Shown: positions 1 through 32,000 of the stretch, in pieces
How positions within the stretch are numbered: the stretch's first letter is position 1
How the letters are laid out: the number at the start of each line of letters is the position of its first letter
Source of the DNA: Halorhodospira halophila SL1
GTDB lineage: Bacteria > Pseudomonadota > Gammaproteobacteria > Nitrococcales > Halorhodospiraceae
Length of the DNA stretch: 32,000 bases
Assembly: GCF_000015585.1 (NCBI RefSeq)
Contig: NC_008789.1
Location: 1,380,001 to 1,412,000 of the forward strand
Direction: 5' to 3'
Translations under genes and position numbers: made by a program
The notes under the pieces: model-generated
The model's database searches: none
What the model was told of the DNA's origin: nothing
Seen by the model: only the letters and a program-made list of their open reading frames with translations

Positions 1-2010
1 CCGGTCGAGCTCGCTCAGCGCCAGTCCCAGGGTGGGGGTGGCCAGGGCCGCCCGCACCAGCCCCTCATCCGTCGGCTCGGCACAGGCGCGCAGCCAGCGC
101 ACCAGGTCGTCGGCCTCAGCGGTGGCCAGCACCGAATCCCGATCGGAGAGGTAGACGCTGCGCACCTCGCGGGCGGCCAACGCCTCCTGGATGGCGCTCG
201 CCTCGGTGTGGTTGCGCACCAGCACGGCCATATCCCGCGGGCGCACCGGCTCCAGATGACCGCCCGGGTGGCGAAACCCGGTGACCGCCGGTCTCGCCGC
301 ACCGCCGTTGAGCAACGCCACAATACGCGCTGCACACGCCTCGGCGTAGGTGGGGAGGTAGGCGTTTTTCGCCACCGACACGCCAGGGTCATGGCACCAA
401 AGGTTCAGCGCCGGATGCTCCGCCCCCGCCTCCTCGAAGAACTCGCCACGCCCCTGGGCCTCCACCGGGTGGAAGGGCAACCCGCCCCCAGAGCCGCCCC
501 GGAAGGCGAAGGCGCCCGCCGGCCAGCTCCCCTCGGCCCGCGCGAAGAGCTGGTTGACCGCGCCAACCAGCGCCTCGCTGGAGCGAAAGTTGCGCGGCAG
601 CGTGTAGTGTCGCCCCTCGGTGGCCGCCCGGGCGCGCAGATAACTGTGGATATCCGCCCCGCGAAACCCGTAGATCGCCTGCTTGGGATCCCCGATCAGG
701 AAAAGCCCCAGCCCCGGATCATTGTCCGCGATCCGGTAGACCGTCTCGAAGAGCTCGTACTGAACCGGATCGGTGTCCTGGAACTCGTCAATCAGCGCCA
801 CCGGGAACTGGCTGCGGATGGTCTGCGCCAGACGCGCCCCCCCGGGGCCCCGCAGGGCATCACGCAGCCGGGTGAGCAGATCCTGGAAACCGAGCTGCGC
901 CCGGCGGCGCTGCTCCGCCTGAAAACGCCTGGTGATCCAGCGAGCGGCGGCCCGCAGGATGGCCACCCCGGGCGCATCCAGCTCCACGTGACGATCCAGC
1001 GCCTTGAAGGCGCGATGGAGTGAGGCCGGCAGGCTCTGGCCCTTCTTATGTCGCGATGGGTCCGCCAGACCGGTGGCGCTCATGCGCTCGAGCAGGCCCG
1101 GGTCGGGCTTACCCTTGTCAGTCAGAGGCACCGGCTGGGCCGGATCGTCTGCCCAGGCCGCCATGCGCTCGAGCAACTGCTGCGGGTTCTTGTACTTCGT
1201 GCCGTTGAGTACGCGACGGTGCAGATCGAGAAACTCGGCCTCCACCGCCTCCCGCTCGTCGCGCCAAGGCGCCTTGAGCTGTTCCAGTGCCTGGTGCCAG
1301 GCGCCCAGGCGCTCGGCCAGGCCGGATGGCTCGAGCAGGGGGTCATCCGCATCGTCGGCGAGCTCCTCATCGGCGCCGATCAGACGCGCCAGCGCCCTTT
1401 GCAGGGCATCCGGATCCGCAGCCCCCACCGCTTGCCGGAAGAGCTGGAAGGCCTCCGGGTCGAGGGGATAGACGAAAGTCCGCCAGTAGTCGCGGACCGA
1501 TTCGGCGAGCAGCTCGCCGGGGTCAGTCTCCAGATCCTGGGTGAACAGACTGCCGCTGTCGAAGGCGTGCTCGCGCAGCATCCGATAGCACCAGGCGTGG
1601 ATGGTGGCCACGGCCGCCTCGTCCATCCACTCGGCGGCCAGCTCCAGCACCCGGGCTGCCTGGGCCCGTTCTGCGCGCTGCGGATACTCCCGCAGCAGCC
1701 CATCCAGGAACGGATCCAACTCCACGGCCTGATCCGGATCCCGAAACGCCGCGGCCGCCTCTGCCAGGCGGCTGCGTATGCGCTCACGCAGCTCGCGGGT
1801 GGCCGCCTCGGTGAAGGTCACCACGAGGATCTGCGGCGGGGTCAGCGATTGCCCGTACGCGGCCTCACGGCCGTGGTTGAGGACCAGACGCAGGTAGAGC
1901 GCGGCGATGGTGTAGGTCTTGCCCGTCCCGGCGCTGGCCTCGATCAGCCGCGATCCGTACAGCGGGAAGCGCAGCGGTTCGAGGGGCTTGGCGTCCTCAG
2001 CCGTGCCCAT
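1..2010 (-). CDS. recB: RecB, exodeoxyribonuclease V beta subunit (3' end outside window)
   Basis: Uninterrupted minus-strand frame from ATG at 2010 to the window edge. It is missing from the ORF track because there is no stop in the window. My translation starts MGTAEDAKPLEPLRFPLYGSRLIEASAGTGKTYTIAALYLRLVL (UvrD/RecB Walker A). Further on it reads ALIDEFQDTDPVQYELF and IGDPKQAIYGFRGADI (helicase motifs). The start overlaps the recC stop. Confidence 0.93.
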   Translation of the reverse strand, partial: MGTAEDAKPLEPLRFPLYGSRLIEASAGTGKTYTIAALYLRLVLNHGREAAYGQSLTPPQILVVTFTEAATRELRERIRSRLAEAAAAFRDPDQAVELDPFLDGLLREYPQRAERAQAARVLELAAEWMDEAAVATIHAWCYRMLREHAFDSGSLFTQDLETDPGELLAESVRDYWRTFVYPLDPEAFQLFRQAVGAADPDALQRALARLIGADEELADDADDPLLEPSGLAERLGAWHQALEQLKAPWRDEREAVEAEFLDLHRRVLNGTKYKNPQQLLERMAAWADDPAQPVPLTDKGKPDPGLLERMSATGLADPSRHKKGQSLPASLHRAFKALDRHVELDAPGVAILRAAARWITRRFQAEQRRRAQLGFQDLLTRLRDALRGPGGARLAQTIRSQFPVALIDEFQDTDPVQYELFETVYRIADNDPGLGLFLIGDPKQAIYGFRGADIHSYLRARAATEGRHYTLPRNFRSSEALVGAVNQLFARAEGSWPAGAFAFRGGSGGGLPFHPVEAQGRGEFFEEAGAEHPALNLWCHDPGVSVAKNAYLPTYAEACAARIVALLNGGAARPAVTGFRHPGGHLEPVRPRDMAVLVRNHTEASAIQEALAAREVRSVYLSDRDSVLATAEADDLVRWLRACAEPTDEGLVRAALATPTLGLALSELDR

Positions 2011-5000
2011 CGCCGTCCTCCGCGTACTCCTTGACCGCCCGCCACAGGGGCGCGTAGAGCGCGTCGCGCCAGCTCGGGAAGGCCGCATCCTCCAGCCAGT
2101 CCGCCGCCCGCGGGAAGGCGCGCAGATCGTGGGCGTCGGCGGCCGCCCACGTGTAGTCATCCCCGGCATAGACCCGTTCGGCCGCGGCCGCCGGATCACC
2201 GCGCTCCTCGTCCTGCGCGGTCAGCCAGGCGCAGGTCGGCTGGCAGGGCACCGGCAGCGGCCGGCGCTGCGCCTCGGCCCAGCCGGCGAGCAGCTGGCTC
2301 AGGTGCTCGTGGGCCTGCCCCGCCTCCAGCGGCGCCAGGGCCACGTCGATGTCGTGTCCGACGACCACGGTCGTCAGCGGCTCCGCGGCCGCGTTGGCCA
2401 TCAGGTGGGTGACCCACGGCGTGGCAAGCAGGTCAAAGCGCCAGCGTACCTCCCGGCGCTTGACCCCCAGGCGGCTGAGGTGGTGCGTCAGGCGCACGCG
2501 CCGCTGCCCGTCACTGCGGATCCCATCCACCCCGCCCTCCAGCTGCCAATCCCCATGGCGGTGCATCAGCCGCTGCAGCGGCTCCAGCTCATGGGGATAG
2601 GTAGCCAGATGCCGGTGGTAGCGCTCCAGCTGCTCATCGGCTTCGATCTGAAGCGTCTCGGCCCAGACGGTACCGGCCGGGCCCAGCGGCAGCGCGCCGG
2701 TGCGCTGCAACCGCTGCGCCTCGGCGGCCAGCCGTTCGCGGCGCATCTCGGGATCCCCGGCCGCCTCCTGCCCGGCCAGGAAGAGCACCTCGCGCATCTG
2801 CCAGCGTGTCAGCCCGTCGAGCCCGAAGGGCTCCTGATCCTCGCTGGCCAGTGGATCATCCTCGAACCGGACCCCCAGGCGACGGTTGAAGAAGGTCTGT
2901 ACGGGCTGCTTGAGCAACGCCCCCAGGGTTTCGGGTGTGATCGGCGCCGGCGGATCCTCCACCGGCCGCTCGGGCAGCGTCGTGACCCGCGGCCCGGACC
3001 CGGCTTCATCGCCCTGATGGGCCGCCCACCACTCGCGGGCGTAGGTGTAGTGGCGCGCCGAGGGCTCCGTGCGGAAATTCTGGCGGCTGAACGGCTGCAG
3101 CGGGTGCTCCACGGTCAACGCCTCGAGCAGACCGCCGGCCTCCTCCTCGTCGGCCAGGCGCCAGCCGGCGGCCAGGTGATCGCGCAGCTGACCGACCAGC
3201 ACCGAAGGCGGACGTGGCTCGTTATCACGCACGCTGCGGCCGATCCAGCTGATGTAGAGCCGATCCCGGGCCGAGAGGAGCGCCTCCAGGAAGAGGTAGC
3301 GATCGTCCTCGCGGCGCGAGCGGTCGCCGGGCCGGTAATCGTCAGCCATCAGATCGAAATCCAGGGGGGTGGGGCTGCGCGGGTAGTCGCCATCGTTCAT
3401 CCCGAGCAGGCAGACGTGGCGGAAGGGGATCGCGCGCATGGGCATCAGGGTGCAGAAGTTCACCGCCCCGACCAGGAAACGCTGGCTCAGTCGCGTATCC
3501 TCCAGCGCCTGCAGCCAGTGCTCGCGCACCACGTTCAGAGGCAGCGGCTCGGCGAACGCCCCGGTCTCGCAGTCACGCTGCCACTTCTCCAGGGCATCGC
3601 GCAGCCGCTCCAGGGTCAACGACTCCACCTCGCCGGAGGGGTCGAAGTAGGTCCCCAGCAGCCGCTGCAGCCGCTCGCCCCACCGCTCCGGGGTGGCCTC
3701 CTCGCGCAGTTCGCCCCAGGTGCCTTCCAGGGCGCCGACCAGCCGCTCCAGGCGCCCGACGAGGGCGGCGTCGAGCCCGCCCACCTGCGGATACGGTTCG
3801 ACCCCGGACCAGGCCTCCCCGGCGCCGACGGCGTAGCCGAGCAGCATACGCCGCAGACCGAAGCGCCAGGTATTCTGCTCCAGTCCCTCGGGCAACTGCA
3901 GCCCGGCGCGCTGCTCGCGATTGAGTCCCCAGCGGACCCCGGCCTCCTCTGCCCAGCCGTGCAGGGTGGCCAGGTCCGCCTCGGTGATCCCGAAACGCCG
4001 CCGCAACGCCGGCGCCTCGAGCAGATCGAGCAGGTCACTCAGCCCGCAACGCGACTCGGGCAGGCTCAAAAGCTGCTCCAGGGCGATGAGCAGCGGATCC
4101 AGCCCGCGCTCGCCCTGGTCGGCCACCGTATAGGGAATGTGGCGCGCATCGCCGGCATCGAAGCGACCAAACACGGCCTCGATGTGCGGTGCGTAAGCGT
4201 CGATATCCGGCACCATCACGATGACATCGCGCGGGCGCAGCGAGCTGTCCTCCGAGAAAGCGGCGAGCAGCCGGTCATGGAGAACCTCGACCTCGCGCTG
4301 GGCGCTGTGGGCCAGATGGAATTGCAGCGACGCATCTTCGCGGCCGACCGCCGGCCAGGCCTCCCGGGTCTCGGCCAACGGACGCAGGTGGAGGATATCG
4401 TCCTGGAGCTGGCCGAGCAGAGATCCGGTCGCCGGGCCACGGAAGAGATCGATGCGCTCGCCCGCCTGGGCCAGGGCCTGGTGCGGATGGGCCTGGGGAT
4501 CCTCGTGGGCATCCAGCAGTCCGATATAGTCGCGCCCTTGCTTGCCCCAGGCGGCGAGCAGGGGGTGGGCGTGATTGTGCAGCTCTTCCGGATGCAGGAC
4601 CTCGGGCATGCCGGCCTTGCGTGGCCGCCGCCCGGGGTCGGCACGCAGCAGATCCTTATCCGCGATGATATCCGCCCAGTAGAAGGCGCAGGGATTGTGA
4701 ACAAAGACGAGCACCTGGGCGAAACGCGACAGCTCCTGCAGCGCCTCCAGTGTCTGGCGCGGAAGCGACGAGATGCCGAAGACGATCACCCGACGCGGCA
4801 AGTCTGCCGGCGCGGTGTCCAGGCTCGCGATGCGCTCCCGGTAGAGTTGATGGACCGTGGCCTGGCCCGCCTCGTCCGCCACCTCGGCAAGTTCCGCGCA
4901 CACCGCACGCCAGAGCGAAGCCTGCCAGCGCTGCGTATCGTCCAGATCGCGCGCCTGTCCACGTGCATCGCGGCAGACGTCCTCGCCCCGCGACCAGTCC

Positions 5001-5491
5001 GCCAACCAGTCCGCACGGTAGACCTGGTACTGATCAAAGAGATCCGCAATCCGTGCAGCGAGCTGATAACGCTTGCGCCCATCGGGATCATCGGCCAGGA
5101 AGCCGCGCAGCGGCTCAAACCCAGGGTGATCGCGGAGTGCGGGAAGCAGGCGCGCGAGCCGCCAGAGCAGCGGGTCCTTGCCGAAGGGGGATTCCCGCGG
5201 GGCGCCCTCCGGGCCTAGGACCGCACGGTAGACCGACCAGAGAAAGCGCGCCGGCAACTGCATCGAGACCGCCGCAGCGATCCCGCAACCGCCCTGCTCC
5301 GAATCCGGGTGGCGAGCCAAGGCCAGGCGCAGCCACTGCGCCATACCATTGCTCTGGACCAGGAACACCTCGTCCTCAAGGGGTGCGAGTGGGTGCCGCT
5401 GCACCCACTCCACGGCCACCTGCCGAAGGTCTTCCAGCCGATTGCCGTGGATGGTCAGGAAACCAGGTTCGATGGATGGCTCGGCCGCCAA
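1997..5491 (-). CDS. recC: RecC, exodeoxyribonuclease V gamma subunit
   Basis: 1164-aa ORF. The N-terminus LTIHGNRLEDL...FLVQSNGMAQWLRLALA resembles E. coli RecC (HSNRLDVL...LVQSTGMAQWLQ). Its stop overlaps the recB start (ATGGGCACGGCTGA), as expected for a recC-recB operon. Confidence 0.92.
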   Translation of the reverse strand: MAAEPSIEPGFLTIHGNRLEDLRQVAVEWVQRHPLAPLEDEVFLVQSNGMAQWLRLALARHPDSEQGGCGIAAAVSMQLPARFLWSVYRAVLGPEGAPRESPFGKDPLLWRLARLLPALRDHPGFEPLRGFLADDPDGRKRYQLAARIADLFDQYQVYRADWLADWSRGEDVCRDARGQARDLDDTQRWQASLWRAVCAELAEVADEAGQATVHQLYRERIASLDTAPADLPRRVIVFGISSLPRQTLEALQELSRFAQVLVFVHNPCAFYWADIIADKDLLRADPGRRPRKAGMPEVLHPEELHNHAHPLLAAWGKQGRDYIGLLDAHEDPQAHPHQALAQAGERIDLFRGPATGSLLGQLQDDILHLRPLAETREAWPAVGREDASLQFHLAHSAQREVEVLHDRLLAAFSEDSSLRPRDVIVMVPDIDAYAPHIEAVFGRFDAGDARHIPYTVADQGERGLDPLLIALEQLLSLPESRCGLSDLLDLLEAPALRRRFGITEADLATLHGWAEEAGVRWGLNREQRAGLQLPEGLEQNTWRFGLRRMLLGYAVGAGEAWSGVEPYPQVGGLDAALVGRLERLVGALEGTWGELREEATPERWGERLQRLLGTYFDPSGEVESLTLERLRDALEKWQRDCETGAFAEPLPLNVVREHWLQALEDTRLSQRFLVGAVNFCTLMPMRAIPFRHVCLLGMNDGDYPRSPTPLDFDLMADDYRPGDRSRREDDRYLFLEALLSARDRLYISWIGRSVRDNEPRPPSVLVGQLRDHLAAGWRLADEEEAGGLLEALTVEHPLQPFSRQNFRTEPSARHYTYAREWWAAHQGDEAGSGPRVTTLPERPVEDPPAPITPETLGALLKQPVQTFFNRRLGVRFEDDPLASEDQEPFGLDGLTRWQMREVLFLAGQEAAGDPEMRRERLAAEAQRLQRTGALPLGPAGTVWAETLQIEADEQLERYHRHLATYPHELEPLQRLMHRHGDWQLEGGVDGIRSDGQRRVRLTHHLSRLGVKRREVRWRFDLLATPWVTHLMANAAAEPLTTVVVGHDIDVALAPLEAGQAHEHLSQLLAGWAEAQRRPLPVPCQPTCAWLTAQDEERGDPAAAAERVYAGDDYTWAAADAHDLRAFPRAADWLEDAAFPSWRDALYAPLWRAVKEYAEDGDGHG

Positions 5492-5568
5492 GCGGGGCTC
5501 CTTTCCGCCGGAATCGGGTCACACGCACCTGCGTCACTGCCGTCCGGGCGTGCTCCAGGGCGCCGCGC

Positions 5569-5946
5569 TTAGCGGCAGTCCCCCTGCACCGAGCAGCTCC
5601 GGCTGTAGCGACGGCGCGCATACCAATCGTAAAGCGGCTCCATGGGCCTGACCAGTCCCAGCCCCCGGACGATCCGCGACGCCCAGCGCCAGTACGGGAG
5701 ATACGACCAGACCAGGGCGAAGGCATCGACCCCGCTGCGCATCACTCCATCGACGTCCCGGCAATGAAAGCGCTGCATCGCCTGATCCCAGGTCAGATCG
5801 GTGTCGTCCAGGGCGCCCGGCGCGTGGAGATCACGCCACTCCACCGCCCCGGCGGTATCCAGGCGCTGATAGAGACCGATCTCGCGGCTGCAGACGGGGC
5901 ACTGCCCATCGAAGAATACGACCGGTCGTGTGGTGGATGCGGTCAT
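5569..5946 (-). CDS. DCC-family (DUF393) thiol-disulfide oxidoreductase
   Basis: FFDGQCPVCSREI matches the DGxCxxC signature of the DCC family. I chose the internal start MTASTTRPVVFFDG (ATG at 5946), which is preceded by AAGGAG. The 189-aa track ORF adds an implausible N-terminal extension. Confidence 0.78.
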   Translation of the reverse strand: MTASTTRPVVFFDGQCPVCSREIGLYQRLDTAGAVEWRDLHAPGALDDTDLTWDQAMQRFHCRDVDGVMRSGVDAFALVWSYLPYWRWASRIVRGLGLVRPMEPLYDWYARRRYSRSCSVQGDCR

Positions 5947-6160
5947 GGTGGACTCCTTACCGTATTTATCTGGAACGATTCTAGATCTCAGCATAGCATC
6001 AGGCAGCCCACAAAACATGGGGCATCTACTCGACCGGCAGGCGGAGGGCCTGCAGCCCACCCTGGCCATCGGCCAGCCCCGCGGATAAGCTGAGATCAAC
6101 GCCGAGATCACCATCGTGGACTGTTGGCCCGCGGCCACTCAGCCCCGGAAGGAGCCCACC

Positions 6161-6703
6161 ATGCCCGGAACGGAATCGCCTGCCGCCTACCTGCTCGACG
6201 ATTTCGCCTCCGCGGACGGCCGGGCGGCGATCGGCACCGCGTGGCAAGGATTCACCGACCGGGTCATGGGCGGGCGCTCGGACATGCAGGCCGGCATCGT
6301 CGAGACCGAGTGCGGACCAGCCCTCCAGCTGAGCGGGCAGGTCCGGCTCGAGAACAACGGCGGGTTCATCCAGAGCCGACTACCGCTCGCTCCGACCGGC
6401 GAGGCCTTTAATGCCAGTGCCTGGTCTGGGTTCGGGGCTACCGTACGCGGAACCCCTGGCCCTTACTACCTGCACGTGCGCAGTACCGACACCCGGCAGC
6501 CGTGGCAGCACTACCGCGCTCCCCTGCCCGTCGCGGAAGACTGGCAAGACGTCGTGGTCCCTTTCACGGCCTTCGAACCGCGGGGACTGCGGGCGAAACT
6601 CGATACGGCCCGGCTCACATCGGTGGCGGTGGTTGCCTACGGGGCAGCGTTCGAGGCACGCGTGGAGATCGCTCGGCTGGGGCTCAGCGCGACACGCCCC
6701 TGA
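6161..6703 (+). CDS. CIA30-domain (complex I intermediate-associated protein 30-like) protein
   Basis: WQGFTDRVMGGRSDMQ plus LENNGGFIQ resemble the CIA30 family. Start MPGTES at 6161 is preceded by GGAAGGAG. Confidence 0.7.
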   Translation: MPGTESPAAYLLDDFASADGRAAIGTAWQGFTDRVMGGRSDMQAGIVETECGPALQLSGQVRLENNGGFIQSRLPLAPTGEAFNASAWSGFGATVRGTPGPYYLHVRSTDTRQPWQHYRAPLPVAEDWQDVVVPFTAFEPRGLRAKLDTARLTSVAVVAYGAAFEARVEIARLGLSATRP

Positions 6704-6795
6704 GCCGCGACCGGCTAGGTGCGCCGTCAGGGACCGGCGCGGCCAGGCCGTCTGTCCCAGACGGGACGGTTCGCTTACGAACGCCCCAACAAAGA

Positions 6796-6828
6796 AAAGC
6801 CCTGAGCCGTATTCCGGCTCAGGGCTTT
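6796..6828. terminator. Bidirectional rho-independent terminator hairpin
   Basis: Perfect 14-bp stem: AAAGCCCTGAGCCG (6796-6809) pairs with CGGCTCAGGGCTTT (6815-6828). The loop is 5 nt. T-rich tracts follow on both strands. It lies between the convergent CIA30-like gene and tRNA-Ala. Confidence 0.6.
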
Positions 6829-6853
6829 GCGGAGGACTGTTTTGTCCTTTGTT

Positions 6854-6929
6854 TGGTGGAGCCAGGCGGGATCGAACCGCCGACCTCCTGCATGCCATGC
6901 AGGCGCTCTCCCAGCTGAGCTATGGCCCC
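6854..6929 (-). tRNA. tRNA-Ala (anticodon GGC)
   Basis: The reverse complement folds by hand into a cloverleaf: GGGGCCA/TA/GCTC-AGCTGGGA-GAGC/G/CCTGC-ATGGCAT-GCAGG/AGGTC/GGCGG-TTCGATC-CCGCC/TGGCTCC-ACCA. It has the G3:U70 alanine identity pair and an encoded CCA. Confidence 0.9.
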
Positions 6930-6995
6930 GTTGCGTTATGTGTGCGTATTCTAGGGATGGCTTTCGGGGTCGTCAACACCCCTCCCCGACTTCGA

Positions 6996-8414
6996 TTAAC
7001 CAACGTTCTGCCGGACCCACTCGGCGGCCTGGCCCACCCGGGCCACCGTCTCCTCACGACCAAGCAGCTCCAGCGTGGCGTCGATCGGCGGCGAGACCGC
7101 ACTCCCCGAAACAGCCACCCGCAGCGGCTGTGCCACCTTGCCCATCTTCACATCGAAGGCCTCAGCGGCCTCGGTGACAACCCCATGGATCGACTCCGCA
7201 TCCCAGCTCGGCAGCCCCGAGAAGCAGTGCTGGCAGTGCTCGAGAATCTCGGCGGTGCCCTCCTTGAAGTTCTTGCGCGCCGCCTTCTCCTCGTAGGCCT
7301 CCGGCCGACGGTAGAAGAACAGGCTGTTGTCGGCCATCTCCACCAACGTCTTGGCCCGCTCCTGCTGGGTGCGCACGACCGCCTCCAGCGCCGGACCTTC
7401 GGCTGGATCGACGCCCCGCTCAGCCAGGAACGGCCCCAGATGCCGGGCGATGTGGTTGGGCTCGGCGCGCATGATGTGCTGCTGATTGAGCCACTGCAGC
7501 TTGGAGGGGTTGAAGGTCGAGGCCGAGTGGTTCACTTCGTTGATATCGAAGAGCTGAATGAGCTCGTCGACACCGAAAACTTCCTGATCGCCGTGCGACC
7601 AGCCGAGACGCACCAGATAGTTGAGCAGCGCCTCGGGCAGGTACCCCTCATCGCGGTACTGCAGCACGCTGACCGACCCGTGCCGCTTGGACAGGCGCTT
7701 GCCATCCTCGCCCAGGATCATGGGCACGTGCGCGAAGCGCGGCGGCTCGAACCCGAGCGCCTGATAGAGGTGGATCTGACGGGGGGTGTTGTTCAGGTGG
7801 TCGTCACCGCGGATGACGTCGGTCACGCCCATCTCCAGATCGTCCACCACCACCGTGAAGTTGTAGGTGGGCGAACCGTCGCCGCGCGCAATCACCAGGT
7901 CATCGAGTTCCGAGTTGAGGAACTGGACCTTGCCCCGAATGGCGTCCTCGACCACCACATGCCCCTCGAGCGGGGTGCGGAAACGGATCACCGGCTCGTC
8001 GGCCACCTCCTCGGAGGGCGGCCCGTCCAGATCGCGGCAACGGCCGTCGTAGCGCGGCTTCTCCTTGCGCGCCTGCTGCTCAGTACGCAGACGCTCCAGG
8101 CGGTCCTTGGTGCAGTAGCAGTAGTACGCCTGCCCCGCGTCGAGCAGCGTCTGCAGGTGCTGGCGATACCGGTCATAGCGCTCGGTCTGATAGAACGGGC
8201 CCTCGTCGTAATCGAGCCCCAGCCAGGCCATACCCTCAAGGATCGCATTCACCGCCTCCGGCGTGGAGCGCTCGCGATCCGTGTCCTCGATCCGCAGCAC
8301 GAAACGCCCCCCGTGTCGGCGGGTGTGCAGCCAGGAGTAGAGAGCGGTCCGGGCACCGCCGATATGCAAGTAACCTGTCGGGCTCGGCGCGAAACGCGTA
8401 CGGATCATGGTCAT
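6996..8414 (-). CDS. gltX: Glutamate--tRNA ligase
   Basis: MTMIRTRFAPSPTGYLHIGGARTALYSWLHTRRHGGRFVLRIEDTDRERS is nearly identical to the E. coli GltX N-terminus, including the HIGH motif. KRLSKR matches the KMSKS-like motif. I chose the start at 8414 rather than the track's 8501 extension. Confidence 0.95.
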   Translation of the reverse strand: MTMIRTRFAPSPTGYLHIGGARTALYSWLHTRRHGGRFVLRIEDTDRERSTPEAVNAILEGMAWLGLDYDEGPFYQTERYDRYRQHLQTLLDAGQAYYCYCTKDRLERLRTEQQARKEKPRYDGRCRDLDGPPSEEVADEPVIRFRTPLEGHVVVEDAIRGKVQFLNSELDDLVIARGDGSPTYNFTVVVDDLEMGVTDVIRGDDHLNNTPRQIHLYQALGFEPPRFAHVPMILGEDGKRLSKRHGSVSVLQYRDEGYLPEALLNYLVRLGWSHGDQEVFGVDELIQLFDINEVNHSASTFNPSKLQWLNQQHIMRAEPNHIARHLGPFLAERGVDPAEGPALEAVVRTQQERAKTLVEMADNSLFFYRRPEAYEEKAARKNFKEGTAEILEHCQHCFSGLPSWDAESIHGVVTEAAEAFDVKMGKVAQPLRVAVSGSAVSPPIDATLELLGREETVARVGQAAEWVRQNVG

Positions 8415-8531
8415 GGTGGCCTTTTTCCTTCTCCCCGTGCTGAAGGCCGGTATGCTATCAAAAGCGACACCGCCGACGCGCCCCATTTGACGCGAGGGCA
8501 CGGGGCCGTTAAGATGCGCAGCTCAAGAGTT

Positions 8532-8606
8532 GGGCGGCTAGCTCAGCGGGAGAGCACTGCCTTCACACGGCAGGGGTCGCTGGTTCGATCCCAGCGCCGC
8601 CCACCA
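8532..8606 (+). tRNA. tRNA-Val (anticodon CAC)
   Basis: Hand-folded cloverleaf: GGGCGGC/TA/GCTC-AGCGGGA-GAGC/A/CTGCC-TTCACAC-GGCAG/GGGTC/GCTGG-TTCGATC-CCAGC/GCCGCCC-ACCA. 75 nt, CCA encoded. Confidence 0.9.
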
Positions 8607-8607
8607 A
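8562..8607 (+). repeat. attL: 46-bp direct repeat (3' part of tRNA-Val)
   Basis: TTCACACGGCAGGGGTCGCTGGTTCGATCCCAGCGCCGCCCACCAA is identical, checked base by base, to 27849-27894. Confidence 0.88.
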
Positions 8608-8920
8608 ATTTACGTTTCGCAACATCTAACAAAGCCTACCCTCCGCTCCCAAGGGCCTGATCCTACAAAGATTTAGGTCTCATCCTATTCACTACCGTCT
8701 ACGGCGGGCGACCCTCTTGTGTGGGTACTGGTGTGGGTGTAAGCGGCGGCACGACGCTTACTACCCACAGCGCGGGCAAGAACACCGCGAGCGCGCATGC
8801 TTCGGAGCCCGCGCTAGCGACCCGGTGTCAAACGTATTGCTGCTGACAACCCCTTAACTCTACGCGGGATCACGTCGAGCGATCGTGTCACCGAGCAGTA
8901 CGGGTATCACGGGAGGGGGC

Positions 8921-9265
8921 ATGACCCGGGGTATCAACAGACTGACCGACCGCCAGTGCCGGACGGCAAAGACGCCTGAAGGCAAAGAGCAGATCAAGCT
9001 CGCTGATGGCGGCGGACTCGTGTTGCTGGTCAAGCGCAACGGCGCCAAGCAATGGCAACTCCGCTACCGGCGACCTTCCGGACGCGAGGCAACGATGGGC
9101 CTCGGCGTCTACCCCGAGGTACCACTATCGAAAGCCAGGGAGCAGCGAGACGAGGCACGCTCCCTGCTCGCGGATGGCGTCGACCCCATTCAGCACCGCA
9201 GGACCCAAAGACACGCGGCCGCGTCAGCCGATGCGCACACGTTCGAGGCCGTCGCGCGTGAATGG
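8921..9265 (+). pseudogene. P4-type tyrosine integrase, N-terminal arm-binding (DUF4102-like) fragment only
   Basis: MTRGINRLTDRQCRTAKTPEGKEQIKLADGGGLVLLVKRNGAKQWQLRYRRPSGREATMGLGVYPEVPLSKAREQRDEARSLLADGVDPI is the typical N-terminus of tRNA-associated P4-like integrases. The reading frame is broken at 9266 by the IS30-family end. No catalytic domain follows. Confidence 0.8.
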
Positions 9266-10360
9266 GCTGATCTCAAGAATCAAGCGCAACAGTCTTCGAA
9301 AAGGCCTGAAGCTCTTCAGTCATGGCCTCCTCGGGCGTTCTGAAGTCCAGTGCCTTGCGTGGCCGCTGGTTGAGAAGCCGCGCAATATCATTGAGTTGGG
9401 TCTGGCTCGGCTCGCTGAGATCGGCGCCCTTGGGCAGGTACTGGCGCAGCAGGCCGTTGGTGTTCTCGTTGCTGCCACGCTGCCAGGGCGCGTGCGGATC
9501 GGCGAACCAGATCGACAGATTCAACCGCCGGGCAAGCCGCTCATGGCAGGCCATCTCGCTGCCCCGGTCGTAGGTCAGACTCTGACGCAGGATTGCCGGC
9601 AGGCGCCTCATCTGCCGATGGAAGCCCTCCAGGGCGGCCTCGGCGGTACCGTCGTGCATCTTGCTCAGTACGACGTAGCGGGTCTTGCGCTCAACCAGCG
9701 TGCCGACCGAGGAGCGGTTGTAGGCGCCCTTGATCAGGTCGCCCTCCCAGTGGCCGGGCATCAGCCGCTGCTCGATCTCTTCAGGCCGATAGGCGATGGG
9801 CAGGTGCTCCGGGGCGATCGAGCCGCCTCGCGCGGCCGTGCGCCGCCGTTGCCCGCGCTGCGGTTTCTGGCGGCGAAGCGCCCGGATCAGCTCCTGCTTG
9901 AGCGAGCCCTTGGGATGGGCATAGATCGCCGCGTAGATGGTCTCGTGGCTGACGCGAGCCTCAGGATCCTCGGGGTTCATACGCGCCAGTCTGCCGGCGA
10001 TCTGCTCGGGAGACCACTGCCAGTAGCACAGCCGGTCCAGGACATAGCGATACAGCCATCCGCCCTCAACCAGCTTGGCGGGGCGACCGCAGCGGCGCCG
10101 TCGGGCGCGGTACTCCTGCGCGCCCTGCGTCGGGCAGTACGCCGTCTCTGCCGCGGGGTCGCTGCCGCGGGCCAACTCCCGGGTCACCGTCGACGGACTG
10201 CGCCCGAGAAGGTGGCTGATCGCCCGCGCACTGCTGCCACGGCTGCGCTCACTCAAGATGACGGCGCGCTCCTGATCACTGAGATGCTGGTATCCGTTCG
10301 CCATCGCAACATCCTACCCCGCTCTGGGCATGGGTGTTGCGCTTGAAAGTTGAGCCTACG
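9266..10360 (-). mobile_element. IS30-family insertion sequence (apparently intact copy)
   Basis: The left end is defined by the start of identity with the second copy at 18521. The imperfect terminal inverted repeats share CTCAAnnnTCAAGCGCAACA (9272-9291) and its complement (about 10336-10355). The right end is approximate. Confidence 0.75.
9273..10304 (-). CDS. IS30-family transposase
   Basis: 343-aa ORF with an N-terminal HTH (LSDQERAVILSERSRGSSARAISHLLGRSPSTVTREL). The DDE region (HWEGDLI...TYDRGSEMA...PWQRGSNENTNGLLRQYLPKG) is typical of IS30 transposases. Confidence 0.9.
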   Translation of the reverse strand: MANGYQHLSDQERAVILSERSRGSSARAISHLLGRSPSTVTRELARGSDPAAETAYCPTQGAQEYRARRRRCGRPAKLVEGGWLYRYVLDRLCYWQWSPEQIAGRLARMNPEDPEARVSHETIYAAIYAHPKGSLKQELIRALRRQKPQRGQRRRTAARGGSIAPEHLPIAYRPEEIEQRLMPGHWEGDLIKGAYNRSSVGTLVERKTRYVVLSKMHDGTAEAALEGFHRQMRRLPAILRQSLTYDRGSEMACHERLARRLNLSIWFADPHAPWQRGSNENTNGLLRQYLPKGADLSEPSQTQLNDIARLLNQRPRKALDFRTPEEAMTEELQAFSKTVALDS

Positions 10361-10847
10361 CCCTCTTGAGTACCGAGACAGCCTCGGAATTGCAGCATGA
10401 ACCAGTCCAAGAAAATAGCCGCATACCCTAAGCGGACAATAGCGGGCGGGCGTGACAGGCGGGGGCACCAAGCCAGGGCCGGGGTGGGCGGAGACGCGGT
10501 GCTCGGCATGGCGCCGGGCGGTTCCGGAGTCGAGGCGCTGGGTGGCCAAGGAGGCGCTGGCGGGCTTCGGTCGCCGACCAGGCGAGCCGGCGTGCGTCAG
10601 CACGCGGGCGGGAGCGGAGCCGTCGGGCACGGACGCTGGATACCGCCACCGAGCCGGGGCCGAAGGCGGTTCGGTTGCCGTGGTGGTATCCAGCGGGCAC
10701 TCCCCTAGCCGACGACGCCCCCACCCGAAAAGGACCGCCGAGGCTCCGGCGGCCCCGCGGCGCCGTGGGGCGGGTGGGGGTTCACGGCCACCGGACTATA
10801 CGCACTGGACGGGCAGTTCCATCCGGTGGGCTGTTGCACACTACCAG

Positions 10848-11432
10848 TCAGAAACGTCCAACCAGACCAGCACTTAGCGCATCAATCTCGTAACCTGCCT
10901 CATCGAGGTACTGCATGTACTCGAAGTTCGCGCTAGCGGCATCACCAACATGAATATCTACACCGGCTCCGAATGAAGCTCCGGTATCAGATTGGCTGTA
11001 GCTGAATCCGTTTGCCTCCGCAGTCATCTGCCCGCCCGTTAAGCCCACGATCCCATACAGTGCTAGGGCGTCCCCAACAGGGAGGTGACCACGGACATAA
11101 CCACCGAAGAGGTAATCAAGCTCAACGTCCACATCTACAGAGGTAGCACCTTCCGACACCGTTACCGAATCATCGCCAATGCCAAATCCGGCGCGGCCCT
11201 CTACCGATACGTATTCACTCACATACGTTCCGACACGCCCTACTAACCCTGTAAGGTCGGCATCACCATCAACAGTGATGCCAAGTTGCGGGACGTCATC
11301 CTCGCCATAAGTGGCAGATGCTATTTGGCCCCCCGCATAACTATCCCCCGCAGTTGGCGCTTGTGCCATCACAGCCCCGGAGAGACACAGCGCAGAGATG
11401 CCTACGAGCGTCACAGTCCTTGTTCGATCCAT
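10848..11432 (-). CDS. Outer-membrane beta-barrel (OmpA-TM/OmpW-like porin family) protein
   Basis: Signal peptide ...LSGAVMA/QAP. The body has alternating Gly/aromatic beta-strand-like segments. The C-terminal Phe (LVGRF) is typical of the OMP beta-signal. Visibly lower GC than the flanks. Confidence 0.72.
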   Translation of the reverse strand: MDRTRTVTLVGISALCLSGAVMAQAPTAGDSYAGGQIASATYGEDDVPQLGITVDGDADLTGLVGRVGTYVSEYVSVEGRAGFGIGDDSVTVSEGATSVDVDVELDYLFGGYVRGHLPVGDALALYGIVGLTGGQMTAEANGFSYSQSDTGASFGAGVDIHVGDAASANFEYMQYLDEAGYEIDALSAGLVGRF

Positions 11433-11688
11433 GCTCTCTCACTCCCCTCGATAGCGGCAATGTCAGCCCGGTTAGCATTGAACCCGAAAGATGATGTGAA
11501 TTCAAAAGGGATGTGCCTGTCCCGTCTGGCTCCGGCCACGGTGTGGCCCCGTAGTGACCCAGTCTTTCTACAGAGCACGCGCTCCGTCCAGTCACTCGTA
11601 GACTTCCGGCCTTGGGAACAAGCGTCCACCCCAGGCGCGTAGCCTCGCAACAACTTGGTCGTCCTAGGTTTGACGACACCGCATAAAG

Positions 11689-11704
11689 CTGAATAAAGTT
11701 ACAG
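11689..11704 (+). promoter_or_regulatory. Candidate LexA (SOS) box overlapping the umuDC promoter
   Basis: CTGAATAAAGTTACAG fits CTG-N10-CAG with an AT-rich spacer. It lies 28 bp upstream of the umuD ATG. A TTGACG -35-like hexamer is at 11670-11675, and TAAAGT (-10-like) lies inside the box. Confidence 0.6.
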
Positions 11705-11731
11705 CCCTGTGTCCGTGGAACCGCACCCGTC

Positions 11732-12160
11732 ATGACCGTGACCCACCTGCAGACCTGCGCCAGGGAGCCTGCCGCGCTGCGCCGCCCGCTCTTTCTGGAG
11801 CGCGTTGCCGCCGGCTTCCCCTCCCCGGCTCAGGACTACGTCGACCGGGCCCTCGATCTCAACGAGCTCTGCATCGAGCACCCGGCCGCGACCTACTTCG
11901 TCCGCGCCGCCGGCGAGTCGATGCTTGGCGTCGGCATCCACCCCGGCGACGTCCTGGTGGTGGATCGCGCCCTCGAGGCTCGGCACCGGGACATCGTCAT
12001 CGCCGCCTGGCAGGGCGAGCTTACGGTCAAACGGCTGGAGCTCCGGCCGACGCTGCGCCTGGTCGCCGAGAACGACGCCTTCCCGCCGATCGATATTGCC
12101 GAGCCGGAGATGCTTGAGATCTTCGGGGTGGTTACGTTCGTCATCCACGCCCTGCGCTGA
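11732..12160 (+). CDS. umuD: UmuD, S24 peptidase subunit of translesion DNA polymerase V
   Basis: [13 protein letters not shown] (Ala-Gly cleavage region), AGESM (Ser nucleophile) and LTVKRLE (Lys). The stop overlaps the umuC start (TGATG). Confidence 0.88.
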
Positions 12161-13431
12161 TGCCGGTCTACGCGCTGGTCGACGTGAACAGCTTCTATGC
12201 GAGCGCCGAGCGGCTCTTTCGGCCGGATCTCGTGGGGCGACCGGTGGTGGTGCTGTCCAATAATGACGGCTGCATCGTCGCCCGCTCCGCGGAGGCCAAA
12301 GCGCTGGGCGTGCCCATGGGTGAGCCGTACTTCCGTGTCCGCGACTGCCTGCGGGCCGCGGGCGCGGCGGTGTTCTCGTCGAACTACGCCCTGTACGCGG
12401 ATCTGTCATCGCGGGTCATGCGCACCCTCGAGGCACTCGCCCCCGCGGTGGAGATCTACTCGATCGATGAGGCGTTCCTGGATCTCACCGGGCTCGACAC
12501 ACTGACCGACACCGAACGCTTCGGCCAGGAGGTCCGCGCCCGCATCCGGGGCGATGTCGGGTTGCCGGTATGCGTCGGCATCGGCCCGACCAAGACGTTG
12601 GCCAAGCTCGCCAACCATGCCGCGAAGCAGGATCCCGAACGCCACGGCGTCGCCTGCCTGCGCGATCCGGCAGCGCGGGCCCGGGCGCTGCGGGCCACCC
12701 CGGTGAACGCGGTCTGGGGTGTCGGCCAACGGCTCGCCGATCGCCTGGCTGAGCTCGGCGTTCACACCGCCGAGGATCTCGCCAACTTATCGCCGAGGCG
12801 GATCCGTCAGCACTTCCCCGTGACCCTCGCACGGACGGCGGAGGAGCTGCGGGGCTGCGCCTGCCACGATCTTGAAAGCGAACCGGCACCCCGGCAGCAG
12901 ATCGTCTGCTCGCGTACTTTCGGCACGCCGGTTCGTGACGAGCCGGCGCTTCGCGAGGCCGTCGCGGATTACGCGGTGCGCGCCGCGGAGCGCCTGCGCG
13001 AGACCGGACAGCACGCCGCCGCCCTCTCCGTCTTTCTTCGCACCGACCCGCACCGGACCGCGGAGCCGCAGCACATGCCCACGGCGACGCGGCGGCTGAC
13101 GATTGCAACGGACGACACTCGCGACCTGTTGGCCGTTGCCCTTCGGATCGCCGAGGAGCTCTGGCGCCCCGGCCACGCCTACATCAAGGCCGGCGTGATG
13201 CTCGGGGAACTCCAGGCTCCCGGGATCTCCGGTGATCTCTTCGCCGACGACGCGGCGCGGGCTCGATCGGCGGACCTGATGCAAGCGGTCGATGCCATCA
13301 ACCGTCGCCACGGCCGCGCTGCCGTGACCTACGGCGTCCAACGCCGGGGGCGTGCCGAATGGCGAATGCGCCGCGACTACCTCTCCCCGGCCTACACGAC
13401 GCGGTGGACGGATCTGCCGGTGGTGGGGTGA
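12160..13431 (+). CDS. umuC: UmuC, Y-family translesion DNA polymerase V catalytic subunit
   Basis: [48 protein letters not shown] and SIDEAFLDL are canonical UmuC/Y-family motifs. Translationally coupled to umuD. Confidence 0.9.
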
Positions 13432-13525
13432 GTCGCGATGTGCCCAGTGGAGTGCCGCCCCACTACCCCTGCGAGCGTTTGCCGTGGTACGTGTCCCCTT
13501 ACGGGTTACTGCCAAGGAGGCGCTC

Positions 13526-14254
13526 ATGCTTGTCTACCCGCCGAATGCAGAAACGGGGGTTTATCTGCTGCTCGGGCAGTTACGCCCCTACCTGCCCTTC
13601 GAACTCGCGATCGACTCCTTTGAGATCTGCCCGCATTCAATGGGGTATGCCCATTCCAAGCATCTGGACGCGCTCGGCTATTGGCTCCGTGACGACGAAT
13701 GGGAGCGCATCAGTATCGAATTCAAGCTTCACAGCAGCGGGATGCTCCGGGACCTAACCGCACATCCAGATCTGACCGTCGATCTCCTGGTGTGCTGGCA
13801 GGATGACGTCCCGGGGGAACTGACTCAGAGCGTCGCCTACGTCCTAGCGCTCGATGAGGTTCTGGCAAATGCACCGGAGGAGGAGCGGACCGGCGTTATC
13901 CGGAATCCGAAGGCGAGCGCCCCAAGGGAGCACGCCGCAGCCACTACCGAGGCGATCATTGCCCGCTTTGCGGAGCACAACCGACCGAAGGTCGAACGGC
14001 TGTGCCAAGGCTGGCCACAGTACCGCCCGGGCGCCAGTGAGCTGATCTTTACCCGCGGAACAAGGACGCTGTTTCGGGCCGTATGCTATTCAACGGAGCA
14101 TCTGTACGTGACGGAGTACGTCGCTCGCGAACAGCGCAAGCATCTGGTGGATCGCTTCGGGGGAGACTGGTACCAGGGCGGCGCGATAAAGGTTCCCTTT
14201 GACCGACTGGACGCGCCAGGCGTCGATCACCTATTGAGTGTTCTGGGTCCGTGA
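13526..14254 (+). CDS. Hypothetical protein; N-terminal PD-(D/E)xK-like motif, function unknown
   Basis: ATG at 13526 is preceded by AAGGAGG. The N-terminal half has DALGYW...ERISIEFKL...VDLLVCWQDD, which resembles a restriction-endonuclease-fold D...ExK core. I do not recognise the C-terminal half. The track ORF start at 13352 would overlap umuC. Confidence 0.55.
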   Translation: MLVYPPNAETGVYLLLGQLRPYLPFELAIDSFEICPHSMGYAHSKHLDALGYWLRDDEWERISIEFKLHSSGMLRDLTAHPDLTVDLLVCWQDDVPGELTQSVAYVLALDEVLANAPEEERTGVIRNPKASAPREHAAATTEAIIARFAEHNRPKVERLCQGWPQYRPGASELIFTRGTRTLFRAVCYSTEHLYVTEYVAREQRKHLVDRFGGDWYQGGAIKVPFDRLDAPGVDHLLSVLGP

Positions 14255-14719
14255 GGCGGGGGTGAGCGTTAGTGCCCACGGATGGCGTTATGCACAGCAG
14301 CCCGCTAGGCACACGCCCAAAGGTGGGTGCCCTGGCTGGGCTCCTCCTGGTGCGCGAGAACGCATCCATCGCCCCGCTCCACCTATGGCGAACGGTGATG
14401 GCATGCTCAGCCGACACCCTCGGGTCGTTCTCGGCGAAAACAGCAGGGCCGCCCGGGGTTGACATTGCCGGTCGCGGTAGTCATTGACCGCTCGTTTCTG
14501 CACAAGCTCCCAGCAAACGCCTCGTAACCCACTGACGGATGGAAGGGTAACGATAGGTTGCTGATTTGCCGTTGCTTTAGCACTGGCTACTGGTTATCCA
14601 GTCGACCTCGAATGCCCTCATGGCAAGGCTTCGGTCGACGTTCTCCACACGGTTTTCCACAGGTTTTGTGGAAAGGGGATCTCAGTTCTACCGCCGCGGC
14701 ACGCTCCTCCCGCGCCCAC

Positions 14720-15961
14720 TCACACCTTCACCTGATCGACGATCTCCGCCAGGCGGCTCGTGCCGATCCCGTCGACTTCCTCAAGCTGCTCGATCCGCCG
14801 GATCGGTCTCAGGGCGACGATCGCCTCGGCGCGCTCCGGGCCGATGTGGGGGATCGCCTGGAGTTCTTCGATGGAGGCCGTGTTGAGGTCGATGCGCCCC
14901 GTCGGCTCGTCGCCCTGCCCCGCCCCCGGTGCACCACGAGCCGACCGCGCTGAGGATGGCTTCGAGGCCTCATCCACCGGCCGGGCCGGCTCGATCTGTA
15001 GCTGGGCGTGATCAGCGAAGATCTCCAGCATCTGCTCCTGGAGCACCGTCCGTGGGCCCTGGATCAGGGCCAGGTCATCGGCCTCAAAGAGCAGTGCCGC
15101 CCGCCGGGACCCCTCCAGTTTCTCGGCCGCCACTTCGGCGAGCAGCGCGATCAGGATCCGGTGCGCATCCTCCCTCGGCTGAACGGCGGCGCGGCAATGT
15201 TCAAGTCCCTGGGCCGCCTCGGCGAAGACCTCCGGGGAGCGCGGGAGCGCGACCCATCCCGTCTTCTCGGTGACCCGTCGGTACGTCCGCTGGCCGTCCT
15301 GCAGCGCCTCACCCCGCCCCCAGACGGCCACCGCCAGGGCGAAGGAGGCGCTGAGCCGGTCCGCGTCCCAGCGGTTGATCGCCTGCTCGACAGCCTCGTC
15401 GATCCGCCGGCGCTGTCGGCGCAGCCAGGCATTGCGCCACCACCGCGGCAGGGCGTGCACGTTGTCACCGACCCACTGGCCGAGGGCGATGGCGCCGCGC
15501 AGCAGCCCGCCAATGAGCATCAAGAGCAGCTGCACCGCCCCGACGATGGCAGCGACGACCATGTAGATCAGCTGCAGCTGCGCCGCCTTCTGCCCCCGGA
15601 CCTGGACGCCGAAGGGCTTCGCCGAGGAGCGGTTGGGCTTGAGCCAGTTGAACGAGCCGAGCCGATTGCGCGTGGAGACCGTCGCGCCGCTCTTGGAGAG
15701 GTTCAGCTTGGTTGGCCCCTTCCCGTAGCGACCGCGCAGGATGAACCGTCCGTTCTGCAGGGCCACCTGGGTGTTCTTCGCCGGCGTTACCGAAGCCCGG
15801 ACGCCGCGCCGGGTGTTGGCGGTAAGATCCACGCCCGCCGCCCGGGCCTGGGCGCGCAGCGCCACGCCGCCGGTGCGACTGGCCCGCAGGTACTTGCCGC
15901 GGTGCTCGACGCGCCGCTGCTTGCCGTAAGCGTCCTTCGTGCCGAGATTAAACAGGGCCAT
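14720..15961 (-). CDS. Membrane protein with DUF4236-like basic N-terminus, one TM helix and C-terminal tandem helix-hairpin-helix (ComEA-like) DNA-binding domain
   Basis: GPTKLNLSKSGATVSTRN resembles the DUF4236 signature. The TM segment is LIYMVVAAIVGAVQLLLMLIGGLL. The C-terminus reads IDLNTASIEELQAIPHIGPERAEAIV...LEEVDGIGTSRLAEIV (two HhH). I chose start MALFNLG (15961), which is preceded by GAGGAG. Confidence 0.68.
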   Translation of the reverse strand: MALFNLGTKDAYGKQRRVEHRGKYLRASRTGGVALRAQARAAGVDLTANTRRGVRASVTPAKNTQVALQNGRFILRGRYGKGPTKLNLSKSGATVSTRNRLGSFNWLKPNRSSAKPFGVQVRGQKAAQLQLIYMVVAAIVGAVQLLLMLIGGLLRGAIALGQWVGDNVHALPRWWRNAWLRRQRRRIDEAVEQAINRWDADRLSASFALAVAVWGRGEALQDGQRTYRRVTEKTGWVALPRSPEVFAEAAQGLEHCRAAVQPREDAHRILIALLAEVAAEKLEGSRRAALLFEADDLALIQGPRTVLQEQMLEIFADHAQLQIEPARPVDEASKPSSARSARGAPGAGQGDEPTGRIDLNTASIEELQAIPHIGPERAEAIVALRPIRRIEQLEEVDGIGTSRLAEIVDQVKV

Positions 15962-16144
15962 CACGCTCCTCACCGGTGTGCCGTCATCCGCTATAGCGGC
16001 GGGCATGCCCTTCTACACCACCCCCGCGACACCATCTGTCGTCGCATTCGGAGACCATCCTTCCCGAACTGCGGGCTTCCCCGGACCTCTTTCAATCCCG
16101 CATGATGTGCCGTAGAAATACCTCGATCGCACACGGACCGAGCG

Positions 16145-17146
16145 ATGACCGACAGCCTTCTGCGTCAGTGGACGATGCTCCAGCACATCCCCCGCCAGCC
16201 GCGGGGGATCAGCGCCGGCCAACTCCACGACCGGTTGCGCTGCGAGGGCTACGCGGTCTCGCTGCGCACCGTCCAGCGCGATCTCAACACCCTCTCCAGT
16301 GAATTCGCGCTGGTCTGCGAAAGCGTGGGCAACGAGCAGCACTGGTCGTGGCTCGCCGATGCGCCGGTGCTCGACGTCCCCGGTCTCTCGCCGGCGGCGG
16401 CGCTGGCCTTCCGGCTTGCCGAGCTCCACCTCGGCGCTCTGCTGGCTCCGGAGGCGCTACGGGCCCTGCGGCCGCACTTCGAGGCGGCCAAGCGGGTCCT
16501 CAACCAAGGCGGCTCGCAGCTCTCCCACTGGCCGAATCGTGTCCGCGTCCTGACCCGTTCCCAGCCCCTACTCGCCCCGGACGTCGACCCGGGGGTCTAC
16601 GACCGGATCTGCCAGGGACTCCTTGAGGGCCGGCAGCTCTACGTCCACTACCGCCCGCGTAGCCGGGGCAGCGAGCTGCGAAGCTACCGGATGCATCCGC
16701 TCGGGCTGGTTATGCGCGATCCGGTCAGCTACGTGGTGGCGACGCTGCGCGACTACACCGATGTCCGGCAGATGGCGCTGCACCGCTTCGAGGCGGTGGA
16801 GCTGCTCGACGACCCGATTGCCCCGCCGGCGGGCTTCGACCTGGATGCCTACATCCACGAGCAGCGGGCCTTCGATCTGCCCGACACCAACGAACCCGTC
16901 GCCCTGCACCTGCGGATCAGCGCCGGCGTGGCCGAGCATCTTACGGAGGCGCCGCTGTCCGAGGATCAACGGATCGAAGCCTGCGACGACGGCTGGTGGA
17001 GCCTGCGCGCCACGGTGCCCCTGACCGCACAACTGCGCTGGTGGCTGCTCGGCTTCGGGCAGGCGGTGCAGGTCCTCGAGCCGCAAGCGTTGCGAGACGA
17101 GCTCGCCGCCGAACTTCGGGCTGCGGCCGACTTGTACGACGAATAA
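16145..17146 (+). CDS. WYL-domain transcriptional regulator (HTH-WYL-WCX architecture, BrxR/CapW/PafBC-like)
   Basis: N-terminal wHTH (LLRQWTMLQHIPRQPRGISAGQLHDRLRCEGYAVSLRTVQRDLNTL). Central WYL-type segment (LYVHYRPRSRGSELRSYRMHPLGLVMRDPVSYVVATLRDYTDVRQMALHRFEAVELL). Confidence 0.85.
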   Translation: MTDSLLRQWTMLQHIPRQPRGISAGQLHDRLRCEGYAVSLRTVQRDLNTLSSEFALVCESVGNEQHWSWLADAPVLDVPGLSPAAALAFRLAELHLGALLAPEALRALRPHFEAAKRVLNQGGSQLSHWPNRVRVLTRSQPLLAPDVDPGVYDRICQGLLEGRQLYVHYRPRSRGSELRSYRMHPLGLVMRDPVSYVVATLRDYTDVRQMALHRFEAVELLDDPIAPPAGFDLDAYIHEQRAFDLPDTNEPVALHLRISAGVAEHLTEAPLSEDQRIEACDDGWWSLRATVPLTAQLRWWLLGFGQAVQVLEPQALRDELAAELRAAADLYDE

Positions 17147-17293
17147 AGAACCATAACCGGCCGCCAACCGCGACATGAGATGTCGCAGCCGTTTGTTGTC
17201 ATTACATCATCCCGGGCAGGATCCGATCGCGGATCCGGGCATGGAAGCCACCCGGGGCCCTTTCCAAAGAAACCGGGGGAGCGCTCTGCGATC

Positions 17294-18520
17294 ATGCCCC
17301 GCCTGTCCAAATCCCGCTTCATCGCCGGCTGGCAGTGCCCGCTTCGGCTCTGGTATGCGGTCCACGAGCCCTGGCGAGCCACGCCGCCTGATCCCCAGTT
17401 GCAGGCGATCTTCGACCAGGGCCACCGACTCGGGCAATTGGCTCAGCAGCGCTATCCATCCGGGGTGCTCGTCGAAGCGGATTACCGGCACACGCGTCAG
17501 GCCCTCGAGCAAACACAGGCGCTGATGGCCGACCCGGGGCGTACCGGCGATCTTTGAAGCCGCTCTGGAGCACGAACAGGTCCTGACCCGAGTGGACGCG
17601 CTCGTTCGAAACGGTGACGGGTGGGACCTGGTCGAGGTCAAGGGCGCCACGCGTGCCAAGGAGGTTTTCCAGCTCGACGTGGCGATCCAGTATTGGATCC
17701 TCACCGGTGCCGGCATCCCGGTACGCGATGCCGGGCTGCTGTTGATCGACCGTGACTACGTCTACCCGGGCGGCGCGCACGACCCCCAGGAGTTCTTTCG
17801 GTTCGAGCCGCTGACCAGAACCTGCGAGCAGTGGCGTGAGTGGATCGAGACGCAGGTCGTCTCCTTCCAGGAGGTTGCCGCCCGTACAACACCACCCCAG
17901 ATCGAAATCGGGCAGCAGTGCTTTAGCCCTTACCCCTGCCCGTTCTACAACCACTGCTCTGCTGACAGGGAGTGGCCCGAGCACCCGATCGAGGAGCTAC
18001 CGTATCTGGCCGGCGAGCGTTACCAGGGCCTCCTCGAGCAGGGTGTCACAACCATCGACGCCATCCCCGACGATTACCCGCTTACCGGCGCTCAGAAGCG
18101 GGTCCGAGACGCCGTTGCCAAGGGGCACCCCTGGACCGATCCCGACCTGGGTGAAGCCGTTCAGGGCGTGGATTAGCCTCTCTTCTTCCTGGATTTCGAG
18201 ACCGCGCAGCCGGCCTTACCCCGTTACCCCGGAACCTCGCCGTTCCAGGCCTTGCCGTTCCAGTTTTCCTGCCATATCCAACGAGCCCCCGGGGTCGCCC
18301 CGGAGCACACGGACTTTCTGGCTACCGCCGATACCGATCCCCGGCGCCCGCTTGCCGAGGCACTGCTCAACGCACTCGGTGACCGCGGATCGATCGTCGT
18401 TTACTCCAGCTTTGAGCGGCGGGTCCTCGGCGAACTCGCCGATGCGCTACCGGATCTCGCTGAGCCCTTAGCCGCCCTTCAGGACCGGCTGTGGGATCTG
18501 CTACGGGTCGTGCGAGACTA
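17294..18520 (+). pseudogene. DUF2779-family protein (Cas4/RecB-like Fe-S PD-(D/E)xK nuclease plus DEDD-like exonuclease domain), disrupted
   Basis: MPRLSKSRFIAGWQCPLRLWY, DLVEVKGAT, CFSPYPCPFYNHC (the Cas4-type Cys cluster together with the N-terminal Cys) and FFLDFET...PFQFSCH. There are three lesions. One is a +1 frameshift in a G run near 17535. One is an in-frame TAG at 18174-18176. The third is a 3' truncation by the IS30 end at 18521. Confidence 0.8.
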
Positions 18521-19314
18521 GCTGATCTCAAGAATCAAGCGCAACAGTCTTCGAGAAGGCCTGAAGCTCTTCAGTCATGGCCTCCTCGGGCGTTCTGAAG
18601 TCCAGTGCCTTGCGTGGCCGCTGGTTGAGAAGCCGCGCAATATCATTGAGTTGGGTCTGGCTCGGCTCGCTGAGATCGGCGCCCTTGGGCAGGTACTGGC
18701 GCAGCAGGCCGTTGGTGTTCTCGTTGCTGCCACGCTGCCAGGGCGCGTGCGCATCGGCGAACCAGATCGACAGATTCAACCGCCGGGCAAGCCGCTCATG
18801 GCAGGCCATCTCGCTGCCCCGGTCGTAGTCAGACTCTGACGCAGGATTGCCGGCAGGCGCCTCATCTGCCGATGGAAGCCCTCCAGGGCGGCCTCGGCGG
18901 TACCGTCGTGCATCTTGCTCAGTACGACGTAGCGGGTCTTGCGCTCAACCAGCGTGCCGACCGAGGAGCGGTTGTAGGCGCCCTTGATCAGGTCGCCCTC
19001 CCAGTGGCCGGGCATCAGCCGCTGCTCGATCTCTTCAGGCCGATAGGCGATGCGCAGGTGCTCCGGGGCGATCGAGCCGCCTCGCGCGGCCGTGCGCCGC
19101 CGTTGCCCGCGCTGCGGTTTCTGGCGGCGAAGCGCCCGGATCAGCTCCTGCTTGAGCGAGCCCTTGGGATGGGCATAGATCGCCGCGTAGATGGTCTCGT
19201 GGCTGACGCGAGCCTCAGGATCCTCGGGGTTCATACGCGCCAGTCTGCCGGCGATCTGCTCGGGAGACCACTGCCAGTAGCACAGCCGGTCCAGGACGTA
19301 GCGATACAGCCATC
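18521..19314 (-). mobile_element. IS30-family element, second copy, degraded (1-bp deletion and 5' truncation of the transposase)
   Basis: Near-identical to 9266-10060, with a few SNPs. One G is missing near 18826 (GTCGTAGTCAG versus GTCGTAGGTCAG), which splits the ORF into 18528-18809 and 18776-19345. It is cut at 19314 by the IS3 left end. Confidence 0.88.
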
Positions 19315-19370
19315 TGGTCTTGCCCACCAACCGTGGACACCTCAATAGCTACCATTCGACGAGGTGATCC

Positions 19371-19685
19371 ATGACGAGGCAAGCTACTCAGATGAGCAAG
19401 ACCAAGGCGAAGTCCAAGCGCACACGCTACACCCAGGCCTATCGAGACGAGGCGCTGGCGTTGGCCGAGCGCGTCGGCGTCAGCGAGGCGGCCCAGCAAC
19501 TCGGGATCCAGCCGGCGCAGATCTACCAGTGGCGCACCAAGGCCCGGACCGAAGCGGACCGCTCGCAGCGAGAGCGGGAGTTGGCCGAGGAGAATGCCCG
19601 GCTCAAGCGTCAGCTCTCGGAAGCGAATGAGGAGCTGTCGATCACAAAAAAGGCCGCGGCGTACTTCGCGAAAAACCAGAAGTGA
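19371..19685 (+). CDS. IS3-family transposase OrfA (HTH)
   Basis: 104 aa with an HTH (VSEAAQQLGIQPAQIYQWR) and a leucine-zipper-like tail. Contains the A6G frameshift site. Confidence 0.88.
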   Translation: MTRQATQMSKTKAKSKRTRYTQAYRDEALALAERVGVSEAAQQLGIQPAQIYQWRTKARTEADRSQRERELAEENARLKRQLSEANEELSITKKAAAYFAKNQK

Positions 19686-20548
19686 AGTACGCGTTCATCG
19701 ATCAGCAGCGTCACGAGCACCGGGTCCAGGCGATGTGCCGCGTCCTTGGCGTTGCTCGCAGCGGCTTCTACGCATGGTGTCGGAACAAAGCTGTCCGCGC
19801 CGCACGGGAAGAGCGCCAGCAGGCCTTTGATGGGCAGGTGCAAGAGGCCTTCGAAGACTCCAGGCAACGCTCTGGAGCGCCTCGACTGACGCGAGAGCTG
19901 GACGGGCAAGGCGTGTCGGCCAATCGCAAGACCGTGGCCCGGAGCATGCGCCGTCAGGGCCTCCGGGCACGCACGTCACGCCGGTTTAAGGTGACGACGA
20001 ACTCGGCTCACAGCCTGCCGGTCGCGCCAAACCACTTGGCCCAGCACTTTGAAGCGGAGCAGCGGAACCAGAAATGGACTGGCGACATCACGTATTTGGC
20101 GACCGGCGAAAGATGGCTCTATCTCGCGGTCGTCCTGGATCTTTGTGGCCGCAAAGTGATCGGTTGGGCCATGCGCGAGCAGATGAGCGCTGAACTGGCC
20201 TGTGAGGCGCTTCAGATGGCCCTGGAACGGCGAGGCTACCCCACGGGGGTCATCGTCCATACGGATCGAGGCAGCCAGTACTGCTCCCGTGCGTACCGCA
20301 GGCTCATCAGCGACTACGGGCTGATCAGCAGCATGAGCGCGAAGGGCAGCTGCTACGACAATGCCTGCAACGAGAGCTTTTTCCGTTCCCTGAAGGTCGA
20401 GGCCCTGCATGGCGAGAAATTCCCCACGCGGGCCTCGATGCGTGAGGCCGTCTTCGAATACATTGAGGGCTACTACAATCGCCGGCGTCTTCATAGCACG
20501 CTCGGGTACCTATCCCCGGACGACTACGAGGCCCGGCTTAATAGCTAA
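19682..20548 (+). CDS. IS3-family transposase OrfB (DDE/rve integrase core); normally expressed as an OrfAB fusion by -1 frameshifting
   Basis: WTGDITYL...HTDRGSQYCS...CYDNACNESFF...YYNRRRLHSTLGYLSP are the canonical IS3 DDE motifs. Confidence 0.9.
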   Translation: MKYAFIDQQRHEHRVQAMCRVLGVARSGFYAWCRNKAVRAAREERQQAFDGQVQEAFEDSRQRSGAPRLTRELDGQGVSANRKTVARSMRRQGLRARTSRRFKVTTNSAHSLPVAPNHLAQHFEAEQRNQKWTGDITYLATGERWLYLAVVLDLCGRKVIGWAMREQMSAELACEALQMALERRGYPTGVIVHTDRGSQYCSRAYRRLISDYGLISSMSAKGSCYDNACNESFFRSLKVEALHGEKFPTRASMREAVFEYIEGYYNRRRLHSTLGYLSPDDYEARLNS

Positions 20549-20578
20549 CACCGTGTCCACGTTCGCTGGGTAAGACCA

Positions 20579-21316
20579 CCCGGCAGAGCGCTGCCAGCTC
20601 GCCGAAAGCACCTGCTCAACGGCGGGTTTGAGCCCCGGTGAGCGTCACAGATGACCAGCTCGACCCCGCACCCGTCAAACCCCGACCGATGACCTCGCGG
20701 AGGAACTGCTTCGAGAACCCCTCCGTCTCGTTCGACCCCAACGACAGGCCCAGTGCCTCCCAGCGCCCTACGGTGTTGACGCCGACCGCGATCAGGCAGG
20801 CCTTAGAGATCACCCGGCCGTGCTCGCGGACCTTGATGTAGGTGGCATCGAGCAAAAGAAATGGCCAGCGCCCCTCGCTCGGTCGGCTCAGGAACGCCCC
20901 CACCCCCTCGTCGATGAACTGGCACAGCCGCGAGACCTGCGAATTTGAGATCCCCTCCATGCAGACGGCCTTGACGAGCTCGTCGACGGAGCGGGTCGAC
21001 ACCCCCTGGATATAGGCCTCCTGAACAACCCCGACGAGCGCCTGCTACATTGCCGCCGCGGCTCCAGGAACGAGCGCAGATAGTTGGCGTGGCGCAGACG
21101 CGGCACCTTTAGCTCCATGGAGCCGACCCGTCTGTCTTAGCGCCGGCTACGGTAGCCGTTGCGATAGTCCGTGCGCTAATGGCGCTGATCCCCCCACATC
21201 GAGTCCGCCTTGGCCTCCATGAGCTGCTGGACGATTTCATGGACCAGCATGCGCAGAAAGTCGACGTCGCCACCCTTCTCAGCCATCTCCAGCAGTGCGA
21301 ACCTGTTATCAGCCAT
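20579..21316 (-). pseudogene. IS256-family transposase, degraded and 3'-truncated by IS3 copy 1
   Basis: My minus-strand translation gives MADNRFALLEMAEKGGDVDFLRMLVHEIVQQLMEAKADSMWGDQRH*, then YRNGYRSRR*DRRVGSMELKVPRLRHANYLRSFLEPRR. After a frameshift it reads STRSVDELVKAVCMEGISNSQVSRLCQFIDE...LLLDATYIKVREHGRVIS. These are typical IS256 motifs interrupted by stops and frameshifts. Confidence 0.8.
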
Positions 21317-21709
21317 CGCGGACCTCCATTCGATTGGGTTTCTTCGTTTACTGGCCCGAATCCTAACGGGGTCGGCGGTGGCCCTTCACCTCCCTGAAGC
21401 CCACCCCACTACAGCTGCCCTGCTGTAGCTTTTACGCATTCCTGGGGACTCTACTGCAAGACCAGATTTCCGTCGCTAACTAATCGCCGAAGTGTCTACC
21501 TTCGAGTTATCTTCGTGACTAGGGAGTTCCGCGTATACTGCGCCCATTCTGCGACAACGTGCCCGACTAGCAGAATATGCCTCCCCTTCACGCACGACCT
21601 ATACTTGCCATCGATAGTCTGCGCTAAGGTGCCGGCAGGATAGGCTCGGATAACTTTTCACACCCGTAGACCTCCCAAATAACCATCAGCCCTCTAGCTG
21701 GGTGATCGC

Positions 21710-23038
21710 ATGAGGTTCACTATGGTTGATAACAAAACCCCTCAGATTAGTGTACAGAAAATCACGCTAAGGATCTTTATGGGGGCGTGCTTTATCCTGA
21801 TGTGTATAGCCTGTAACTCATCGAGCGACAACGATGAAACGGAGCACGAGAGTGATACGCCGGAGGTAACACATGAATTAACTCTCGAACCCAGTGAATC
21901 CAGCCTTAAAGCTGAGTGGCTTGACTCTGAGGATGTGACCTACAATCTGATTTACGGCCAGGACGAGGACATTTTAACCGATCCAGCTAACTACGCCACC
22001 TACGATGGGAGCATGGATCAAGACGTCAGCTCTCCACATGAAATCAAGGGACTGGAAAAGGAATCGACTTACCATGTTGTTCTTGAAGTTGACGACGAGC
22101 GTGGCACCCGTTATCCAGCGAAAGAATCAACTACGCTGAATTCGGAAAAAATTTTAAGCTCGAGCGATGTGTTATGGATATTTGAAAAGCATGATGGAGT
22201 CGTACGTAGCCTCGCAGCGTATGATAGCACCGTTTACAGCAGCGGCAACGATGAGACGGTCCGCGCCATAGACGCAAAAAGTGGGGACGAGATATGGGTT
22301 TTTGAGGAGCATTTTGACTTTATCTACAGCGTTGAAAACTATGAGGGCACAGTCTACAGCGCTGCCCGAGGCGGTGCATCAAGCATAAAAGATGGTTATG
22401 ATAGCACCGTCCGCGCAATTGATTCTGGAACAGGTGAAGAGAAATGGGTGTTTGACGGTAACAGATCTTTTTATGACGTTGCCGCAGCCGACAACTCCGT
22501 ATATGCTGCAAAATCAAGCGGGAGCGTCCTTCAGATAGACGCTGAAAAAGGATCAAGGAAACAGGTTATCGGACAACATGATCGTCAAGCCAGAGGCGTT
22601 GCGGTAGCGGGCGGGACTGTATTTAGCGCCGGTCATGATACAACTATACGCGCTTTCGACGTAGAACAAGAAGAAGAGAAATGGGTCTACGAGGGGCCAG
22701 AAAGCCCCCACAAAAACTTCTTGAGTGTTGCAGCAACCAAGGAAGCAGTTTACGCGGGCAGCGACACCTCTATAAGGGCGCTTGACGCTGATACAGGCGA
22801 GAAGCAGTGGGCTTATGAGGACATACAGTCCGGTGGGTTTTACACCGTTAAAGAACTTGGCGACGTGGTATACGGCGGAAGCCTTGACGGAAAAGTTCGG
22901 GCAATCGATTCGAAAACGGGTGAAAAGAAGTGGGTCTTTGCAGAACATGAAGACCACGTGCGGGCTGTCGTGCCAACCGAACATGCTATATATAGTGGCG
23001 ATAGCGGCGGGACAATCTTAGCTATTGATCCCCCTTGA
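21710..23038 (+). CDS. Lipoprotein with FN3-like segment and PQQ-like/BamB-like beta-propeller repeats
   Basis: Lipobox-like FILMCIAC followed by an acidic linker. The motif (D/G)xT(V/I)RA(I/L)Dxx(T/S)GE(E/K)KWV(F/Y) recurs six to seven times about 40 aa apart. AT-richer than the surroundings. Exact start uncertain. Confidence 0.78.
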   Translation: MRFTMVDNKTPQISVQKITLRIFMGACFILMCIACNSSSDNDETEHESDTPEVTHELTLEPSESSLKAEWLDSEDVTYNLIYGQDEDILTDPANYATYDGSMDQDVSSPHEIKGLEKESTYHVVLEVDDERGTRYPAKESTTLNSEKILSSSDVLWIFEKHDGVVRSLAAYDSTVYSSGNDETVRAIDAKSGDEIWVFEEHFDFIYSVENYEGTVYSAARGGASSIKDGYDSTVRAIDSGTGEEKWVFDGNRSFYDVAAADNSVYAAKSSGSVLQIDAEKGSRKQVIGQHDRQARGVAVAGGTVFSAGHDTTIRAFDVEQEEEKWVYEGPESPHKNFLSVAATKEAVYAGSDTSIRALDADTGEKQWAYEDIQSGGFYTVKELGDVVYGGSLDGKVRAIDSKTGEKKWVFAEHEDHVRAVVPTEHAIYSGDSGGTILAIDPP

Positions 23039-23189
23039 AAAACTACTAGGCTGCTGGAAAAGTCGGTTTTGTCATGTCATAAAGGTTGTCGTTGATCGCG
23101 TAATGGTCCAGCGCACCGGTTTGGCCTGGAAACTGGTCTTGCCCACCAACCGTGGACACCTCAATAGCTACCATTCGACGAGGTGATCC

Positions 23190-23504
23190 ATGACGAGGCA
23201 AGCTATTCAGATGAGCAAGACCAAGACGAAATCCAAGCGCACACGCTACAGCCCGGCCTATCGAGACGAGGCGCTGGCGTTGGCCGAGCGCGTCGGCGTC
23301 AGCGAGGCGGCCCAGCAGCTGGGGCTCCAACCGCCGCAGATCTACCAGTGGCGCACCAAGGCCCGGAACGAAGCGGACCGCTCGCAGCGAGAGCGGGAGT
23401 TGGCCGAGGAGAATGCCCGGCTCAAGCGTCAGCTCTCGGAAGCGAATGAGGAGCTGTCGATCACAAAAAAGGCCGCGGCGTACTTCGCGAAAAACCAGAA
23501 GTGA
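23190..23504 (+). CDS. IS3-family transposase OrfA (copy 2)
   Basis: 104 aa, differing in a few residues from copy 1. The A6G slippery site is at 23465-23471. Confidence 0.85.
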   Translation: MTRQAIQMSKTKTKSKRTRYSPAYRDEALALAERVGVSEAAQQLGLQPPQIYQWRTKARNEADRSQRERELAEENARLKRQLSEANEELSITKKAAAYFAKNQK

Positions 23505-24369
23505 AGTACGCGTTCATCGATCAGCAGCGTCACGAGCACCGGATCCAGGCGATGTGCCGCGTCCTTGGCGTCGCTCGCAGCGGCTTCTACGCATGGTGCC
23601 GGAACAAGGCGGCCCGCGCCGCACGGGAAGAACGCCAGCAGGCCTTTGATGGGCAGGTGCAAGAGGCCTTCGAAGACTCCAGGCAACGCTCTGGAGCGCC
23701 TCGACTGACGCGAGAGCTGGACGGGCAAGGCGTGTCGGCCAATCGCAAAACCGTGGCCCGGAGCATGCGCCGTCAGGGCCTCCGGGCACGCACGTCACGC
23801 CGGTTTAAGGTGACGACGAACTCGGCTCACAGCCTGCCGGTCGCGCCAAACCACTTGGCCCAGCACTTTGAAGCCGAGCAGCGGAACCAGAAATGGACTG
23901 GCGACATCACGTATTTGGCGACCGGCGAAGGATGGCTCTATCTCGCGGTCGTCCTGGATCTTTGTGGCCGCAAAGTGATCGGTTGGGCCATATGCGCGAG
24001 CAGATGAGCGCTGAACTGGCCTGTGAGGCGCTTCAGATGGCCCTGGAACGGCGAGGCTACCCTACGGGTGTCATCGTCCATACGGATCGTGGCAGCCAGT
24101 ACTGCTCCCGTGCGTACCGCAGGCTCATCAGCGACTACGGGCTGATCAGCAGCATGAGCGCGAAGGGCAGCTGCTACGACAATGCCTGCAACGAGAGCTT
24201 TTTCCGTTCCCTGAAGGTCGAGGCCCTGCATGGCGAGAAATTCCCCACGCGGGCCTCGATGCGTGAGGCCGTCTTCGAATACATTGAGGGCTACTACAAT
24301 CGCCGGCGTCTTCATAGCACGCTCGGGTACCTATCCCCGGACGACTACGAGGCCCGGCTTAATAGCTAA
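23501..24369 (+). pseudogene. IS3-family transposase OrfB (copy 2), frameshifted
   Basis: Split into track ORFs 23501-24007 and 23893-24369 by the 2-bp insertion near 23990. Confidence 0.85.
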
Positions 24370-24399
24370 CACCGTGTCCACGTTCGCTGGGTAAGACCA

Positions 24400-24553
24400 T
24401 CTTGGCTTACTTCGAACACCCGATCACCAGCGGGACAATCGAGGGGCTCAACAACCGGATCAAGACGGTCAAGCGCCAGGCCTACGGCTTCCGGGACATG
24501 GAGTATTTCAAGCTTCTGGTCCGTCACCTGAACGACCCGATCGTGCAGGCATG
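24400..24553 (+). pseudogene. ISL3-family transposase, C-terminal fragment
   Basis: My translation LAYFEHPITSGTIEGLNNRIKTVKRQAYGFRDMEYFKLLVRHLNDPIVQA* matches the conserved ISL3 C-terminus (ITNGxxEGxNNKIKxxKRxAYGFR). It starts directly at the IS3 copy 2 right end. Confidence 0.75.
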
Positions 24554-24713
24554 AACGGGCGCTCAGAGAGCACTTTCGGCGGCGCCGCCGAGGGACACAT
24601 CACAATGATGGAATCCGTGAAGACCCGAGGTTGTCGGTACACAGGTTCATTTCATTGGATGCTGCCCCGCCGACGGCCAGGCAGCGTCCGGAGAACCTAT
24701 AAGATGAATTAGG

Positions 24714-25700
24714 CTATGAGCCCTCCCACCTCAACTCATCCCATTCCAGATGAATGCTTCCGCCACCCTCTATATCAGTAACGGTGGCTCCGTCGTTTCT
24801 GTACTTGATTCGTAAATCGTACCCGTCGGGGTGTTTTACGCGGATTTCCCCGTCACAAATCCATCCGTGCGCTTCATCCTCAAAGGCACTCCAGTTCCAT
24901 TGGTCAAACTTCAAGTCGACTTCAGTGGAGACCTCGGCGTATCCTTCGTCGTACCCGTAGACTTTCTCACCGTCATCTTCTAAATACCAGCCAAAGCCAC
25001 CCGATATACGCATCCGATAGGGATTAATTGTTTCCTGCTCCCAGGTGAAGTCGGAATCCCATCGGATTTCGAATAGCTCATCATCCTCGTGCCAGCGGCC
25101 GGTGAGTCCTGAATCAACCGTAATGACTCTGGGTACGCTAGTCGTGTCGCGGTACGATCTTGAGTAGTCACCTTCTACTTCGAGCTCTCCAGGGAGCTGG
25201 TTTCCGCCGCCATCAAAGAATCTATCCGTGTATTCGACTTCAAAATACCCCTCACTATCGCTCGGACCTTCGTCAACAGGACCTATGCTGGAAGCTCGAA
25301 TTGTGCCGTCCCGTTCGACATATTCATCACCAAGCTCAGATTGCCAGCTGTGGAACCGGGACTGCTCGTACGTCAGGGTTTGGTCCGCGAGCGTTAATGT
25401 CCCGTTCTCGGGGCAGTCGGGCGGCTCGTCTTCTTCTTCGCTAGCGCAACCGTAGTGCTCGAGGTATTCTCCAGTGCGCTTCCAGAGATCTAGAAGCACC
25501 AGGTCTTCGGTCACGAATTGAGCGACTTCTTTCATTGTCGCATCGGAAGCTGCCTGAGGCGGTGATTCGTCAGTTTCCCCATTCGAATCGTCATCATCGT
25601 CGTCGCTGCTGAGACAACCACCAAGCAACAGACTACTCAGGAGAATGGTTGAGCTGTAGATGGTCCAGCGAGAGATGGCTTTTTTATTGGTGTGGGGCAT
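24714..25700 (-). CDS. Lipoprotein of unknown function
   Basis: Signal peptide plus lipobox (LLSSLLLGGC) followed by a poly-Asp linker (SSDDDDDDSNGETDES). The body is acidic and Trp/Tyr-rich. AT-richer than the flanks. No family recognised. Confidence 0.72.
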   Translation of the reverse strand: MPHTNKKAISRWTIYSSTILLSSLLLGGCLSSDDDDDDSNGETDESPPQAASDATMKEVAQFVTEDLVLLDLWKRTGEYLEHYGCASEEEDEPPDCPENGTLTLADQTLTYEQSRFHSWQSELGDEYVERDGTIRASSIGPVDEGPSDSEGYFEVEYTDRFFDGGGNQLPGELEVEGDYSRSYRDTTSVPRVITVDSGLTGRWHEDDELFEIRWDSDFTWEQETINPYRMRISGGFGWYLEDDGEKVYGYDEGYAEVSTEVDLKFDQWNWSAFEDEAHGWICDGEIRVKHPDGYDLRIKYRNDGATVTDIEGGGSIHLEWDELRWEGS

Positions 25701-25789
25701 CCGTATCGTCCTTTTTCTTTTTTTTGGTCGACGTTACACGCAAAGGGCTCTAAGATCATAAGGGATTGCATCATGACGTACAACACGGA

Positions 25790-26130
25790 AGGTTAGCTGT
25801 TGCGATCTGGCGGATCCTCAACCACTACCTACGTGGAAGCGGCTCGCCATTGCTCAGCAGGACCTCAGCAGCGTCCGTGCTGTCGGCATCGCCGAGACGG
25901 CCTGGCGGCGCGGGCAGAACTACATCACGGTCTTGTAAAATCTCGATGCCCGCAGCCTGCTCTTCGCCTTTCAGGGGCGGAACCAGTCGATTATCGCGGA
26001 TTTTGGGTCCCTTCGCGGATCGTGTGGCTGTCAGGAGGTTGCCGCGGGGTAGTCGGTTAAGCATCTGTGCCTATATGTTGTGCCTCGCCGTCCCCGCCCA
26101 AGCGAGGAGCTGTCATGGCCACCGAGCATG
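25790..26130 (+). pseudogene. ISL3-family transposase, internal fragment with frameshifts (boundaries approximate)
   Basis: One frame reads DLSSVRAVGIAETAWRRGQNYITVL* (compare ISL3 GIDExxxRKGHxYxTVxxD). Neighbouring frames carry WRILNHY and LDARSLLFAFQGRNQS-like pieces. Confidence 0.5.
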
Positions 26131-26232
26131 CCCTGTTCACCGGCGCGCTGGTATGCGTCCGGTGAACCCCGTGTATCCACCGTAACGTCCACCGGTTAGC
26201 TTGGCCCCGTGTTTTGATCCGCGACCACGGAG

Positions 26233-26841
26233 GTGGCGATGGCCGGCGGGACTCAAGAGCGCAAGCGCGCCTTCTGCGCGCAAGAGGGCGTGGCCGAGAG
26301 CACCTTCACCGCCTGGCGCCGACACCTGCAGGCCGCTGCGGTGGCACCGAGCGCGGCACCGAAACCGGCCGAGGCGACGGAGCCGACGCCTTCGGCGCCA
26401 GAGCCCGCTGGTGGCCTGTTCGCTGAGCTTTCGTTACCGGGCGCCTCGCCATCGGACGACCCCCTCCGGGGTAAGCAGGACGCTGCGCCCTGGGGGTCGA
26501 GTTGGACCTCGGCGCCGGGGTCTTCTGCGGATCCGGCGGGCCCCGGGGTGCTGACGCCGCCGCGGCGCCTGTGGCTGTGTACCCGGGCGACGGACATGCG
26601 GTGCTCGTTCGATGGTCTTGCCGCGCTGGTGCGTCGCCACCTCGGGCGGGATCCGCTCAGTGGGCAGGGCTTCATCTTCGTCAATCGCCGGCGCACCCTG
26701 ATGAAGCTGCTCTACTTCGACGGCGACGGCTACTGCGTGTGGAGCAAACGCCTCGAGCAGGGTCAGTTCGGCGTGGGGGGCGCTCAGGTACAGACCGTGG
26801 AGGCGCTGACCTGGACGCAGTTCGCCGCATTGCTTGAGTAG
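26233..26841 (+). CDS. IS66-family accessory proteins TnpA-TnpB (fused in one frame); orphan, no TnpC present
   Basis: The N-terminus (RKRAFCAQEGVAESTFTAWRRHL) is HTH-like, as in IS66 Orf1. The C-terminal half LWLCTRATDMRCSFDGLAALVRRHLGRDPLSGQGFIFVNRRRTLMKLLYFDGDGYCVWSKRLEQGQF is the IS66 Orf2/TnpB signature. Confidence 0.75.
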   Translation: MAMAGGTQERKRAFCAQEGVAESTFTAWRRHLQAAAVAPSAAPKPAEATEPTPSAPEPAGGLFAELSLPGASPSDDPLRGKQDAAPWGSSWTSAPGSSADPAGPGVLTPPRRLWLCTRATDMRCSFDGLAALVRRHLGRDPLSGQGFIFVNRRRTLMKLLYFDGDGYCVWSKRLEQGQFGVGGAQVQTVEALTWTQFAALLE

Positions 26842-26952
26842 GACTGAATCTGACTATACCTTGAGTCTCGCCCAGCGCCGCGCCGGTTATGAGGCTGGGC
26901 GCAAGGGTTTGGAAGGATGCAGCAGGCCTTAAGCGGATAATAACCGTCGGGC

Positions 26953-27315
26953 GTGACAGCGCTCGGTTTACCGGGCATGAAGGTCTTTCACTCAGCACAT
27001 AAACGGGGCGTCGATACCCGCCGCCTGCGACGAGAGATGCGGCGGCGTTCGGCGGTGGAGGCGGTGATCGGCCACATGAAGATCGACGGGCGCATGGACC
27101 GGTGCCGGCTCAAGGGCCGCCTCGGCGATGCCATGAACGCGGTGCTCGCCGCGGCCGGGCACAACATCCGACTGCTACTCCGGGCGATGGCCGCCTTTTT
27201 GCGGCTTGCTCTGCGGGCGCTCCTGCAGCGGATGTCCATGGAGGGTCACCCCGATGTCCACTCCGCGCCGACGATGTCGGCCGCATGCCCGAAACGGAAC
27301 AAGAAACACGAGTAA
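26953..27315 (+). pseudogene. IS5-family (DDE_Tnp_1) transposase, C-terminal fragment
   Basis: RRRSAVEAVIGHMKIDGRMDRCRLKGRLGDAMNAVLAAAGHNIRLLLR matches the conserved IS5-group C-terminus. The N-terminal two thirds are absent. Confidence 0.72.
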
Positions 27316-27333
27316 CCCGTTATTCAGAACCGA

Positions 27334-27615
27334 CTATCCAGACCTCCCTTGCATCGAGTCGGTGAACGAGGAATTCCGAGGACGCCCTTTGCGCGGCGCG
27401 CCCTTCTTCAATAACTTGGCCGGCTCAGCCCCTGGGTACTCCACCCTACTCTCAAGCCAGGCGTCCACGTCGTCCAGGCGCCAGCGGTAATGGCGGCCTA
27501 GCTTGATGTAGGGAGGCAAATCCTGACCTCGACAGAGCCTGGCACGAATCGCACCAGGCGCTAATCCGAGGTACTGTGCAAGATCGTTGGTGGTGAGAAG
27601 CGGTGGTCGGTGCAT
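27334..27615 (-). CDS. AlpA/excisionase-family (HTH_17) DNA-binding protein
   Basis: LLTTNDLAQYLGLAPGAIRARLCRGQDLPPYIKLGRHYRWRLDDVDAWLE is a typical MerR-like excisionase/AlpA fold. The gene sits next to attR, at the opposite end of the island from the integrase. Confidence 0.8.
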   Translation of the reverse strand: MHRPPLLTTNDLAQYLGLAPGAIRARLCRGQDLPPYIKLGRHYRWRLDDVDAWLESRVEYPGAEPAKLLKKGAPRKGRPRNSSFTDSMQGRSG

Positions 27616-27710
27616 GCGCCTTGTCCTGTTTGGGGTTCACTACCCTGTAAGGGATCAGCGACCACACCGACCGGCTTGGGACCCAGACCGCTCCCCAGAA
27701 GCCCAGATCT

Positions 27711-27735
27711 ATGCAGTACTCATGCAGTACTGCAT
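27711..27735. promoter_or_regulatory. Candidate operator: tandem ATGCAGTACT repeat forming a perfect 14-bp palindrome
   Basis: ATGCAGTACTCATGCAGTACTGCAT. The last 14 nt (ATGCAGTACTGCAT) are self-complementary. It lies about 100 bp upstream of the alpA-like start in an AT-rich spacer. Confidence 0.4.
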
Positions 27736-27848
27736 AGGCAAAAACTTGTCATTCGCCGTAACGTGGAGTAATCTCCAGTAACTGTAAACGACTGATTGGT
27801 CGCGCCTTTATAGCGTAAGCGCTTGTTCCTCGGGACAGTCTGATGGCT

Positions 27849-27894
27849 TTCACACGGCAGGGGTCGCTGGTTCGATCCCAGCGCCGCCCACCAA
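27849..27894 (+). repeat. attR: 46-bp direct repeat copy of the tRNA-Val 3' end
   Basis: Identical to 8562-8607. The upstream tRNA half is absent, so this is not a second tRNA gene. Confidence 0.88.
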
Positions 27895-28084
27895 CTTCCC
27901 TGCGGCTTAAGCCTCTTCCACCAGGCTCTGGGTCGCTTAAGTCTCACAGCGCCCCCCTCCCCCGCCGTGACGCTCCCAAGTGCGTCATTGGATGATACCC
28001 TCGGAGTCTTGCAAACACGTCATCCTGGCGACAGGTGTCGCGTTGCTGGGACGCTTCTTCGCCTGACGACGAACGACCAGGATC

Positions 28085-28447
28085 ATGTCCGACCAATACC
28101 CTGAGTCCTTCCGAGAGTTCCAGCAGCAGCTACACAGTTTCGTCGCCGAGCGCGACTGGTCACAGTTCCATACCCCGAAGAACCTGGCTATGGCCCTGGC
28201 CGGCGAGGTCGGGGAACTCGTCGAGCATTTCCAATGGCTGAGCAACGAGGCCTCTGACAGCCTGCCGGTGGGAAAGCTAGCAGAGGTACGTCGTGAACTG
28301 GCGGACATCCAGATCTATACGCTGTTGCTGGCCAATCGGCTGGAGTTGGATCTTGCCGCGGCCGTCCGCGATAAGATTGCTGAAAACGAAGCCAAGTATC
28401 CGCCGGACCGCGCCTTCGGGCGGTCTGACAAGTACACCGATCTTTAA
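28085..28447 (+). CDS. MazG-type nucleoside triphosphate pyrophosphohydrolase (small all-alpha, DCTPP1-like)
   Basis: FVAERDWSQFHTPKNLAMALAGEVGELVEHFQW and RRELADIQIYTLLLANRLELDL carry the ExxE/ExxD metal-binding helices of the MazG-like family. 120 aa. Confidence 0.85.
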   Translation: MSDQYPESFREFQQQLHSFVAERDWSQFHTPKNLAMALAGEVGELVEHFQWLSNEASDSLPVGKLAEVRRELADIQIYTLLLANRLELDLAAAVRDKIAENEAKYPPDRAFGRSDKYTDL

Positions 28448-28455
28448 AGACCCTG

Positions 28456-30906
28456 ATGCTTGTCTATAGCGGCGACAAGAGCACCTTCCTCACGGATGTA
28501 GCGGATAACCGGATCTCGGATCGCATCCTCGCAGCCATGACCCGACGCAGTATGGGCGGGGTCAGTGAGAGCGAACGCCGATCCTGGGAGCAGTCCCTGC
28601 TCTACATGAAGAACGTGGTCGAGGACCCGAACATCCCGGATGACGCCGGCATCGCTGTGGAGTACCGCATCCCGCAGACATCCAAGCGGGTAGACGTCAT
28701 CATATCTGGCCTCGATGACGAACAACGCGAGTCCTGCGTCATCATTGAGCTCAAGCAGTGGCAGCACGCCGAGGCTACCGGCAAGGACGCCATCGTTCGC
28801 ACACTCCTAGGCGGTGGGATCCGGGAAACCACTCACCCCTCCTATCAGGCGTGGAGTTACAGCACGCTACTGGAGGATTTCAACGAAGCTGTGCAGAACG
28901 GCGGGATTCGGCTGACCCCGTGCGCCTATCTGCACAACTGCACCGACGGCAGCGGCCTCCAGGAACCACTCTACGACCGCTATCTGCAGTGCGCCCCGCT
29001 CTTCCTCCGGCACGACACACAAAAGCTGCGCGCGTTCATTCGGAGGTATGTCCGGTACGGTGACCATCGCCGCGTCCTTTATCGCATCGACCAAGGGCGT
29101 ATCCGCCCCTCCAAAGACTTGGCCAGTTCCCTCGCCCGTCTGATCCGCGGCAACCGAGACTTCCTGATGATCGACGACCAGAAGGTTGCCTACGAGGCTG
29201 CCCTGGAAGTCGGGACTATCGCTCAGGAATTCGGCAAGCAGGTACTGATCGTCGAAGGAGGTCCGGGCACGGGAAAGTCCGTAGTCGCCATCAACTTGCT
29301 GGTTGAACTGACCAAGCGCCACCAGACTGTCCACTACGTCACTCCGAACCGGGCGCCGCGGCAGGTCTACGAAGGACGGTTGACGGGCACTCTGACCAAA
29401 ACCCGGTTCAGCAACCTCTTCAAAGGGTCCGCCGCGTATGACAACGCGGAGCGTGACGAAATGGATGGGCTCCTCGTTGACGAAGCCCACCGCCTTCAGG
29501 AGCGCTCGCGGTGGCAGCGCGCTGGAACCAACCAGATCCGTGACATCATCCGCGCGGCCCGGACCAGCGTCTTTTTCGTCGATGAGGCGCAGCAGGTCAC
29601 CTGGAACGACACCGGCTCCATCCAGGAAATCGAGCGCTGGGCACGCGCTGAGGGGGCCACCATCCATCGCGCCGCACTGCAGTCACAGTTCCGCTGCAGC
29701 GGTTCCGACGGCTACCTGGCGTGGCTCGATCAAGCTCTCCAGATCCGCGACACGGCTCAGAAGGACCTGCACGGCATCCGTTACCACCTAGAAGCCGTTG
29801 ACTCCCCCCGAACCCTCTACCAGCGCATTGTGGAACTAGACGGCAACGGTTCCAGGGCTCGTTTGGTGGCCGGTTACTGCTGGGATTGGATCAGCAAGAA
29901 AGACCCCTGCGCGTGGGATATCACGTTCCCGGAAGAGAATCTCTTCATGCGGTGGAATCTTTACGAGGACGAGGGACGCTACCTGGAGAAGACGCACTCG
30001 ATCGATCAAGTCGGATGCATCCATACGGTACAAGGTCTGGAGATGGACTACGTGGGGGTGATCATTGGCCCCGACCTGATCGTGCGCAACGGCCACGTCG
30101 TCACCCAGCCCTCCAAACGGGCCCGCACGGACCGATCCCTTCACGGCTACAAGACTGCTCGCAAGGAGGCCCCGGAAGAGTGCGACGCCCGGGCGGACGC
30201 GATTATCAAGAACACCTATCGAACCTTGATGAGCCGCGGCCTCAAGGGGTGCCTGATCCACTGCACGGATCCGGAGACACAGGCCTACTTCCGGCAGGAG
30301 ATCGAGGCCGCTTTCTCCCAGCCTTCGGACAATACGGAGGCTTCGACGTTGCAGCCGGCGCCGGTCATTCCCCTGGATGAACAGTCATCGACCGAAGCGG
30401 AGGATGAACCGCGCACTATCCCCGCCGAAGCAGTCACGCCAGCGGATAACGCTGTGCCGTTTATCGAACTGGAGGCCGCTGCCGGAGAGTTTCAGGCGGG
30501 ATTCGCTGAGGCGGAGCGCCTTGAAGAGACGGAGACTTGGATTGCTTTGCCGGAACTCTACCGCGCCCGCCGCGGGTTGTTCGTTGCACGCGTCAAAGGA
30601 GAGTCCATGAATCGGCGCATCCCGAATGGCGCCTGGTGCCTCTTCGAGGCCAACCCCGGTGGATCGCGGCACGGCCGGGTCGTGCTCGCGTACCACCGGG
30701 ATATCCAGGACCCGGACAACAATTCTGCGCTGACTGTAAAACGGTACTACAGCGAGAAGATCACCTCGGCCGACGGCCAATGGCAGCACTCACGGATTAC
30801 CCTGGCCTGCGACACCCTGACCCCAGGCTATGAGGATATCGTGCTTGAGGAAGAGCAGGCGCGGGATCTTCGGATACTGGGAGAGTTCAAGGGCACCGTT
30901 GCCTGA
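28456..30906 (+). CDS. DUF2075-family (PD-(D/E)xK nuclease-like N-terminus plus P-loop SF1-like ATPase, Schlafen-helicase/Nhi-like) protein fused to a C-terminal LexA/UmuD-type S24 peptidase domain
   Basis: N-terminus KRVDVIISG...CVIIELKQW (D...ExK). Walker A VEGGPGTGKSVVAINL. Walker B LLVDEAHRL. C-terminal helicase-core motifs IHTVQGLEMDYVGVIIG and RTLMSRGLKGCLIH. An acidic linker follows, then VPFIELEAAAGEF (Ala676-Gly677), VKGESM (Ser717) and LTVKRYY (Lys762). It starts 8 nt after the MazG stop. Confidence 0.85.
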   Translation: MLVYSGDKSTFLTDVADNRISDRILAAMTRRSMGGVSESERRSWEQSLLYMKNVVEDPNIPDDAGIAVEYRIPQTSKRVDVIISGLDDEQRESCVIIELKQWQHAEATGKDAIVRTLLGGGIRETTHPSYQAWSYSTLLEDFNEAVQNGGIRLTPCAYLHNCTDGSGLQEPLYDRYLQCAPLFLRHDTQKLRAFIRRYVRYGDHRRVLYRIDQGRIRPSKDLASSLARLIRGNRDFLMIDDQKVAYEAALEVGTIAQEFGKQVLIVEGGPGTGKSVVAINLLVELTKRHQTVHYVTPNRAPRQVYEGRLTGTLTKTRFSNLFKGSAAYDNAERDEMDGLLVDEAHRLQERSRWQRAGTNQIRDIIRAARTSVFFVDEAQQVTWNDTGSIQEIERWARAEGATIHRAALQSQFRCSGSDGYLAWLDQALQIRDTAQKDLHGIRYHLEAVDSPRTLYQRIVELDGNGSRARLVAGYCWDWISKKDPCAWDITFPEENLFMRWNLYEDEGRYLEKTHSIDQVGCIHTVQGLEMDYVGVIIGPDLIVRNGHVVTQPSKRARTDRSLHGYKTARKEAPEECDARADAIIKNTYRTLMSRGLKGCLIHCTDPETQAYFRQEIEAAFSQPSDNTEASTLQPAPVIPLDEQSSTEAEDEPRTIPAEAVTPADNAVPFIELEAAAGEFQAGFAEAERLEETETWIALPELYRARRGLFVARVKGESMNRRIPNGAWCLFEANPGGSRHGRVVLAYHRDIQDPDNNSALTVKRYYSEKITSADGQWQHSRITLACDTLTPGYEDIVLEEEQARDLRILGEFKGTVA

Positions 30907-31056
30907 CTCTAGGGGTATCGACACGGCCGTCGAAATCGGCGTGGTTCACCACCAAGAGCGCGCCCGGCCCCAAATCGCGGGCCAGCAGGGCGCACTAGTC
31001 GACCCCGGTTGACAGGCGCAAATCGGAGCGCCGAGCCAGTGGCTTTGCCCCCTCAC

Positions 31057-31428
31057 TCAGAGCGCGTAGGCCTTCAGCGTATCGAGGTCAATCACGGCCA
31101 GGGTCTCGGCATGCTTAGCGTGCAGATCCACCATCGGAGCCACTCCCGCGCGGTAGGCCTCCATCCAGCGGCCGGCGCAACGACACCATCGGTCCCCGGG
31201 CTGAAGGCCGGGAAACCCCATGCCCGGATTGGGGGCCGTCAGGTCGTTGCCCTGCTCCCGGGTAAAGCTCAGAAACGCCTCGTCCAGCCGGGCGCAGACC
31301 GTGTGGATTCCAACGTCCTCGTGACCAGTATTGCAGCAGCCGTCCCGGTAAAAGCCGGTCAAAGGCTGAGTGCTACAAGGCGCGAGGGGCTGGCCGAGCA
31401 CATTGAGGGACTCGAAAGGCTGGCTCAT
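31057..31428 (-). CDS. DUF2237-family protein
   Basis: LNVLGQPLAPCSTQPLTGFYRDGCCNTGHEDVGIHTVCA...GDRWCRCAGRW matches the conserved Cys-rich DUF2237 pattern. I chose start MSQPF (31428), which is preceded by GGAG. Confidence 0.78.
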   Translation of the reverse strand: MSQPFESLNVLGQPLAPCSTQPLTGFYRDGCCNTGHEDVGIHTVCARLDEAFLSFTREQGNDLTAPNPGMGFPGLQPGDRWCRCAGRWMEAYRAGVAPMVDLHAKHAETLAVIDLDTLKAYAL

Positions 31429-31456
31429 TGCGATCTCCAACTCCGAAGATGGGGGA

Positions 31457-31628
31457 TCATGCGGCAGGGGTGCTCATCCACCGGCGCCCGAAGTAGTCAA
31501 GCACCCCGTCGATGCGCACCCCGACATTGTCGCGGGTGATGACCTCCTGTTTGGGGAAGTCACCTCGGGGATGGCAGCCGCATCATTCATGCACCGCCGG
31601 AGCAGCATCAGTGCCAGCGGTACCAACA
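31457..31628 (-). pseudogene. SPFH/band-7 (stomatin-like) gene fragment (low confidence)
   Basis: One minus frame reads FPKQEVITRDNVGVRIDGVLDYF, which resembles the conserved QEVITKDNVxVxVDGVxxY segment of SPFH proteins. It is bounded by stops, and a TM-like piece (VVLVPLALMLL) lies in another frame. Confidence 0.35.
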
Positions 31629-32000
31629 CCACCCCGGAGAACGCGGTCTGGGGTGTCGGCCAACGGCTCGCCGATCGCCTGGCTGAGCTCGGCATTCAGA
31701 CCACCGAGGATCTCGCCAGGTTACCCCCGCGGCGGATCCGTCAGCACTTCCCCGTGACCCTGGCGCGAACGGCGGAGGAGCTGCGGGGCTGCGCCTGCCA
31801 CGACCTTGAAAGCGAACCGGCGCCCCGGCAGCAGATCGTCTGCTCGCGTACTTTCGGCACGCCGGTTCGTGACAAGCCGGCGCTGCGCGAGGCCGTGGCG
31901 GATTACGCGGCGCGGGCTCAATCGGCGGACCTGGTGTTCTGGGTCCGTGAGGCGGGGGGAGCGTTAGTGCCCACAGATGGTGTTATGCACAACAGCCCTC
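31629..32000 (+). pseudogene. Second, internally deleted copy of the umuC 3' region and its downstream spacer
   Basis: 31629-31910 aligns with 12695-12976. 31911-31933 aligns with 13266-13288. 31934-32000 aligns with about 14238-14304. By eye there is roughly one mismatch per 10-15 nt. umuD and the first ~178 codons of umuC are missing. Confidence 0.85.

Follow-up and report, generated by a model that had tools for sequence, protein, structure and literature searches.

Among the mobile elements closest to the locus described here, E. coli CP4-57 is a P4-type-integrase island with an AlpA-family regulator, located in a small-RNA gene, and what islands of this kind share with the present locus is the Arm-DNA-bind_3 (DUF4102) N-terminus of the integrase, the small HTH excision regulator and the use of a small-RNA gene as target. 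Moreover, umuDC-type (rumAB/mucAB) mobile elements, for example SXT/R391 ICEs and plasmids, carry as cargo the same overlapping pair of an S24 peptidase and a Y-family polymerase. According to the Islander abstract (Hudson, Lau and Williams 2015, PMC4383910), the ends of tRNA-gene islands are marked by a regenerated tRNA gene and a displaced fragment. In such islands an intact tRNA stands at one end and a repeat of its displaced 3′ fragment at the other, the gene of a tyrosine integrase lies near one of the ends, and presence varies among strains; this is also the case below, save that only the N-terminal part of the integrase gene is left there.

The stretch of DNA analysed here (the window, 32 kb of the H. 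halophila SL1 genome) contains such an arrangement. Positions 8608–27894 are best read as a 19.3-kb integrase-type island in tRNA-Val, which would have entered the SL1/9630 lineage and later been disabled by insertion sequences (IS), and a probability of roughly 0.85 is given to this reading. The repeat, the domains, the truncation and the break points of synteny are direct observations, whereas the mechanism of recombination, the sequence of events and the loss of mobility are inferred from them.

The tRNA-Val target and its occupants

First of all, the integration target is an intact tRNA-Val(CAC) gene on the forward strand (8532–8606), which is called by ARAGORN and matched by the Rfam tRNA model with 64 bits. 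The genes tRNA-Ala and gltX lie to its left, and the tRNA-Val/gltX/tRNA-Ala synteny is kept in relatives. Positions 31–75 of the tRNA and one further nucleotide make up the attL copy of a 46-bp direct repeat (8562–8607), while attR, on the same strand at 27849–27894, is a displaced 3′ fragment of tRNA-Val; comparison by script gave 46/46 identity between the two, with an exact match that extends neither way. The repeat starts two bases 5′ of the anticodon and ends one base after the encoded CCA, and when one mismatch is allowed the similarity becomes 3 nt longer on the 5′ side (8559/27846). The attR copy is without the 5′ 30 nt of the tRNA and is called as a tRNA by neither ARAGORN nor Rfam. 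None of the 12-, 16- and 20-mers of the repeat occurs elsewhere on either strand of the window, where the next-best match to the 46-mer is tRNA-Ala, with 17 mismatches, and an exact match of 46 nt in 32 kb cannot be of chance origin. A perfect 46-bp repeat whose distal copy lacks the 5′ part of the tRNA, as proposed in the preliminary description, is hence confirmed by its full identity and by its uniqueness in the window. An identity block from the anticodon loop to the 3′ end is reportedly one of the sublocation classes distinguished by Williams in 2002. As for the mechanism, the attP of a circular element would have recombined with attB (the last 45 nt of tRNA-Val(CAC), which begin in the anticodon loop and end with CCA) by the site-specific action of a tyrosine integrase, and the outcome would be the intact tRNA at attL and the 46-nt 3′ fragment at attR.

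Three draft contigs of H. halophila strain 9630 match the window at 100% identity. Nine loci from sister strains or metagenomes, which have the same gltX/tRNA-Val neighbourhood at about 89–91% nucleotide identity, were used for comparison, and the homology of the left flank ends at 8607 in eight of them and at 8609 in the other. On the right side, strain 9626 realigns at 27957–31492 with 89% nucleotide identity, the level of the core flank, and the flank resuming there encodes MazG-like, helicase and DUF2237 proteins; the 62 bp between (27895–27956) have no counterpart in strain 9626. In other words, the left end of the island agrees with the synteny break of the sister strains to the very base, and the right end agrees to about 60 bp. 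The 19.3-kb island is recorded solely in the SL1/9630 lineage, and since the content between the break points differs in each sister strain, 8608–27894 is, as judged from these alignments, an insertion specific to this lineage, at a hotspot that has been used repeatedly. The match between ends and breaks, together with the other islands that this tRNA carries elsewhere, gives good support to the earlier proposal of integrase-mediated insertion in the 3′ part of tRNA-Val. The empty site joining 8607 to 27895, for which the preliminary description had looked to related genomes, was found in none of the sister strains, the Halorhodospira relatives seen being all otherwise occupied, and two scans of limited metagenome collections for this junction gave 0 matches.

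The attachment point is shared by the islands of five sister loci (L087, L089, L090, L092 and L094) and of a Chromatiales MAG (L005), in which variable DNA begins 1–3 nt past CCA. L089 is a CRISPR-Cas island with a 384-aa recombinase and type I-F cas genes, L092 combines an integrase of the L089 type with an MmeI-like gene, L090 contains a reverse transcriptase (RT) and DUF2971, and L087 contains DUF7946/7947, DUF2806 and an outer-membrane protein (OMP) gene. In L005, a 7.1-kb segment has tRNA-Val at one border and, at the other, a 48-nt repeat of tRNA positions 28–75, comparable to the 46-bp repeat of the window. The sublocation has been used independently there, and the integrase of this segment has the full P4 architecture (Arm-DNA-bind_3 + Int_N + Phage_integrase). 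The integrases of L089 and L092, of a 384-aa type without Arm-DNA-bind_3, differ from that of the window; the cargo of the sister islands (CRISPR-Cas I-F, MmeI-like, RT-DUF2971) is unrelated, and no nucleotide similarity was found between them and the island of the window. At least three integrase types have used the site. In Halorhodospira and related Chromatiales, the tRNA-Val(CAC) beside gltX is a hotspot at which integration has recurred, and it holds CRISPR-Cas, restriction-like and reverse-transcriptase genes in the sister strains.

The recombination genes and their interruption

Beside attL, a stub of a P4-type tyrosine integrase (8921–9265, forward strand, 115 codons) retains only the arm-type DNA-binding domain, which matches the full profile (1–83) of Pfam PF13356 (Arm-DNA-bind_3) with E 7e-28 and positions 1–120 of 413 in NCBIfam PRK09692. 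The open reading frame runs on into an IS30-family element as far as a stop at 9343, and this 140-aa integrase-IS30 fusion is also present on the SL1 chromosome. In tblastn, the homology of the integrase to its relatives stops at 9265–9271, which is the IS30 junction; the core-binding (PF22022/SAM-like) and catalytic (PF00589) domains were found nowhere in the window, the best other matches for the remainder of the integrase having E values of 0.007 or worse, in IS3 or at random places. Homologues of the stub are many, with 45–56% identity, and as the closest relatives are 56% identical or less, there is no intact sister element for comparison. At the other end, a 93-aa excisionase/AlpA-like HTH_17 protein (27334–27615, reverse strand) reads inward from attR; it matches Pfam HTH_17 with E 5e-14 and PHROG 66 ("excisionase and transcriptional regulator"), and its score against TIGR01764 is 27.7 bits, just under the cut-off of 28.8. 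Both the P4-type integrase N-terminus and the AlpA/excisionase-type gene were thus correctly placed at first reading.

The link between the stub and the att site is circumstantial, because the window has no catalytic domain. In the original module, the P4-type integrase would have been proximal and the excisionase-family HTH protein distal to the tRNA; an IS30-family element would then have entered the integrase gene behind codon 115, and the remainder of the gene would have been lost afterwards. Since the integrase is cut by an IS, excision of the island is probably no longer possible, and with the loss of the remainder the island would now be immobile, barring the action in trans of a compatible integrase.

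Cargo, insertion sequences and the history of the island

The first cargo gene encodes an outer-membrane beta-barrel protein (10848–11432, reverse strand; Pfam OMP_b-brl, E 1e-24), a homologue of which, 40% identical in tblastn, is at the same position in L087. Further right, a umuD-like S24 peptidase (11732–12160, forward; Pfam Peptidase_S24, E 7e-28) is joined to a full-length umuC-like Y-family DNA polymerase (12160–13431, forward; Pfam IMS, IMS_C, DUF4113), and plasmid umuC genes are weakly similar at the nucleotide level. A 242-aa protein with GC 0.61 (13526–14254, forward), whose gene is called in the draft, has no match in Pfam, NCBIfam, PADLOC, PHROG or PDB. The 428-aa protein at 14720–16006 (reverse), of a family widespread in haloalkaliphilic Gammaproteobacteria, has a C-terminal ComEA-type helix-hairpin-helix (HhH; Pfam HHH_3, PDB ComEA matches) and a putative central hydrophobic helix, judged by eye, and divergent from it lies a WYL-WCX transcription regulator (16145–17146, forward; Pfam WYL, WCX; PADLOC WYL models). 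A DUF2779 pseudogene (17180–18520, forward) has one frameshift and one in-frame stop, and IS30 copy 2 truncates it on the 3′ side; the conceptual translation of the pseudogene matches PF11074 (E 8e-36, profile positions 1–112 of 126), with weak similarity only to Cas4/RecB-type nucleases. A PQQ/BamB-like beta-propeller protein (21710–23038, forward; Pfam PQQ_2, E 1e-26) lies in a low-GC block (~0.50), and an acidic putative lipoprotein of low GC (24714–25700, reverse), called from a run of hydrophobic residues at the N-terminus that leads up to a Cys (lipobox-like LLGGC), has no family or PDB match. Judging by sequence, umuDC, the WYL regulator, the ComEA-like membrane protein, the outer-membrane barrel protein, the PQQ-type propeller and the lipoprotein are intact-looking.

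The earlier view that the cargo is mostly related to DNA damage and processing fits a single block at 11.7–18.5 kb (umuD, umuC, the WYL regulator, the HhH protein and the DUF2779 nuclease remnant), but not the remainder, which consists of the outer-membrane barrel protein, the PQQ-type propeller, the lipoprotein, uncharacterised ORFs and IS debris. There is a slim chance that the umuD-umuC-242-aa-HhH-WYL-DUF2779 block is a coherent mobile DNA-damage-sensing cassette, in which the WYL regulator would sense ssDNA and control error-prone synthesis with the DNA-binding membrane protein, and which would exist in two copies in the genome, the second being partly deleted and lying from 3.7 kb right of attR.

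Eight IS-derived segments lie inside the island and account for about 31% of it. The complete IS30-family copy 1 (9266–10354, reverse; HTH_38 + rve, junction sequences), with 20-nt terminal inverted repeats, interrupts the integrase; copy 2 (18521–19313, reverse), 99.4% identical with a 1-bp indel, is truncated by IS3-family copy A (19314–20577, forward; Pfam HTH_Tnp_1, rve), whose orfA and orfB are intact. IS3-family copy B (23133–24398, forward) is 97.9% identical to copy A, with a frameshifted orfB. The others are an IS256-family (Mutator) transposase fragment (20616–21002, reverse; Pfam Transposase_mut, positions 115–225 of 379), an ISL3-family fragment (24399–24554, forward; Pfam DDE_Tnp_ISL3, draft gene L082:115-282), an IS66-family orf2 remnant (26239–26841, forward; TnpB_IS66, Pfam E 2e-29) and a DDE transposase fragment (26953–27315, forward; DDE_Tnp_1_6, Pfam E 2e-7). 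A composite transposon between the IS3 copies (20578–23132) is not supported, its flanks (...CCATC / TCTTG...) having no shared target duplication; that the IS3 copies lack matching target duplications indicates rearrangement. Given the abundance of IS elements, the left and right ends of the island could stem from different elements. After the integrase was cut, more IS30, IS3, IS256, ISL3, IS66 and IS5-like insertions and rearrangements would have followed.

The GC content of the island is 0.627, against 0.686 in the left flank, and drops from 0.65 in its left 12 kb to 0.50–0.55 in two right-hand blocks, so that the mosaic of GC-rich and AT-richer blocks with many IS elements is present as first described. 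Short repeats common to both island arms are not above chance. As for the phrase "old, decayed", decay is evident in the integrase cut at codon 115, the DUF2779 pseudogene and the IS share, but great age is not shown: because the att copies agree at 46/46 positions, the two IS30 elements share 99.4% identity and the island was seen only in the SL1/9630 lineage, the data are explained no less well by a recent arrival with rapid decay through IS activity thereafter.

In a different history, two or more different elements would have integrated in succession at tRNA-Val and been fused by IS-mediated deletions, which brought together the integrase end of one and the excisionase/attR end of a second; this chimera or tandem-array remnant would then never have been one mobile unit. 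The site is a proven hotspot for at least three integrase types, the eight IS-derived segments include IS3 copies without matching target duplications, GC falls from left to right, and in L087 the OMP gene adjoins an integrase of another type, all of which speaks for such a fusion; however, no degenerate tRNA-fragment copy is left inside the island (the best internal match has 19/46 mismatches), and a layout with a single integrase stub at one end and a single excisionase gene at the other is the simplest for one element, so fusion is considered unlikely and the insertion of one island is preferred. A prophage or P4-like phage satellite remnant is very improbable, for although the recombination module of P4-like satellites (P4-type integrase and AlpA/excisionase-like HTH gene) is represented here and the element that occupies this tRNA in L005 encodes a DUF3987 protein, Pfam and PHROGs give no capsid, tail, terminase, portal, primase-helicase or lysis domain and no capsid-redirection gene in the sizeable ORFs, and inside the island PHROGs match only three proteins (integrase stub, HTH protein and WYL regulator), the matches of the MazG-like and helicase genes falling outside.

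Comparison with known islands

Taken together, the element is an ordinary, routine example of the well-known tRNA integrase-type island, and the general understanding of such elements is unchanged by it. Compared with the tDNA islands catalogued by Islander, the integrase here is an arm-binding stub of 115 codons with no catalytic domain, and about one third of the island is IS-derived; pipelines requiring a Phage_integrase match might skip it, and its boundaries are now precise for the SL1/9630 genome. In contrast to SXT/R391 ICEs, there are no conjugation or relaxase genes (relaxase, coupling protein and type IV secretion domains were found by Pfam in none of the 20 island ORFs scanned), and integration into a tRNA would have been the work of a P4-type integrase. 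Unlike in CP4-57, the HTH protein matches HTH_17/TIGR01764 and no dedicated AlpA model, prophage genes are missing and the integrase is dead. The locus is a clear case in which an IS within the integrase gene has disabled the island.

Boundaries of the island and state of its integrase

The island (positions 8608–27894, 19.3 kb) is a canonical tRNA-inserted genomic island of a well-known kind, correctly spotted as such in the preliminary description, and its integrase is disabled. The tRNA-Val(CAC) gene is located at 8532–8606 on the forward strand (ARAGORN; 64 bits with Rfam). Direct string comparison showed that attR (27849–27894) is identical to attL (8562–8607) at 46 of 46 positions, that exact identity extends to neither side, and that the similarity gains 3 bases on the 5′ side if one mismatch is allowed. 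Elsewhere in the window, neither strand contains any 12-mer of the repeat, and the closest other 46-nt stretch differs from it at 17 positions; the repeat is exact, as first described, and unique in the window. It starts at tRNA position 31, two bases ahead of the anticodon, and ends with the encoded CCA plus one base; the distal copy is without the 5′ 30 nt, and no tRNA is called there.

The homology of the P4-type integrase runs from codon 3 to about codons 107–109 of its relatives and ends at 9265–9271, which is the junction with the first IS30 copy (9266–10354). In tblastn searches up to E = 10, with four relatives of the P4 type and two integrases from sister strains as queries, neither the core-binding part nor the catalytic domain was detected elsewhere in the window, and no integrase motifs were present in the three frames to the right of IS30. 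In the full P4-architecture integrase of locus L005 (a Chromatiales MAG), Arm-DNA-bind_3 occupies residues 21–109, Int_N occupies residues 136–216 and the catalytic domain begins at residue 275, so the stub in the window ends just after the first domain. Judged from its sequence, the window integrase is dead, and the island would now be immobile unless an integrase were supplied in trans.

At the island ends, a perfect 12-nt palindrome (CTATGCAGTACT / AGTACTGCATAG) lies at 27709–27737, upstream of the excisionase-type gene, and two tandem 11-mers (CTTGTGTGGGT / CTGGTGTGGGT) lie at 8716–8738, in the stretch from attL to the integrase start; either could be bound by a protein. As for arm-type sites, the k-mers common to both island arms occur only at chance level.

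Occupancy of the tRNA-Val site in related bacteria

The GltX, helicase and UmuC proteins of the window are found residue for residue on contigs of GCA_016583685.1 (NRRO01), which is Halorhodospira halophila strain 9630, with 67.9% GC (PMC8877833). Three contigs of this strain align to the window at 100% identity (9427, 7728 and 4623 bp), and the contig breaks fall exactly at the IS copies. Moreover, a 140-aa ORF, in which the integrase stub is fused to IS30 sequence, is present in strain 9630 and on the SL1 chromosome, so the island, including its IS30 insertion, is common to SL1 and 9630. No paper on any H. halophila island was found in the literature search.

The sister loci were taken as the members of the GltX 96%-identity cluster, which come from several other Halorhodospira strains and from metagenomes. 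All nine align to the left flank of the window at about 89–91% nucleotide identity, and the alignment ends at 8607 (8609 in one). The content 3′ of the tRNA differs from that of the window and among the loci. Strain 9624 (L089, 1–9712; JAJNRC01, named in the table of PMC8877833) carries the gene of a 384-aa tyrosine recombinase and, behind it, cas1, cas2-3 and csy1-3 of a type I-F CRISPR-Cas system; strain 9621 (L092, 1–9122; JAJNRD01, same table) has the same integrase type together with an MmeI-like methyltransferase/restriction gene; locus L087 (200–9600) holds part of an integrase, an OMP gene with 40% identity to its counterpart in the window, DUF7946/DUF7947 and DUF2806; and locus L094 has another integrase. 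In strain 9626 (L090/L091; NHSN01, same table), 4.6 kb encoding a reverse transcriptase and a DUF2971 protein (L090: 5232–9803) precede the MazG-like, SLFN-type helicase and DUF2237 genes of the window's right flank. The sequence of this strain aligns with window 27957–31492 at 89% identity, so the conserved chromosome resumes 62 bp to the right of attR. No second copy of the 46-mer is present within 10 kb in the sister loci.

The preliminary description had proposed looking in related genomes for an empty site joining 8607 directly to 27895; such a site, in which ...CCCACCAA would run straight into CTTCCCTGCGGCTTAAGCC..., was searched for in the sister strains and in two metagenome scans, and was not found. 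Among the Halorhodospira relatives reached by exact-protein and 96%-cluster look-ups of GltX, all sites are occupied or the contig ends at the tRNA, and in H. halochloris the synteny is lost. In the MAG locus L102, the genes after tRNA-Val are of housekeeping type and include no integrase, and the right flank is different. Pattern scans of metagenomes, one targeting the attR junction and the other the conserved region upstream of MazG, gave 0 matches each.

More widely, a GltX search of genome contigs, whose listed matches are relatives of at most 68% identity, showed that the order tRNA-Val(CAC)-gltX-tRNA-Ala is kept in Arhodomonas, Methylonatrum, Spiribacter and others, and that an integrase adjoins the tRNA in several of them (L010, L018). 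The same search yielded L005, in which a 7.1-kb segment (2627–9818) has tRNA-Val(CAC) at one end and, at the other, 48 nt that repeat tRNA positions 28–75. The segment carries a complete Arm-DNA-bind_3 integrase, which adjoins the fragment end, together with a Gp49/HTH_37 pair and a DUF3987 protein of 815 aa. Judging by its sequence, L005 shows that integration at this tRNA sublocation has also happened independently. Within this bacterial group, the tRNA-Val site is an integration hotspot.

Gene content, insertion sequences and flanking DNA

The gene map was based on Pfam, NCBIfam, PADLOC and PHROGs. The left flank is core chromosome, with recC, a DCC1-like gene, a CIA30-like gene, tRNA-Ala(GGC) and gltX before tRNA-Val. 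From attL, the island consists of the P4-type integrase N-terminus (Arm-DNA-bind_3), a complete IS30-family element, an outer-membrane beta-barrel gene, umuD, umuC, a gene for a 242-aa protein of unknown function, a 428-aa HhH protein, a divergent WYL-WCX regulator, a DUF2779 pseudogene, a truncated second IS30 (18521–19313), an IS3 element (19314–20577), an IS256 fragment, the gene of a PQQ/BamB-like propeller, located in DNA of 50% GC, a second IS3 copy with a frameshift (23133–24398), an ISL3 fragment, an acidic putative lipoprotein, IS66 and IS5-like fragments, and finally a 93-aa HTH_17/excisionase-family gene oriented inward from attR. Of the island DNA, 31% is IS-derived; the copies are 99.4% identical in the IS30 pair and 97.9% in the IS3 pair, and the latter lacks matching target duplications, which means that rearrangements have occurred. 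The only plasmid similarities of the window are IS30 and short umuC matches, and Pfam found no conjugation genes among the 20 island ORFs scanned.

The DUF2779 pseudogene (17180–18520), found by eye in a conceptual six-frame translation of the gaps and then confirmed by Pfam, is weakly similar to Cas4/RecB-type nucleases and is inactivated by a frameshift near 17560–17590, an in-frame stop near 18177 and the loss of its 3′ end to the second IS30 copy. The 428-aa protein (14720–16006) combines an apparent hydrophobic helix in its centre with an HhH end of the ComEA type; its family, of 400–440 aa and annotated as ComEA-family, occurs in haloalkaliphilic Gammaproteobacteria, and SL1 encodes a 79%-identical paralogue. 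Its homologues of comparable length number more than 400, mostly in halophilic/alkaliphilic Gammaproteobacteria and some in Desulfonatronospira; their sole annotation is "ComEA family DNA-binding protein", and the N-terminal ~360 aa matched no described domain. The OMP beta-barrel gene is convergent to the integrase both in the window (10848–11432) and in L087 (8641–9201), with 40% amino-acid identity, although the integrases are of different types.

A prophage is very unlikely, as PHROGs and Pfam gave no structural or replication matches in the sizeable ORFs of the island. Nor was a defence-system reading of the cargo retained: inside the island PADLOC returned generic WYL matches only, and no known system. 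The cargo had been described as mostly related to DNA damage and DNA processing; this holds for the 11.7–18.5 kb block (umuDC, WYL regulator, HhH protein and DUF2779 remnant) and does not extend to the OMP, propeller, lipoprotein and IS parts.

Just outside attR (28085–30906), a MazG-like pyrophosphatase gene is followed by that of an 816-aa SLFN-group-3/DUF2075 helicase whose C-terminus is a LexA/UmuD-type S24 peptidase domain. The pair is kept in strain 9626 at 91–93% amino-acid identity (the helicase being called as two pieces in the Logan assembly), and has weak PADLOC matches (PDC-S41, Nhi, AbiO); its two genes may be damage-activated or of a defence type. Further right, a umuC-like remnant (31571–32000, running on to ~32239 in L082, the strain 9630 draft) is 93% identical in DNA to island 12695–12980 and 14238–14539, with the intervening DNA deleted; strain 9626 has Band_7 and other genes in its place. 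Draft contig ends fall at equivalent points, 14539 and 32239, and together with the 93% match this suggests that the umuC-unknown-(HhH?) module is present a second time and extends rightward of the window.

Age of the island and comparison with known islands

The island had been called old and decayed. Decay is clear; old age is not demonstrated, as the unconstrained attR still matches at 46/46, the IS copies are near-identical and the island was seen in SL1 and 9630 only. Lineages about 10% diverged from these two strains hold other content at the site.

Recombination at tRNA-Val by a tyrosine integrase would have inserted the island. According to the abstract of the Islander paper (PMC4383910), a tyrosine integrase splits the tRNA gene, which is restored by island sequence, so that the island ends are marked by a regenerated tRNA gene and a displaced fragment. 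The anatomy of the window island agrees with the description in that abstract.

Follow-up and report, generated by a model that had tools for sequence, protein, structure and literature searches.

What is encoded by a gene that lies head to head with a WYL-type transcription regulator and whose 413-aa product combines a very basic N-terminus, a hydrophobic segment and a DNA-binding tail, and does the neighbouring regulator control it? We addressed this question in a stretch of 32 kb (hereafter the window, meaning the whole of the DNA analysed) and in the homologues of the protein. The reading frame is intact (Table 1), as the first-pass annotation had described it, and its start at ATG 15961 is backed by 23 and 111 homologues that align from end to end (alignments A1 and A2, respectively) and by the ribosome-binding site in front of it; a candidate further upstream, ATG 16006, is present and is used by none of the homologues. 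With 416 homologues, many of them full length at 40-80% identity, the protein is a member of a conserved, uncharacterised family, for which the name at NCBI is 'ComEA family DNA-binding protein'.

The four-region layout read from the sequence in that annotation (basic N-terminus, hydrophobic helix, helical middle region and double helix-hairpin-helix, HhH) was confirmed, and so was the lack of a recognisable motif in the middle region, where aa 170-318 are all-helical and gave no match in Pfam, PDB or BFVD. Across the family this helical middle domain is net acidic (charge profile of 112 sequences). PADLOC and PHROGs, searched with the 413-aa protein, returned no family match, and when the full-length model was compared by Foldseek with PDB and BFVD, and the model of a 176-aa form of the family with PDB, the HhH pair was the only real match. 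BamB blades, Rhs and the phi92 spike also appeared in the fold searches as noise, all with E above 0.1.

Table 1. Features of the 413-aa protein gene, its divergent regulator and the adjoining region (positions in the window).
Feature	Position	Strand	Basis or remark
CDS of the 413-aa protein, with stop codon	14720..15961	minus	ORF list, homologue alignments; stop codon 14720-14722
ComEA-type double helix-hairpin-helix, aa 356-411	14729..14896	minus	Pfam HHH_3, PDB profile, Foldseek
Disordered linker, aa 331-355	14897..14971	minus	pLDDT 44-55; length and sequence vary in alignment A1
Juxtamembrane basic helix (RWWRNAWLRRQRRR), then helical bundle, aa 172-330	14972..15448	minus	charge, AlphaFold2, fold searches
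Hydrophobic segment (membrane anchor), aa 131-171	15449..15571	minus	hydropathy and charge profile, 112 sequences
N-terminal domain, aa 1-128	15578..15961	minus	very basic beta-meander, net charge +24
Ribosome-binding site GAGGAG	15966..15971	minus	read from sequence; 4 nt before ATG 15961
Palindrome CCGCTATAGCGG	15988..15999	unstranded	centre TATAGC (minus, 15990-15995)
DriD/DdaA-type operator CGACACCATCTGTCG (CGACA-N5-TGTCG)	16027..16041	unstranded	motif match
HTH-WYL-WCX transcription regulator, 333 aa	16145..17146	plus	Pfam, PADLOC WYL, PDB, homologues
Second operator CGACATGAGATGTCG	17171..17185	unstranded	25 nt past the WYL stop; DUF2779 start codon about 109 nt further on
Decayed DUF2779 (Cas4/RecB-like nuclease) gene	17294..18521	plus	Pfam, ORF list

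No other part of the family is as well conserved as the N-terminal domain (mean column identity 79%), which carries a net charge of +22 to +24 in the charge profile of the 112 sequences and contains recurring basic-small-Gly turns (SRTGG, RRGVRAS and SKSGATVS). No fold match to it was found in PDB or BFVD, and its family is small, with 213 clusters among 1.84 billion representative proteins. The original label 'DUF4236-like' stands as a distant likeness but not as a Pfam assignment: the 413-aa protein misses the gathering score (12.5 bits, E=0.21, against 27), sub-threshold matches to DUF4236 (PF14020) occur in 15 of 21 family members (best E=4.9e-5), and a single phage DUF4236 protein came up in Foldseek with a probability of 0.85. 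The two have short beta-hairpin units in common, of the type G-x-R-h-N-h-S-K-S-G-x-S-x-S, and DUF4236 proteins are likewise frequent in phages and joined to membrane, SHOCT or zinc-ribbon modules; however, the match spans only about 25 of the 128 residues, and the N-domain forms a small family of its own. We treat it as a putative, distant and sub-threshold relative of DUF4236. The N-domain probably binds nucleic acid.

The N-domain together with the membrane anchor is the conserved core of the family. The 41-aa hydrophobic segment (Kyte-Doolittle maximum of 2.1 in a 19-residue window) is hydrophobic in all of the 112 sequences and is flanked by basic stretches at either end; there is little conservation in its sequence, which is expected of a plain anchor rather than of a pore. 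The N-domain would stay in the cytoplasm, because a charge of +24 cannot cross the membrane. AlphaFold2 predicts one continuous helix at aa 124-167 of the 413-aa form (pLDDT above 92) and likewise one continuous helix for the hydrophobic segment of the 176-aa form, so that a hairpin anchor receives no support from the models; a single membrane span, in turn, would place the HhH pair in the periplasm, as in ComEA. After the hydrophobic segment comes a strongly basic stretch (+4 to +7). The helical domain and the HhH pair most likely face the cytoplasm as well, with the anchor forming a hairpin or a re-entrant segment.

The C-terminal HhH pair was upheld by profile search (HHH_3, E=4.3e-13, 49.6 bits against a cut-off of 27). 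Its profile match in PDB is the ComEA structure 2duy (E=3e-13), on which it was placed by Foldseek with a target-normalised TM-score of 0.88, an rmsd of 1.7 A and 40% identity, and its LPHIG and GIG hairpins are invariant. HhH pairs bind double-stranded DNA without sequence preference. In having a C-terminal double HhH and a membrane anchor the protein resembles ComEA; it differs in the 128-aa basic domain before the anchor and the 150-aa helical domain after it, in a family core without the HhH pair, in the lack of a com gene context and in a DNA-binding end that is probably cytoplasmic.

The HhH pair is missing from more than half of the family. The minimal form of 176 aa (N-domain and hydrophobic segment) was found at the ends of prophages, next to tail, holin and endolysin genes, a position typical of accessory 'moron' genes, and upstream of these prophage-borne genes no regulatory boxes were recognised by eye. 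A translationally coupled DUF3320 protein is encoded in 20 of the 48 HhH-less loci and in none of the 30 HhH-bearing ones (Fisher P=9.5e-6); it has neither a signal peptide nor a membrane segment, which, together with the swap pattern, suggests a cytoplasmic partner with a DNA-related role. No consistent downstream partner was found for the forms lacking both HhH and DUF3320, and in other architectures the N-domain is joined to a TM2 hairpin domain or to SHOCT. The family is spread over several phyla and prophages, and defence-island contexts were also found among its loci; none of the members with a source name, including the distant clusters looked up, came from Acinetobacter.

The 183-bp divergent intergenic region (15962-16144) between the 413-aa gene and the WYL gene was as annotated. 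The perfect 12-bp palindrome to which attention had been drawn there is present but not beyond chance, because the window contains 15 such palindromes against 13.9 +/- 3.6 expected (about 0.07 per 183 bp), and it loses its palindromic form in the 71%-identical locus L005. Being at chance level and unconserved, it was rejected as an operator; the TATAGC at its centre is possibly the -10 element of the promoter of the 413-aa gene. A strict sigma-70 promoter scan of the intergenic region returned nothing, and an inverted-repeat search of the same region found no repeat of 10 bp or more.

The same region contains a match to the operator motif of the WYL regulators DriD and DdaA (CGAC-N7-GTCG / CGWCA-N5-TGWCG; PMC13010146, PMC12392091), located upstream of both genes, 66-80 nt before the ATG of the 413-aa gene and 104 nt before that of the WYL gene. 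Perfect CGWCA-N5-TGWCG sites number only two in the 32 kb, this box and the second operator of Table 1, the background rate being 26 per 1.17 Mb. A box at the position equivalent to the second operator is also present in L083 and L055. The box recurs 38-112 nt upstream of homologues: within 120 nt of the start, the 84 loci analysed gave 7 matches against about 0.55 expected, of which 3 (0.08 expected, P=7e-5) belong to loci containing a WYL gene and 4 (0.47 expected, P=0.0014) to loci whose fetched flanks contain no WYL gene. Counted from the ATG, the box starts at -66 in L002 and L055, at -76 in L045 and at -80 in the window. In an unbiased scan for gapped palindromes upstream of 84 family genes, CGAC-N7-GTCG ranked third by enrichment and first by loci (8 loci, 1.43 expected). 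Only about 8-16% of the family loci possess a box. Upstream of two homologues (L009 and L039) LexA boxes were found in place of the DriD/DdaA box; LexA control as a general rule was rejected, since good boxes were confined to these two loci.

The divergent gene encodes a WYL regulator, as annotated (Pfam WYL, E=3.9e-13; WCX, E=5.3e-21), in which these two domains come after an N-terminal winged helix-turn-helix; a Halorhodospira halophila protein matches it at 100% identity. Among solved structures DriD comes closest (E=7e-9), with PafC behind it, and the recognition helix 'SLRTVQRDL' carries R41 and R45, four residues apart, which were compared with R47/R51 of DdaA; a search with the WYL protein for the named Acinetobacter relatives of DdaA was uninformative, the best 120 matches all being from other taxa. 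Regulators of the DriD/DdaA type bind single-stranded DNA, which is made when DNA is damaged or taken up or when phages attack, before acting at CGAC-N7-GTCG; DdaA has been reported to control CRISPR-Cas and restriction-modification genes and is activated during natural transformation. Linkage between homologues and WYL genes was corroborated, because 13 of the 85 loci (10 of the 42 with good flanks) have a member of a single orthologous WYL subfamily (HMM E below 1e-100) no more than 10 kb away, in divergent, co-directional and convergent arrangements, whereas proximity by chance is estimated at roughly 1-2% for a regulator occurring once or a few times per genome.

Boxes are also present at orthologous WYL loci (L083, L089, L093, L094, L002, L009 and L015), three of which (L089, L093 and L094) have the boxed WYL gene beside other cargo, in L094 beside type I-C cas genes, and the subfamily also adjoins PD-(D/E)xK nucleases. 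This is reminiscent of the BrxR/CapW islands, with a portable WYL regulator beside variable cargo in genomic islands; unlike BrxR/CapW, which are repressors and form a separate clade, the system described here has an operator of the DriD/DdaA type and DriD as its closest structure. Control by the WYL regulator, as first suspected, is supported through the box and not through the palindrome: regulation of the 413-aa gene via the DriD/DdaA-type box is likely, and we infer activation rather than repression.

Because the gene sits behind the published operator of a WYL regulator that senses single-stranded DNA, DNA damage or invading DNA probably induces its expression. Our preferred reading is that of a WYL-controlled, inner-membrane-anchored DNA-binding protein that serves as a tether induced by damage or foreign DNA, and as a whole we rate it slightly short of an even chance. 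The regulator, once bound to single-stranded DNA, would act at the intergenic box beside the presumed promoter of the 413-aa gene, and this box would probably serve the regulator's own promoter too, while the second box would belong to the now-dead DUF2779 nuclease gene. The 41-aa segment would anchor the protein, and the basic N-domain and the HhH pair would keep DNA at the membrane's inner face, the preferred output being a transient block of division or segregation during DNA repair or the handling of foreign DNA. The former description as a 'membrane-tethered DNA sensor or effector' fits this predicted anatomy. That DNA is tethered to the membrane seems to us evenly poised between true and false; that division or segregation is delayed in consequence is a tentative suggestion.

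Precedents exist in AciT (Acinetobacter) and DidA (Caulobacter), membrane division inhibitors that are induced by DNA damage and activated by DdaA and DriD, respectively; like the 413-aa protein, they are membrane proteins whose genes lie behind a CGAC-N7-GTCG box and are adjacent to, or under, a regulator of the DriD/DdaA type. Compared by description, AciT reportedly has three membrane helices and DidA is tiny, whereas the 413-aa protein has DNA-binding modules and a large basic domain. By analogy, the proposed simultaneous binding of DNA and membrane, by which DNA would be brought to the membrane, recalls Noc of Bacillus, the folds being unrelated. Noc has a ParB-like fold and attaches through an amphipathic helix, not through an integral anchor.

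Does the adjacency of the two genes mean what we take it to mean? The box might autoregulate the WYL gene and drive DUF2779 only, the 413-aa gene being a passenger in a variable island. The spacing between box and WYL start is near-constant (104 nt in the window, 104 nt in L083 and 109 nt in L089) and is the conserved feature, so that the box in the window might serve autoregulation only; the closest WYL orthologues (83% and 77% identity) adjoin other cargo, and two close homologues of the 413-aa gene, L005 and the 79%-identical paralogue L001 of the same genome, have no WYL gene nearby, the paralogue lacking the box as well. However, homologues without a WYL gene in the fetched flanks have the box at a consistent distance upstream, with the significance given above, in L002 it heads an operon of a 413-aa-type gene followed by the WYL gene, and the WYL subfamily is no further than 10 kb away in about a quarter of the well-flanked loci, far above the chance estimate, which makes a mere passenger quite unlikely. 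The decay of the DUF2779 gene was borne out, with three fragments (17294-17557, 17592-18176 and 18252-18521) cut off by an IS element from 18528. The proposal that the 413-aa protein is the surviving functional partner of this nuclease draws on the position of both genes on either side of the same WYL gene in the window and on their presence within 8 kb in L004; yet these are the only 2 of 85 loci with DUF2779 near the family, and the nuclease gene has an operator of its own. We find such a partnership hardly credible; DUF2779, with its own box, appears to be an independent cargo gene under the WYL regulator.

The contexts at prophage ends and in defence islands fit phage exclusion equally well as a role in division. 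The protein might accordingly act in superinfection exclusion or abortive infection, catching or sensing invading DNA at the inner membrane, its hydrophobic segment blocking entry or permeabilising the membrane and the WYL regulator raising expression upon single-stranded DNA. The moron-like position of the 176-aa form speaks for this, as do family neighbours such as type I restriction-modification genes (9 and 6 loci), DruA, MmeI and T5orf172, the cas genes and nucleases beside the WYL subfamily, and the defence genes reportedly under DdaA; but neither PADLOC nor PHROGs has a matching family, 50,697 phage and 72,556 plasmid records contained no family members (HhH matches being in nucleases only), the weakly conserved hydrophobic segment suits a plain anchor better than a pore, and the SRAP, umuDC and LexA-box contexts point to DNA damage. 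An anti-phage effector is therefore possible, if on the unlikely side. Still less do we favour a periplasmic DNA receptor like ComEA, in which a single span would let the periplasmic helical domain and the HhH pair bind incoming DNA: the HhH pair is indeed closest to ComEA, as the NCBI name implies, AlphaFold2 draws one continuous helix, and DdaA responds to natural transformation, but both ComEA models stay below cut-off (TIGR00426, 42.6 against 53.1 bits; TIGR01259, 40 against 152.35 bits), most of the family dispenses with the HhH pair, the segment is followed by a basic stretch, and the DUF3320 partner of the HhH-less forms looks cytoplasmic. In addition, no com genes occur among the Pfam-scanned neighbours of the gene, which comprise umuD, umuC, WYL, DUF2779, recC, several other ORFs without a Pfam match and IS elements. 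Such a receptor is very improbable.

In DriD and DdaA, WYL regulators have been shown to govern responses to DNA damage and to phages for which single-stranded DNA is the trigger. The window adds one cargo gene of a WYL regulator, whose product combines a basic domain with a membrane anchor and a DNA-binding tail. Should DNA indeed be tethered to the membrane by this family, bacterial damage or defence responses would have a new type of effector, and a conserved domain now mislabelled as 'ComEA family' would gain a function. Going further, and speculatively, the family might constitute a new class of DNA-to-membrane tethers induced by a single-stranded DNA signal, in which a +22-charged beta-meander on a hydrophobic hairpin seizes chromosomal or invading DNA. 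The bare 176-aa version would then be the one borne by prophages, the cellular versions would have gained the helical domain and either a fused HhH pair or a separate DUF3320 protein, and division arrest or phage exclusion would follow by a mechanism unlike that of SulA, AciT, DidA or the known exclusion proteins. The Halorhodospira window is a compact test bed, combining a single regulator with two operators, an intact cargo gene and a decayed one.

Counted from its first ATG, the target gene would encode 428 aa (ORF list). Homologues (23, then 111) align over their whole length when the second ATG (MALFNL...) is taken as the start, and a GAGGAG ribosome-binding site lies 4 nt 5' of this codon; the product is therefore 413 aa, the size already proposed in the first-pass annotation. 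A gap of 183 bp separates the target ORF from the divergent gene, whose assignment as a WYL regulator was borne out by Pfam (Table) and for whose product, identical (100%) to a protein of H. halophila, DriD is the closest solved structure (E=7e-9). When homologue upstream regions were compared, the gapped palindrome CGAC-N7-GTCG was first noticed in the window, L002 and L055 (L numbers denote loci of fetched homologues with their flanks). It occurs four times in the window, twice flanking the WYL gene, and only boxes 1 and 2 are perfect for the stricter form CGWCA-N5-TGWCG. DriD of Caulobacter (operator CGAC-N7-GTCG) and DdaA of Acinetobacter (operator CGWCA-N5-TGWCG) are WYL activators sensing single-stranded DNA; the genes they activate are recA, ssb and uvrA, those of CRISPR-Cas and of restriction-modification, and those for DidA and AciT, which are division inhibitors in the membrane (PMC9186387, PMC12392091, PMC13010146).

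Coordinates of features in the window (nt) and in the target protein (aa)
Feature	Position	Strand	Remarks
LexA-like box CTGAATAAAGTTACAG	11689-11704		one mismatch to CTGT-N8-ACAG; 28-43 nt ahead of umuD start codon
umuD	11732-12160
umuC	12160-13431
242-aa ORF	13526-14254	+	convergent with target
Target gene	14720-15961	-	413 aa, from second ATG
Target ORF from first ATG	14720-16006	-	428 aa
Box 1, CGACACCATCTGTCG	16027-16041		ends 66 nt before target ATG, 104 nt before WYL ATG
HTH-WYL-WCX regulator	16145-17146	+	divergent from target; WYL E=3.9e-13, WCX E=5.3e-21 (Pfam)
Box 2, CGACATGAGATGTCG	17171-17185		starts 25 nt after WYL stop, ~109 nt before real DUF2779 start codon
IS elements	18528-20548; about 23500-24369		3' of DUF2779 remnant
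16-mer CTGTGAGGCGCTTCAG	20200; 24021		identical copies
Repeat GTCAGACTCTGAC	9574; 18828
816-aa Schlafen/S24 protein	28456-30906	+
Disordered start	aa 1-27		AlphaFold2 model
Beta-meander	aa 45-105		AlphaFold2 model
Single long helix bearing hydrophobic segment	aa 124-167		AlphaFold2 model
Helical bundle	aa 170-318		AlphaFold2 model
Disordered linker			AlphaFold2 model; between helical bundle and helix-hairpin-helix pair
Double helix-hairpin-helix, C-terminal	aa 356-411		Pfam HHH_3 E=4.3e-13; also in AlphaFold2 model

In an unbiased count of gapped palindromes 5' of 84 family genes, CGAC-N7-GTCG came third when ranked by enrichment and occurred at the most loci (8 vs. 1.43 expected). Boxes at most 120 nt upstream were in excess both where a WYL gene is present (3 vs. 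0.08 expected; P=7e-5) and where the fetched flanks contain none (4 vs. 0.47 expected; P=0.0014). The spacing of the box to the family gene varies little: relative to the ATG, its start falls between -66 and -80 in L002, L055, L045 and the window, and a one-mismatch version in L039 begins at -73. In L002 the box stands at the head of a target-then-WYL operon within an element resembling an integrative conjugative element. Orthologous WYL genes carry a box ~104-109 nt before their own start codon (window, L083, L089), and a further one lies just 3' of the WYL stop codon in the window, L083 and L055. Only a minority of family genes have the box or a nearby WYL gene, and two have good LexA boxes instead (L009, L039). 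We consider it probable that the WYL protein regulates the target gene via the box, whether by activating or by repressing it. The perfect 12-bp palindrome CCGCTATAGCGG, which had earlier been singled out in the intergenic region, was rejected as an operator: such palindromes are at chance level in the window (15 vs. 13.9 +/- 3.6 expected), and the palindromic form is lost in L005. Its centre, TATAGC, lies 31 nt downstream of the box, a position that might suit a -10 element; a strict promoter scan found nothing. Another gapped palindrome, CGACG-N10-CGTCG, is enriched 5' of the family gene (4 loci vs. 0.21 expected: L056, L066 and L072 from Thioalkalivibrio, and L063 from a Chromatocurvus MAG) and could be a second operator type, or reflect mere shared ancestry.

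One orthologous WYL subfamily (HMM E <1e-100) was found within 10 kb of the family gene in 13 of 85 loci (10 of the 42 with good flanks), in every orientation relative to it. The two WYL orthologues nearest in sequence, at 83% and 77% identity, have different cargo next to them, and both loci show a perfect box in the promoter region. The cargo is an unknown protein of 582 aa with AAA ATPase and DUF2201 in one case (L093:1524-5648), PDDEXK_4 and type I-C cas3/cas5d/csd1 in the other (L094:6670-12625). The three ORF fragments that follow the WYL gene in the window are a frameshifted, IS-truncated DUF2779 (Cas4/RecB-like) gene; they recur with a partial target gene, WYL and IS on one 4.3-kb contig of GCA_016583685.1. 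DUF2779, suggested in the first pass as a possible partner of the target, is not its partner, accompanying the family in just 2/85 loci. The best-supported step concerns regulation: the WYL protein is of the DriD/DdaA type, is portable and has variable cargo, which in the window consists of the target gene and in the past included the DUF2779 nuclease.

The target protein was modelled with AlphaFold2 on a 112-sequence alignment (mean pLDDT 88). Its N-terminal 128 residues are by far the most conserved part (mean column identity 79% among 21 diverse members) and carry a net charge of +24 (family average +22), whereas in the hydrophobic segment (aa 131-171) only hydrophobicity, not sequence, is conserved. 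The predicted helix-hairpin-helix pair stood firm: HHH_3 was the only domain above threshold in the Pfam scan, and Foldseek searches of PDB and BFVD matched the pair to 2duy, a structure of ComEA (target-normalised TM-score 0.88), but gave no significant fold match for the N-domain or the helical domain. The label 'DUF4236-like' survives as a distant relationship, with weak matches in 15/21 family members (best E=4.9e-5) and one phage DUF4236 model matched at a Foldseek probability of 0.85, but not as a domain assignment, the target reaching 12.5 bits where the gathering score is 27.

The 416 homologues, all bearing the source names 'hypothetical' or 'ComEA family DNA-binding protein', come from hosts including halophilic/alkaliphilic Gammaproteobacteria (Halorhodospira, Aquisalimonas, Guyparkeria, Thioalkalivibrio, Spiribacter), Desulfonatronospira, spirochaetes, Verrucomicrobiota and Latescibacterota. 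From 1.84 billion representative proteins, the N-domain profile retrieved no more than 213 clusters, the domain being at or near the N-terminus in nearly all matches listed. Three forms occur. Members of about 400-440 aa possess the helix-hairpin-helix pair, those of about 300-375 aa (mostly 320-345) lack it, and those of about 176 aa, from Rhodobacteraceae, comprise the N-domain and hydrophobic segment alone. An overlapping downstream DUF3320 gene (Pfam E=1.5e-16) is present in 20/48 loci without the pair vs. 0/30 with it (Fisher P=9.5e-6). The family core is therefore the basic beta domain plus membrane anchor, with two alternative accessories: a helix-hairpin-helix pair fused to it, or DUF3320 as a protein of its own, which we take to be DNA-related. 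In less common architectures the core is joined to a TM2 hairpin domain, SHOCT or a zinc ribbon. The DUF3320 partner has ~240 aa, its 20 loci falling in L044-L076 (e.g., L060:10905-11645). The 176-aa form (L085-L088; Yoonia, Roseovarius and other Rhodobacteraceae; gene 6001-6531) is preceded by an 81-aa gene, and the two genes travel together among different chromosomal sites.

With a charge of +24 and no signal sequence, the N-domain must stay cytoplasmic; it is a candidate DNA-binding part. On sequence grounds we favour both ends of the protein lying in the cytoplasm, because of the cytoplasmic N-domain, the basic flanks of the hydrophobic segment (about +5 before, +4 to +7 after), the cytoplasmic-type DUF3320 partner and the TM2-hairpin fusions; the hydrophobic stretch measures 41-48 aa. 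However, AlphaFold2 gave a single continuous helix in both the 413-aa and 176-aa forms, which counts against this topology. A membrane-fixed protein binding DNA without sequence preference would hold DNA at the membrane, and by analogy with Noc and with the hallmark targets of DriD and DdaA, we propose that its output might be to halt division or segregation transiently. Phage exclusion or abortive infection is nearly as likely, given that the 176-aa form adjoins tail, holin and endolysin genes, or MmeI and T5orf172 genes, at prophage ends, and that family genes lie in a defence-island context (type I restriction-modification genes in 9 loci, DruA, MmeI), whereas SRAP (9 loci), umuDC and LexA boxes point to DNA damage.

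The regulator type and operator are already published, and the cargo protein family is uncharacterised; according to Song et al., what locally DdaA-regulated genes do outside Moraxellaceae is still to be elucidated. The literature search found WYL and DUF2779 nowhere mentioned together and a single mention of DUF4236, on an unrelated matter. Judged from sequence, what appears to be new is a putative membrane effector gene under a single-stranded-DNA-sensing WYL regulator, and a previously unrecognised basic domain combined with probable DNA-binding accessories.

The LexA-like box lies ahead of umuD/umuC, and SOS-type and WYL-type damage circuits are therefore adjacent in one island. The 816-aa protein combines a Schlafen group 3 helicase domain (E=3e-103) with a C-terminal S24 peptidase domain of LexA/UmuD type (E=3e-6), and is possibly a helicase activated by self-cleavage after DNA damage. 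The 242-aa ORF had no match in Pfam, NCBIfam, PADLOC or PHROG; by eye, conserved aspartates followed by 'ISIEFKL' may indicate a PD-(D/E)xK nuclease fold. In L001 (H. halophila GCA_016583685.1, contig NRRO01000009.1) a second family copy (8001-9224; 407 aa, 79% identity) has neither WYL gene nor box nearby; an SRAP gene lies ~4 kb downstream and an MBL-fold + HHH_3 fusion gene ~1.3 kb upstream. An ADP-ribosylglycohydrolase and PTP-like phosphatase gene pair stands beside the family or WYL gene (9 and 7 loci; L002, L003, L015, L056, L063, L066, L072; e.g., L002:10632-12067). A perfect box precedes the ADP-ribosylglycohydrolase gene in L015, just 3' of the family gene, and a one-mismatch box is located at its 5' end in L002. 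IS elements have accumulated 3' of the DUF2779 remnant, where CTGTGAGGCGCTTCAG suggests that one IS3-type element is present twice; GTCAGACTCTGAC is possibly a repeat associated with a different element.

What the first reader, a model, noticed from the sequence alone, without database searches (positions are those of the whole stretch)
16145..18520. WYL regulator plus Cas4-like DUF2779 nuclease/exonuclease cassette, inactivated by three independent lesions
Seen in sequence: a full-length HTH-WYL regulator is followed 147 bp later by a DUF2779-type gene. That gene carries the Cas4/RecB-type four-Cys cluster (C in GWQCPL plus CFSPYPCPFYNHC), an EVK nuclease motif and a DEDD-like FLDFET exonuclease motif. 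The gene has an extra G in a GGGG run near 17535 (removing one G restores ...ADPGVPAIFEAALEHE...). It also has an in-frame TAG at 18174-18176 just before PLFFLDFET, and it is cut at 18521 by IS30. Established knowledge: WYL regulators (BrxR, CapW, PafBC, DriD) sense ssDNA or phage cues and gate defence or damage genes. Inference: this is a regulator-effector pair that has been selected against or has decayed while the regulator stayed intact. The poly-G shift alone could be a sequencing error, but the nonsense codon and the IS truncation cannot.
Basis: partly seen in the sequence, partly recalled or inferred. Interest (0 to 1): 0.55.

Follow-up and report, generated by a model that had tools for sequence, protein, structure and literature searches.

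The report
Dead WYL-gated DUF2779 dual-nuclease module
An intact DNA-damage-type (WYL) regulator sits next to the wreck of the two-headed nuclease gene it once controlled; the wreck is ordinary gene decay in a transposon-riddled island, but the shared operator sequence gives a testable clue to an uncharacterised nuclease family.

Summary
An intact 333-aa wHTH-WYL-WCX regulator (16145-17146) is followed 147 bp later by a DUF2779 gene (17294-18520). That gene carries a +1 G frameshift (GGGG 17536-17539) and a TAG (18174-18176). It has also lost about 88 C-terminal codons at an IS30 end (18521). A second assembly (H. halophila 9630 draft) shows all three lesions. New here: the regulator is DriD/DdaA-like, not BrxR/CapW-like. 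The published DriD/DdaA operator core CGACA-N5-TGTCG occurs exactly twice in 32 kb (0.03 expected). One copy lies about 100 bp before the WYL gene and one 108 bp before the DUF2779 gene. The same box is strongly enriched in 21 related proteobacterial DUF2779 loci (21 hits against 1.1 expected), mostly in the operon's promoter region and often with no WYL gene nearby. It is absent from 149 loci of other phyla and from 4 extra plasmid loci. The pair is therefore a real regulator-target module. It was probably an ssDNA-induced Cas4-like/DEDDy nuclease, and it died recently inside a degenerate 19-kb tRNA-Val island. Whether it served defence or repair is unresolved. The locus itself is ordinary; the regulon link is a modest new lead.

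The parts
16027..16041 (.). DriD/DdaA-type operator box 1 (CGACACCATCTGTCG). It lies in the divergent intergenic region, about 100 bp before the WYL ATG and about 20 bp before the ATG of the HHH gene on the minus strand.
   Evidence: Exact match to the literature core CGACA-N5-TGTCG. There are only 2 matches in 32 kb against 0.03 expected. Orthologous WYL genes carry the same box upstream.
16145..17146 (+). Intact wHTH-WYL-WCX transcription factor, 333 aa, DriD/DdaA-like subfamily (recognition helix SLRTVQRDL).
   Evidence: Pfam WYL and WCX. The PADLOC WYL model covers residues 6-315. The nearest solved relatives are DriD and PafC. 54 of 55 conserved columns are kept.
17171..17185 (.). DriD/DdaA-type operator box 2 (CGACATGAGATGTCG; the full 17-mer GCGACATGAGATGTCGC is a perfect palindrome). 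It lies 24 nt after the WYL stop and 108 nt before the DUF2779 ATG.
   Evidence: Equivalent boxes lie 22-136 bp (one at 333 bp) before DUF2779 operons in 11 related loci.
17294..18520 (+). DUF2779 pseudogene. It encoded an N-terminal Cas4/MGME1-like 4-Cys PD-(D/E)XK nuclease and a C-terminal DEDDy RNase-H-like exonuclease. About 408 of about 495 codons remain.
   Evidence: PF11074 at 1.1e-35. 54-60% identity to full-length homologues. An AlphaFold model of homologue P0002 has pLDDT 96, and Foldseek matches Cas4, MGME1 and RecE. 53 of 53 family-conserved columns are intact.
17536..17539 (+). Lesion 1: +1 frameshift in a GGGG run. GGG restores the reading frame.
   Evidence: The draft assembly is identical here.
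18174..18176 (+). Lesion 2: in-frame TAG at a column that is W in the closest relatives and Y in most of the family.
   Evidence: The draft assembly is identical here.
18521..19314 (-). Lesion 3: an IS30-family fragment whose terminus abuts codon about 409. About 88 codons are lost, including the H and Y-C-x-x-D (ExoIII) positions. This IS30 copy carries a 1-nt deletion and is itself cut at 19314.
   Evidence: 99.4% identical to the full IS30 copy at 9266-10060. The intact copy hits HTH_38 and rve. 21 conserved columns are lost. The missing 3' end is not elsewhere in the window.
19314..20578 (+). IS3-family element inserted into the IS30 fragment. A second copy lies at 23133-24399.
   Evidence: 97.9% self-match. 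orfB hits rve and HTH_21.
14720..16006 (-). Divergent 428-aa gene with a C-terminal ComEA-like helix-hairpin-helix. It shares the box-1 intergenic region and may be co-regulated.
   Evidence: HHH_3. Homologues lie near DUF2779 in L089 and L085 only.
8562..27894 (.). Host element: a degenerate genomic island of about 19.3 kb at tRNA-Val (8532-8606). It is bounded by 46-nt direct repeats (8562-8607 and 27849-27894). Its P4-type integrase is cut by IS30 at 9266. Cargo includes umuDC (11732-13431).
   Evidence: tRNA. Repeats. Arm-DNA-bind_3 at 7e-28. UmuD and UmuC.

Best explanation
This is the remnant of a regulator-target module carried as cargo on a decaying tRNA-Val island of Halorhodospira halophila.

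**Regulator.** It is a dimeric wHTH-WYL-WCX transcription factor of the DriD/DdaA kind. It recognises the palindrome CGACA-N5-TGTCG. One copy lies in its own promoter region, which implies autoregulation (inferred). A second copy lies 108 bp before the neighbouring gene.

**Target.** The neighbouring gene encoded a DUF2779 enzyme of about 495 aa. It fused a Cas4/MGME1-like Fe-S PD-(D/E)XK nuclease to a DEDDy 3'-5' exonuclease.

**Inferred mechanism.** Single-stranded DNA from damage, or from an invading or replicating element, binds the WYL domain and switches the regulator. The nuclease is then induced and degrades or resects DNA ends in both polarities. I lean towards an accessory role on mobile islands, either defence-like or damage-triggered, rather than core repair.

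**Shown.** The target gene is now dead through a +1 frameshift, a nonsense codon, and an IS30-associated deletion of the last ~88 codons with the ExoIII catalytic motif. Inactivation is recent, because every family-conserved residue that remains is unchanged. The regulator is intact.
For: **Lesions and their confirmation:**

**Regulator type:**
- The nearest solved relatives are DriD (7u02, 8tp8) and PafC, at E about 1e-8. No BrxR or CapW chain reaches E<=0.01.
- It lacks the RWHVR motif of the CapW/BrxR repressors (PMC11662680, compared with the sequence).
- Its recognition helix LRTVQRD keeps the two base-contacting arginines described for DriD (PMC10853764).

**Operator:**
- The literature sites are DriD ATACGACAGTTACTGTCGTAT and DdaA CGACAATATGTGTCG.
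- The window holds exactly 2 matches to CGACA-N5-TGTCG against 0.03 expected. Both lie in the two relevant intergenic regions.
- The same box lies upstream of WYL orthologues in L001, L092, L177, L179 and L180.
- The 12-mer at <=1 mismatch gives 21 hits against 1.14 expected in 21 related DUF2779 loci, 5 against 0.15 in WYL-orthologue loci, and 2 against 4.8 in 149 loci from other phyla.
- 13 of the 21 hits fall within 350 bp upstream of the DUF2779 operon (binomial 8e-15).

**Linkage:** WYL lies directly upstream in L001, L002, L092, L108, L149 and L185, and directly downstream in L174 and L176.

**Enzyme:**
- Catalytic and Cys residues are invariant.
- Cas4, MGME1 and RecE fold matches have probability 1.0.
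- The family is assigned to the DEDD clade in the literature (PMC3985635; PMC13621843).

**Recency:** 53 of 53 conserved columns are intact.

**Island context:**
Against: - There is no experimental binding or expression data.
- The closest WYL orthologues (76-83% identity) neighbour other genes: a ~590-aa protein with AAA and DUF2201 genes, or PDDEXK_4 with type I-C cas genes.
- Only 14 of 165 sampled DUF2779 loci have any WYL gene in the flanks.
- Four further alpha- and beta-proteobacterial plasmid loci, fetched as a validation set, have no box at the DUF2779 promoter.
- Many boxed DUF2779 operons have no adjacent WYL gene, so a trans-acting paralogue could be the real regulator.
- The ssDNA-contact residues of DriD are only partly conserved. 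The Y192 and R204 equivalents are present; Y168, S172, K202 and W206 are not.
- Activator versus repressor cannot be told from sequence.
- A 6-bp palindrome could in principle act as an RNA hairpin. Conservation of its sequence across classes argues against that.
- No promoter consensus was detected.
Confidence: 0.6

Rival explanations
1. Defence-island reading. The WYL protein is a BrxR/CapW-style repressor of a phage-defence effector. DUF2779, with its small partners, is an anti-phage nuclease system that this strain lost.
For: - The closest DUF2779 homologues sit beside BREX (L081), Dnd with HNH and Mrr (L083), GmrSD (L170, L172), and SNF2 with PLD / PDC-M27A (L089, L174).
- Partner genes are PDDEXK_4 or PDC-S26-like.
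- One WYL orthologue lies next to type I-C cas genes, with a box between PDDEXK_4 and cas3.
- The distribution is patchy and island- or plasmid-borne.
Against: - There is no RWHVR motif and no detectable similarity to BrxR or CapW structures.
- The operator is of the DriD/DdaA type, not the CapW type.
- No PADLOC model covers DUF2779; there are only weak Cas4 hits.
- Phage genomes give no hit.
- In Terriglobia the gene keeps stable synteny.
- The family is quasi-essential in JCVI-syn3.0.
- This rival differs from the best explanation mainly in regulator class and biological role, not in wiring.
Confidence: 0.25
2. Core DNA-repair reading. DUF2779 is a double-strand-break or adduct-processing nuclease of the DriD/DdaA damage regulon, in the manner of recJ or MrfB. 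Here it is simply a redundant island-borne copy that decayed.
For: - The box is that of the DriD/DdaA regulators.
- umuDC lies 3 kb upstream.
- A Y-family polymerase lies directly upstream of DUF2779 in L036 and L037.
- An SOS-response-associated peptidase lies nearby in L175.
- The DEDDh half resembles MrfB, and the Mycoplasma homologue is quasi-essential.
- Synteny is conserved in Terriglobia.
Against: - In the clade closest to the window the gene lies in variable islands among defence genes, with variable partners.
- No LexA box occurs in the window.
- The box is missing outside one proteobacterial clade.
Confidence: 0.3
3. Coincidental neighbours. The WYL protein regulates itself and/or the divergent HHH gene, and the DUF2779 gene merely landed beside it.
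For: The closest WYL orthologues are not next to DUF2779. Most DUF2779 loci lack a WYL gene.
Against: - A second perfect box lies 108 bp before DUF2779, and there are no others in 32 kb.
- Boxes recur at DUF2779 operon promoters elsewhere.
- Adjacency recurs in at least 8 loci from several classes.
Confidence: 0.08
4. Artefact. The gene is intact and the lesions are sequencing or assembly errors.
For: The frameshift is in a homopolymer. The window's IS30 copy differs from the draft by one G.
Against: The GGGG run, TAG and IS junction are identical in an independent 220x draft assembly. The IS30 terminus is defined by a second copy. The 3' end is absent from 32 kb.
Confidence: 0.02

Closest known systems
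DriD (Caulobacter crescentus) and DdaA (Acinetobacter): ssDNA-sensing wHTH-WYL-WCX activators of non-SOS DNA-damage regulons
   Same: Same domain order. They are the best hits among solved structures. The operator core is the same (CGAC-N7-GTCG; DdaA's site is CGACA-N5-TGTCG). A box lies before the regulator's own gene. Known targets include nucleases (recJ, bapE).
   Different: Identity is only about 25% and limited to WYL-WCX. The gene is carried on a mobile island, not at a core locus. It has an adjacent cis target. ssDNA-contact residues are only partly conserved. Activator function is not shown. No DUF2779 gene has been reported in either regulon, as far as the searched papers show.
BrxR/CapW family: WYL repressors of BREX, CBASS and other defence islands
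   Same: Same wHTH-WYL-WCX architecture. Modular association with variable island genes. Orthologues lie next to CRISPR-Cas and other defence-type genes.
   Different: No RWHVR signature. No sequence hit to BrxR or CapW structures. The operator is of a different type.
MMSYN1_0389 / PF11074 (DUF2779), described computationally as Cas4-like plus DEDDh (PMC13621843; PMC3985635, family F.17)
   Same: Same two-domain architecture and the same catalytic D...E-x-K and D-x-E ... Y-x3-D positions.
   Different: The proteobacterial members keep all four Fe-S cysteines, whereas the Mycoplasma protein has two. They are about 495 aa, without the long insert. The copy here is a pseudogene.
Cas4 / MGME1 / RecE-type PD-(D/E)XK exonucleases
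   Same: The N-terminal fold matches (Foldseek probability 1.0), as do the 4-Cys cluster and the D/EVK/QxxxY motifs.
   Different: No cas genes or CRISPR array in the window. The domain is fused to a DEDDy exonuclease. TM-scores are modest (0.43-0.55 on the target).
TM0106 / COG2251 RecB-like nucleases (TIGR03491; PF13482)
   Same: A sister architecture (Cas4-like plus RNase_H_2). This family is also found divergent from a WYL gene on the Sphingobium plasmid (L185).
   Different: The score is below the NCBIfam cutoff (42.6 against 97.5 bits), so it is a distinct family.

Membership tests
wHTH-WYL-WCX transcription factors | WYL domain followed by a WCX dimerisation domain | tested here: met
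   PF13280 at 3.9e-13 (residues 151-219) and PF25583 at 5.3e-21 (residues 251-328).
wHTH-WYL-WCX transcription factors | [quoted passage not shown] | tested here: met
   No Pfam HTH hit at E<=0.01. However, the PADLOC WYL model aligns from residue 6. Residues 23-52 resemble Fur-type wHTHs (weak). The helix SLRTVQRDL aligns with HTH_11-positive homologues.
DriD/DdaA-type (ssDNA-activated) WYL regulators | CGAC-N7-GTCG palindrome in the promoter of its own gene | tested here: met
   CGACACCATCTGTCG at 16027-16041, about 100 bp before the ATG. PMC10853764 reports this box in 68 of 69 DriD homologues.
DriD/DdaA-type (ssDNA-activated) WYL regulators | Base-contacting arginines of the recognition helix (DriD R37 and R41) | tested here: inconclusive
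   The pattern R-T-x-Q-R (R42, R46) fits DriD's R37-T38-x-E40-R41 by position. No direct alignment of the HTH to DriD was obtained.
DriD/DdaA-type (ssDNA-activated) WYL regulators | ssDNA-binding pocket residues and binding of ssDNA | tested here: inconclusive
   In the alignment to 7u02/8tp8 the Y192 and R204 equivalents are conserved. Y168, S172, K202 and W206 are not. Binding itself cannot be tested here.
DriD/DdaA-type (ssDNA-activated) WYL regulators | Acts as a transcription activator on DNA damage | not testable with these tools
   No promoter consensus was found. Box-to-ATG distances of 22-136 bp do not settle the question.
CapW/BrxR-type WYL repressors | RWHVR motif in the WYL domain | tested here: not met
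   The equivalent strand reads PVSYVVATL. The motif is as defined in PMC11662680.
CapW/BrxR-type WYL repressors | Sequence similarity to BrxR/CapW and adjacency to a recognised defence system | tested here: not met
   No BrxR or CapW chain at E<=0.01. The window proteins that were scanned against PADLOC (WYL, HHH, orf300, 28456-30906, 24714-25700) give no complete defence system, and the intact DUF2779 homologues P0007/P0008 give only weak Cas4 hits.
DUF2779 (PF11074) | Match to the family model above its cutoff | tested here: met
   123 bits against a cutoff of 23.3, covering profile positions 1-112 of 126 and cut off by the truncation.
Cas4/RecB-like PD-(D/E)XK nucleases | D...E-x-K catalytic triad plus QxxxY | tested here: met
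   D101, E114, K116, Q132 and Y are invariant in alignments of 13 and 46 sequences, and all are present in the window copy.
Cas4/RecB-like PD-(D/E)XK nucleases | Four cysteines (one N-terminal, three C-terminal) for an Fe-S cluster | tested here: met
   C15 is nearly invariant; C209, C215 and C221 are invariant. Cluster binding itself was not tested.
Cas4/RecB-like PD-(D/E)XK nucleases | Fold | tested here: met
   The AlphaFold model has pLDDT 96.3. Foldseek matches 7mi4, 8d3l, 4r5q and 4ic1 (Cas4), MGME1 and RecE at probability 1.0 and E from 1e-5 to 6e-3.
CRISPR-associated Cas4 | Location in a cas operon or next to a CRISPR array | tested here: not met
   No array and no cas genes found in the window. 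It is at most a 'solo' Cas4-like domain.
DEDD(h/y) 3'-5' exonucleases | ExoI D-x-E and ExoIII (H/Y)-x3-4-D acidic residues | tested here: not met
   ExoI (D300, E302) is present. ExoIII (Y-C-x-x-D) and the conserved H are conserved in homologues but deleted from the window copy. The family as a whole meets the feature; this copy does not.
DEDD(h/y) 3'-5' exonucleases | RNase-H-like fold of the C-terminal half | tested here: inconclusive
   Whole-protein Foldseek gives only weak RNase HI and 3'hExo matches (E 0.1-0.2). Some homologues also hit PF13482. The clade assignment comes from PMC3985635 and PMC13621843.
IS30 family | HTH_38 plus DDE (rve) transposase and defined termini | tested here: met
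   The intact copy 9273-10304 hits HTH_38 and rve. Both copies share the terminus GCTGATCTCAAGAATCAAGCGCAACAG.

The most novel reading that the evidence does not exclude
DUF2779 dual nucleases may be the effectors of an undescribed system. They occur with interchangeable small partners: PDDEXK_4/PDC-S26-like proteins, a Zn-ribbon protein of about 284 aa, or an IetA-like AAA ATPase. The system would be mobile, ssDNA-triggered, and wired to DriD/DdaA-type WYL regulators in cis or in trans. Such a nuclease would be switched on by phage or plasmid replication intermediates or by heavy DNA damage. It would then act as a defence or BapE-like suicide function in Proteobacteria.
Probability: 0.3. Interest if true: 0.7.

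Novelty: new member of a known kind. Interest (0 to 1): 0.4.

Why it matters
The locus itself is a routine pseudogene in an IS-ridden island. Its value is as a pointer. PF11074/DUF2779 is a widespread two-nuclease family with no experimental function; in these searches it was found in many bacterial phyla, on 31 plasmids, and as a quasi-essential gene in JCVI-syn3.0. Finding the experimentally defined DriD/DdaA operator in front of the pseudogene, and in front of DUF2779 operons in related Proteobacteria, yields a concrete and cheap prediction: these nucleases are induced by ssDNA or DNA damage through a WYL regulator. It also indicates that DriD/DdaA-type regulators, so far studied as chromosomal damage-response activators, travel on islands. 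There they appear to control defence-island genes such as PDDEXK_4/cas3 and GmrSD-like pairs. That would blur the activator/repressor and repair/defence divide within the WYL family.

Tried and rejected
- **Missing 3' end.** I searched the window for the missing DUF2779 3' end with six homologues and their last 95 residues. Nothing scored better than E about 0.2. This is therefore not a simple insertion.
- **Partner genes.** I looked in the window for the partner genes seen elsewhere (EAK-250, Zn-284, the 319-aa family, ~590-aa/AAA/DUF2201, PDDEXK_4). None is present.
- **HHH gene as a general partner.** The divergent HHH gene has homologues near DUF2779 only in L089 and L085.
- **Promoter and terminator scans.** The scans of 15950-17350 were uninformative. 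The generic inverted-repeat scan missed the operator.
- **LexA box.** CTGT-N8-ACAG gives no match in the window.
- **Solved structures.** The profile of DUF2779 homologues finds no solved structure by sequence. The N-terminal HTH alone does not align to DriD.
- **PADLOC and NCBIfam.** Neither has a DUF2779-specific defence model. There are only weak Cas4 hits and a sub-threshold TM0106 hit.
- **Phage genomes.** No homologue.
- **Box validation.** On four extra plasmid loci (Azospirillum, Croceicoccus pI, Paraburkholderia, Sphingobium), no box lies at the promoter. The association is clade-limited, not pan-proteobacterial.
- **Literature.** No paper in the library links DUF2779/PF11074 with WYL, DriD or defence. 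I could not find out what CCNA_02375, a DriD target, encodes.
- **Phase variation.** I rejected phase variation at the G run, because 4 G is too short.
- **Stop-codon readthrough.** I rejected programmed readthrough of the TAG, because there is no supporting feature and two other lesions exist.


Full report
**1. Observation**

The + strand carries a 333-aa ORF at 16145-17146 with Pfam WYL and WCX domains. After 147 bp, a gene starts at ATG 17294. It reads MPRLSKSRFIAGWQCPL... and runs into a stop at 17555-17557. Removing one G from the GGGG run at 17536-17539 joins it to the next frame. The repaired 408-residue product scores 1.1e-35 against PF11074/DUF2779. It aligns end to end, at 54-60% identity, with 486-518-aa proteins from Halorhodospira halochloris, Natronospira, Aquisalimonas, Wenzhouxiangella and many metagenomes.

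- The alignment crosses the frameshift without a gap (VPAIFEAALEHEQVLTRVD).
- The TAG at 18174-18176 falls on a column that is W in the closest relatives and Y in most of the family.
- The alignment ends at ...LLRVVRD (18520). The homologues continue for about 88 residues, which include a conserved H and the Y-C-x-x-D motif.

The sequence from 18521 to 19314 is 99.4% identical to 9266-10060. That stretch is the end of a complete IS30-family element (HTH_38 plus rve transposase), and its flank differs. So 18521 is a true IS terminus. The missing 3' end is not elsewhere in the window. The IS30 fragment is itself cut at 19314 by an IS3-family element, which is followed by an IS256-family fragment.

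**2. The lesions are real**

The exact WYL protein is encoded on contig NRRO01000026.1 of GCA_016583685.1. This is Halorhodospira halophila strain 9630, a 45-contig draft at 220x. That 4,331-bp contig is identical to window 14968-19297 apart from one extra G inside the IS30. It has the same GGGG run, the same TAG and the same junction. The protein cluster's longest contig is 2,678,452 bp, which is the size listed for the H. halophila SL1 chromosome (table read). The window is therefore probably SL1, and the draft is an independent sequencing of a near-identical strain.

Among 161 other family members, 53 columns are at least 95% conserved and covered by the pseudogene, and it matches all 53. 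The truncation removes 21 columns that are at least 90% conserved. The decay is therefore recent. The regulator matches 54 of 55 conserved columns. With only two point lesions, an untouched 1-kb neighbour is not statistically remarkable (my estimate, about 0.3).

**3. What the dead gene encoded**

Invariant residues are D101, E114-V-K116, Q132, and C209, C215 and C221 (C15 is nearly invariant). Further along come D-F-E (300-302 in the window copy) and, in intact members, H and Y-C-x-x-D.

An AlphaFold2 model of homologue P0002 has mean pLDDT 96.3. Foldseek matches its N-terminal half to Cas4 (7mi4, 8d3l, 4r5q, 4ic1), MGME1 and RecE at probability 1.0. The C-terminal half gives only weak RNase-H-like matches.

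Published computational work agrees. One paper places PF11074 in the DEDD exonuclease clade with a DUF83-type PD-(D/E)XK partner domain (PMC3985635). Another describes the quasi-essential JCVI-syn3.0 member as Cas4-like plus DEDDh/y, with MrfB as its best match (PMC13621843).

No experimental function was found in the library. PADLOC has no model for the family. Phage genomes carry no homologue, and 31 plasmids do.

**4. Is the WYL gene a partner? Gene-order evidence**

An iterated HMM search was run over 165 non-redundant DUF2779 loci (genome and metagenome scans). WYL genes were found in the flanks of 14 loci.
- Five have a WYL gene directly upstream on the same strand: L001, L002, L092, L108 and L149.
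- Annotated plasmids add two more forms. Rhodoferax and Diaphorobacter carry ATPase-DUF2779-WYL operons. Sphingobium carries a truncated WYL-DUF2779 pair, plus a second WYL gene divergent from a TM0106 nuclease gene.
- The WYL-linked DUF2779 proteins are scattered among unlinked nearest relatives, so the pairing has been assembled repeatedly.

Other partners recur:
- A family of about 250 aa with an ...EAK... motif lies adjacent in 10 of the clustered loci (plus L172). It has a weak PDC-S26 hit.
- PDDEXK_4 proteins.
- A Cys-rich protein of about 284 aa.
- A 319-aa family.
- An IetA-like AAA ATPase.

The closest DUF2779 relatives lie among BREX, Dnd/HNH/Mrr, GmrSD and SNF2-PLD/PDC-M27A genes.

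Conversely, the closest relatives of the window's WYL protein (83%, 77% and 76% identity) are not next to DUF2779. Their neighbours are a ~590-aa protein with AAA and DUF2201 genes, or PDDEXK_4 with type I-C cas genes. None of these partners is in the window.

**5. Cis-element evidence (the main new result)**

I compared the upstream regions of the window's WYL gene and its orthologues. They share the palindrome GCGACA-N5-TGTCGC, and it also appears in the WYL-DUF2779 spacer.

This is the operator already defined experimentally for DriD and DdaA:
- DriD's consensus is ATACGAC(X)7GTCGTAT, and its crystallised site is ATACGACAGTTACTGTCGTAT (PMC10853764).
- Acinetobacter DdaA's site is CGACAATATGTGTCG, about 160 bp upstream of aciT (PMC13010146).

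Testing that literature core in the window gives exactly two matches, against 0.03 expected, with none of 100 shuffles reaching two.
- The first is at 16027-16041, about 100 bp before the WYL ATG and 20 bp before the divergent HHH gene.
- The second is at 17171-17185, 108 bp before the DUF2779 ATG.

Across fetched loci, the 12-mer at no more than one mismatch behaves as follows:

| Set of loci | Observed | Expected |
|---|---|---|
| 21 proteobacterial DUF2779 loci closest to the window's gene | 21 (11 exact) | 1.14 (0.04 exact) |
| 4 WYL-orthologue loci | 5 | 0.15 |
| 149 loci from other phyla | 2 | 4.8 |

Thirteen of the 21 hits lie within 350 bp upstream of the first gene of the DUF2779-containing operon (binomial 8e-15). 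The distances are 22-136 bp, with one at 333 bp. This includes loci with no WYL gene nearby: L083, L085, L089, L090, L091, L172 and L175. The 8-base core alone adds L081, L005 and L040.

Further boxes lie before other island genes. Examples are the region between PDDEXK_4 and cas3 in H. halochloris 9851, a Zn-ribbon/GmrSD-like pair in L170, and the ~600-aa gene in L180.

The box-associated WYL proteins share a subfamily signature: a 5-residue insert before the helix (L/R)R(T/S)(V/I)QR(D/Q)L.

A validation set of four more distant plasmid loci showed no box at the promoter. The association is therefore clade-limited.

**6. Which kind of WYL regulator**

- By sequence, the nearest solved structures are DriD (7u02, 7tzv, 8tp8 and others) and PafC. 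BrxR and CapW do not reach E 0.01.
- The CapW/BrxR signature RWHVR is absent, and CapW's operator is unrelated (PMC11662680).
- The ssDNA-contact residues of DriD are only partly conserved. ssDNA sensing is thus inferred from family behaviour. The papers read show ssDNA binding for DriD and CapW, and the PafBC paper's title and abstract report it for PafBC; it is not shown for this protein.

**7. Setting**

The core genes recC and gltX end at about 8.5 kb. tRNA-Val lies at 8532-8606. Its last 45 nt plus one base are repeated at 27849-27894, which bounds an island of about 19.3 kb. The island's integrase retains only its Arm-DNA-binding domain, because IS30 cuts it at 9266.

Cargo includes an OMP gene, umuDC (11732-13431), an unassigned 300-aa ORF, the HHH gene, the WYL/DUF2779 pair, IS debris, a low-GC beta-propeller gene and IS66 genes. 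There is no CRISPR array and no LexA box.

**8. Interpretation**

The pair is a genuine regulator-target module. The target is a recently killed pseudogene, and the setting is a decaying, immobilised island. The most likely original behaviour is induction of a bipolar DNA-end nuclease under WYL control. The trigger would be ssDNA bound to the regulator.

The evidence splits on biological role.
- Defence-like or accessory role: island context and PDC-like partners.
- Repair role: DriD/DdaA wiring, umuDC and Y-family polymerase neighbours, stable synteny in Terriglobia, and quasi-essentiality in Mycoplasma.

I lean slightly towards an accessory, island-borne role and state both.

Nothing here is categorically new. 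WYL regulators with modular targets are known, and DUF2779's domain make-up has been described. What is new is the operator link between the two.

Noticed in passing
window 8532-8607 and 27849-27894; 8885-9265: There is a genomic island of about 19.3 kb at tRNA-Val, bounded by a 46-nt direct repeat of the tRNA 3' end. Its P4-type integrase retains only the Arm-DNA-binding domain, because IS30 is inserted at 9266 and no integrase remainder follows the IS.
   Followed up: yes
window 28456-30906 (+), just outside the right island repeat; 31613-31918: An 816-aa protein fuses a Schlafen-group-3/DUF2075-type helicase (PADLOC hits to PDC-S41, Nhi and AbiO) to a C-terminal S24 (LexA/UmuD-like) peptidase. 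It is followed by a fragment 87% identical to UmuC residues 174-275. It may be a self-cleaving, damage-gated helicase.
   Followed up: partly
window 18828 (IS30 fragment 18521-19314), compared with 9266-10060 and L086: The truncated IS30 copy lacks one G that is present in the full copy and in the draft assembly. This frameshifts its transposase, so the element that cut the nuclease gene is itself decayed. It is also cut by an IS3-family element (19314-20578, with a twin at 23133-24399 at 97.9% identity).
   Followed up: yes
L083 7260-8000, L085 7149-7991, L172 3926-4747, L003 3026-3775, L092 6494-7273 and others: An unannotated family of about 250 aa (motif ...LILIEAK/LVEAK..., weak PDC-S26 hit) lies immediately next to DUF2779, often overlapping it, in 10 of the clustered loci (plus L172) from several phyla. 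A Cys-rich protein of about 284 aa joins it in L083 and L172, in a shuffled gene order.
   Followed up: partly
L178 8223-8239; L170 3934-3950; L180 5600-5616; L083 10406-10422: DriD/DdaA-type boxes also precede other island genes. They lie between PDDEXK_4 and cas3 (type I-C) in H. halochloris 9851, before a Zn-ribbon plus GmrSD-like pair, before a ~600-aa unknown gene, and before a small gene upstream of a putative metallopeptidase (my reading of an HEAGH motif) and AAA gene cluster.
   Followed up: partly
L177 and L180/L181: The closest WYL orthologues (76-83% identity) are always flanked by a divergent trio: a ~590-aa unknown protein, a MoxR-like AAA ATPase and a DUF2201/VWA protein. This trio has no PADLOC assignment and may be another WYL-controlled module.
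   Followed up: no
L085/L178 and L170/L177: The same core genes border different cargo in different genomes. Pyruvate carboxylase is one such border gene, and DUF3006 with an MBL/HHH_3 gene is another. The cargo is DUF2779 modules in some genomes and WYL with CRISPR-Cas or WYL with the AAA trio in others. These look like island integration hotspots.
   Followed up: no
L036 and L037, 4916-5914: In two Dehalococcoidia chromosomes a Y-family polymerase gene (about 30% identical to the window's UmuC) lies directly upstream of DUF2779.
   Followed up: no
L185 6450-8662: On a Sphingobium plasmid a second WYL gene is divergent from a TM0106-family RecB-like nuclease gene, the sister architecture of DUF2779. 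The WYL gene next to DUF2779 in that locus lacks its HTH (172 aa).
   Followed up: no
window 14720-16006 (-): A 428-aa protein has a hydrophobic segment that looks like a transmembrane helix (by eye, not tested) and a C-terminal ComEA-like HhH domain. It shares the box-1 intergenic region with the WYL gene. Homologues lie near DUF2779 in L089 (in a NYN-containing operon, divergent from a boxed DUF2779) and in L085.
   Followed up: partly
window 21710-23038: A PQQ/BamB-like beta-propeller gene has about 50% GC in a genome of about 68% GC. It sits between IS fragments and looks like a separate foreign acquisition inside the island.
   Followed up: no
L092 3734-5004: The WYL gene upstream of DUF2779 in this metagenome contig is split into two overlapping ORFs. 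This could be another decaying copy or an assembly error.
   Followed up: no

What the first reader, a model, noticed from the sequence alone, without database searches (positions are those of the whole stretch)
28085..30906. MazG pyrophosphohydrolase plus DUF2075 nuclease/ATPase-S24 fusion: candidate RecA*-gated effector operon at an island hot spot
Seen in sequence: two same-strand genes are separated by 8 nt, directly after attR of the tRNA-Val island. Gene 1 is a 120-aa MazG-type NTP pyrophosphohydrolase with its metal-binding helices intact. Gene 2 (816 aa) has four parts. The first is a PD-(D/E)xK-like N-terminus (RVDVIISG...VIIELKQW). The second is a P-loop ATPase/helicase-like core (GPGTGKS, LLVDEAH, IHTVQGLEMDYVGVIIG). 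The third is an acidic linker. The fourth is a complete LexA/UmuD-type S24 module. I scanned 27950-28084 for CTG-N10-CAG and found no SOS box, so any coupling to DNA damage would be post-translational. Established knowledge: S24 domains of LexA, UmuD and phage repressors self-cleave when bound to RecA-ssDNA filaments. MazG-family enzymes hydrolyse (d)NTPs or alarmones. The DUF2075/Schlafen-group-III helicase family includes, to my recollection, the staphylococcal anti-phage nuclease-helicase Nhi. Inference: the pair could be a defence or abortive-infection module, or a damage-licensed DNA-processing module. In that model a nuclease-helicase is switched by RecA*-induced autoproteolysis and works with a nucleotide-pool-modifying partner. 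I do not know of a described system with this domain architecture.
Basis: partly seen in the sequence, partly recalled or inferred. Interest (0 to 1): 0.85.

Follow-up and report, generated by a model that had tools for sequence, protein, structure and literature searches.

The report
Nuclease-helicase with LexA-like self-cleaving switch
Next to a tRNA-linked genomic island sits a two-gene mobile module, a dCTP-cleaning enzyme plus a DNA-cutting helicase related to phage-defence proteins, and the helicase carries a LexA-type self-cleaving tail that probably lets DNA-damage or infection signals (RecA filaments) switch it directly, an arrangement that is widespread in bacteria but undescribed.

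Summary
Gene 1 (28085-28447) is a DCTPP1/RS21-C6-type MazG-like dCTP pyrophosphatase. Gene 2 (28456-30906) has four parts: a PD-(D/E)xK-like N-domain, a full SLFN-g3/DUF2075 SF1B helicase, an acidic disordered linker, and an S24 module with Ala676-Gly677, Ser717 and Lys762.

The survey changes the emphasis. The conserved unit is MazG plus nuclease-helicase, adjacent in 64 of 76 assessable loci across many phyla, also on plasmids and in one phage record. S24 is a swappable C-terminal add-on. It occurs in 13 of 100 representative clusters, always with cleavage site and dyad intact, in at least two unalignable S24 types, scattered over the core tree.

No LexA box lies upstream (5/76 loci against 4.3 expected), so any RecA coupling is post-translational. 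Recurrent neighbours are restriction, Abi and toxin-antitoxin genes, many of which read modified cytosine.

PADLOC gives only weak partial hits (Nhi, AbiO, PDC-S41). No paper links DUF2075 with S24 or MazG.

Best reading (confidence 0.45): a mobile defence-type module whose effector is docked and licensed by RecA*-stimulated autoproteolysis. Cleavage, RecA dependence, nuclease activity and phenotype remain untested. Verdict: new variant of a known kind; interest 0.7.

The parts
27846..27897 (+). attR: a 52-nt direct repeat of the 3' end of tRNA-Val (8532-8606). It marks the right end of the 19.3-kb island. This is context, not part of the module.
   Evidence: 25-nt core exact; 0 expected by chance
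27898..28084 (+). Upstream intergenic region of the operon. It has no LexA/SOS box and no sigma-70 consensus match.
   Evidence: Family-wide there is no SOS-box enrichment: 5/76 loci against 4.3 expected.
28085..28447 (+). Gene 1: a 120-aa all-alpha MazG-like NTP pyrophosphohydrolase of the DCTPP1/RS21-C6 (dCTP pyrophosphatase) type.
   Evidence: PF12643 at E 1e-13. PDB 6sqw/2a3q dCTP pyrophosphatase 1 at E 5e-24 over residues 6-120.
28205..28306 (+). Metal-binding motifs of gene 1: E41-x-x-E44 (28205-28216) and E71-x-x-D74 (28295-28306).
   Evidence: Seen in the sequence. Conserved in at least 71 of 72 partner MazG genes, as are W25, H29, W51 and Y78.
28456..30906 (+). Gene 2: an 816-aa nuclease-helicase-S24 fusion, 8 nt downstream of gene 1 (operon).
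28456..29220 (+). N-terminal domain (residues 1-255), PD-(D/E)xK-like. The putative catalytic residues E69, D80 and E98-L-K100 are encoded at 28660-28755.
   Evidence: The residues are invariant in 32 diverse homologues. They sit on predicted strands 65-70, 79-86 and 92-100 in a confident model (pLDDT 82.9). The Foldseek best hit EndoMS/NucS is not significant (E 0.057). There is no Pfam or PDB sequence hit.
29236..30270 (+). SF1B helicase/ATPase core, SLFN-g3 (DUF2075), residues 261-605. Walker A is at 29257-29280 and Walker B (LLVDEAH) at 29470-29490.
   Evidence: PF09848 at E 3e-103 with full model coverage. Foldseek hits: SLFN11 7zel E 5e-10, then RecD2, Dna2, IGHMBP2, Upf1.
30316..30450 (+). 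Acidic, variable, disordered linker (residues 621-665).
   Evidence: 10 D/E against 1 K/R. pLDDT <50 for 624-649. The region is length-variable and unconserved in alignment A1.
30451..30903 (+). LexA/UmuD-type S24 autoprotease module (residues 666-816).
   Evidence: PF00717 at 27.2 bits against a cut-off of 23.3. The sub-profile hits LexA structures (3k2z, E 0.011). hhalign against E. coli LexA 72-195 gives E 1e-4.
30481..30486 (+). Predicted scissile bond Ala676-Gly677, within AAAGEF.
   Evidence: Invariant A-A-G in A1 and A3. It aligns to LexA Ala84-Gly85. An [AC]-G site is present in all 13 S24-bearing representative clusters.
30604..30606 (+). Predicted nucleophile Ser717, within KGESM.
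   Evidence: Invariant. It aligns to LexA Ser119.
30739..30741 (+). Predicted general base Lys762, within LTVKRY.
   Evidence: Invariant. It aligns to LexA Lys156 in TVKRL.

Best explanation
This is a horizontally mobile, defence-type two-gene module.

Gene 2 encodes an Nhi/AbiO-class effector: a PD-(D/E)xK-like nuclease fused to a DUF2075/Schlafen-group-3 SF1B helicase. Its C-terminus carries a LexA/UmuD-like S24 autoprotease on a flexible acidic tether.

Proposed mechanism. In uninfected, undamaged cells the S24 module keeps the enzyme restrained, most likely as an S24-mediated dimer, as in LexA. RecA-ssDNA filaments (RecA*) form during DNA damage, or when phage DNA is replicated, recombined or resected. 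The S24 module then docks in the filament groove and adopts the cleavable conformation, and Ser717/Lys762 cut the Ala676-Gly677 bond. This frees the 676-residue nuclease-helicase at or near RecA-coated ssDNA, where it unwinds and degrades DNA.

Gene 1, a DCTPP1-type pyrophosphatase, hydrolyses dCTP or 5-modified dCTP. That would either sanitise the pool of modified nucleotides released by DNA degradation or starve phages that use modified cytosine.

Shown here: domain identities, invariance of the catalytic and cleavage residues, operon co-conservation, lack of LexA-box control, mobility, and restriction/Abi-type neighbours.

Inferred: self-cleavage, RecA* dependence, the direction of the switch (activation), nuclease activity, MazG substrate, and anti-phage role.

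My rough sub-probabilities are: self-cleavage occurs about 0.8; it is RecA*-stimulated, given cleavage, about 0.75; the module serves conflict/defence rather than housekeeping repair about 0.65; cleavage activates rather than inactivates about 0.6.
For: Domains:
- Pfam and PDB matches support all three domain calls.
- The predicted fold is an SF1B helicase, with SLFN11 as the top hit.

Conservation:
- D80, E98-x-K100, Walker A/B, A676-G677, S717 and K762 are invariant in 32 homologues sharing only 50-93% identity.
- All 13 S24-bearing representative clusters keep the [AC]-G site, Ser-Met and Lys.
- At least two S24 types that cannot be aligned to each other sit on the same core. P0125 has a core 47% identical to the window's but an S24 that does not align. 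P0140 has a 39% core and a 54% S24.
- S24 forms are scattered over the core tree, with 12 parsimony changes. This points to repeated recruitment with the catalytic features retained.

A second family: a PLD-SF2 helicase-DUF3427 nuclease-helicase also carries an embedded S24. It lies next to the DUF2075-S24 gene in Spiribacter and is itself widespread.

Coupling to RecA must be post-translational: there is no SOS box here or family-wide, although a near-consensus box precedes the umuD-like gene in the same window.

MazG partner:
- It is adjacent on the same strand in 64 of 76 loci: 51/60 S24 forms and 13/16 S24-less forms.
- Its metal-binding residues are conserved in at least 71 of 72 partners.
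- No third gene is co-conserved.

Mobility:
- GC is 61% against 66-69% in the flanks.
- Context differs even in relatives at 70-93% identity.
- Copies occur on plasmids, including a 25-kb plasmid and archaeal plasmids, and in a Microcystis phage record.

Neighbours: RhuM-Fic, AbiEi/AbiEii, HNH, Mrr, McrBC-like, GmrSD, C5-methyltransferases, PLD-DUF3427 helicases, PDC-S05/S23.

Literature:
- DUF2075 proteins Nhi and Nhi-like defend against phage (10.1101/776245; 10.1101/2022.05.11.491447), and PF09848 is treated as an Abi Pfam (PMC10121019).
- The LexA C-terminal domain binds the RecA* groove only in its cleavable conformation (PMC11787620).
- DCTPP1 acts on abnormal or 5-methyl cytosine triphosphates (PMC4491611, PMC13510388).
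Against: - No experiment exists. Cleavage, RecA* dependence, nuclease activity, dCTPase activity and phage phenotype are all inferred.
- The S24 Pfam score in the window protein is only just above threshold (27.2 against 23.3), and AlphaFold is unsure about residues 676-687.
- The N-terminal nuclease fold was not confirmed.
- Most family members (about 87% of representative clusters) lack S24 yet keep MazG. S24 is therefore not needed for the core function, and the core enzyme cannot be very toxic without it, which weakens the idea of inhibition relieved by cleavage.
- Defence-island association is qualitative only. No background control could be computed, and several loci sit among housekeeping genes.
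- 12 of 76 loci lack MazG.
- PADLOC does not recognise either protein as a member of a known system.
Confidence: 0.45

Rival explanations
1. Autoimmunity fuse. The domains are the same but the logic is opposite. The full-length enzyme, dimerised through S24, is the active defence or DNA-processing form. RecA* signals that host DNA is being damaged and triggers self-cleavage, which inactivates or disperses the enzyme, as cleavage inactivates LexA and lambda CI by separating the functional domain from the dimerisation domain.
For: In LexA and CI, cleavage inactivates by uncoupling the N-domain from the S24 dimerisation domain (established knowledge; PMC11787620). S24-less relatives are evidently tolerated, so S24 is not required to restrain toxicity. 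Frequent gain and loss fits an optional safety device.
Against: S24-less homologues presumably work without S24-mediated dimerisation, so loss of S24 need not inactivate. UmuD shows that S24 cleavage can also activate. No data bear on direction.
Confidence: 0.2
2. DNA-damage processing module rather than immunity. This would be an accessory SOS-type effector in which RecA* post-translationally licenses a Dna2/RecD2-like nuclease-helicase to process stalled forks or gaps, while the DCTPP1-like enzyme sanitises damaged or modified dCTP. It would be a bacterial counterpart of SLFN11 acting at stressed forks.
For: Fold relatives include Dna2, RecD2 and SLFN11. S24 is the canonical DNA-damage sensor. 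DCTPP1 is a pool-sanitising enzyme (PMC13510388). Some loci lie among housekeeping or repair genes, for example Ogt/MGMT downstream in the Nitrosomonadales contigs.
Against: The distribution is patchy and mobile: plasmids, a phage record, and different contexts in close relatives. GC is atypical. Recurrent neighbours are restriction, Abi and TA genes. There is no LexA box. DUF2075 nuclease-helicases with tested functions are anti-phage (10.1101/776245).
Confidence: 0.2
3. The S24 module is not a RecA* sensor. It would serve only as a dimerisation or scaffold domain, or undergo constitutive, RecA-independent maturation cleavage, so the enzyme is regulated by something else, such as substrate features or ATP.
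For: The S24 is divergent (Pfam 27 bits; LexA structures at E 0.011-0.5). RecA-contact residues could not be assessed. Some LexA-like proteins are reported not to respond to RecA (own knowledge).
Against: The scissile [AC]-G, Ser and Lys are retained in 13 of 13 S24-bearing clusters and 32 of 32 aligned homologues despite 30-50% divergence and domain swapping. That indicates selection for catalysis, not mere scaffolding. One variant (P0135) with an S24-like tail lacking Ser-Met shows what degeneration looks like.
Confidence: 0.1
4. Addiction or toxin-antitoxin-like selfish module. The small upstream MazG would neutralise a toxic nuclease-helicase, and the pair persists by post-segregational killing rather than by benefiting the host.
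For: Small-gene-then-large-gene operon with overlapping or near-overlapping ORFs. The pair is carried on plasmids. TA systems are frequent neighbours.
Against: MazG keeps all catalytic residues, so it is an enzyme and not a mere binder. 12 of 76 loci lack MazG and seven have it downstream, so the helicase is tolerated alone.
Confidence: 0.05

Closest known systems
Nhi (SERP2475, Staphylococcus epidermidis), 'Nhi-like' (Millman et al. 2022) and lactococcal AbiO: single-protein anti-phage nuclease-helicases with DUF2075
   Same: N-terminal PD-(D/E)xK-type nuclease motif followed by a DUF2075/SF1B helicase core. The family is treated as defence/Abi-associated (10.1101/776245; 10.1101/2022.05.11.491447; PMC10121019).
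   Different: Similarity is distant. PADLOC Nhi and AbiO models give 37.7 bits over the P-loop region only, and S24-less relatives score 33-60 bits against the AbiO and Nhi models. The known proteins are single-gene systems, with no MazG partner and no S24 module.
PADLOC candidate PDC-S41
   Same: Best PADLOC hit. It shares pieces of the N-terminal domain and the C-terminal helicase region.
   Different: Only 36-65 bits over partial stretches of a 657-position model. It is an untested candidate, and no S24 or MazG is known for it.
LexA, UmuD and lambda CI (MEROPS S24 autoproteases)
   Same: Ala/Cys-Gly scissile bond, Ser-Lys dyad, beta-rich fold, and position at the C-terminus behind a flexible linker. 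These align to LexA 72-195.
   Different: The cargo is a 620-residue nuclease-helicase instead of an HTH DNA-binding domain (LexA, CI) or a 24-residue peptide (UmuD). The sequence is divergent. RecA* stimulation is untested.
DCTPP1 / RS21-C6 (mammalian all-alpha dCTP pyrophosphatase)
   Same: E 5e-24 over the whole protein. ExxE/ExxD metal sites and the aromatic residues W25, W51 and Y78 are identical in the alignment.
   Different: Bacterial, 120 aa, and operonic with a nuclease-helicase. Substrate is untested. The role assigned to the aromatic residues as the base pocket rests on my recollection of the RS21-C6 structure paper.
Human SLFN11 (and SLFN5/14) C-terminal helicase
   Same: Same Pfam family (PF09848) and top structural match (7zel, E 5e-10). 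Conceptually, SLFN11 is recruited to RPA-coated ssDNA at stressed forks, whereas here an S24 module could dock on RecA-coated ssDNA.
   Different: SLFN11 has an N-terminal tRNA endoribonuclease (Schlafen core), not PD-(D/E)xK. It has no protease module and shares only 12% identity.
PLD-SF2 helicase-DUF3427 proteins (modification-dependent restriction-like; DUF3427 as a modified-cytosine reader, PMC6765204)
   Same: A second nuclease-helicase family that carries an embedded S24 with a Cys-Gly site and GDSM. It is adjacent to the DUF2075-S24 gene in Spiribacter and is a neighbour in 5 other loci. PMC6765204 already noted DUF2075 NTPases next to DUF3427 enzymes.
   Different: Unrelated nuclease (PLD) and helicase (SF2). 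The S24 is internal, not terminal. No MazG partner.

Membership tests
SLFN-g3 / DUF2075 helicase (PF09848) | Full-length match to the family profile above the gathering score | tested here: met
   346 bits against a cut-off of 24, model positions 1-354/354, residues 261-605
SLFN-g3 / DUF2075 helicase (PF09848) | P-loop NTPase motifs (Walker A GxxGxGKS, Walker B DE) and an SF1B-like two-RecA-domain fold | tested here: met
   GGPGTGKS and VDEAH are invariant. Foldseek hits include SLFN11, RecD2, Dna2, Upf1 and IGHMBP2 at E 5e-10 to 1e-5.
Nhi / Nhi-like / AbiO anti-phage nuclease-helicases | Recognised by the system's own HMM over most of its length | tested here: not met
   PADLOC Nhi and AbiO give 37.7 bits, restricted to residues 254-387. 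The same holds for S24-less relatives.
Nhi / Nhi-like / AbiO anti-phage nuclease-helicases | Architecture: N-terminal PD-(D/E)xK nuclease plus DUF2075 helicase | tested here: inconclusive
   The motif E69/D80/E98-x-K100 is invariant and lies on predicted beta-strands. The fold search's best hit, EndoMS (a PD-(D/E)xK nuclease), reaches only E 0.057 and prob 0.57.
Nhi / Nhi-like / AbiO anti-phage nuclease-helicases | Stand-alone single-gene system | tested here: not met
   MazG partner is adjacent in 64 of 76 loci.
Nhi / Nhi-like / AbiO anti-phage nuclease-helicases | Protects against phage when expressed | not testable with these tools
   Needs phage challenge.
Peptidase S24 (LexA/UmuD/CI autoproteases) | Profile match above the gathering score | tested here: met
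   27.2 bits against 23.3 in the window protein. Other family members reach E 2e-23 (P0125). hhalign against LexA gives E 1e-4.
Peptidase S24 (LexA/UmuD/CI autoproteases) | Ala-Gly or Cys-Gly scissile bond N-terminal to the catalytic core | tested here: met
   A676-G677 is invariant and aligns to LexA A84-G85. All 13 S24-bearing clusters have [AC]-G.
Peptidase S24 (LexA/UmuD/CI autoproteases) | Ser-Lys catalytic dyad | tested here: met
   S717 (GESM) aligns to LexA S119 and K762 (TVKRY) to LexA K156. Both are invariant.
Peptidase S24 (LexA/UmuD/CI autoproteases) | Self-cleavage stimulated by the RecA-ssDNA-ATP filament | not testable with these tools
   Requires biochemistry. RecA-contact surfaces are not sequence-defined well enough to score (PMC11787620).
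LexA-type SOS repressor | N-terminal winged-HTH DNA-binding domain | tested here: not met
   The N-terminal 620 residues are nuclease-helicase, with no HTH Pfam hit.
SOS regulon member (transcriptional) | LexA box in the promoter region | tested here: not met
   None in 27898-28084. 5 of 76 related loci have one against 4.3 expected.
MazG-like / DCTPP1 all-alpha NTP pyrophosphatase | Profile match and the ExxE...ExxD metal-binding motifs | tested here: met
   PF12643 at 51.8 bits against a cut-off of 27. DCTPP1 structures at E 5e-24. E41, E44, E71 and D74 are conserved in at least 71 of 72 partners.
MazG-like / DCTPP1 all-alpha NTP pyrophosphatase | dCTP or 5-modified-dCTP pyrophosphohydrolase activity | not testable with these tools
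   Needs an enzyme assay.
Defence-island resident / mobile defence module | Non-random proximity to known defence systems; patchy, mobile distribution | tested here: inconclusive
   Recurrent neighbours are RhuM-Fic (7 loci), AbiE (4-6), HNH_2 (5), PLD-DUF3427 helicase (5), C5-MTase (4), McrBC-like (3) and GmrSD. Copies occur on plasmids and in a phage record. No background control could be computed, and some contexts are housekeeping.

The most novel reading that the evidence does not exclude
LexA-type S24 autoprotease modules may be a general, unrecognised post-translational sensor that bacteria have grafted repeatedly onto immune nuclease-helicases. Two unrelated families show it here: DUF2075/Schlafen-type and PLD-SF2-DUF3427. 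RecA-coated ssDNA itself would then be read directly by effectors as an infection or damage signal, bypassing transcription. The effector docks on the filament, cuts itself free and attacks DNA there. This would be a bacterial analogue of SLFN11 recruitment to RPA-ssDNA, working with a DCTPP1-like enzyme that removes modified dCTP.
Probability: 0.3. Interest if true: 0.85.

Novelty: new variant of a known kind. Interest (0 to 1): 0.7.

Why it matters
How defence effectors sense infection is the main open question for most newly found systems. RecA* is known to control immunity only indirectly, through repressor cleavage and transcription. If this reading is right, an effector would carry its own RecA*-responsive protease switch, which is a new and simple sensing principle. 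It is testable with three point mutants and a RecA cleavage assay.

The fusion is not a curiosity:
- At least 8000 related 90%-identity clusters exist.
- S24 forms occur across Proteobacteria, Bacteroidota, Verrucomicrobiota, Nitrospirota and other phyla.
- A second helicase-nuclease family shows the same graft.

The finding also ties a Schlafen-type helicase to ssDNA-filament sensing in bacteria, echoing SLFN11 biology. The conserved DCTPP1-like partner points to nucleotide-pool editing of cytosine derivatives as part of a nuclease-based system, in line with the many modified-cytosine restriction genes nearby.

If the alternative 'fuse' logic is true, it would be a built-in autoimmunity brake, which would be equally new.

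Tried and rejected
1. Third conserved component. All-vs-all clustering of ORFs in 80 loci found only the helicase and MazG to be shared.
2. Transcriptional SOS control. No LexA box occurs at the locus and there is no family-wide enrichment.
3. A second attR downstream, which would place the pair inside a tandem island. None was found.
4. Membership of a named defence system. PADLOC gave only weak partial hits for the fusion and none for MazG. NCBIfam gave nothing useful.
5. Sequence search of the N-domain and of the full-length profile against PDB. This returned only noise or P-loop matches.
6. Fold search of the N-domain. The best hit is a PD-(D/E)xK nuclease (EndoMS) but it is not significant, so I keep 'PD-(D/E)xK-like' at motif level.
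7. Literature. There are no papers with DUF2075+MazG, DUF2075+S24 (beyond table numbers), Peptidase_S24+defence island, or LexA-like+anti-phage+nuclease fusions.
8. Hna (helicase/nuclease Abi protein). I considered it from memory and rejected it because its domain order is reversed (SF2 helicase N-terminal, nuclease C-terminal). It was not tested.
9. Sigma-70 promoter and terminator scan around the operon. It was uninformative in this GC-rich DNA.
10. Link of the pair to tRNA-Val in relatives. The 93%-identical homologue has no tRNA fragment upstream, so the 'hot spot' position is specific to this genome.
11. Quantitative defence enrichment. It could not be done because the bulk scan reports only family counts and there is no background set.

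Full report
OBSERVATION.

ARAGORN finds tRNA-Val at 8532-8606. Its last 52 nt recur at 27846-27897; the 25-nt core is exact, with none expected by chance. The pair therefore begins 187 nt beyond the attR of a 19.3-kb island. No further attR copy lies downstream, and the next gene is a DUF2237 gene on the other strand. The pair has 61.0% GC, against 68.7% (1-8500) and 66.1% (30907-32000) in the flanks and 62.7% in the island. It looks acquired even though it lies outside the repeat-bounded island.

GENE 1.

Pfam gives MazG-like PF12643 (E 1e-13) and MazG PF03819 (E 1e-4). Against solved structures, the best matches are mammalian dCTP pyrophosphatase 1 / RS21-C6 (6sqw, 2a3q; E 5e-24 over residues 6-120). 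The protein is therefore specifically a DCTPP1-type all-alpha pyrophosphatase.

The metal motifs E41-x-x-E44 and E71-x-x-D74 are present and conserved in at least 71 of 72 partner genes elsewhere. W25, H29, W51 and Y78 are also conserved and are identical to the mouse enzyme in the alignment. That they line the cytosine pocket is my recollection of the RS21-C6 structure paper and was not tested here. DCTPP1 hydrolyses abnormal or 5-methylated cytosine triphosphates (PMC4491611, PMC13510388).

GENE 2.

- Helicase core. Pfam matches the whole SLFN-g3/DUF2075 helicase model (residues 261-605, E 3e-103), and Peptidase_S24 at 677-767 (27.2 bits, cut-off 23.3).
- Conservation. An alignment of 32 homologues at 50-93% identity (A1) shows these residues invariant: E69, D80, E98-L-K100-Q-W, GGPGTGKS, D342-E343, A675-A676-G677, G715, S717-M718 and K762.
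- S24 module. A profile of the C-terminal 160 residues finds LexA structures. The best is 3k2z at E 0.011, aligning the AAG site and GESM. It places A676-G677 on A84-G85, S717 on S119 and K762 on K156.
- Full-length model. The AlphaFold model (pLDDT 79.5, pTM 0.67) has a disordered linker at 624-649 and a beta-rich C-terminal domain. Its PDB neighbours are SLFN11 (E 5e-10), DSH9, RecD2, Dna2, IGHMBP2, SLFN14 and Upf1, which makes it an SF1B helicase.
- N-terminal domain. The model of residues 1-255 is confident (pLDDT 82.9) and puts E69, D80 and E98-x-K100 on three consecutive strands, as in PD-(D/E)xK nucleases. The best structural match, EndoMS/NucS, is not significant (E 0.057), and sequence searches find nothing. 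I treat the nuclease as probable, not shown.

DISTRIBUTION AND WHAT THE UNIT IS.

The word-indexed search saturates at 8000 related 90%-identity clusters. The top 120 are all about 800-aa full-length matches from Ectothiorhodospiraceae, Halomonas, Thioalkalivibrio, Nitrospirota, Anaerolineae, Kiritimatiellia, Nitrosomonadales and others. The exhaustive search of 50%-identity representatives finds 5287 clusters at E<=1e-3 and 698 at E<=1e-30. Most of the best 150 are 615-650 aa and stop where the window protein's linker begins.

I fetched 80 genomic loci from GTDB species representatives. A MazG homologue lies directly adjacent on the same strand in 64 of the 76 loci with room to judge:
- 51 of 60 S24-bearing forms and 13 of 16 S24-less forms have it.
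- It is usually upstream with a 0-76 nt gap or an overlap, and downstream in Halomonas and a few others.
- Clustering all ORFs in these loci finds no third shared gene.

The conserved module is therefore MazG plus nuclease-helicase, and S24 is an addition.

S24 AS A SWAPPABLE MODULE.

Among 100 representative clusters with a full-length core, 13 carry an S24 tail. All 13 have an Ala-Gly or Cys-Gly site, a G-x-S-M serine and a downstream lysine. The tails are not all one lineage:
- P0125 has a core 47% identical to the window's, but a canonical LexA-like S24 (Pfam E 2e-23) that does not align with the window's S24.
- P0147 behaves similarly.
- P0140 has a 39% core and a 54% S24.
- On a neighbour-joining tree of the cores, S24 forms are scattered, with 12 parsimony changes. 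This is a crude tree and should be read qualitatively.

One variant (P0135) has an S24-like tail without the Ser-Met motif. Others carry a PIF1/RecD-like second helicase (P0196), or Sel1 repeats in place of the N-domain (P0230).

In Spiribacter roseus, the gene next to the DUF2075-S24 gene encodes PLD nuclease + SF2 helicase + S24 + DUF3427, with a Cys-Gly site and GDSM. That architecture is itself widespread: nearly all of the top 120 hits carry PF00717, and many also have a fused methyltransferase. Repeated grafting with the catalytic residues retained argues that autoproteolysis is the selected property.

REGULATION.

No CTGT-N8-ACAG box with up to 1 mismatch lies in 27898-28084. Across the related loci, 5 of 76 have such a box within 260 nt upstream, against 4.3 expected. 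By contrast, the island's umuD-like gene (11732-12160; Pfam S24 E 7e-28) is preceded by CTGAATAAAGTTACAG at 11689-11704. This suggests, from that single one-mismatch site, that the host uses this box type.

CONTEXT.

Immediate neighbours are heterogeneous, but the recurrent ones are conflict genes:
- RhuM-Fic (7 loci)
- AbiEi/AbiEii (4-6 loci)
- HNH_2 (5)
- PLD-SF2-DUF3427 helicases (5)
- C5 cytosine methyltransferases (4)
- McrB-like MrcB_N/AAA_5 with DUF2357-PDDEXK_7 (3)
- Mrr, nSTAND3, and the PADLOC candidates PDC-S05 and PDC-S23
- A 70%-identical relative sits near GmrSD, transposases, ParE and HicAB.

Many of these read or make modified cytosine.

Other loci are flanked by housekeeping genes. 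I could not compute a background, so defence-island enrichment is suggestive only.

The family also occurs on 79 plasmid records. These include a 25-kb Marivirga plasmid with the MazG gene, and archaeal plasmids carrying S24-less forms. It also occurs in a Microcystis phage record that carries the pair. The 93%-identical homologue has a different upstream context and no tRNA fragment.

COMPARISON WITH KNOWN SYSTEMS.

PADLOC v2 gives PDC-S41 (51.6 bits, partial), Nhi and AbiO (37.7 bits, P-loop region only), and nothing for MazG. S24-less relatives behave the same way. The family is thus a distant relative of Nhi/AbiO-type nuclease-helicases, not a member by profile.

DUF2075 is mentioned in only 10 papers in the library. 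None links it to S24 or MazG, and searches for S24- or LexA-like effector fusions in defence found nothing. Nhi and Nhi-like are experimentally anti-phage (10.1101/776245; 10.1101/2022.05.11.491447).

MECHANISM.

Established knowledge holds that the LexA C-terminal domain dimerises, binds the RecA* groove only in its cleavable conformation, and falls off after cleavage (PMC11787620). Transferred here, the S24 tail would dock the enzyme on RecA-coated ssDNA and then release the 676-residue nuclease-helicase by cutting Ala676-Gly677. I favour activation, or local delivery. The opposite logic, in which cleavage acts as an autoimmunity fuse, is a serious rival, because S24-less relatives are evidently tolerated. 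A housekeeping damage-processing role is less likely given the mobility and the neighbours. All biochemical steps are inferred.

VERDICT.

- Novelty: a new variant of a known kind (DUF2075 nuclease-helicases) with a new partner and a new, repeatedly recruited sensor module.
- Interest: 0.7.

Noticed in passing
window 11689-13431: The tRNA-Val island carries a umuD-like S24 gene (11732-12160, Pfam E 7e-28) and a umuC-like Y-family polymerase gene (12160-13431). They are preceded by a near-consensus SOS box, CTGAATAAAGTTACAG, at 11689-11704. The window therefore holds two independent S24 modules, one under a LexA box and one not.
   Followed up: partly
window 19314-24369: Two IS3-family transposase copies (about 1.1-kb direct repeats at 96-99% identity: 19314-20548 and 23133-24369) flank a low-GC (50-55%) segment encoding a PQQ/beta-propeller protein (21710-23038). 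The arrangement resembles a composite transposon inside the island.
   Followed up: partly
window 9266-9873 and 18521-19127: An approximately 600-nt near-perfect direct repeat lies within the island. One copy sits inside ORF 9006-10346, which has no Pfam hit. No tyrosine-integrase Pfam hit was found next to the tRNA. The island's right end has an HTH_17 (AlpA/excisionase-like) gene at 27334-27615 (-).
   Followed up: no
window 16145-17146; 14720-16006: The island encodes a WYL/WCX-domain regulator and an HHH-motif protein. WYL regulators often control defence or DNA-damage genes.
   Followed up: no
L083 3994-7272 (Spiribacter roseus CP016382.1): Divergently adjacent to the DUF2075-S24 homologue is a 1092-aa PLD nuclease + SF2 helicase + S24 (828-942; KIACGHF, GDSMNG) + DUF3427 protein, next to a methyltransferase. 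This S24-containing architecture is itself widespread (top 120 hits, many with a fused SAM methyltransferase at about 1285 aa) and appears undescribed.
   Followed up: partly
proteins P0135, P0196, P0230 (representatives of the family): Family variants: P0135 has an S24-like tail lacking the Ser-Met motif and may be degenerate. P0196 fuses a PIF1/RecD-like second helicase to the core. P0230 replaces the N-terminal domain with Sel1 repeats.
   Followed up: no
L091 4657-6863 (Microcystis phage Mwe-JY31, PP438423.1); L090 (Marivirga plasmid p1): An S24-less MazG + nuclease-helicase pair is present in a 22-kb record deposited as a phage genome and on a 25-kb plasmid. Archaeal plasmids (Methanosphaera, Halalkalicoccus) carry S24-less homologues.
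   Followed up: partly
L009, L013, L014, L016, L064 (Halomonas/Vreelandella): In Halomonas the gene order is inverted, with MazG about 130 nt downstream of the fusion. The pair is followed by an AbiEi/AbiEii toxin-antitoxin pair in a conserved arrangement across species.
   Followed up: no

What the first reader, a model, noticed from the sequence alone, without database searches (positions are those of the whole stretch)
30475..30906. S24 tail keeps all LexA-type self-cleavage determinants, placed so that cleavage would detach the enzyme body
Seen in sequence: the tail has ELEAAAGEF with Ala676-Gly677 (nt 30481-30486; compare LexA VAAGEP). It has GESM with Ser717 (nt 30604-30606; LexA GDSM) and TVKR with Lys762 (nt 30739-30741; LexA/UmuD TVKR). 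The Ser-Lys spacing is 45 residues, against 37 in LexA and UmuD. The umuD in the same window shows the same three elements (AAGF, GESM, TVKRL). Established knowledge: these are the scissile bond and the Ser/Lys dyad of S24 autoproteolysis. Inference: cleavage would separate the ~675-aa nuclease/ATPase from a ~140-aa dimerising C-terminal domain. That would change its oligomeric state or relieve autoinhibition, making it a proteolytic switch on an enzyme rather than on a repressor.
Basis: partly seen in the sequence, partly recalled or inferred. Interest (0 to 1): 0.7.

Follow-up and report, generated by a model that had tools for sequence, protein, structure and literature searches.

The report
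Self-cleaving LexA-type tail on defence nuclease-helicase
A bacterial nuclease-helicase of the anti-phage "Nhi-like" type ends in a LexA-like self-cutting domain with its cut site and catalytic residues intact, and the same tail turns up on many kinds of restriction enzyme, which suggests an undescribed direct link between the DNA-damage signal and DNA-cutting defence enzymes.

Summary
ORF 28456..30906 (+, 816 aa) has Ala676-Gly677, Ser717 and Lys762 where stated. The tail passes Pfam Peptidase_S24. Its AlphaFold model matches only LexA, lambda cI and UmuD at the top of a PDB fold search. Profile alignments put AAG, GESM and TVK in the columns of LexA's cleavage site, Ser119 and Lys156.

The three determinants are near-invariant in about 180 orthologues from many phyla; P1 is only Ala or Cys. 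The 47-residue linker before the tail is unconstrained (11% identity). The body is a PD-(D/E)xK nuclease plus SF1/Schlafen-type helicase, usually paired with a MazG-like gene (here 28085..28447).

New here: the tail is a distinct S24 clade (about 1,400-2,200 clusters). It is nearly always C-terminal and has been shuffled among Type I, ISP/IIG, III-like and IV restriction enzymes, McrC, LlaJI, HNH and other defence ATPases. No paper describing this was found.

A proteolytic switch on an enzyme is therefore well supported by conservation, but not shown. Its trigger (RecA*) and its direction are inferred.

The parts
28085..28447 (+). MazG-like all-alpha NTP pyrophosphohydrolase gene (120 aa). It ends 8 nt before the nuclease-helicase ORF and is the conserved operon partner.
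   Evidence: Pfam PF12643 MazG-like, E 1e-13, and PF03819. A homologue lies next to the DUF2075 gene in about 55-62 of 80 genome loci, in tailed and tail-less forms alike.
28456..30906 (+). Whole ORF, 816 aa: PD-(D/E)xK nuclease-like N-domain, SF1/Schlafen-group-3 helicase (DUF2075), disordered linker, S24 tail.
   Evidence: More than 8000 homologues; the top 120 are almost all 790-826 aa with the same architecture.
28693..28755 (+). PD-(D/E)xK nuclease motif: D80 ... E98-L-K100.
   Evidence: D80, E98, L99 and K100 are invariant in the 33- and 68-sequence alignments. A strand-rich N-domain is predicted with high confidence.
29236..30270 (+). SLFN-g3/DUF2075 SF1 helicase core (aa 261-605). Walker A GGPGTGKS is at nt 29257-29280; Walker B D342-E343 is at nt 29479-29484.
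   Evidence: Pfam PF09848, E 3e-103. Body model pLDDT 87.6, pTM 0.87. Top Foldseek hits are human SLFN11 and SLFN14, RecD2, Dna2 and Upf1.
30292..30432 (+). Acidic, Pro/Ala-rich linker (aa 613-659) between the enzyme body and the tail.
   Evidence: 11% mean identity to orthologues, against 51% for the body and 44% for the tail. Tail-less orthologues end at about aa 612-640.
30433..30903 (+). S24 (LexA/UmuD/cI-type) self-cleavage domain, aa 660-816, including the strand before the cleavage site (NAVPFIE).
   Evidence: Pfam PF00717, 27.2 bits, above the gathering cut-off. AF2 model pLDDT 81.6. The 23 best PDB fold matches are all LexA, lambda cI or UmuD. hhalign to the window UmuD gives E 2e-5.
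30481..30486 (+). Predicted scissile bond Ala676|Gly677 within A-A-A-G-E-F.
   Evidence: It aligns with A84-G85 of LexA and with AAG of the window UmuD. A675, A676 and G677 are kept in 118-119 of 119 close orthologues. Across phyla P1 is A (45), C (13) or V (1), and G is kept in 58 of 59. AAG+S+K is intact in 121 of about 134 cluster representatives that cover the site.
30604..30606 (+). Predicted nucleophile Ser717 (G-E-S-M).
   Evidence: Invariant in 119/119, 59/59 and 141/143 sequences. It aligns with LexA S119 and with GESM of UmuD.
30739..30741 (+). Predicted general base Lys762 (T-V-K-R).
   Evidence: Invariant in 119/119; kept in 58/59 and 140/143. It aligns with LexA K156 and with TVK of UmuD.

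Best explanation
The 816-aa protein is a constitutively expressed, Nhi-like defence nuclease-helicase (PD-(D/E)xK nuclease plus SF1/DUF2075 helicase), encoded with a MazG-like partner. Its C-terminal 140-157 residues form a catalytically competent LexA-type S24 autoprotease that cuts its own chain at Ala676|Gly677.

The tail belongs to a distinct, mobile S24 clade that evolution has attached, through a floppy linker, to the C-termini of many unrelated restriction and defence enzymes. It most likely acts as a built-in sensor of the DNA-damage signal (RecA-ssDNA filaments) and regulates the enzyme after translation.

My preferred outcome is shut-off, a portable form of restriction alleviation. 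Cleavage would remove a generic dimerising domain. It would also leave the enzyme body ending in hydrophobic-Ala-Ala-COOH, the same kind of end that marks the LexA N-fragment and ssrA-tagged proteins for ClpXP. The nuclease would then be disarmed while the host chromosome is full of ssDNA gaps, forks and unmodified repair tracts.

Shown: the domain's identity, its aligned determinants, their conservation, its position and its modular spread. Inferred: actual cleavage, the RecA* trigger, dimerisation, the degron and the direction.

The confidence given (0.4) is for the whole statement, including the shut-off direction. That the tail is a self-cleaving switch of some kind I rate at about 0.75.
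For: 1. The residues are at the stated positions.
2. S24 identity: Pfam above the gathering cut-off. The tail model has pLDDT 81.6. The best 23 PDB fold hits are all LexA, lambda cI or UmuD; they include the cleavable-form LexA 1jhe, the hyper-cleavable cI 2hnf and the LexA-RecA complex 8gms.
3. hhalign places AAG, GESM and TVK in the LexA and UmuD columns.
4. Conservation: AAG, S717 and K762 are kept in 118-119 of 119 close orthologues. They are kept in 58-59 of 59 species-level orthologues, where P1 is only Ala or Cys, the two residues used by LexA/cI and UmuD. They are intact in 121 of about 134 50%-identity cluster representatives. The linker is only 11% identical.
5. Modularity: 2245 clusters at E<=1e-3 and 1409 at E<=1e-10. 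Canonical LexA and UmuD score 6 bits or less against the same profile. 131 of 145 domains are C-terminal. Partners are DUF2075, Type ISP/IIG, MmeI-like, DUF3427 Type IV, ResIII Type III-like, HsdR_N+SNF2, McrC-like, LlaJI, HNH, MZB helicases and HATPase_c_3. Tails are 32-49% identical across partners and intermix in a tree.
6. 19 of 80 orthologues lack the tail, at five or more places in the body tree, so it is an optional regulatory add-on.
7. There is no SOS-box enrichment upstream of 76 operons: 5 seen, 5.1 expected. Any SOS input would therefore be post-translational.
8. The six LexA residues that form the pocket for RecA F203, and contact residue D151, map to hydrophobic family positions, to invariant F709 and to invariant D752.
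9. P3-P1 is [A/V/I/L/F]-A-A in nearly all members. P2 Ala is invariant, although lambda cI and UmuD cleave with Gln at P2 (my knowledge).
10. Precedent for damage-linked proteolytic restriction alleviation: EcoKI and ClpXP (PMC11109961, abstract seen).
Against: - No biochemical evidence exists.
- The AAAGE loop has pLDDT below 50 in the model, so active-site docking is unverified.
- Sequence similarity to solved LexA proteins is weak: PDB hmmsearch gives E 0.28, and hhalign to E. coli LexA gives probability 14%.
- The pocket residues are also core hydrophobics, so their conservation is weak evidence for RecA binding. RecA-independent S24 cleavage exists (IrvR, PMC7101444, abstract seen).
- Bacteroidales members would end in -Ala-Ala-Cys, which is not a classic ClpX tag.
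- Type IV and McrC-type partners do not attack unmodified host DNA, so classic restriction alleviation fits them less well.
- Full-length Nhi is an autoinhibited dimer whose N-terminal fragment is the active nuclease. That points towards activation by proteolysis.
Confidence: 0.4

Rival explanations
1. Activation switch. The tail holds the nuclease-helicase in an inactive state, dimeric or autoinhibited. Phage infection or DNA damage produces RecA filaments, the tail cuts itself off, and the freed body degrades DNA as direct defence or abortive infection.
For: It rests on the same evidence for cleavage competence. Full-length Nhi, which has the same nuclease+DUF2075 architecture, is a dimer with almost no nuclease activity. 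Its N-terminal fragment is active, and an unexplained truncation occurs in cells (10.1101/776245). The gene sits among mobile and defence-type neighbours in many loci.
Against: The identical module sits on at least ten structurally unrelated enzyme classes, including ordinary R-M enzymes that need no activation signal. A tailored inhibitory interface with each is unlikely. 19 of 80 orthologues function without any tail and have no compensating partner gene. The Nhi fragment is the first 230 aa, not a body lacking its tail.
Confidence: 0.22
2. A non-cleaving structural module. The S24 tail serves only as a dimerisation or RecA/partner-binding domain, and the Ser/Lys/Ala-Gly residues persist for structural reasons.
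For: LexA-type C-domains are dimerisation domains (established knowledge). Many subfamily-specific invariant residues (N719, R721, P723, R738, H747, D752, Y764, S766, K768, W776, H778) are not explained by catalysis and may mark a binding surface. The cleavage loop is modelled with low confidence.
Against: The scissile Ala/Cys-Gly pair lies in a loop outside the barrel and has no structural role in LexA. Even so, it is kept in 58 of 59 and 121 of about 134 sequences, together with both catalytic residues. P1 varies only between the two residues known to be cleavable. The single member that lost the Gly also lost the Lys and the GxSM motif (L049), as expected if the three elements function as one unit.
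Confidence: 0.12
3. Self-cleaving switch with a trigger other than RecA*. Cleavage is stimulated by a phage protein, a nucleotide signal (perhaps linked to the MazG-like partner), pH, or the enzyme's own DNA engagement.
For: RecA-independent processing of an S24 protein is documented (IrvR, PMC7101444, abstract). The clade is very remote from canonical LexA and UmuD, which score 6 bits or less, and it has its own invariant surface residues. A MazG-like partner is conserved.
Against: MazG-like accompanies tail-less forms equally often, so it is not tail-specific. The RecA-F203 pocket positions and the D151 equivalent are conserved in type. RecA* is the trigger for nearly all characterised S24 autoproteases (established knowledge).
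Confidence: 0.15

Closest known systems
LexA (SOS repressor), peptidase family S24
   Same: Same fold (top Foldseek hits). The hydrophobic strand with Pro, then the A-A-G site, the G-x-S-M serine and the T-V-K lysine fall in aligned columns. Cleavage separates an N-terminal functional part from the C-terminal catalytic domain. The N-fragment would end in hydrophobic-Ala-Ala, as LexA 1-84 does (VAA).
   Different: The N-terminal part is a 612-aa nuclease-helicase plus a 47-aa linker, not a winged-helix DNA-binding domain. Ser-Lys spacing is 45, not 37. There are extra loops after H747 and after K762, the latter with invariant W776 and H778. The clade profile scores LexA at only 5.6 bits.
UmuD (including the window's own copy at 11732..12160)
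   Same: It is the one classic S24 protein that is not a repressor: cleavage changes the activity of an enzyme complex (Pol V). The window UmuD shares AAG, GESM and TVKR and aligns at E 2e-5. Bacteroidales members of the tail clade use UmuD's Cys-Gly site.
   Different: UmuD is a free-standing 140-aa protein that loses a 24-aa peptide. Here the S24 domain is covalently fused to the enzyme, and the large piece is what is released. The window's umuDC lies on an unrelated integrated island.
Nhi / Nhi-like single-protein anti-phage nuclease-helicases (Bari et al., 10.1101/776245; Millman et al., 10.1101/2022.05.11.491447)
   Same: N-terminal PD-(D/E)xK nuclease plus DUF2075 SF1 helicase. Nhi is reported as a dimer with an autoinhibited nuclease.
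   Different: The PADLOC Nhi and AbiO models match only the P-loop region, at E about 2e-10. Neither paper's main text, searched for 'DUF2075' and 'S24', mentions an S24 tail or a MazG-like partner for Nhi or Nhi-like. Defence activity of this family is untested.
ClpXP-dependent restriction alleviation of Type I enzymes (EcoKI)
   Same: Proteolytic down-regulation of a restriction enzyme when DNA damage or recombination creates vulnerable host DNA (PMC11109961). This is the proposed logic for the S24 tail, and an HsdR_N+SNF2 protein (P0361) carries the tail.
   Different: In EcoKI the signal is the enzyme's own engagement with unmodified DNA, and no S24 domain is involved. Here the enzyme would carry its own RecA*-responsive cutter. 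This mechanism is inferred, not shown.

Membership tests
Peptidase S24 self-cleaving proteins (LexA/UmuD/lambda cI) | S24 beta-barrel fold | tested here: met
   Pfam PF00717 at 27.2 bits, against a 23.3-bit cut-off. AF2 model pLDDT 81.6. Foldseek ranks 1-23 are all LexA, cI or UmuD, with E down to 5e-5 and TM up to 0.76.
Peptidase S24 self-cleaving proteins (LexA/UmuD/lambda cI) | Ser nucleophile in G-x-S-M and Lys general base in T-V-K, in the family's columns | tested here: met
   hhalign to the window UmuD and to E. coli LexA. hmmsearch alignments to PDB LexA proteins at GESM. S717 and K762 are invariant.
Peptidase S24 self-cleaving proteins (LexA/UmuD/lambda cI) | Ala/Cys-Gly scissile bond on a strand-loop 35-40 residues before the Ser | tested here: met
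   A676-G677 aligns with LexA A84-G85 and with AAG of UmuD. Gly-to-Ser distance is 40, against 35 in the window UmuD. P1 is Ala or Cys in 58 of 59.
Peptidase S24 self-cleaving proteins (LexA/UmuD/lambda cI) | Cleavage loop able to dock in the active site (cleavable conformation) | tested here: inconclusive
   Loop residues 674-678 have pLDDT below 50. Foldseek aligns 159 columns to the cleavable LexA 1jhe and the hyper-cleavable cI 2hnf, but at rmsd 4.9-6.2 A.
Peptidase S24 self-cleaving proteins (LexA/UmuD/lambda cI) | Demonstrated autoproteolysis (alkaline pH or RecA*) | not testable with these tools
   Needs biochemistry.
LexA/cI-type repressors | N-terminal DNA-binding (wHTH/HTH) domain, operator binding | tested here: not met
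   The N-terminal 612 aa are a nuclease plus DUF2075 helicase. No HTH family was hit.
Nhi / Nhi-like anti-phage nuclease-helicase | PD-(D/E)xK nuclease N-domain plus DUF2075 helicase in one chain | tested here: met
   D80, E98 and K100 are invariant. PF09848, E 3e-103. SF1B-like fold hits.
Nhi / Nhi-like anti-phage nuclease-helicase | Sequence membership in the curated defence HMMs (PADLOC Nhi, AbiO) | tested here: inconclusive
   Only the P-loop segment, aa 255-386, matches, at E about 2e-10. The best PADLOC hit is the candidate PDC-S41, on the N-terminal segment, at E 1e-14.
Nhi / Nhi-like anti-phage nuclease-helicase | Protection against phage | not testable with these tools
   Needs plaque assays.

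The most novel reading that the evidence does not exclude
A large, previously undescribed clade of LexA-type autoprotease domains is a portable C-terminal 'SOS plug-in'. It wires RecA-filament sensing directly into the stability or activity of restriction and defence nucleases of nearly every class: Type I, ISP/IIG, III-like, IV, McrC, LlaJI, HNH, Nhi-like, MORC-like and DrmA/MrfA-like. This would be a general, horizontally transferable mechanism of restriction alleviation (or, alternatively, of damage-triggered activation). It would also be the first family of S24 switches that act on enzymes by covalent fusion.
Probability: 0.45. Interest if true: 0.85.

Novelty: new variant of a known kind. 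Interest (0 to 1): 0.72.

Why it matters
S24 self-cleavage is the textbook switch of the SOS response and of prophage induction. Its known substrates are repressors and the small UmuD subunit. A covalent S24 switch on DNA-cutting defence enzymes would give a direct post-translational link between RecA filaments and restriction or defence activity.

It would address an old question: how cells stop their own restriction enzymes from killing them during DNA repair. So far this has been answered mechanistically mainly for Type I enzymes, through ClpXP. The idea becomes directly testable with simple point mutants (S717A, K762A, G677D). The module's spread across thousands of protein clusters and many phyla suggests the mechanism is general. 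The tail could also be used as a damage-responsive, portable control element in engineering.

Tried and rejected
- A single-sequence phmmer search of the tail against the PDB found no LexA. The profile search found LexA only weakly, at E 0.28. Fold search and hhalign were needed.
- The body alone had no PDB sequence hit.
- 'Standalone' 150-260-aa tail proteins on megabase contigs might have been a separate-gene architecture. The two examined are deletion remnants: P0001 lies beside an IS, and P0055 is MazG-like plus a 260-aa stump. L020 is a frameshift split.
- Transcriptional SOS control was rejected. There is no CTGT-N8-ACAG box upstream of the window operon beyond one 1-mismatch match at chance frequency, and no enrichment across 76 operons.
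- A phage or plasmid origin was rejected. There were no phage hits and only one Halomonas megaplasmid hit.
- The neighbour analysis found no conserved third gene that distinguishes tailed from tail-less loci.
- Promoter/terminator scanning and the Rfam search of the region gave nothing relevant.
- All ten literature searches (DUF2075+S24, DUF2075+LexA, Nhi, S24 peptidase+anti-phage, DUF3427, restriction alleviation+autocleavage, and others) found no description of the fusion. Subscription-only papers are not covered.
- The Neher et al. 2003 paper on ClpX signals in LexA could not be retrieved. That point rests on my own knowledge.
Full report
**1. Observation**

The window holds one uninterrupted ORF at 28456..30906 on the + strand, 816 aa.
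- ELEAAAGEF at aa 671-679;
- Ala676-Gly677 at nt 30481-30486;
- GESM with Ser717 at nt 30604-30606;
- TVKR with Lys762 at nt 30739-30741.

Ser-Lys spacing is 45. The window's own UmuD (11732..12160) reads AAGF, GESM and TVKRL, with G28, S63 and K100, so its spacing is 37. One small correction, from my memory of the sequence: E. coli LexA itself reads GMSM. GDSM/GESM is the usual family form.

**2. What the protein is**

Pfam gives SLFN-g3_helicase/DUF2075 at aa 261-605 (E 3e-103). It gives Peptidase_S24 at aa 677-767, at 27.2 bits against a gathering cut-off of 23.3.

The N-terminal domain carries an invariant D80...E98-L-K100 PD-(D/E)xK motif. Walker A (GGPGTGKS, aa 268-275) and Walker B (D342-E343) are intact.

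An AlphaFold model of aa 1-620 is confident (pLDDT 87.6, pTM 0.87). Its best PDB neighbours are human SLFN11 and SLFN14, RecD2, Dna2 and Upf1-type SF1 helicases. 'Nuclease/ATPase body' is therefore justified. The architecture is that of Nhi and 'Nhi-like' anti-phage proteins. However, the PADLOC Nhi and AbiO models match only the P-loop segment, and the best PADLOC hit is the candidate PDC-S41.

A MazG-like NTP pyrophosphohydrolase gene (28085..28447; PF12643) ends 8 nt upstream of the ORF.

**3. Is the tail really a LexA-type self-cleaving domain?**

Single-sequence and profile searches against PDB sequences are weak. LexA proteins are the top three hits, but at E 0.28 or worse. Structure settles the question.
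- A model of aa 655-816, built from 72 homologues, has pLDDT 81.6.
- Its 23 best PDB matches are all LexA, lambda cI or UmuD. They include the cleavable-form LexA 1jhe, the hyper-cleavable cI fragment 2hnf and LexA on a RecA filament (8gms). Signal peptidases follow.
- Profile-sequence alignment to the window's UmuD (E 2e-5) and to E. coli LexA (E 2e-3; sequence from memory) puts VP-h-h-x-x-AAG, G-E-S-M and T-V-K in the columns of the LexA cleavage site, Ser119 and Lys156.

One thing could not be checked. Whether the loop can sit in the active site therefore remains open.

**4. Conservation**

| Set | Result |
|---|---|
| 119 full-length homologues (50-93% identical) | A675, A676 and G677 kept in 118-119; F679 in 118; G715, S717, M718 and K762 in 119 |
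| 59 tailed orthologues from a scan of species-representative genomes | A675 59/59; P1 is Ala 45, Cys 13, Val 1; G677 58/59; S717 59/59; K762 58/59 |

The genome-scan orthologues come from Gamma-, Beta-, Zeta- and Deltaproteobacteria, Verrucomicrobia, Nitrospira, Kiritimatiellae, Elusimicrobia and Bacteroidales.

Cys-Gly is the UmuD-type site. It is used by all the Bacteroidales members and by one Elusimicrobiaceae member, L047.

The one member that lost the Gly (L049) also lost the Lys and the GxSM motif. This is what one expects if the three elements work as a unit.

Identity to the query is 51% in the body, 44% in the tail and 11% in the linker at aa 613-659. So the cut site sits behind an unconstrained tether, and cleavage would release the entire enzyme body (676 aa) from a 140-aa domain.

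**5. The tail is optional**

- 19 of the 80 genome loci encode close relatives that stop at about aa 612-640. They are 51-54% identical over the body.
- One locus (L020) is split by a frameshift.
- In a neighbour-joining tree of the body, the tail-less forms fall in at least five places. The tree has no bootstrap support.
- The MazG-like gene is adjacent in about 55-62 of 80 loci, whether or not the tail is present. It is the only conserved neighbour.
- Short 'S24-only' proteins on long contigs are deletion remnants.

**6.

A profile of the tail, searched against 1.84 billion cluster representatives, finds 2245 clusters at E<=1e-3, 1409 at E<=1e-10 and 391 at E<=1e-30. Canonical LexA and UmuD score 6 bits or less against the same profile, while members score 160 bits or more. 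This is a sharply separate S24 clade.

In the best 145 domains, AAG+Ser+Lys is intact in 121, and 131 domains lie within 25 residues of the C-terminus.

The long proteins among these hits are not only DUF2075 enzymes. They include:
- Type ISP/IIG restriction-methyltransferases (PADLOC REase_MTase_IIG, E 3e-139);
- an MmeI-like enzyme;
- DUF3427 SauUSI-type Type IV enzymes (mREase_IV, E 2e-86);
- ResIII Type III-like and SNF2 helicases;
- an HsdR_N+SNF2 protein;
- a McrC-like protein;
- a LlaJI endonuclease;
- an HNH protein;
- MZB (MrfA/DrmA-type) helicases;
- HATPase_c_3 proteins.

The window's tail is 32-49% identical to tails on all of these. Tails from different partner classes intermix in a tree, which indicates repeated domain shuffling.

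In Spiribacter roseus, the DUF2075-S24 gene sits beside a SauUSI-like enzyme that carries a more divergent internal S24 domain, with KIACG and GDSM.

Ten full-text searches found no paper describing any of this.

**7. How it most likely works**

What is shown:
- a bona fide S24 domain with all self-cleavage determinants;
- strong selection on those determinants;
- a position that detaches the enzyme body;
- modular spread of the domain.

What is inferred:

(a) It cleaves itself. I rate this at about 0.75, because a loop-borne Ala/Cys-Gly has no other known reason to be conserved together with the dyad.

(b) The trigger is RecA*. The six LexA residues that form the pocket for RecA Phe203 are V79, V82, F111, L113, V146 and V153. 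They map to I670, A674, F709, A711, L744 and L759. All of these are hydrophobic in the family, and F709 is invariant. The contact residue D151 maps to invariant D752. This is consistent with RecA binding but weak, because these are also core positions. RecA-independent S24 processing exists (IrvR). The operon has no SOS box, so any damage input would have to act on the protein.

(c) The direction of the switch. A module that works on ten or more structurally unrelated enzymes needs a mechanism that does not depend on the partner. Two such mechanisms exist, and both switch the enzyme off:
- loss of a generic dimerising domain;
- exposure of a new C-terminus. P3-P1 is [A/V/I/L/F]-Ala-Ala in nearly all members. 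This resembles LexA's VAA and the ssrA LAA end recognised by ClpXP (my knowledge: Neher et al. 2003; the paper was not retrievable). P2 Ala is invariant, although cI and UmuD cleave with Gln at P2.

Proteolytic restriction alleviation during DNA repair is an established need, and ClpXP provides one solution for EcoKI (PMC11109961). I therefore favour a portable, RecA-sensing shut-off.

Full-length Nhi is an autoinhibited dimer, and its N-terminal fragment is the active nuclease.

Points against the shut-off reading:
- Bacteroidales members would end in -Ala-Ala-Cys.
- Type IV and McrC-type partners do not threaten unmodified host DNA.

**8. Comparison and novelty**

The tail works like LexA, UmuD and cI, and it passes the sequence and fold tests for S24. 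It is not a LexA-type repressor, because it has no DNA-binding domain. It lies in its own clade.

The nearest functional analogue is UmuD, where cleavage alters an enzyme complex. UmuD, however, is free-standing.

I rate the finding a new variant of a known kind. The chemistry is familiar, and the deployment is new and widespread. Actual cleavage, the trigger and the outcome all need experiments.

**9. Context in the window**

The 3' 47 nt of tRNA-Val(cac), at 8562-8608, are repeated exactly at 27849-27895. The repeats bracket a decayed 19.3-kb island. It carries a P4-type integrase stump broken by an IS30-like element, umuDC, a WYL/WCX regulator, IS3 and IS66 copies, and an AlpA-like gene.

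The MazG-like/DUF2075-S24 operon starts 190 nt beyond the right repeat, outside the island.

The closest relatives of the protein come from Ectothiorhodospiraceae-type halophilic Gammaproteobacteria: Halorhodospira, Spiribacter and Thioalkalivibrio.

Noticed in passing
window 8562-8608 and 27849-27895: An exact 47-nt direct repeat of the 3' end of tRNA-Val(cac) brackets a decayed integrated island of about 19.3 kb. The island carries a P4-type integrase N-terminus (8885..9343) cut by an IS30-like transposase (9273..10304, - strand), umuDC, a WYL/WCX regulator, IS3 and IS66 copies, and an AlpA-like HTH gene (27334..27615, - strand). The operon under study begins 190 nt outside the right repeat.
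   Followed up: yes
window 28085-28447: A MazG-like NTP pyrophosphohydrolase gene is the only conserved neighbour of this nuclease-helicase family. It is adjacent in about 55-62 of 80 loci: usually just upstream or overlapping, downstream in Halomonas, and present in tailed and tail-less forms alike. Its role in the two-gene module is unknown.
   Followed up: partly
L001:1994-5272 (- strand), Spiribacter roseus CP016382.1: A 1092-aa SauUSI-like protein (PLD nuclease, SF2 helicase, DUF3427) carries an internal, more divergent S24 domain at aa 828-942, with KIACGHF and GDSM. Its Lys position seems to read R/E. It is divergently adjacent to that genome's DUF2075-S24 gene, so one locus holds two S24-bearing nucleases.
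   Followed up: partly
window 30433-30903 (aa 660-816): Many residues are invariant or near-invariant in this S24 clade but absent from LexA and UmuD: N719, R721, P723, N724, C728, G736, R738, H747, R748, D752, Y764, S766, K768, W776 and H778. Catalysis does not explain them. They may mark a binding surface for RecA, for a partner or for a ligand.
   Followed up: no
window 30499-30513 (aa 682-686, GFAEA): The window protein has a 5-residue insertion just after the cleavage site. About 75% of close homologues lack it. Its effect on the cleavage loop is unknown.
   Followed up: no
L049 (Desulfocapsa MAG) and L020 (Vreelandella malpeensis): L049 has a degenerate tail in which the Gly, the GxSM motif and the Lys are lost together (AVESS / DESTD / TVEVY). 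L020 has the tail split from the body by a frameshift. These are examples of decay of the module.
   Followed up: partly
window 16145-17146 and 11732-13431: A WYL/WCX-domain regulator, of the kind found in DriD/PafBC-type ssDNA-sensing damage regulators, lies on the same island as umuDC. Upstream of umuD there is a 1-mismatch SOS-like box (CTGAATAAAGTTACAG, 11689-11704).
   Followed up: no
window 19371-20548 and 23190-24007: There are two copies of an IS3-family element, one of them partial. They share the sequence CTGTGAGGCGCTTCAG at 20200 and at 24021. A Mutator-family transposase fragment (20616..21002, - strand) and a PQQ/BamB-like gene lie between them.
   Followed up: no

Follow-up and report, generated by a model that had tools for sequence, protein, structure and literature searches.

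A probable pseudogene relic of a second umuC–HhH module beside a tRNA-Val island in Halorhodospira halophila SL1

Operons of the umuDC type are carried by various mobile elements, with mucAB, rumAB, impAB and samAB being found on plasmids and ICEs. Halorhodospira halophila SL1 likewise has an intact umuD–umuC operon on mobile DNA, in this case an integrase-type island at a tRNA-Val gene. In contrast to the known examples, a ComEA-family HhH gene and a WYL regulator come after the operon in SL1, and a second copy of the region, which is described here, is itself dead. Throughout this work, the window denotes the whole stretch of 32,000 nucleotides that was analysed. The segment under study occupies its right end (31629–32000) and had been described in an earlier note as a decayed duplicate of the umuC region. 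A literature search on islands in H. halophila yielded nothing relevant.

Pseudogene relics of duplicated or replaced genes are found in bacterial accessory regions, where they are shaped by deletional bias. The second copy in SL1 resembles them in its truncation at both ends, its internal deletions at short repeats, the replacement of invariant residues, the absence of a promoter and of the partner gene, and the presence of an ORF annotated as 'hypothetical protein' across the remains. It differs from them in that part of the relic is near-identical to the live copy, making the decay uneven. Gene conversion between repeated genes of one bacterial chromosome is known for tuf and for rRNA operons. 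As in those cases, the identity of the paralogues jumps, here from a divergence of 4–8% to about 0% over approximately 0.7 kb between direct repeats 17.7 kb apart, whereas one partner is a pseudogene. Finally, tandem arrays of integrase-mediated genomic islands occur at one tRNA gene. The SL1 locus has in common with such arrays the related cargo just past attR and the low GC content, but it shows no third att site, no second integrase and no shared backbone, and attR is separated from the copy by the DUF2237 gene, which has orthologues in relatives.

The setting is already familiar, namely a pseudogene relic in an IS-rich accessory region by a tRNA-integrated island with a umuDC operon. The locus is a fresh instance of known processes, comprising truncation, deletions at short repeats, IS-associated rearrangement and a conversion patch. 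As ordinary debris in a much-rearranged region it is of little importance beyond H. halophila SL1, and its value is that of a small worked example of decay rendered uneven by gene conversion.

The tRNA-Val island and its umuDC–HhH module

The surroundings of the segment were annotated mainly by Pfam scans. The island is delimited by a 52-bp att direct repeat with a perfect 46-bp core and extends from 8559 to 27897. Upstream of it lie recB-like and recC genes, gltX, and the tRNA-Val gene (8532–8606). The features of the island, and one gene beyond it, to which the text refers are listed below with their positions in the window.

8559–8610, plus strand: attL, the 3' part of tRNA-Val, with the perfect block at 8562–8607
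8885–9271, plus strand: N-terminal remnant of a P4-type integrase with an Arm-DNA-binding domain (Pfam E = 7e-28)
9272–10354: IS30-family element cutting the integrase, with inverted repeats at 9272–9291 and 10335–10354
11732–12160, plus strand: intact umuD (ABM62052), without a counterpart in copy 2
12160–13431, plus strand: intact umuC (ABM62053) with IMS, IMS_C and DUF4113 domains, the source or paralogue of pieces 1 and 2 of copy 2
13526–14254, plus strand: ORF of 242 aa (ABM62054) with no Pfam family, nearly all of it absent from copy 2
14413–15094: probable gene-conversion tract of 682 bp, in which the copies are collapsed into one draft contig
14720–16006, minus strand: HhH copy 1, a ComEA-family DNA-binding protein (ABM62056), of which copy 2 retains the equivalent of 14720 to about 15631
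Following HhH copy 1 in the island: WYL regulator (ABM62057)
27846–27897, plus strand: attR, with the perfect block at 27849–27894, the right end of the sole att-bounded island seen
31057–31428, minus strand: DUF2237 gene (ABM62069), the sole part of 27898–32000 with a counterpart in a close relative (84% nucleotide identity)

The IS30-family element is followed by an outer-membrane beta-barrel gene, umuDC, the 242-aa ORF, the HhH gene and the WYL/WCX regulator. A fragmented DUF2779 gene and a partial IS30 come next, after which a PQQ-propeller gene of low GC lies between two IS3 copies. The right part of the island contains IS66 and IS1182-type fragments and an HTH_17 gene before attR is reached. 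Beyond attR, a MazG-like gene, a Schlafen-group-3 helicase–S24 fusion and the DUF2237 gene precede the second copy. As the integrase survives only as its Arm-DNA-binding N-terminus, cut by IS30, the island is probably immobile.

The stop and start codons of umuD and umuC overlap in the intact operon. A LexA-box-like site, CTGAATAAAGTTACAG, is located at 11689–11704, about 30 bp upstream of umuD, and has one mismatch to CTGT-N8-ACAG; a perfect CTGT-N8-ACAG box was not found anywhere in the window. A TTGACG hexamer precedes the LexA-box-like site (11670–11704).

Structure and decay of the second copy

Comparison of the window with itself, using BLAST and a repeat finder, gave three co-linear, same-strand matches between 31629–32000 and the umuC region. 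The true homology begins about 9 bp before the first BLAST match, at CCACCCCGG, where position 31620 corresponds to 12686. The pieces of copy 2 and the ORF annotated across them are the following.

31620–31917, plus strand: piece 1, an internal umuC fragment (about codons 177–275); 31629–31917 matches 12695–12983 over 289 bp at 93.4% identity with 19 mismatches and 0 gaps (self-BLAST, E = 6e-123)
31905–31936, plus strand: piece 2, a umuC fragment joined to piece 1 at ACGCGG and equivalent to 13250–13281 (32 bp, 2 mismatches)
31934–32000, plus strand: piece 3, of which the start is in the window; 31934–31998 matches 14238–14303 at 93.9% identity (self-BLAST, E = 2e-21), and the window ends inside this piece
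31571–32000, plus strand: ORF ABM62070, a GenBank 'hypothetical protein' of 175 aa, continuing to window-equivalent 32098

Given the large deletions, BLAST and base-by-base walking were preferred to a MAFFT global alignment, and the junction sizes are those obtained by walking. Junction 1 is a deletion of 279 bp that preserves the reading frame. It spans a perfect ACGCGG common to both sides (31905–31910), with 11 of 13 bases agreeing over ACGCGGYGCGSGC. Junction 2 is a deletion of 959 bp, at which TG (possibly GTG) are the sole shared bases. This second deletion took umuC codons 375–423 together with the ORF at 13526–14254, save the last 17 bp of the latter. The match of 31629–31910 to umuC 12695–12976, reported in the earlier note, is borne out and runs on to 31917/12983. 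The note had also recognised both jumps: its ACGCGG microhomology at the first one holds, while the size of 289 bp and the target at 13266–13288 have to be replaced by the values above. The second jump, to about 14238–14304 with loss of the umuC 3' end and nearly all of ORF 13526–14254, was correctly placed, but its size had been given as 949 bp, so that both sizes in the note are off by 10 bp.

Copy 2 has the same orientation as the intact copy, from which it lies 17.7–18.9 kb downstream, and it is not part of the att-bounded tRNA-Val island. An independent draft genome of the same strain, GCA_016583685.1, includes a contig identical to window 24273–32000 with the same junctions, so that copy 2 is no assembly artefact. 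Because the ORF of ABM62070 reads the umuC frame through pieces 1 and 2, it is regarded as a pseudogene ORF.

The DNA beyond the window was read from the draft contigs of GCA_016583685.1, placed in the GenBank protein order ABM62069–62088, and is not finished sequence. The draft is interrupted at every repeat. Contig 24 corresponds exactly to window 24273–32000 and adds 239 bp, contig 25 corresponds to 9917–14539, contig 26 to 14968–19297, and a 682-bp contig to 14413–15094, while a contig of 811 bp is 96.6% identical to 14968–15622 and then passes into different sequence. The ends of the copy-2 contigs overlap by exactly 127 bp, and a composite of copy 2 can therefore be assembled. It extends from 31620 to window-equivalent position ~33331, approximately 1.7 kb in total, of which about 1.3 kb is beyond the window. 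Piece 3 is equivalent, when complete, to 14238–~15631 and consists of intergenic DNA followed by the 3'-terminal 930 bp of the minus-strand HhH gene. This copy-2 HhH gene is ABM62071, encoding a ComEA-family protein of 309 aa with a start identical to that of the partial protein in the draft. Two GenBank annotations can hence be corrected, with ABM62070 being a umuC pseudogene ORF and ABM62071 a truncated HhH gene.

The homology of copy 2 ends at the equivalent of about 15631, approximately 25 bp short of the end of an IS3-family element. The N-terminus of an IS3-family orfA (MYTYEQRIKAVELYIQ...) is located on the draft contig beside ABM62071, and draft contig 9 begins with the C-terminus of an IS3-family orfB and the right end of the element. 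Comparison of the flanking bases, CAG versus GCC, revealed no target-site duplication around the element, and the GGDEF gene DNA beyond it is unrelated to the HhH gene. For these reasons, the IS end would mark an IS-associated deletion or rearrangement that truncated the HhH gene, rather than a simple insertion. The proteins ABM62073 (GGDEF), 62074 (SRAP), 62076, 62078, 62081, 62082 and 62088 descend in number along the end of contig 9 (L026), and the reverse complement of L026 is thus taken to be the DNA that follows the window past one IS (ABM62072). The sequence reconstructed beyond the window amounts to about 1.5 kb plus 18 kb, excluding the IS interior (one CDS, ABM62072).

The losses in copy 2 affect both genes. 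It is without umuD, the promoter, and the first 526–535 nt of umuC, which correspond to the catalytic N-terminal third. Pfam detected no IMS domain in copy 2, compared with 6e-39 for the intact umuC, and returned only weak sub-threshold matches to IMS_HHH_1 and IMS_C, the latter covering profile positions 1–31 of 109. DUF4113 is also absent from copy 2 according to Pfam, the deletions of 279 bp and 959 bp having removed the rest of the C-terminal domains. Upstream of copy 2, a partner umuD and an SOS-type promoter are absent, and the divergent DUF2237 gene is found there instead. The S24 domain of the SLFN-type helicase was considered as the lost umuD of copy 2 and rejected, as the match is weak, covers only 23 residues, and is not UmuD-like. 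In a family alignment, the copy-2 HhH gene lacks the most conserved N-terminal part of about 105 residues.

With the closest UmuC proteins as outgroups, six replacements in the umuC fragment could be polarised. Copy 2 carries the derived state in five of them, three of which (V182E, A204T and M374V) affect invariant UmuC residues. This distribution points to pseudogene decay of the umuC fragment. The same invariant-residue replacements, along with a synonymous divergence of 0.06–0.13 between the copies, confirm the earlier reading of a decayed copy of the umuC region that is not recent. In the duplicated intergenic region, Rfam identified no RNA family, and scanning for promoters and terminators turned up a single site, weak and terminator-like. 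As far as can be judged from its sequence, the relic is without a function of its own as a gene. Its only likely effect is structural, as a direct repeat of 0.7 kb.

The identity between the two copies changes abruptly along their length, as listed here in copy-1 coordinates.

umuC part: 93.4%
14238–14406: 91.7%, with a 1-bp deletion and a 5-bp insertion
14413–15094: 100% in the draft consensus
15095–15622: 95.8%

Within 14413–15094, the draft consensus shows 0 differences in 682 bp, a count based on a collapsed draft contig, as against 38 expected from the flanks, which are 4–8% divergent. At the protein level, the GenBank entries for the two copies disagree at 2 residues within this stretch, so at least 2 differences are present and the identity is near-perfect rather than perfect. 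The Poisson probability of four or fewer differences is 2.6e-12, and the sharp local drop in divergence is thus beyond chance. Near-identity over 682 bp between flanks of 4–8% divergence argues for gene conversion, and the stretch is probably a recent conversion patch between the two direct repeats. Near-identical direct repeats of about 0.7 kb could in turn delete or amplify the intervening 17.7 kb, half the island included.

Origin of the second copy

The segment at the right end of the window is rather probably the start of a dead relic of about 1.7 kb, derived from a second module of umuC, small ORF, intergenic region and HhH gene. As for how this module came to its present position, an older, separately evolved copy is weakly favoured, with about an even chance of being the correct explanation, and this estimate includes the case of a true tandem island discussed below. 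The older copy may have been a resident locus beside tRNA-Val, or else a related element that arrived earlier and has since lost its ends. It would have been made redundant by the working SOS-type umuDC of the island and would have decayed afterwards. The 279-bp and 959-bp deletions probably arose from slipped or illegitimate recombination at short repeats.

Three weak clues lean towards an older separate copy, namely the perfect att block, the larger number of derived changes in the intact HhH gene, and the pN/pS ratio. The differences between the copies are concentrated at third codon positions (22 of 41, P = 0.006). The pN/pS ratio of 0.38 is too low for both lineages to have evolved neutrally (P = 0.0015), but it is not significantly below the value of about 0.58 that would result if one copy were neutral and the other constrained (P = 0.11). 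Neither the codon-position test nor the pN/pS test distinguishes between local duplication and a separate, older copy. When the HhH part was polarised with two outgroups, about 10 derived changes fell on the intact copy and about 4 on the relic, these being small counts. The 46-bp att block is perfect, although the divergences predict 1.5–3.3 changes for an attR that dates back to the split of the copies, the probability of none being 0.04–0.22.

The att block bears directly on the strongest alternative, an old local duplication of approximately 12686–31619 in the resident island region, after which the second copy was mostly deleted and the remainder left as a pseudogene. This course of events is possible but unlikely. 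It would have joined the DNA upstream of DUF2237 to umuC at about codon 177, with the distal part being lost through the IS3-family element. A single event would then account for the direct orientation, the co-linearity, and the left junction after the DUF2237 upstream region, and neither a lost att nor a lost integrase is needed. In all searches, the nearest relative of the umuC fragment was the other copy (about 90% aa identity versus 84% for the next best), and the same is true of the HhH part (94% versus 80%). Copies that are mutual nearest relatives, in direct orientation and 18 kb apart, are exactly the prediction of an old local duplication. The assignment of five of the six polarised umuC-fragment replacements to copy 2 also agrees with it, and pN/pS is compatible (P = 0.11), if toward the low side. 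However, duplication within a resident island implies that attR is at least as old as the split, and none of the expected substitutions is present in the 46-bp block. The excess of derived changes in the intact HhH copy over the pseudogene likewise speaks against it.

The older separate copy could, as a special case, belong to a second, older related island in tandem at tRNA-Val, reaching from attR through the MazG, SLFN–S24 and DUF2237 genes to the relic and beyond. This was the proposal of the earlier note, and it is quite improbable. Related cargo adjoining the same att is the outcome expected of tandem accretion, and the derived-change counts and pN/pS, as weak clues for an older separate copy, are shared by this reading. 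The GC content stays low (0.60–0.66) from attR until about 7 kb past the IS, with 0.60–0.62 between attR and the copy versus 0.65–0.73 for recBC and gltX. Synteny with Halorhodospira sp. 9621 is back only about 10.7 kb past the IS, some 70 bp upstream of the M-box riboswitch of mgtE. On account of the low GC and this late return of synteny, the stretch from attR onward is considered accessory and rearranged.

The hallmarks of a second island are missing, however. A third att copy was found neither in the copy-2 contigs nor in the 18 kb reconstructed after the IS (IS interior excluded), where the best match of 12–13 nt is at chance level. There is no integrase or remnant after attR, where a MazG-like gene follows 188 bp on, and no integrase domain among the called genes of the downstream contig, while the island retains such a remnant beside attL. 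The tblastx comparison of the attR-to-copy and attL-to-umuC intervals found nothing in common, and the latter interval contains a 1.08-kb IS30. The similar distances of about 3.7 kb from att to umuC, previously taken as a sign of a tandem island, are consequently a coincidence. No other island gene recurs downstream: apart from the umuC and HhH pieces, tblastx detected the end of the IS and, in an MBL-fold gene, a generic HhH motif, but nothing else. A relative carries an orthologue of the DUF2237 gene whose identity is core-like (84% nt), and the homology to the window is limited there to the gene, with neither flank matching. The downstream check suggested earlier, for a third att and for island homologues, thus came back with neither in 18 kb and with just the third HhH paralogue (79%).

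With no third att and no integrase after attR, the segment is read as the pseudogenised relic of a second umuC–HhH module. The tandem island is only partly supported: such an old island might have lost its ends, but none of the features that would define it is present. The proposed placement of the MazG/DUF2075–S24 pair in a decayed island, rather than in core chromosome, fares similarly: the DNA around it does look accessory, at a GC of 0.60–0.62, but the features of an island are not there. The tRNA-Val region of SL1 is a mosaic reworked by insertion sequences.

A further, highly improbable course would be the capture of the umuDC–ORF–HhH–WYL cargo of the island by imprecise excision beside the tRNA-Val of a close relative, followed by its return beside the orthologous locus of SL1. 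It would explain the closeness of the copies in sequence (93–96%) and in position as well as the absent third att. If it were true, the relic would be a resident copy in the middle of its replacement by an incoming xenologue, while sequence continues to pass between the two through gene conversion. A dispersed repeat or mobile element at many loci, which the earlier note named as a case that would refute its reading, is barely credible: SL1 does have three HhH paralogues (ABM62056, 62071 and 62078), but all of them lie within about 35 kb and the third is just 79% identical and shares the HhH gene only, while umuC pieces occur only twice (a one-member UmuC 90% cluster and one fragment ORF) and the segment is flanked by neither terminal repeats nor target duplications.

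HhH paralogues and other features of the region

The three paralogues of this uncharacterised ComEA-family HhH protein of about 415 aa are encoded on the same strand within approximately 35 kb, at 14720–16006, at window-equivalent ~32420–33350, and at L026 10001–11224. The third paralogue, ABM62078, is 79% identical to the first at the nucleotide level over 14454–15978. In metagenome loci, homologues are often found beside a WYL regulator (L029, L031, L032, L035, L066), and some are located beside umuD/umuC remnants and BREX genes (L050/L051) or beside a MazG-like gene (L059/L060). PADLOC gave no hit for the HhH protein and only weak hits (PDC-S41, Nhi, AbiO) for the MazG/SLFN pair. This pair occupies 28085–30906 at a GC of 0.60–0.62 and consists of the MazG-like gene and an 816-aa Schlafen-group-3 (DUF2075) helicase with a C-terminal S24 peptidase. 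As a lead, the recurring neighbourhood of the HhH genes, with WYL, umuDC, MazG-like and defence genes, offers more promise than the relic.

A perfect palindrome, TTCCACA-N5-TGTGGAA, is present at 14655–14673, 46 bp past the stop codon of HhH copy 1, and about 0.08 matches would be expected by chance in the window. Since this position is inside the near-identical tract, the palindrome is also present in copy 2. It occurs again at L026 9350–9368, approximately 650 bp upstream of the third HhH paralogue.

Further remnants of insertion sequences were observed in the island. The IS3-family element truncating copy 2 is also represented by a solo right end of 69 bp at 10360–10428, located after IS30 and before the outer-membrane gene. 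This end is 100% identical to L026 reverse complement 59–127, and IS1182-type fragments come next (repeat 10418–10458/26919–26959). The DUF2779 gene at 17592–18521 is in two frames and is cut by the partial IS30 (18507–19314), which ends at an IS3 (19314); a full-length DUF2779 paralogue of 493 aa, ABM61210, is found elsewhere in the genome with at least 90% identity. The partial IS30 was considered as a segmental duplicate of the integrase/IS30 junction, and this was rejected, as only about 14 of 21 flanking bases are alike, a likeness that probably reflects the target preference of IS30. The IS3-family copies at 19314–20578 and 23133–24399 are 98% identical, the transposase of the second being split into two ORFs. 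Together they give 19314–24399 the appearance of a composite transposon, in which the IS3 pair surrounds a Mutator-transposase fragment and the PQQ beta-propeller gene at a GC of 0.50–0.55.

A search of the genome collection anchored on DUF2237 gave relatives with 53–71% identity and without useful synteny. In the relative with 84% nucleotide identity (L072 2985–3834), the gene is located between an MFS transporter gene and an MBL-fold/HhH gene, and is convergent with the latter. In SL1, the MBL-fold/HhH gene (L026 7613–8704) is about 14 kb from DUF2237, on its other side, and the orthologue of the upstream MFS transporter, ABM61158, is approximately 900 genes away. Both flanks of DUF2237 have therefore been rearranged. 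The M-box magnesium riboswitch upstream of mgtE is located at L026 7146–7327 on the minus strand (Rfam RF00380, 127.8 bits), and the Na/Pi-cotransporter block beside mgtE is inverted in Halorhodospira sp. 9621 relative to SL1.
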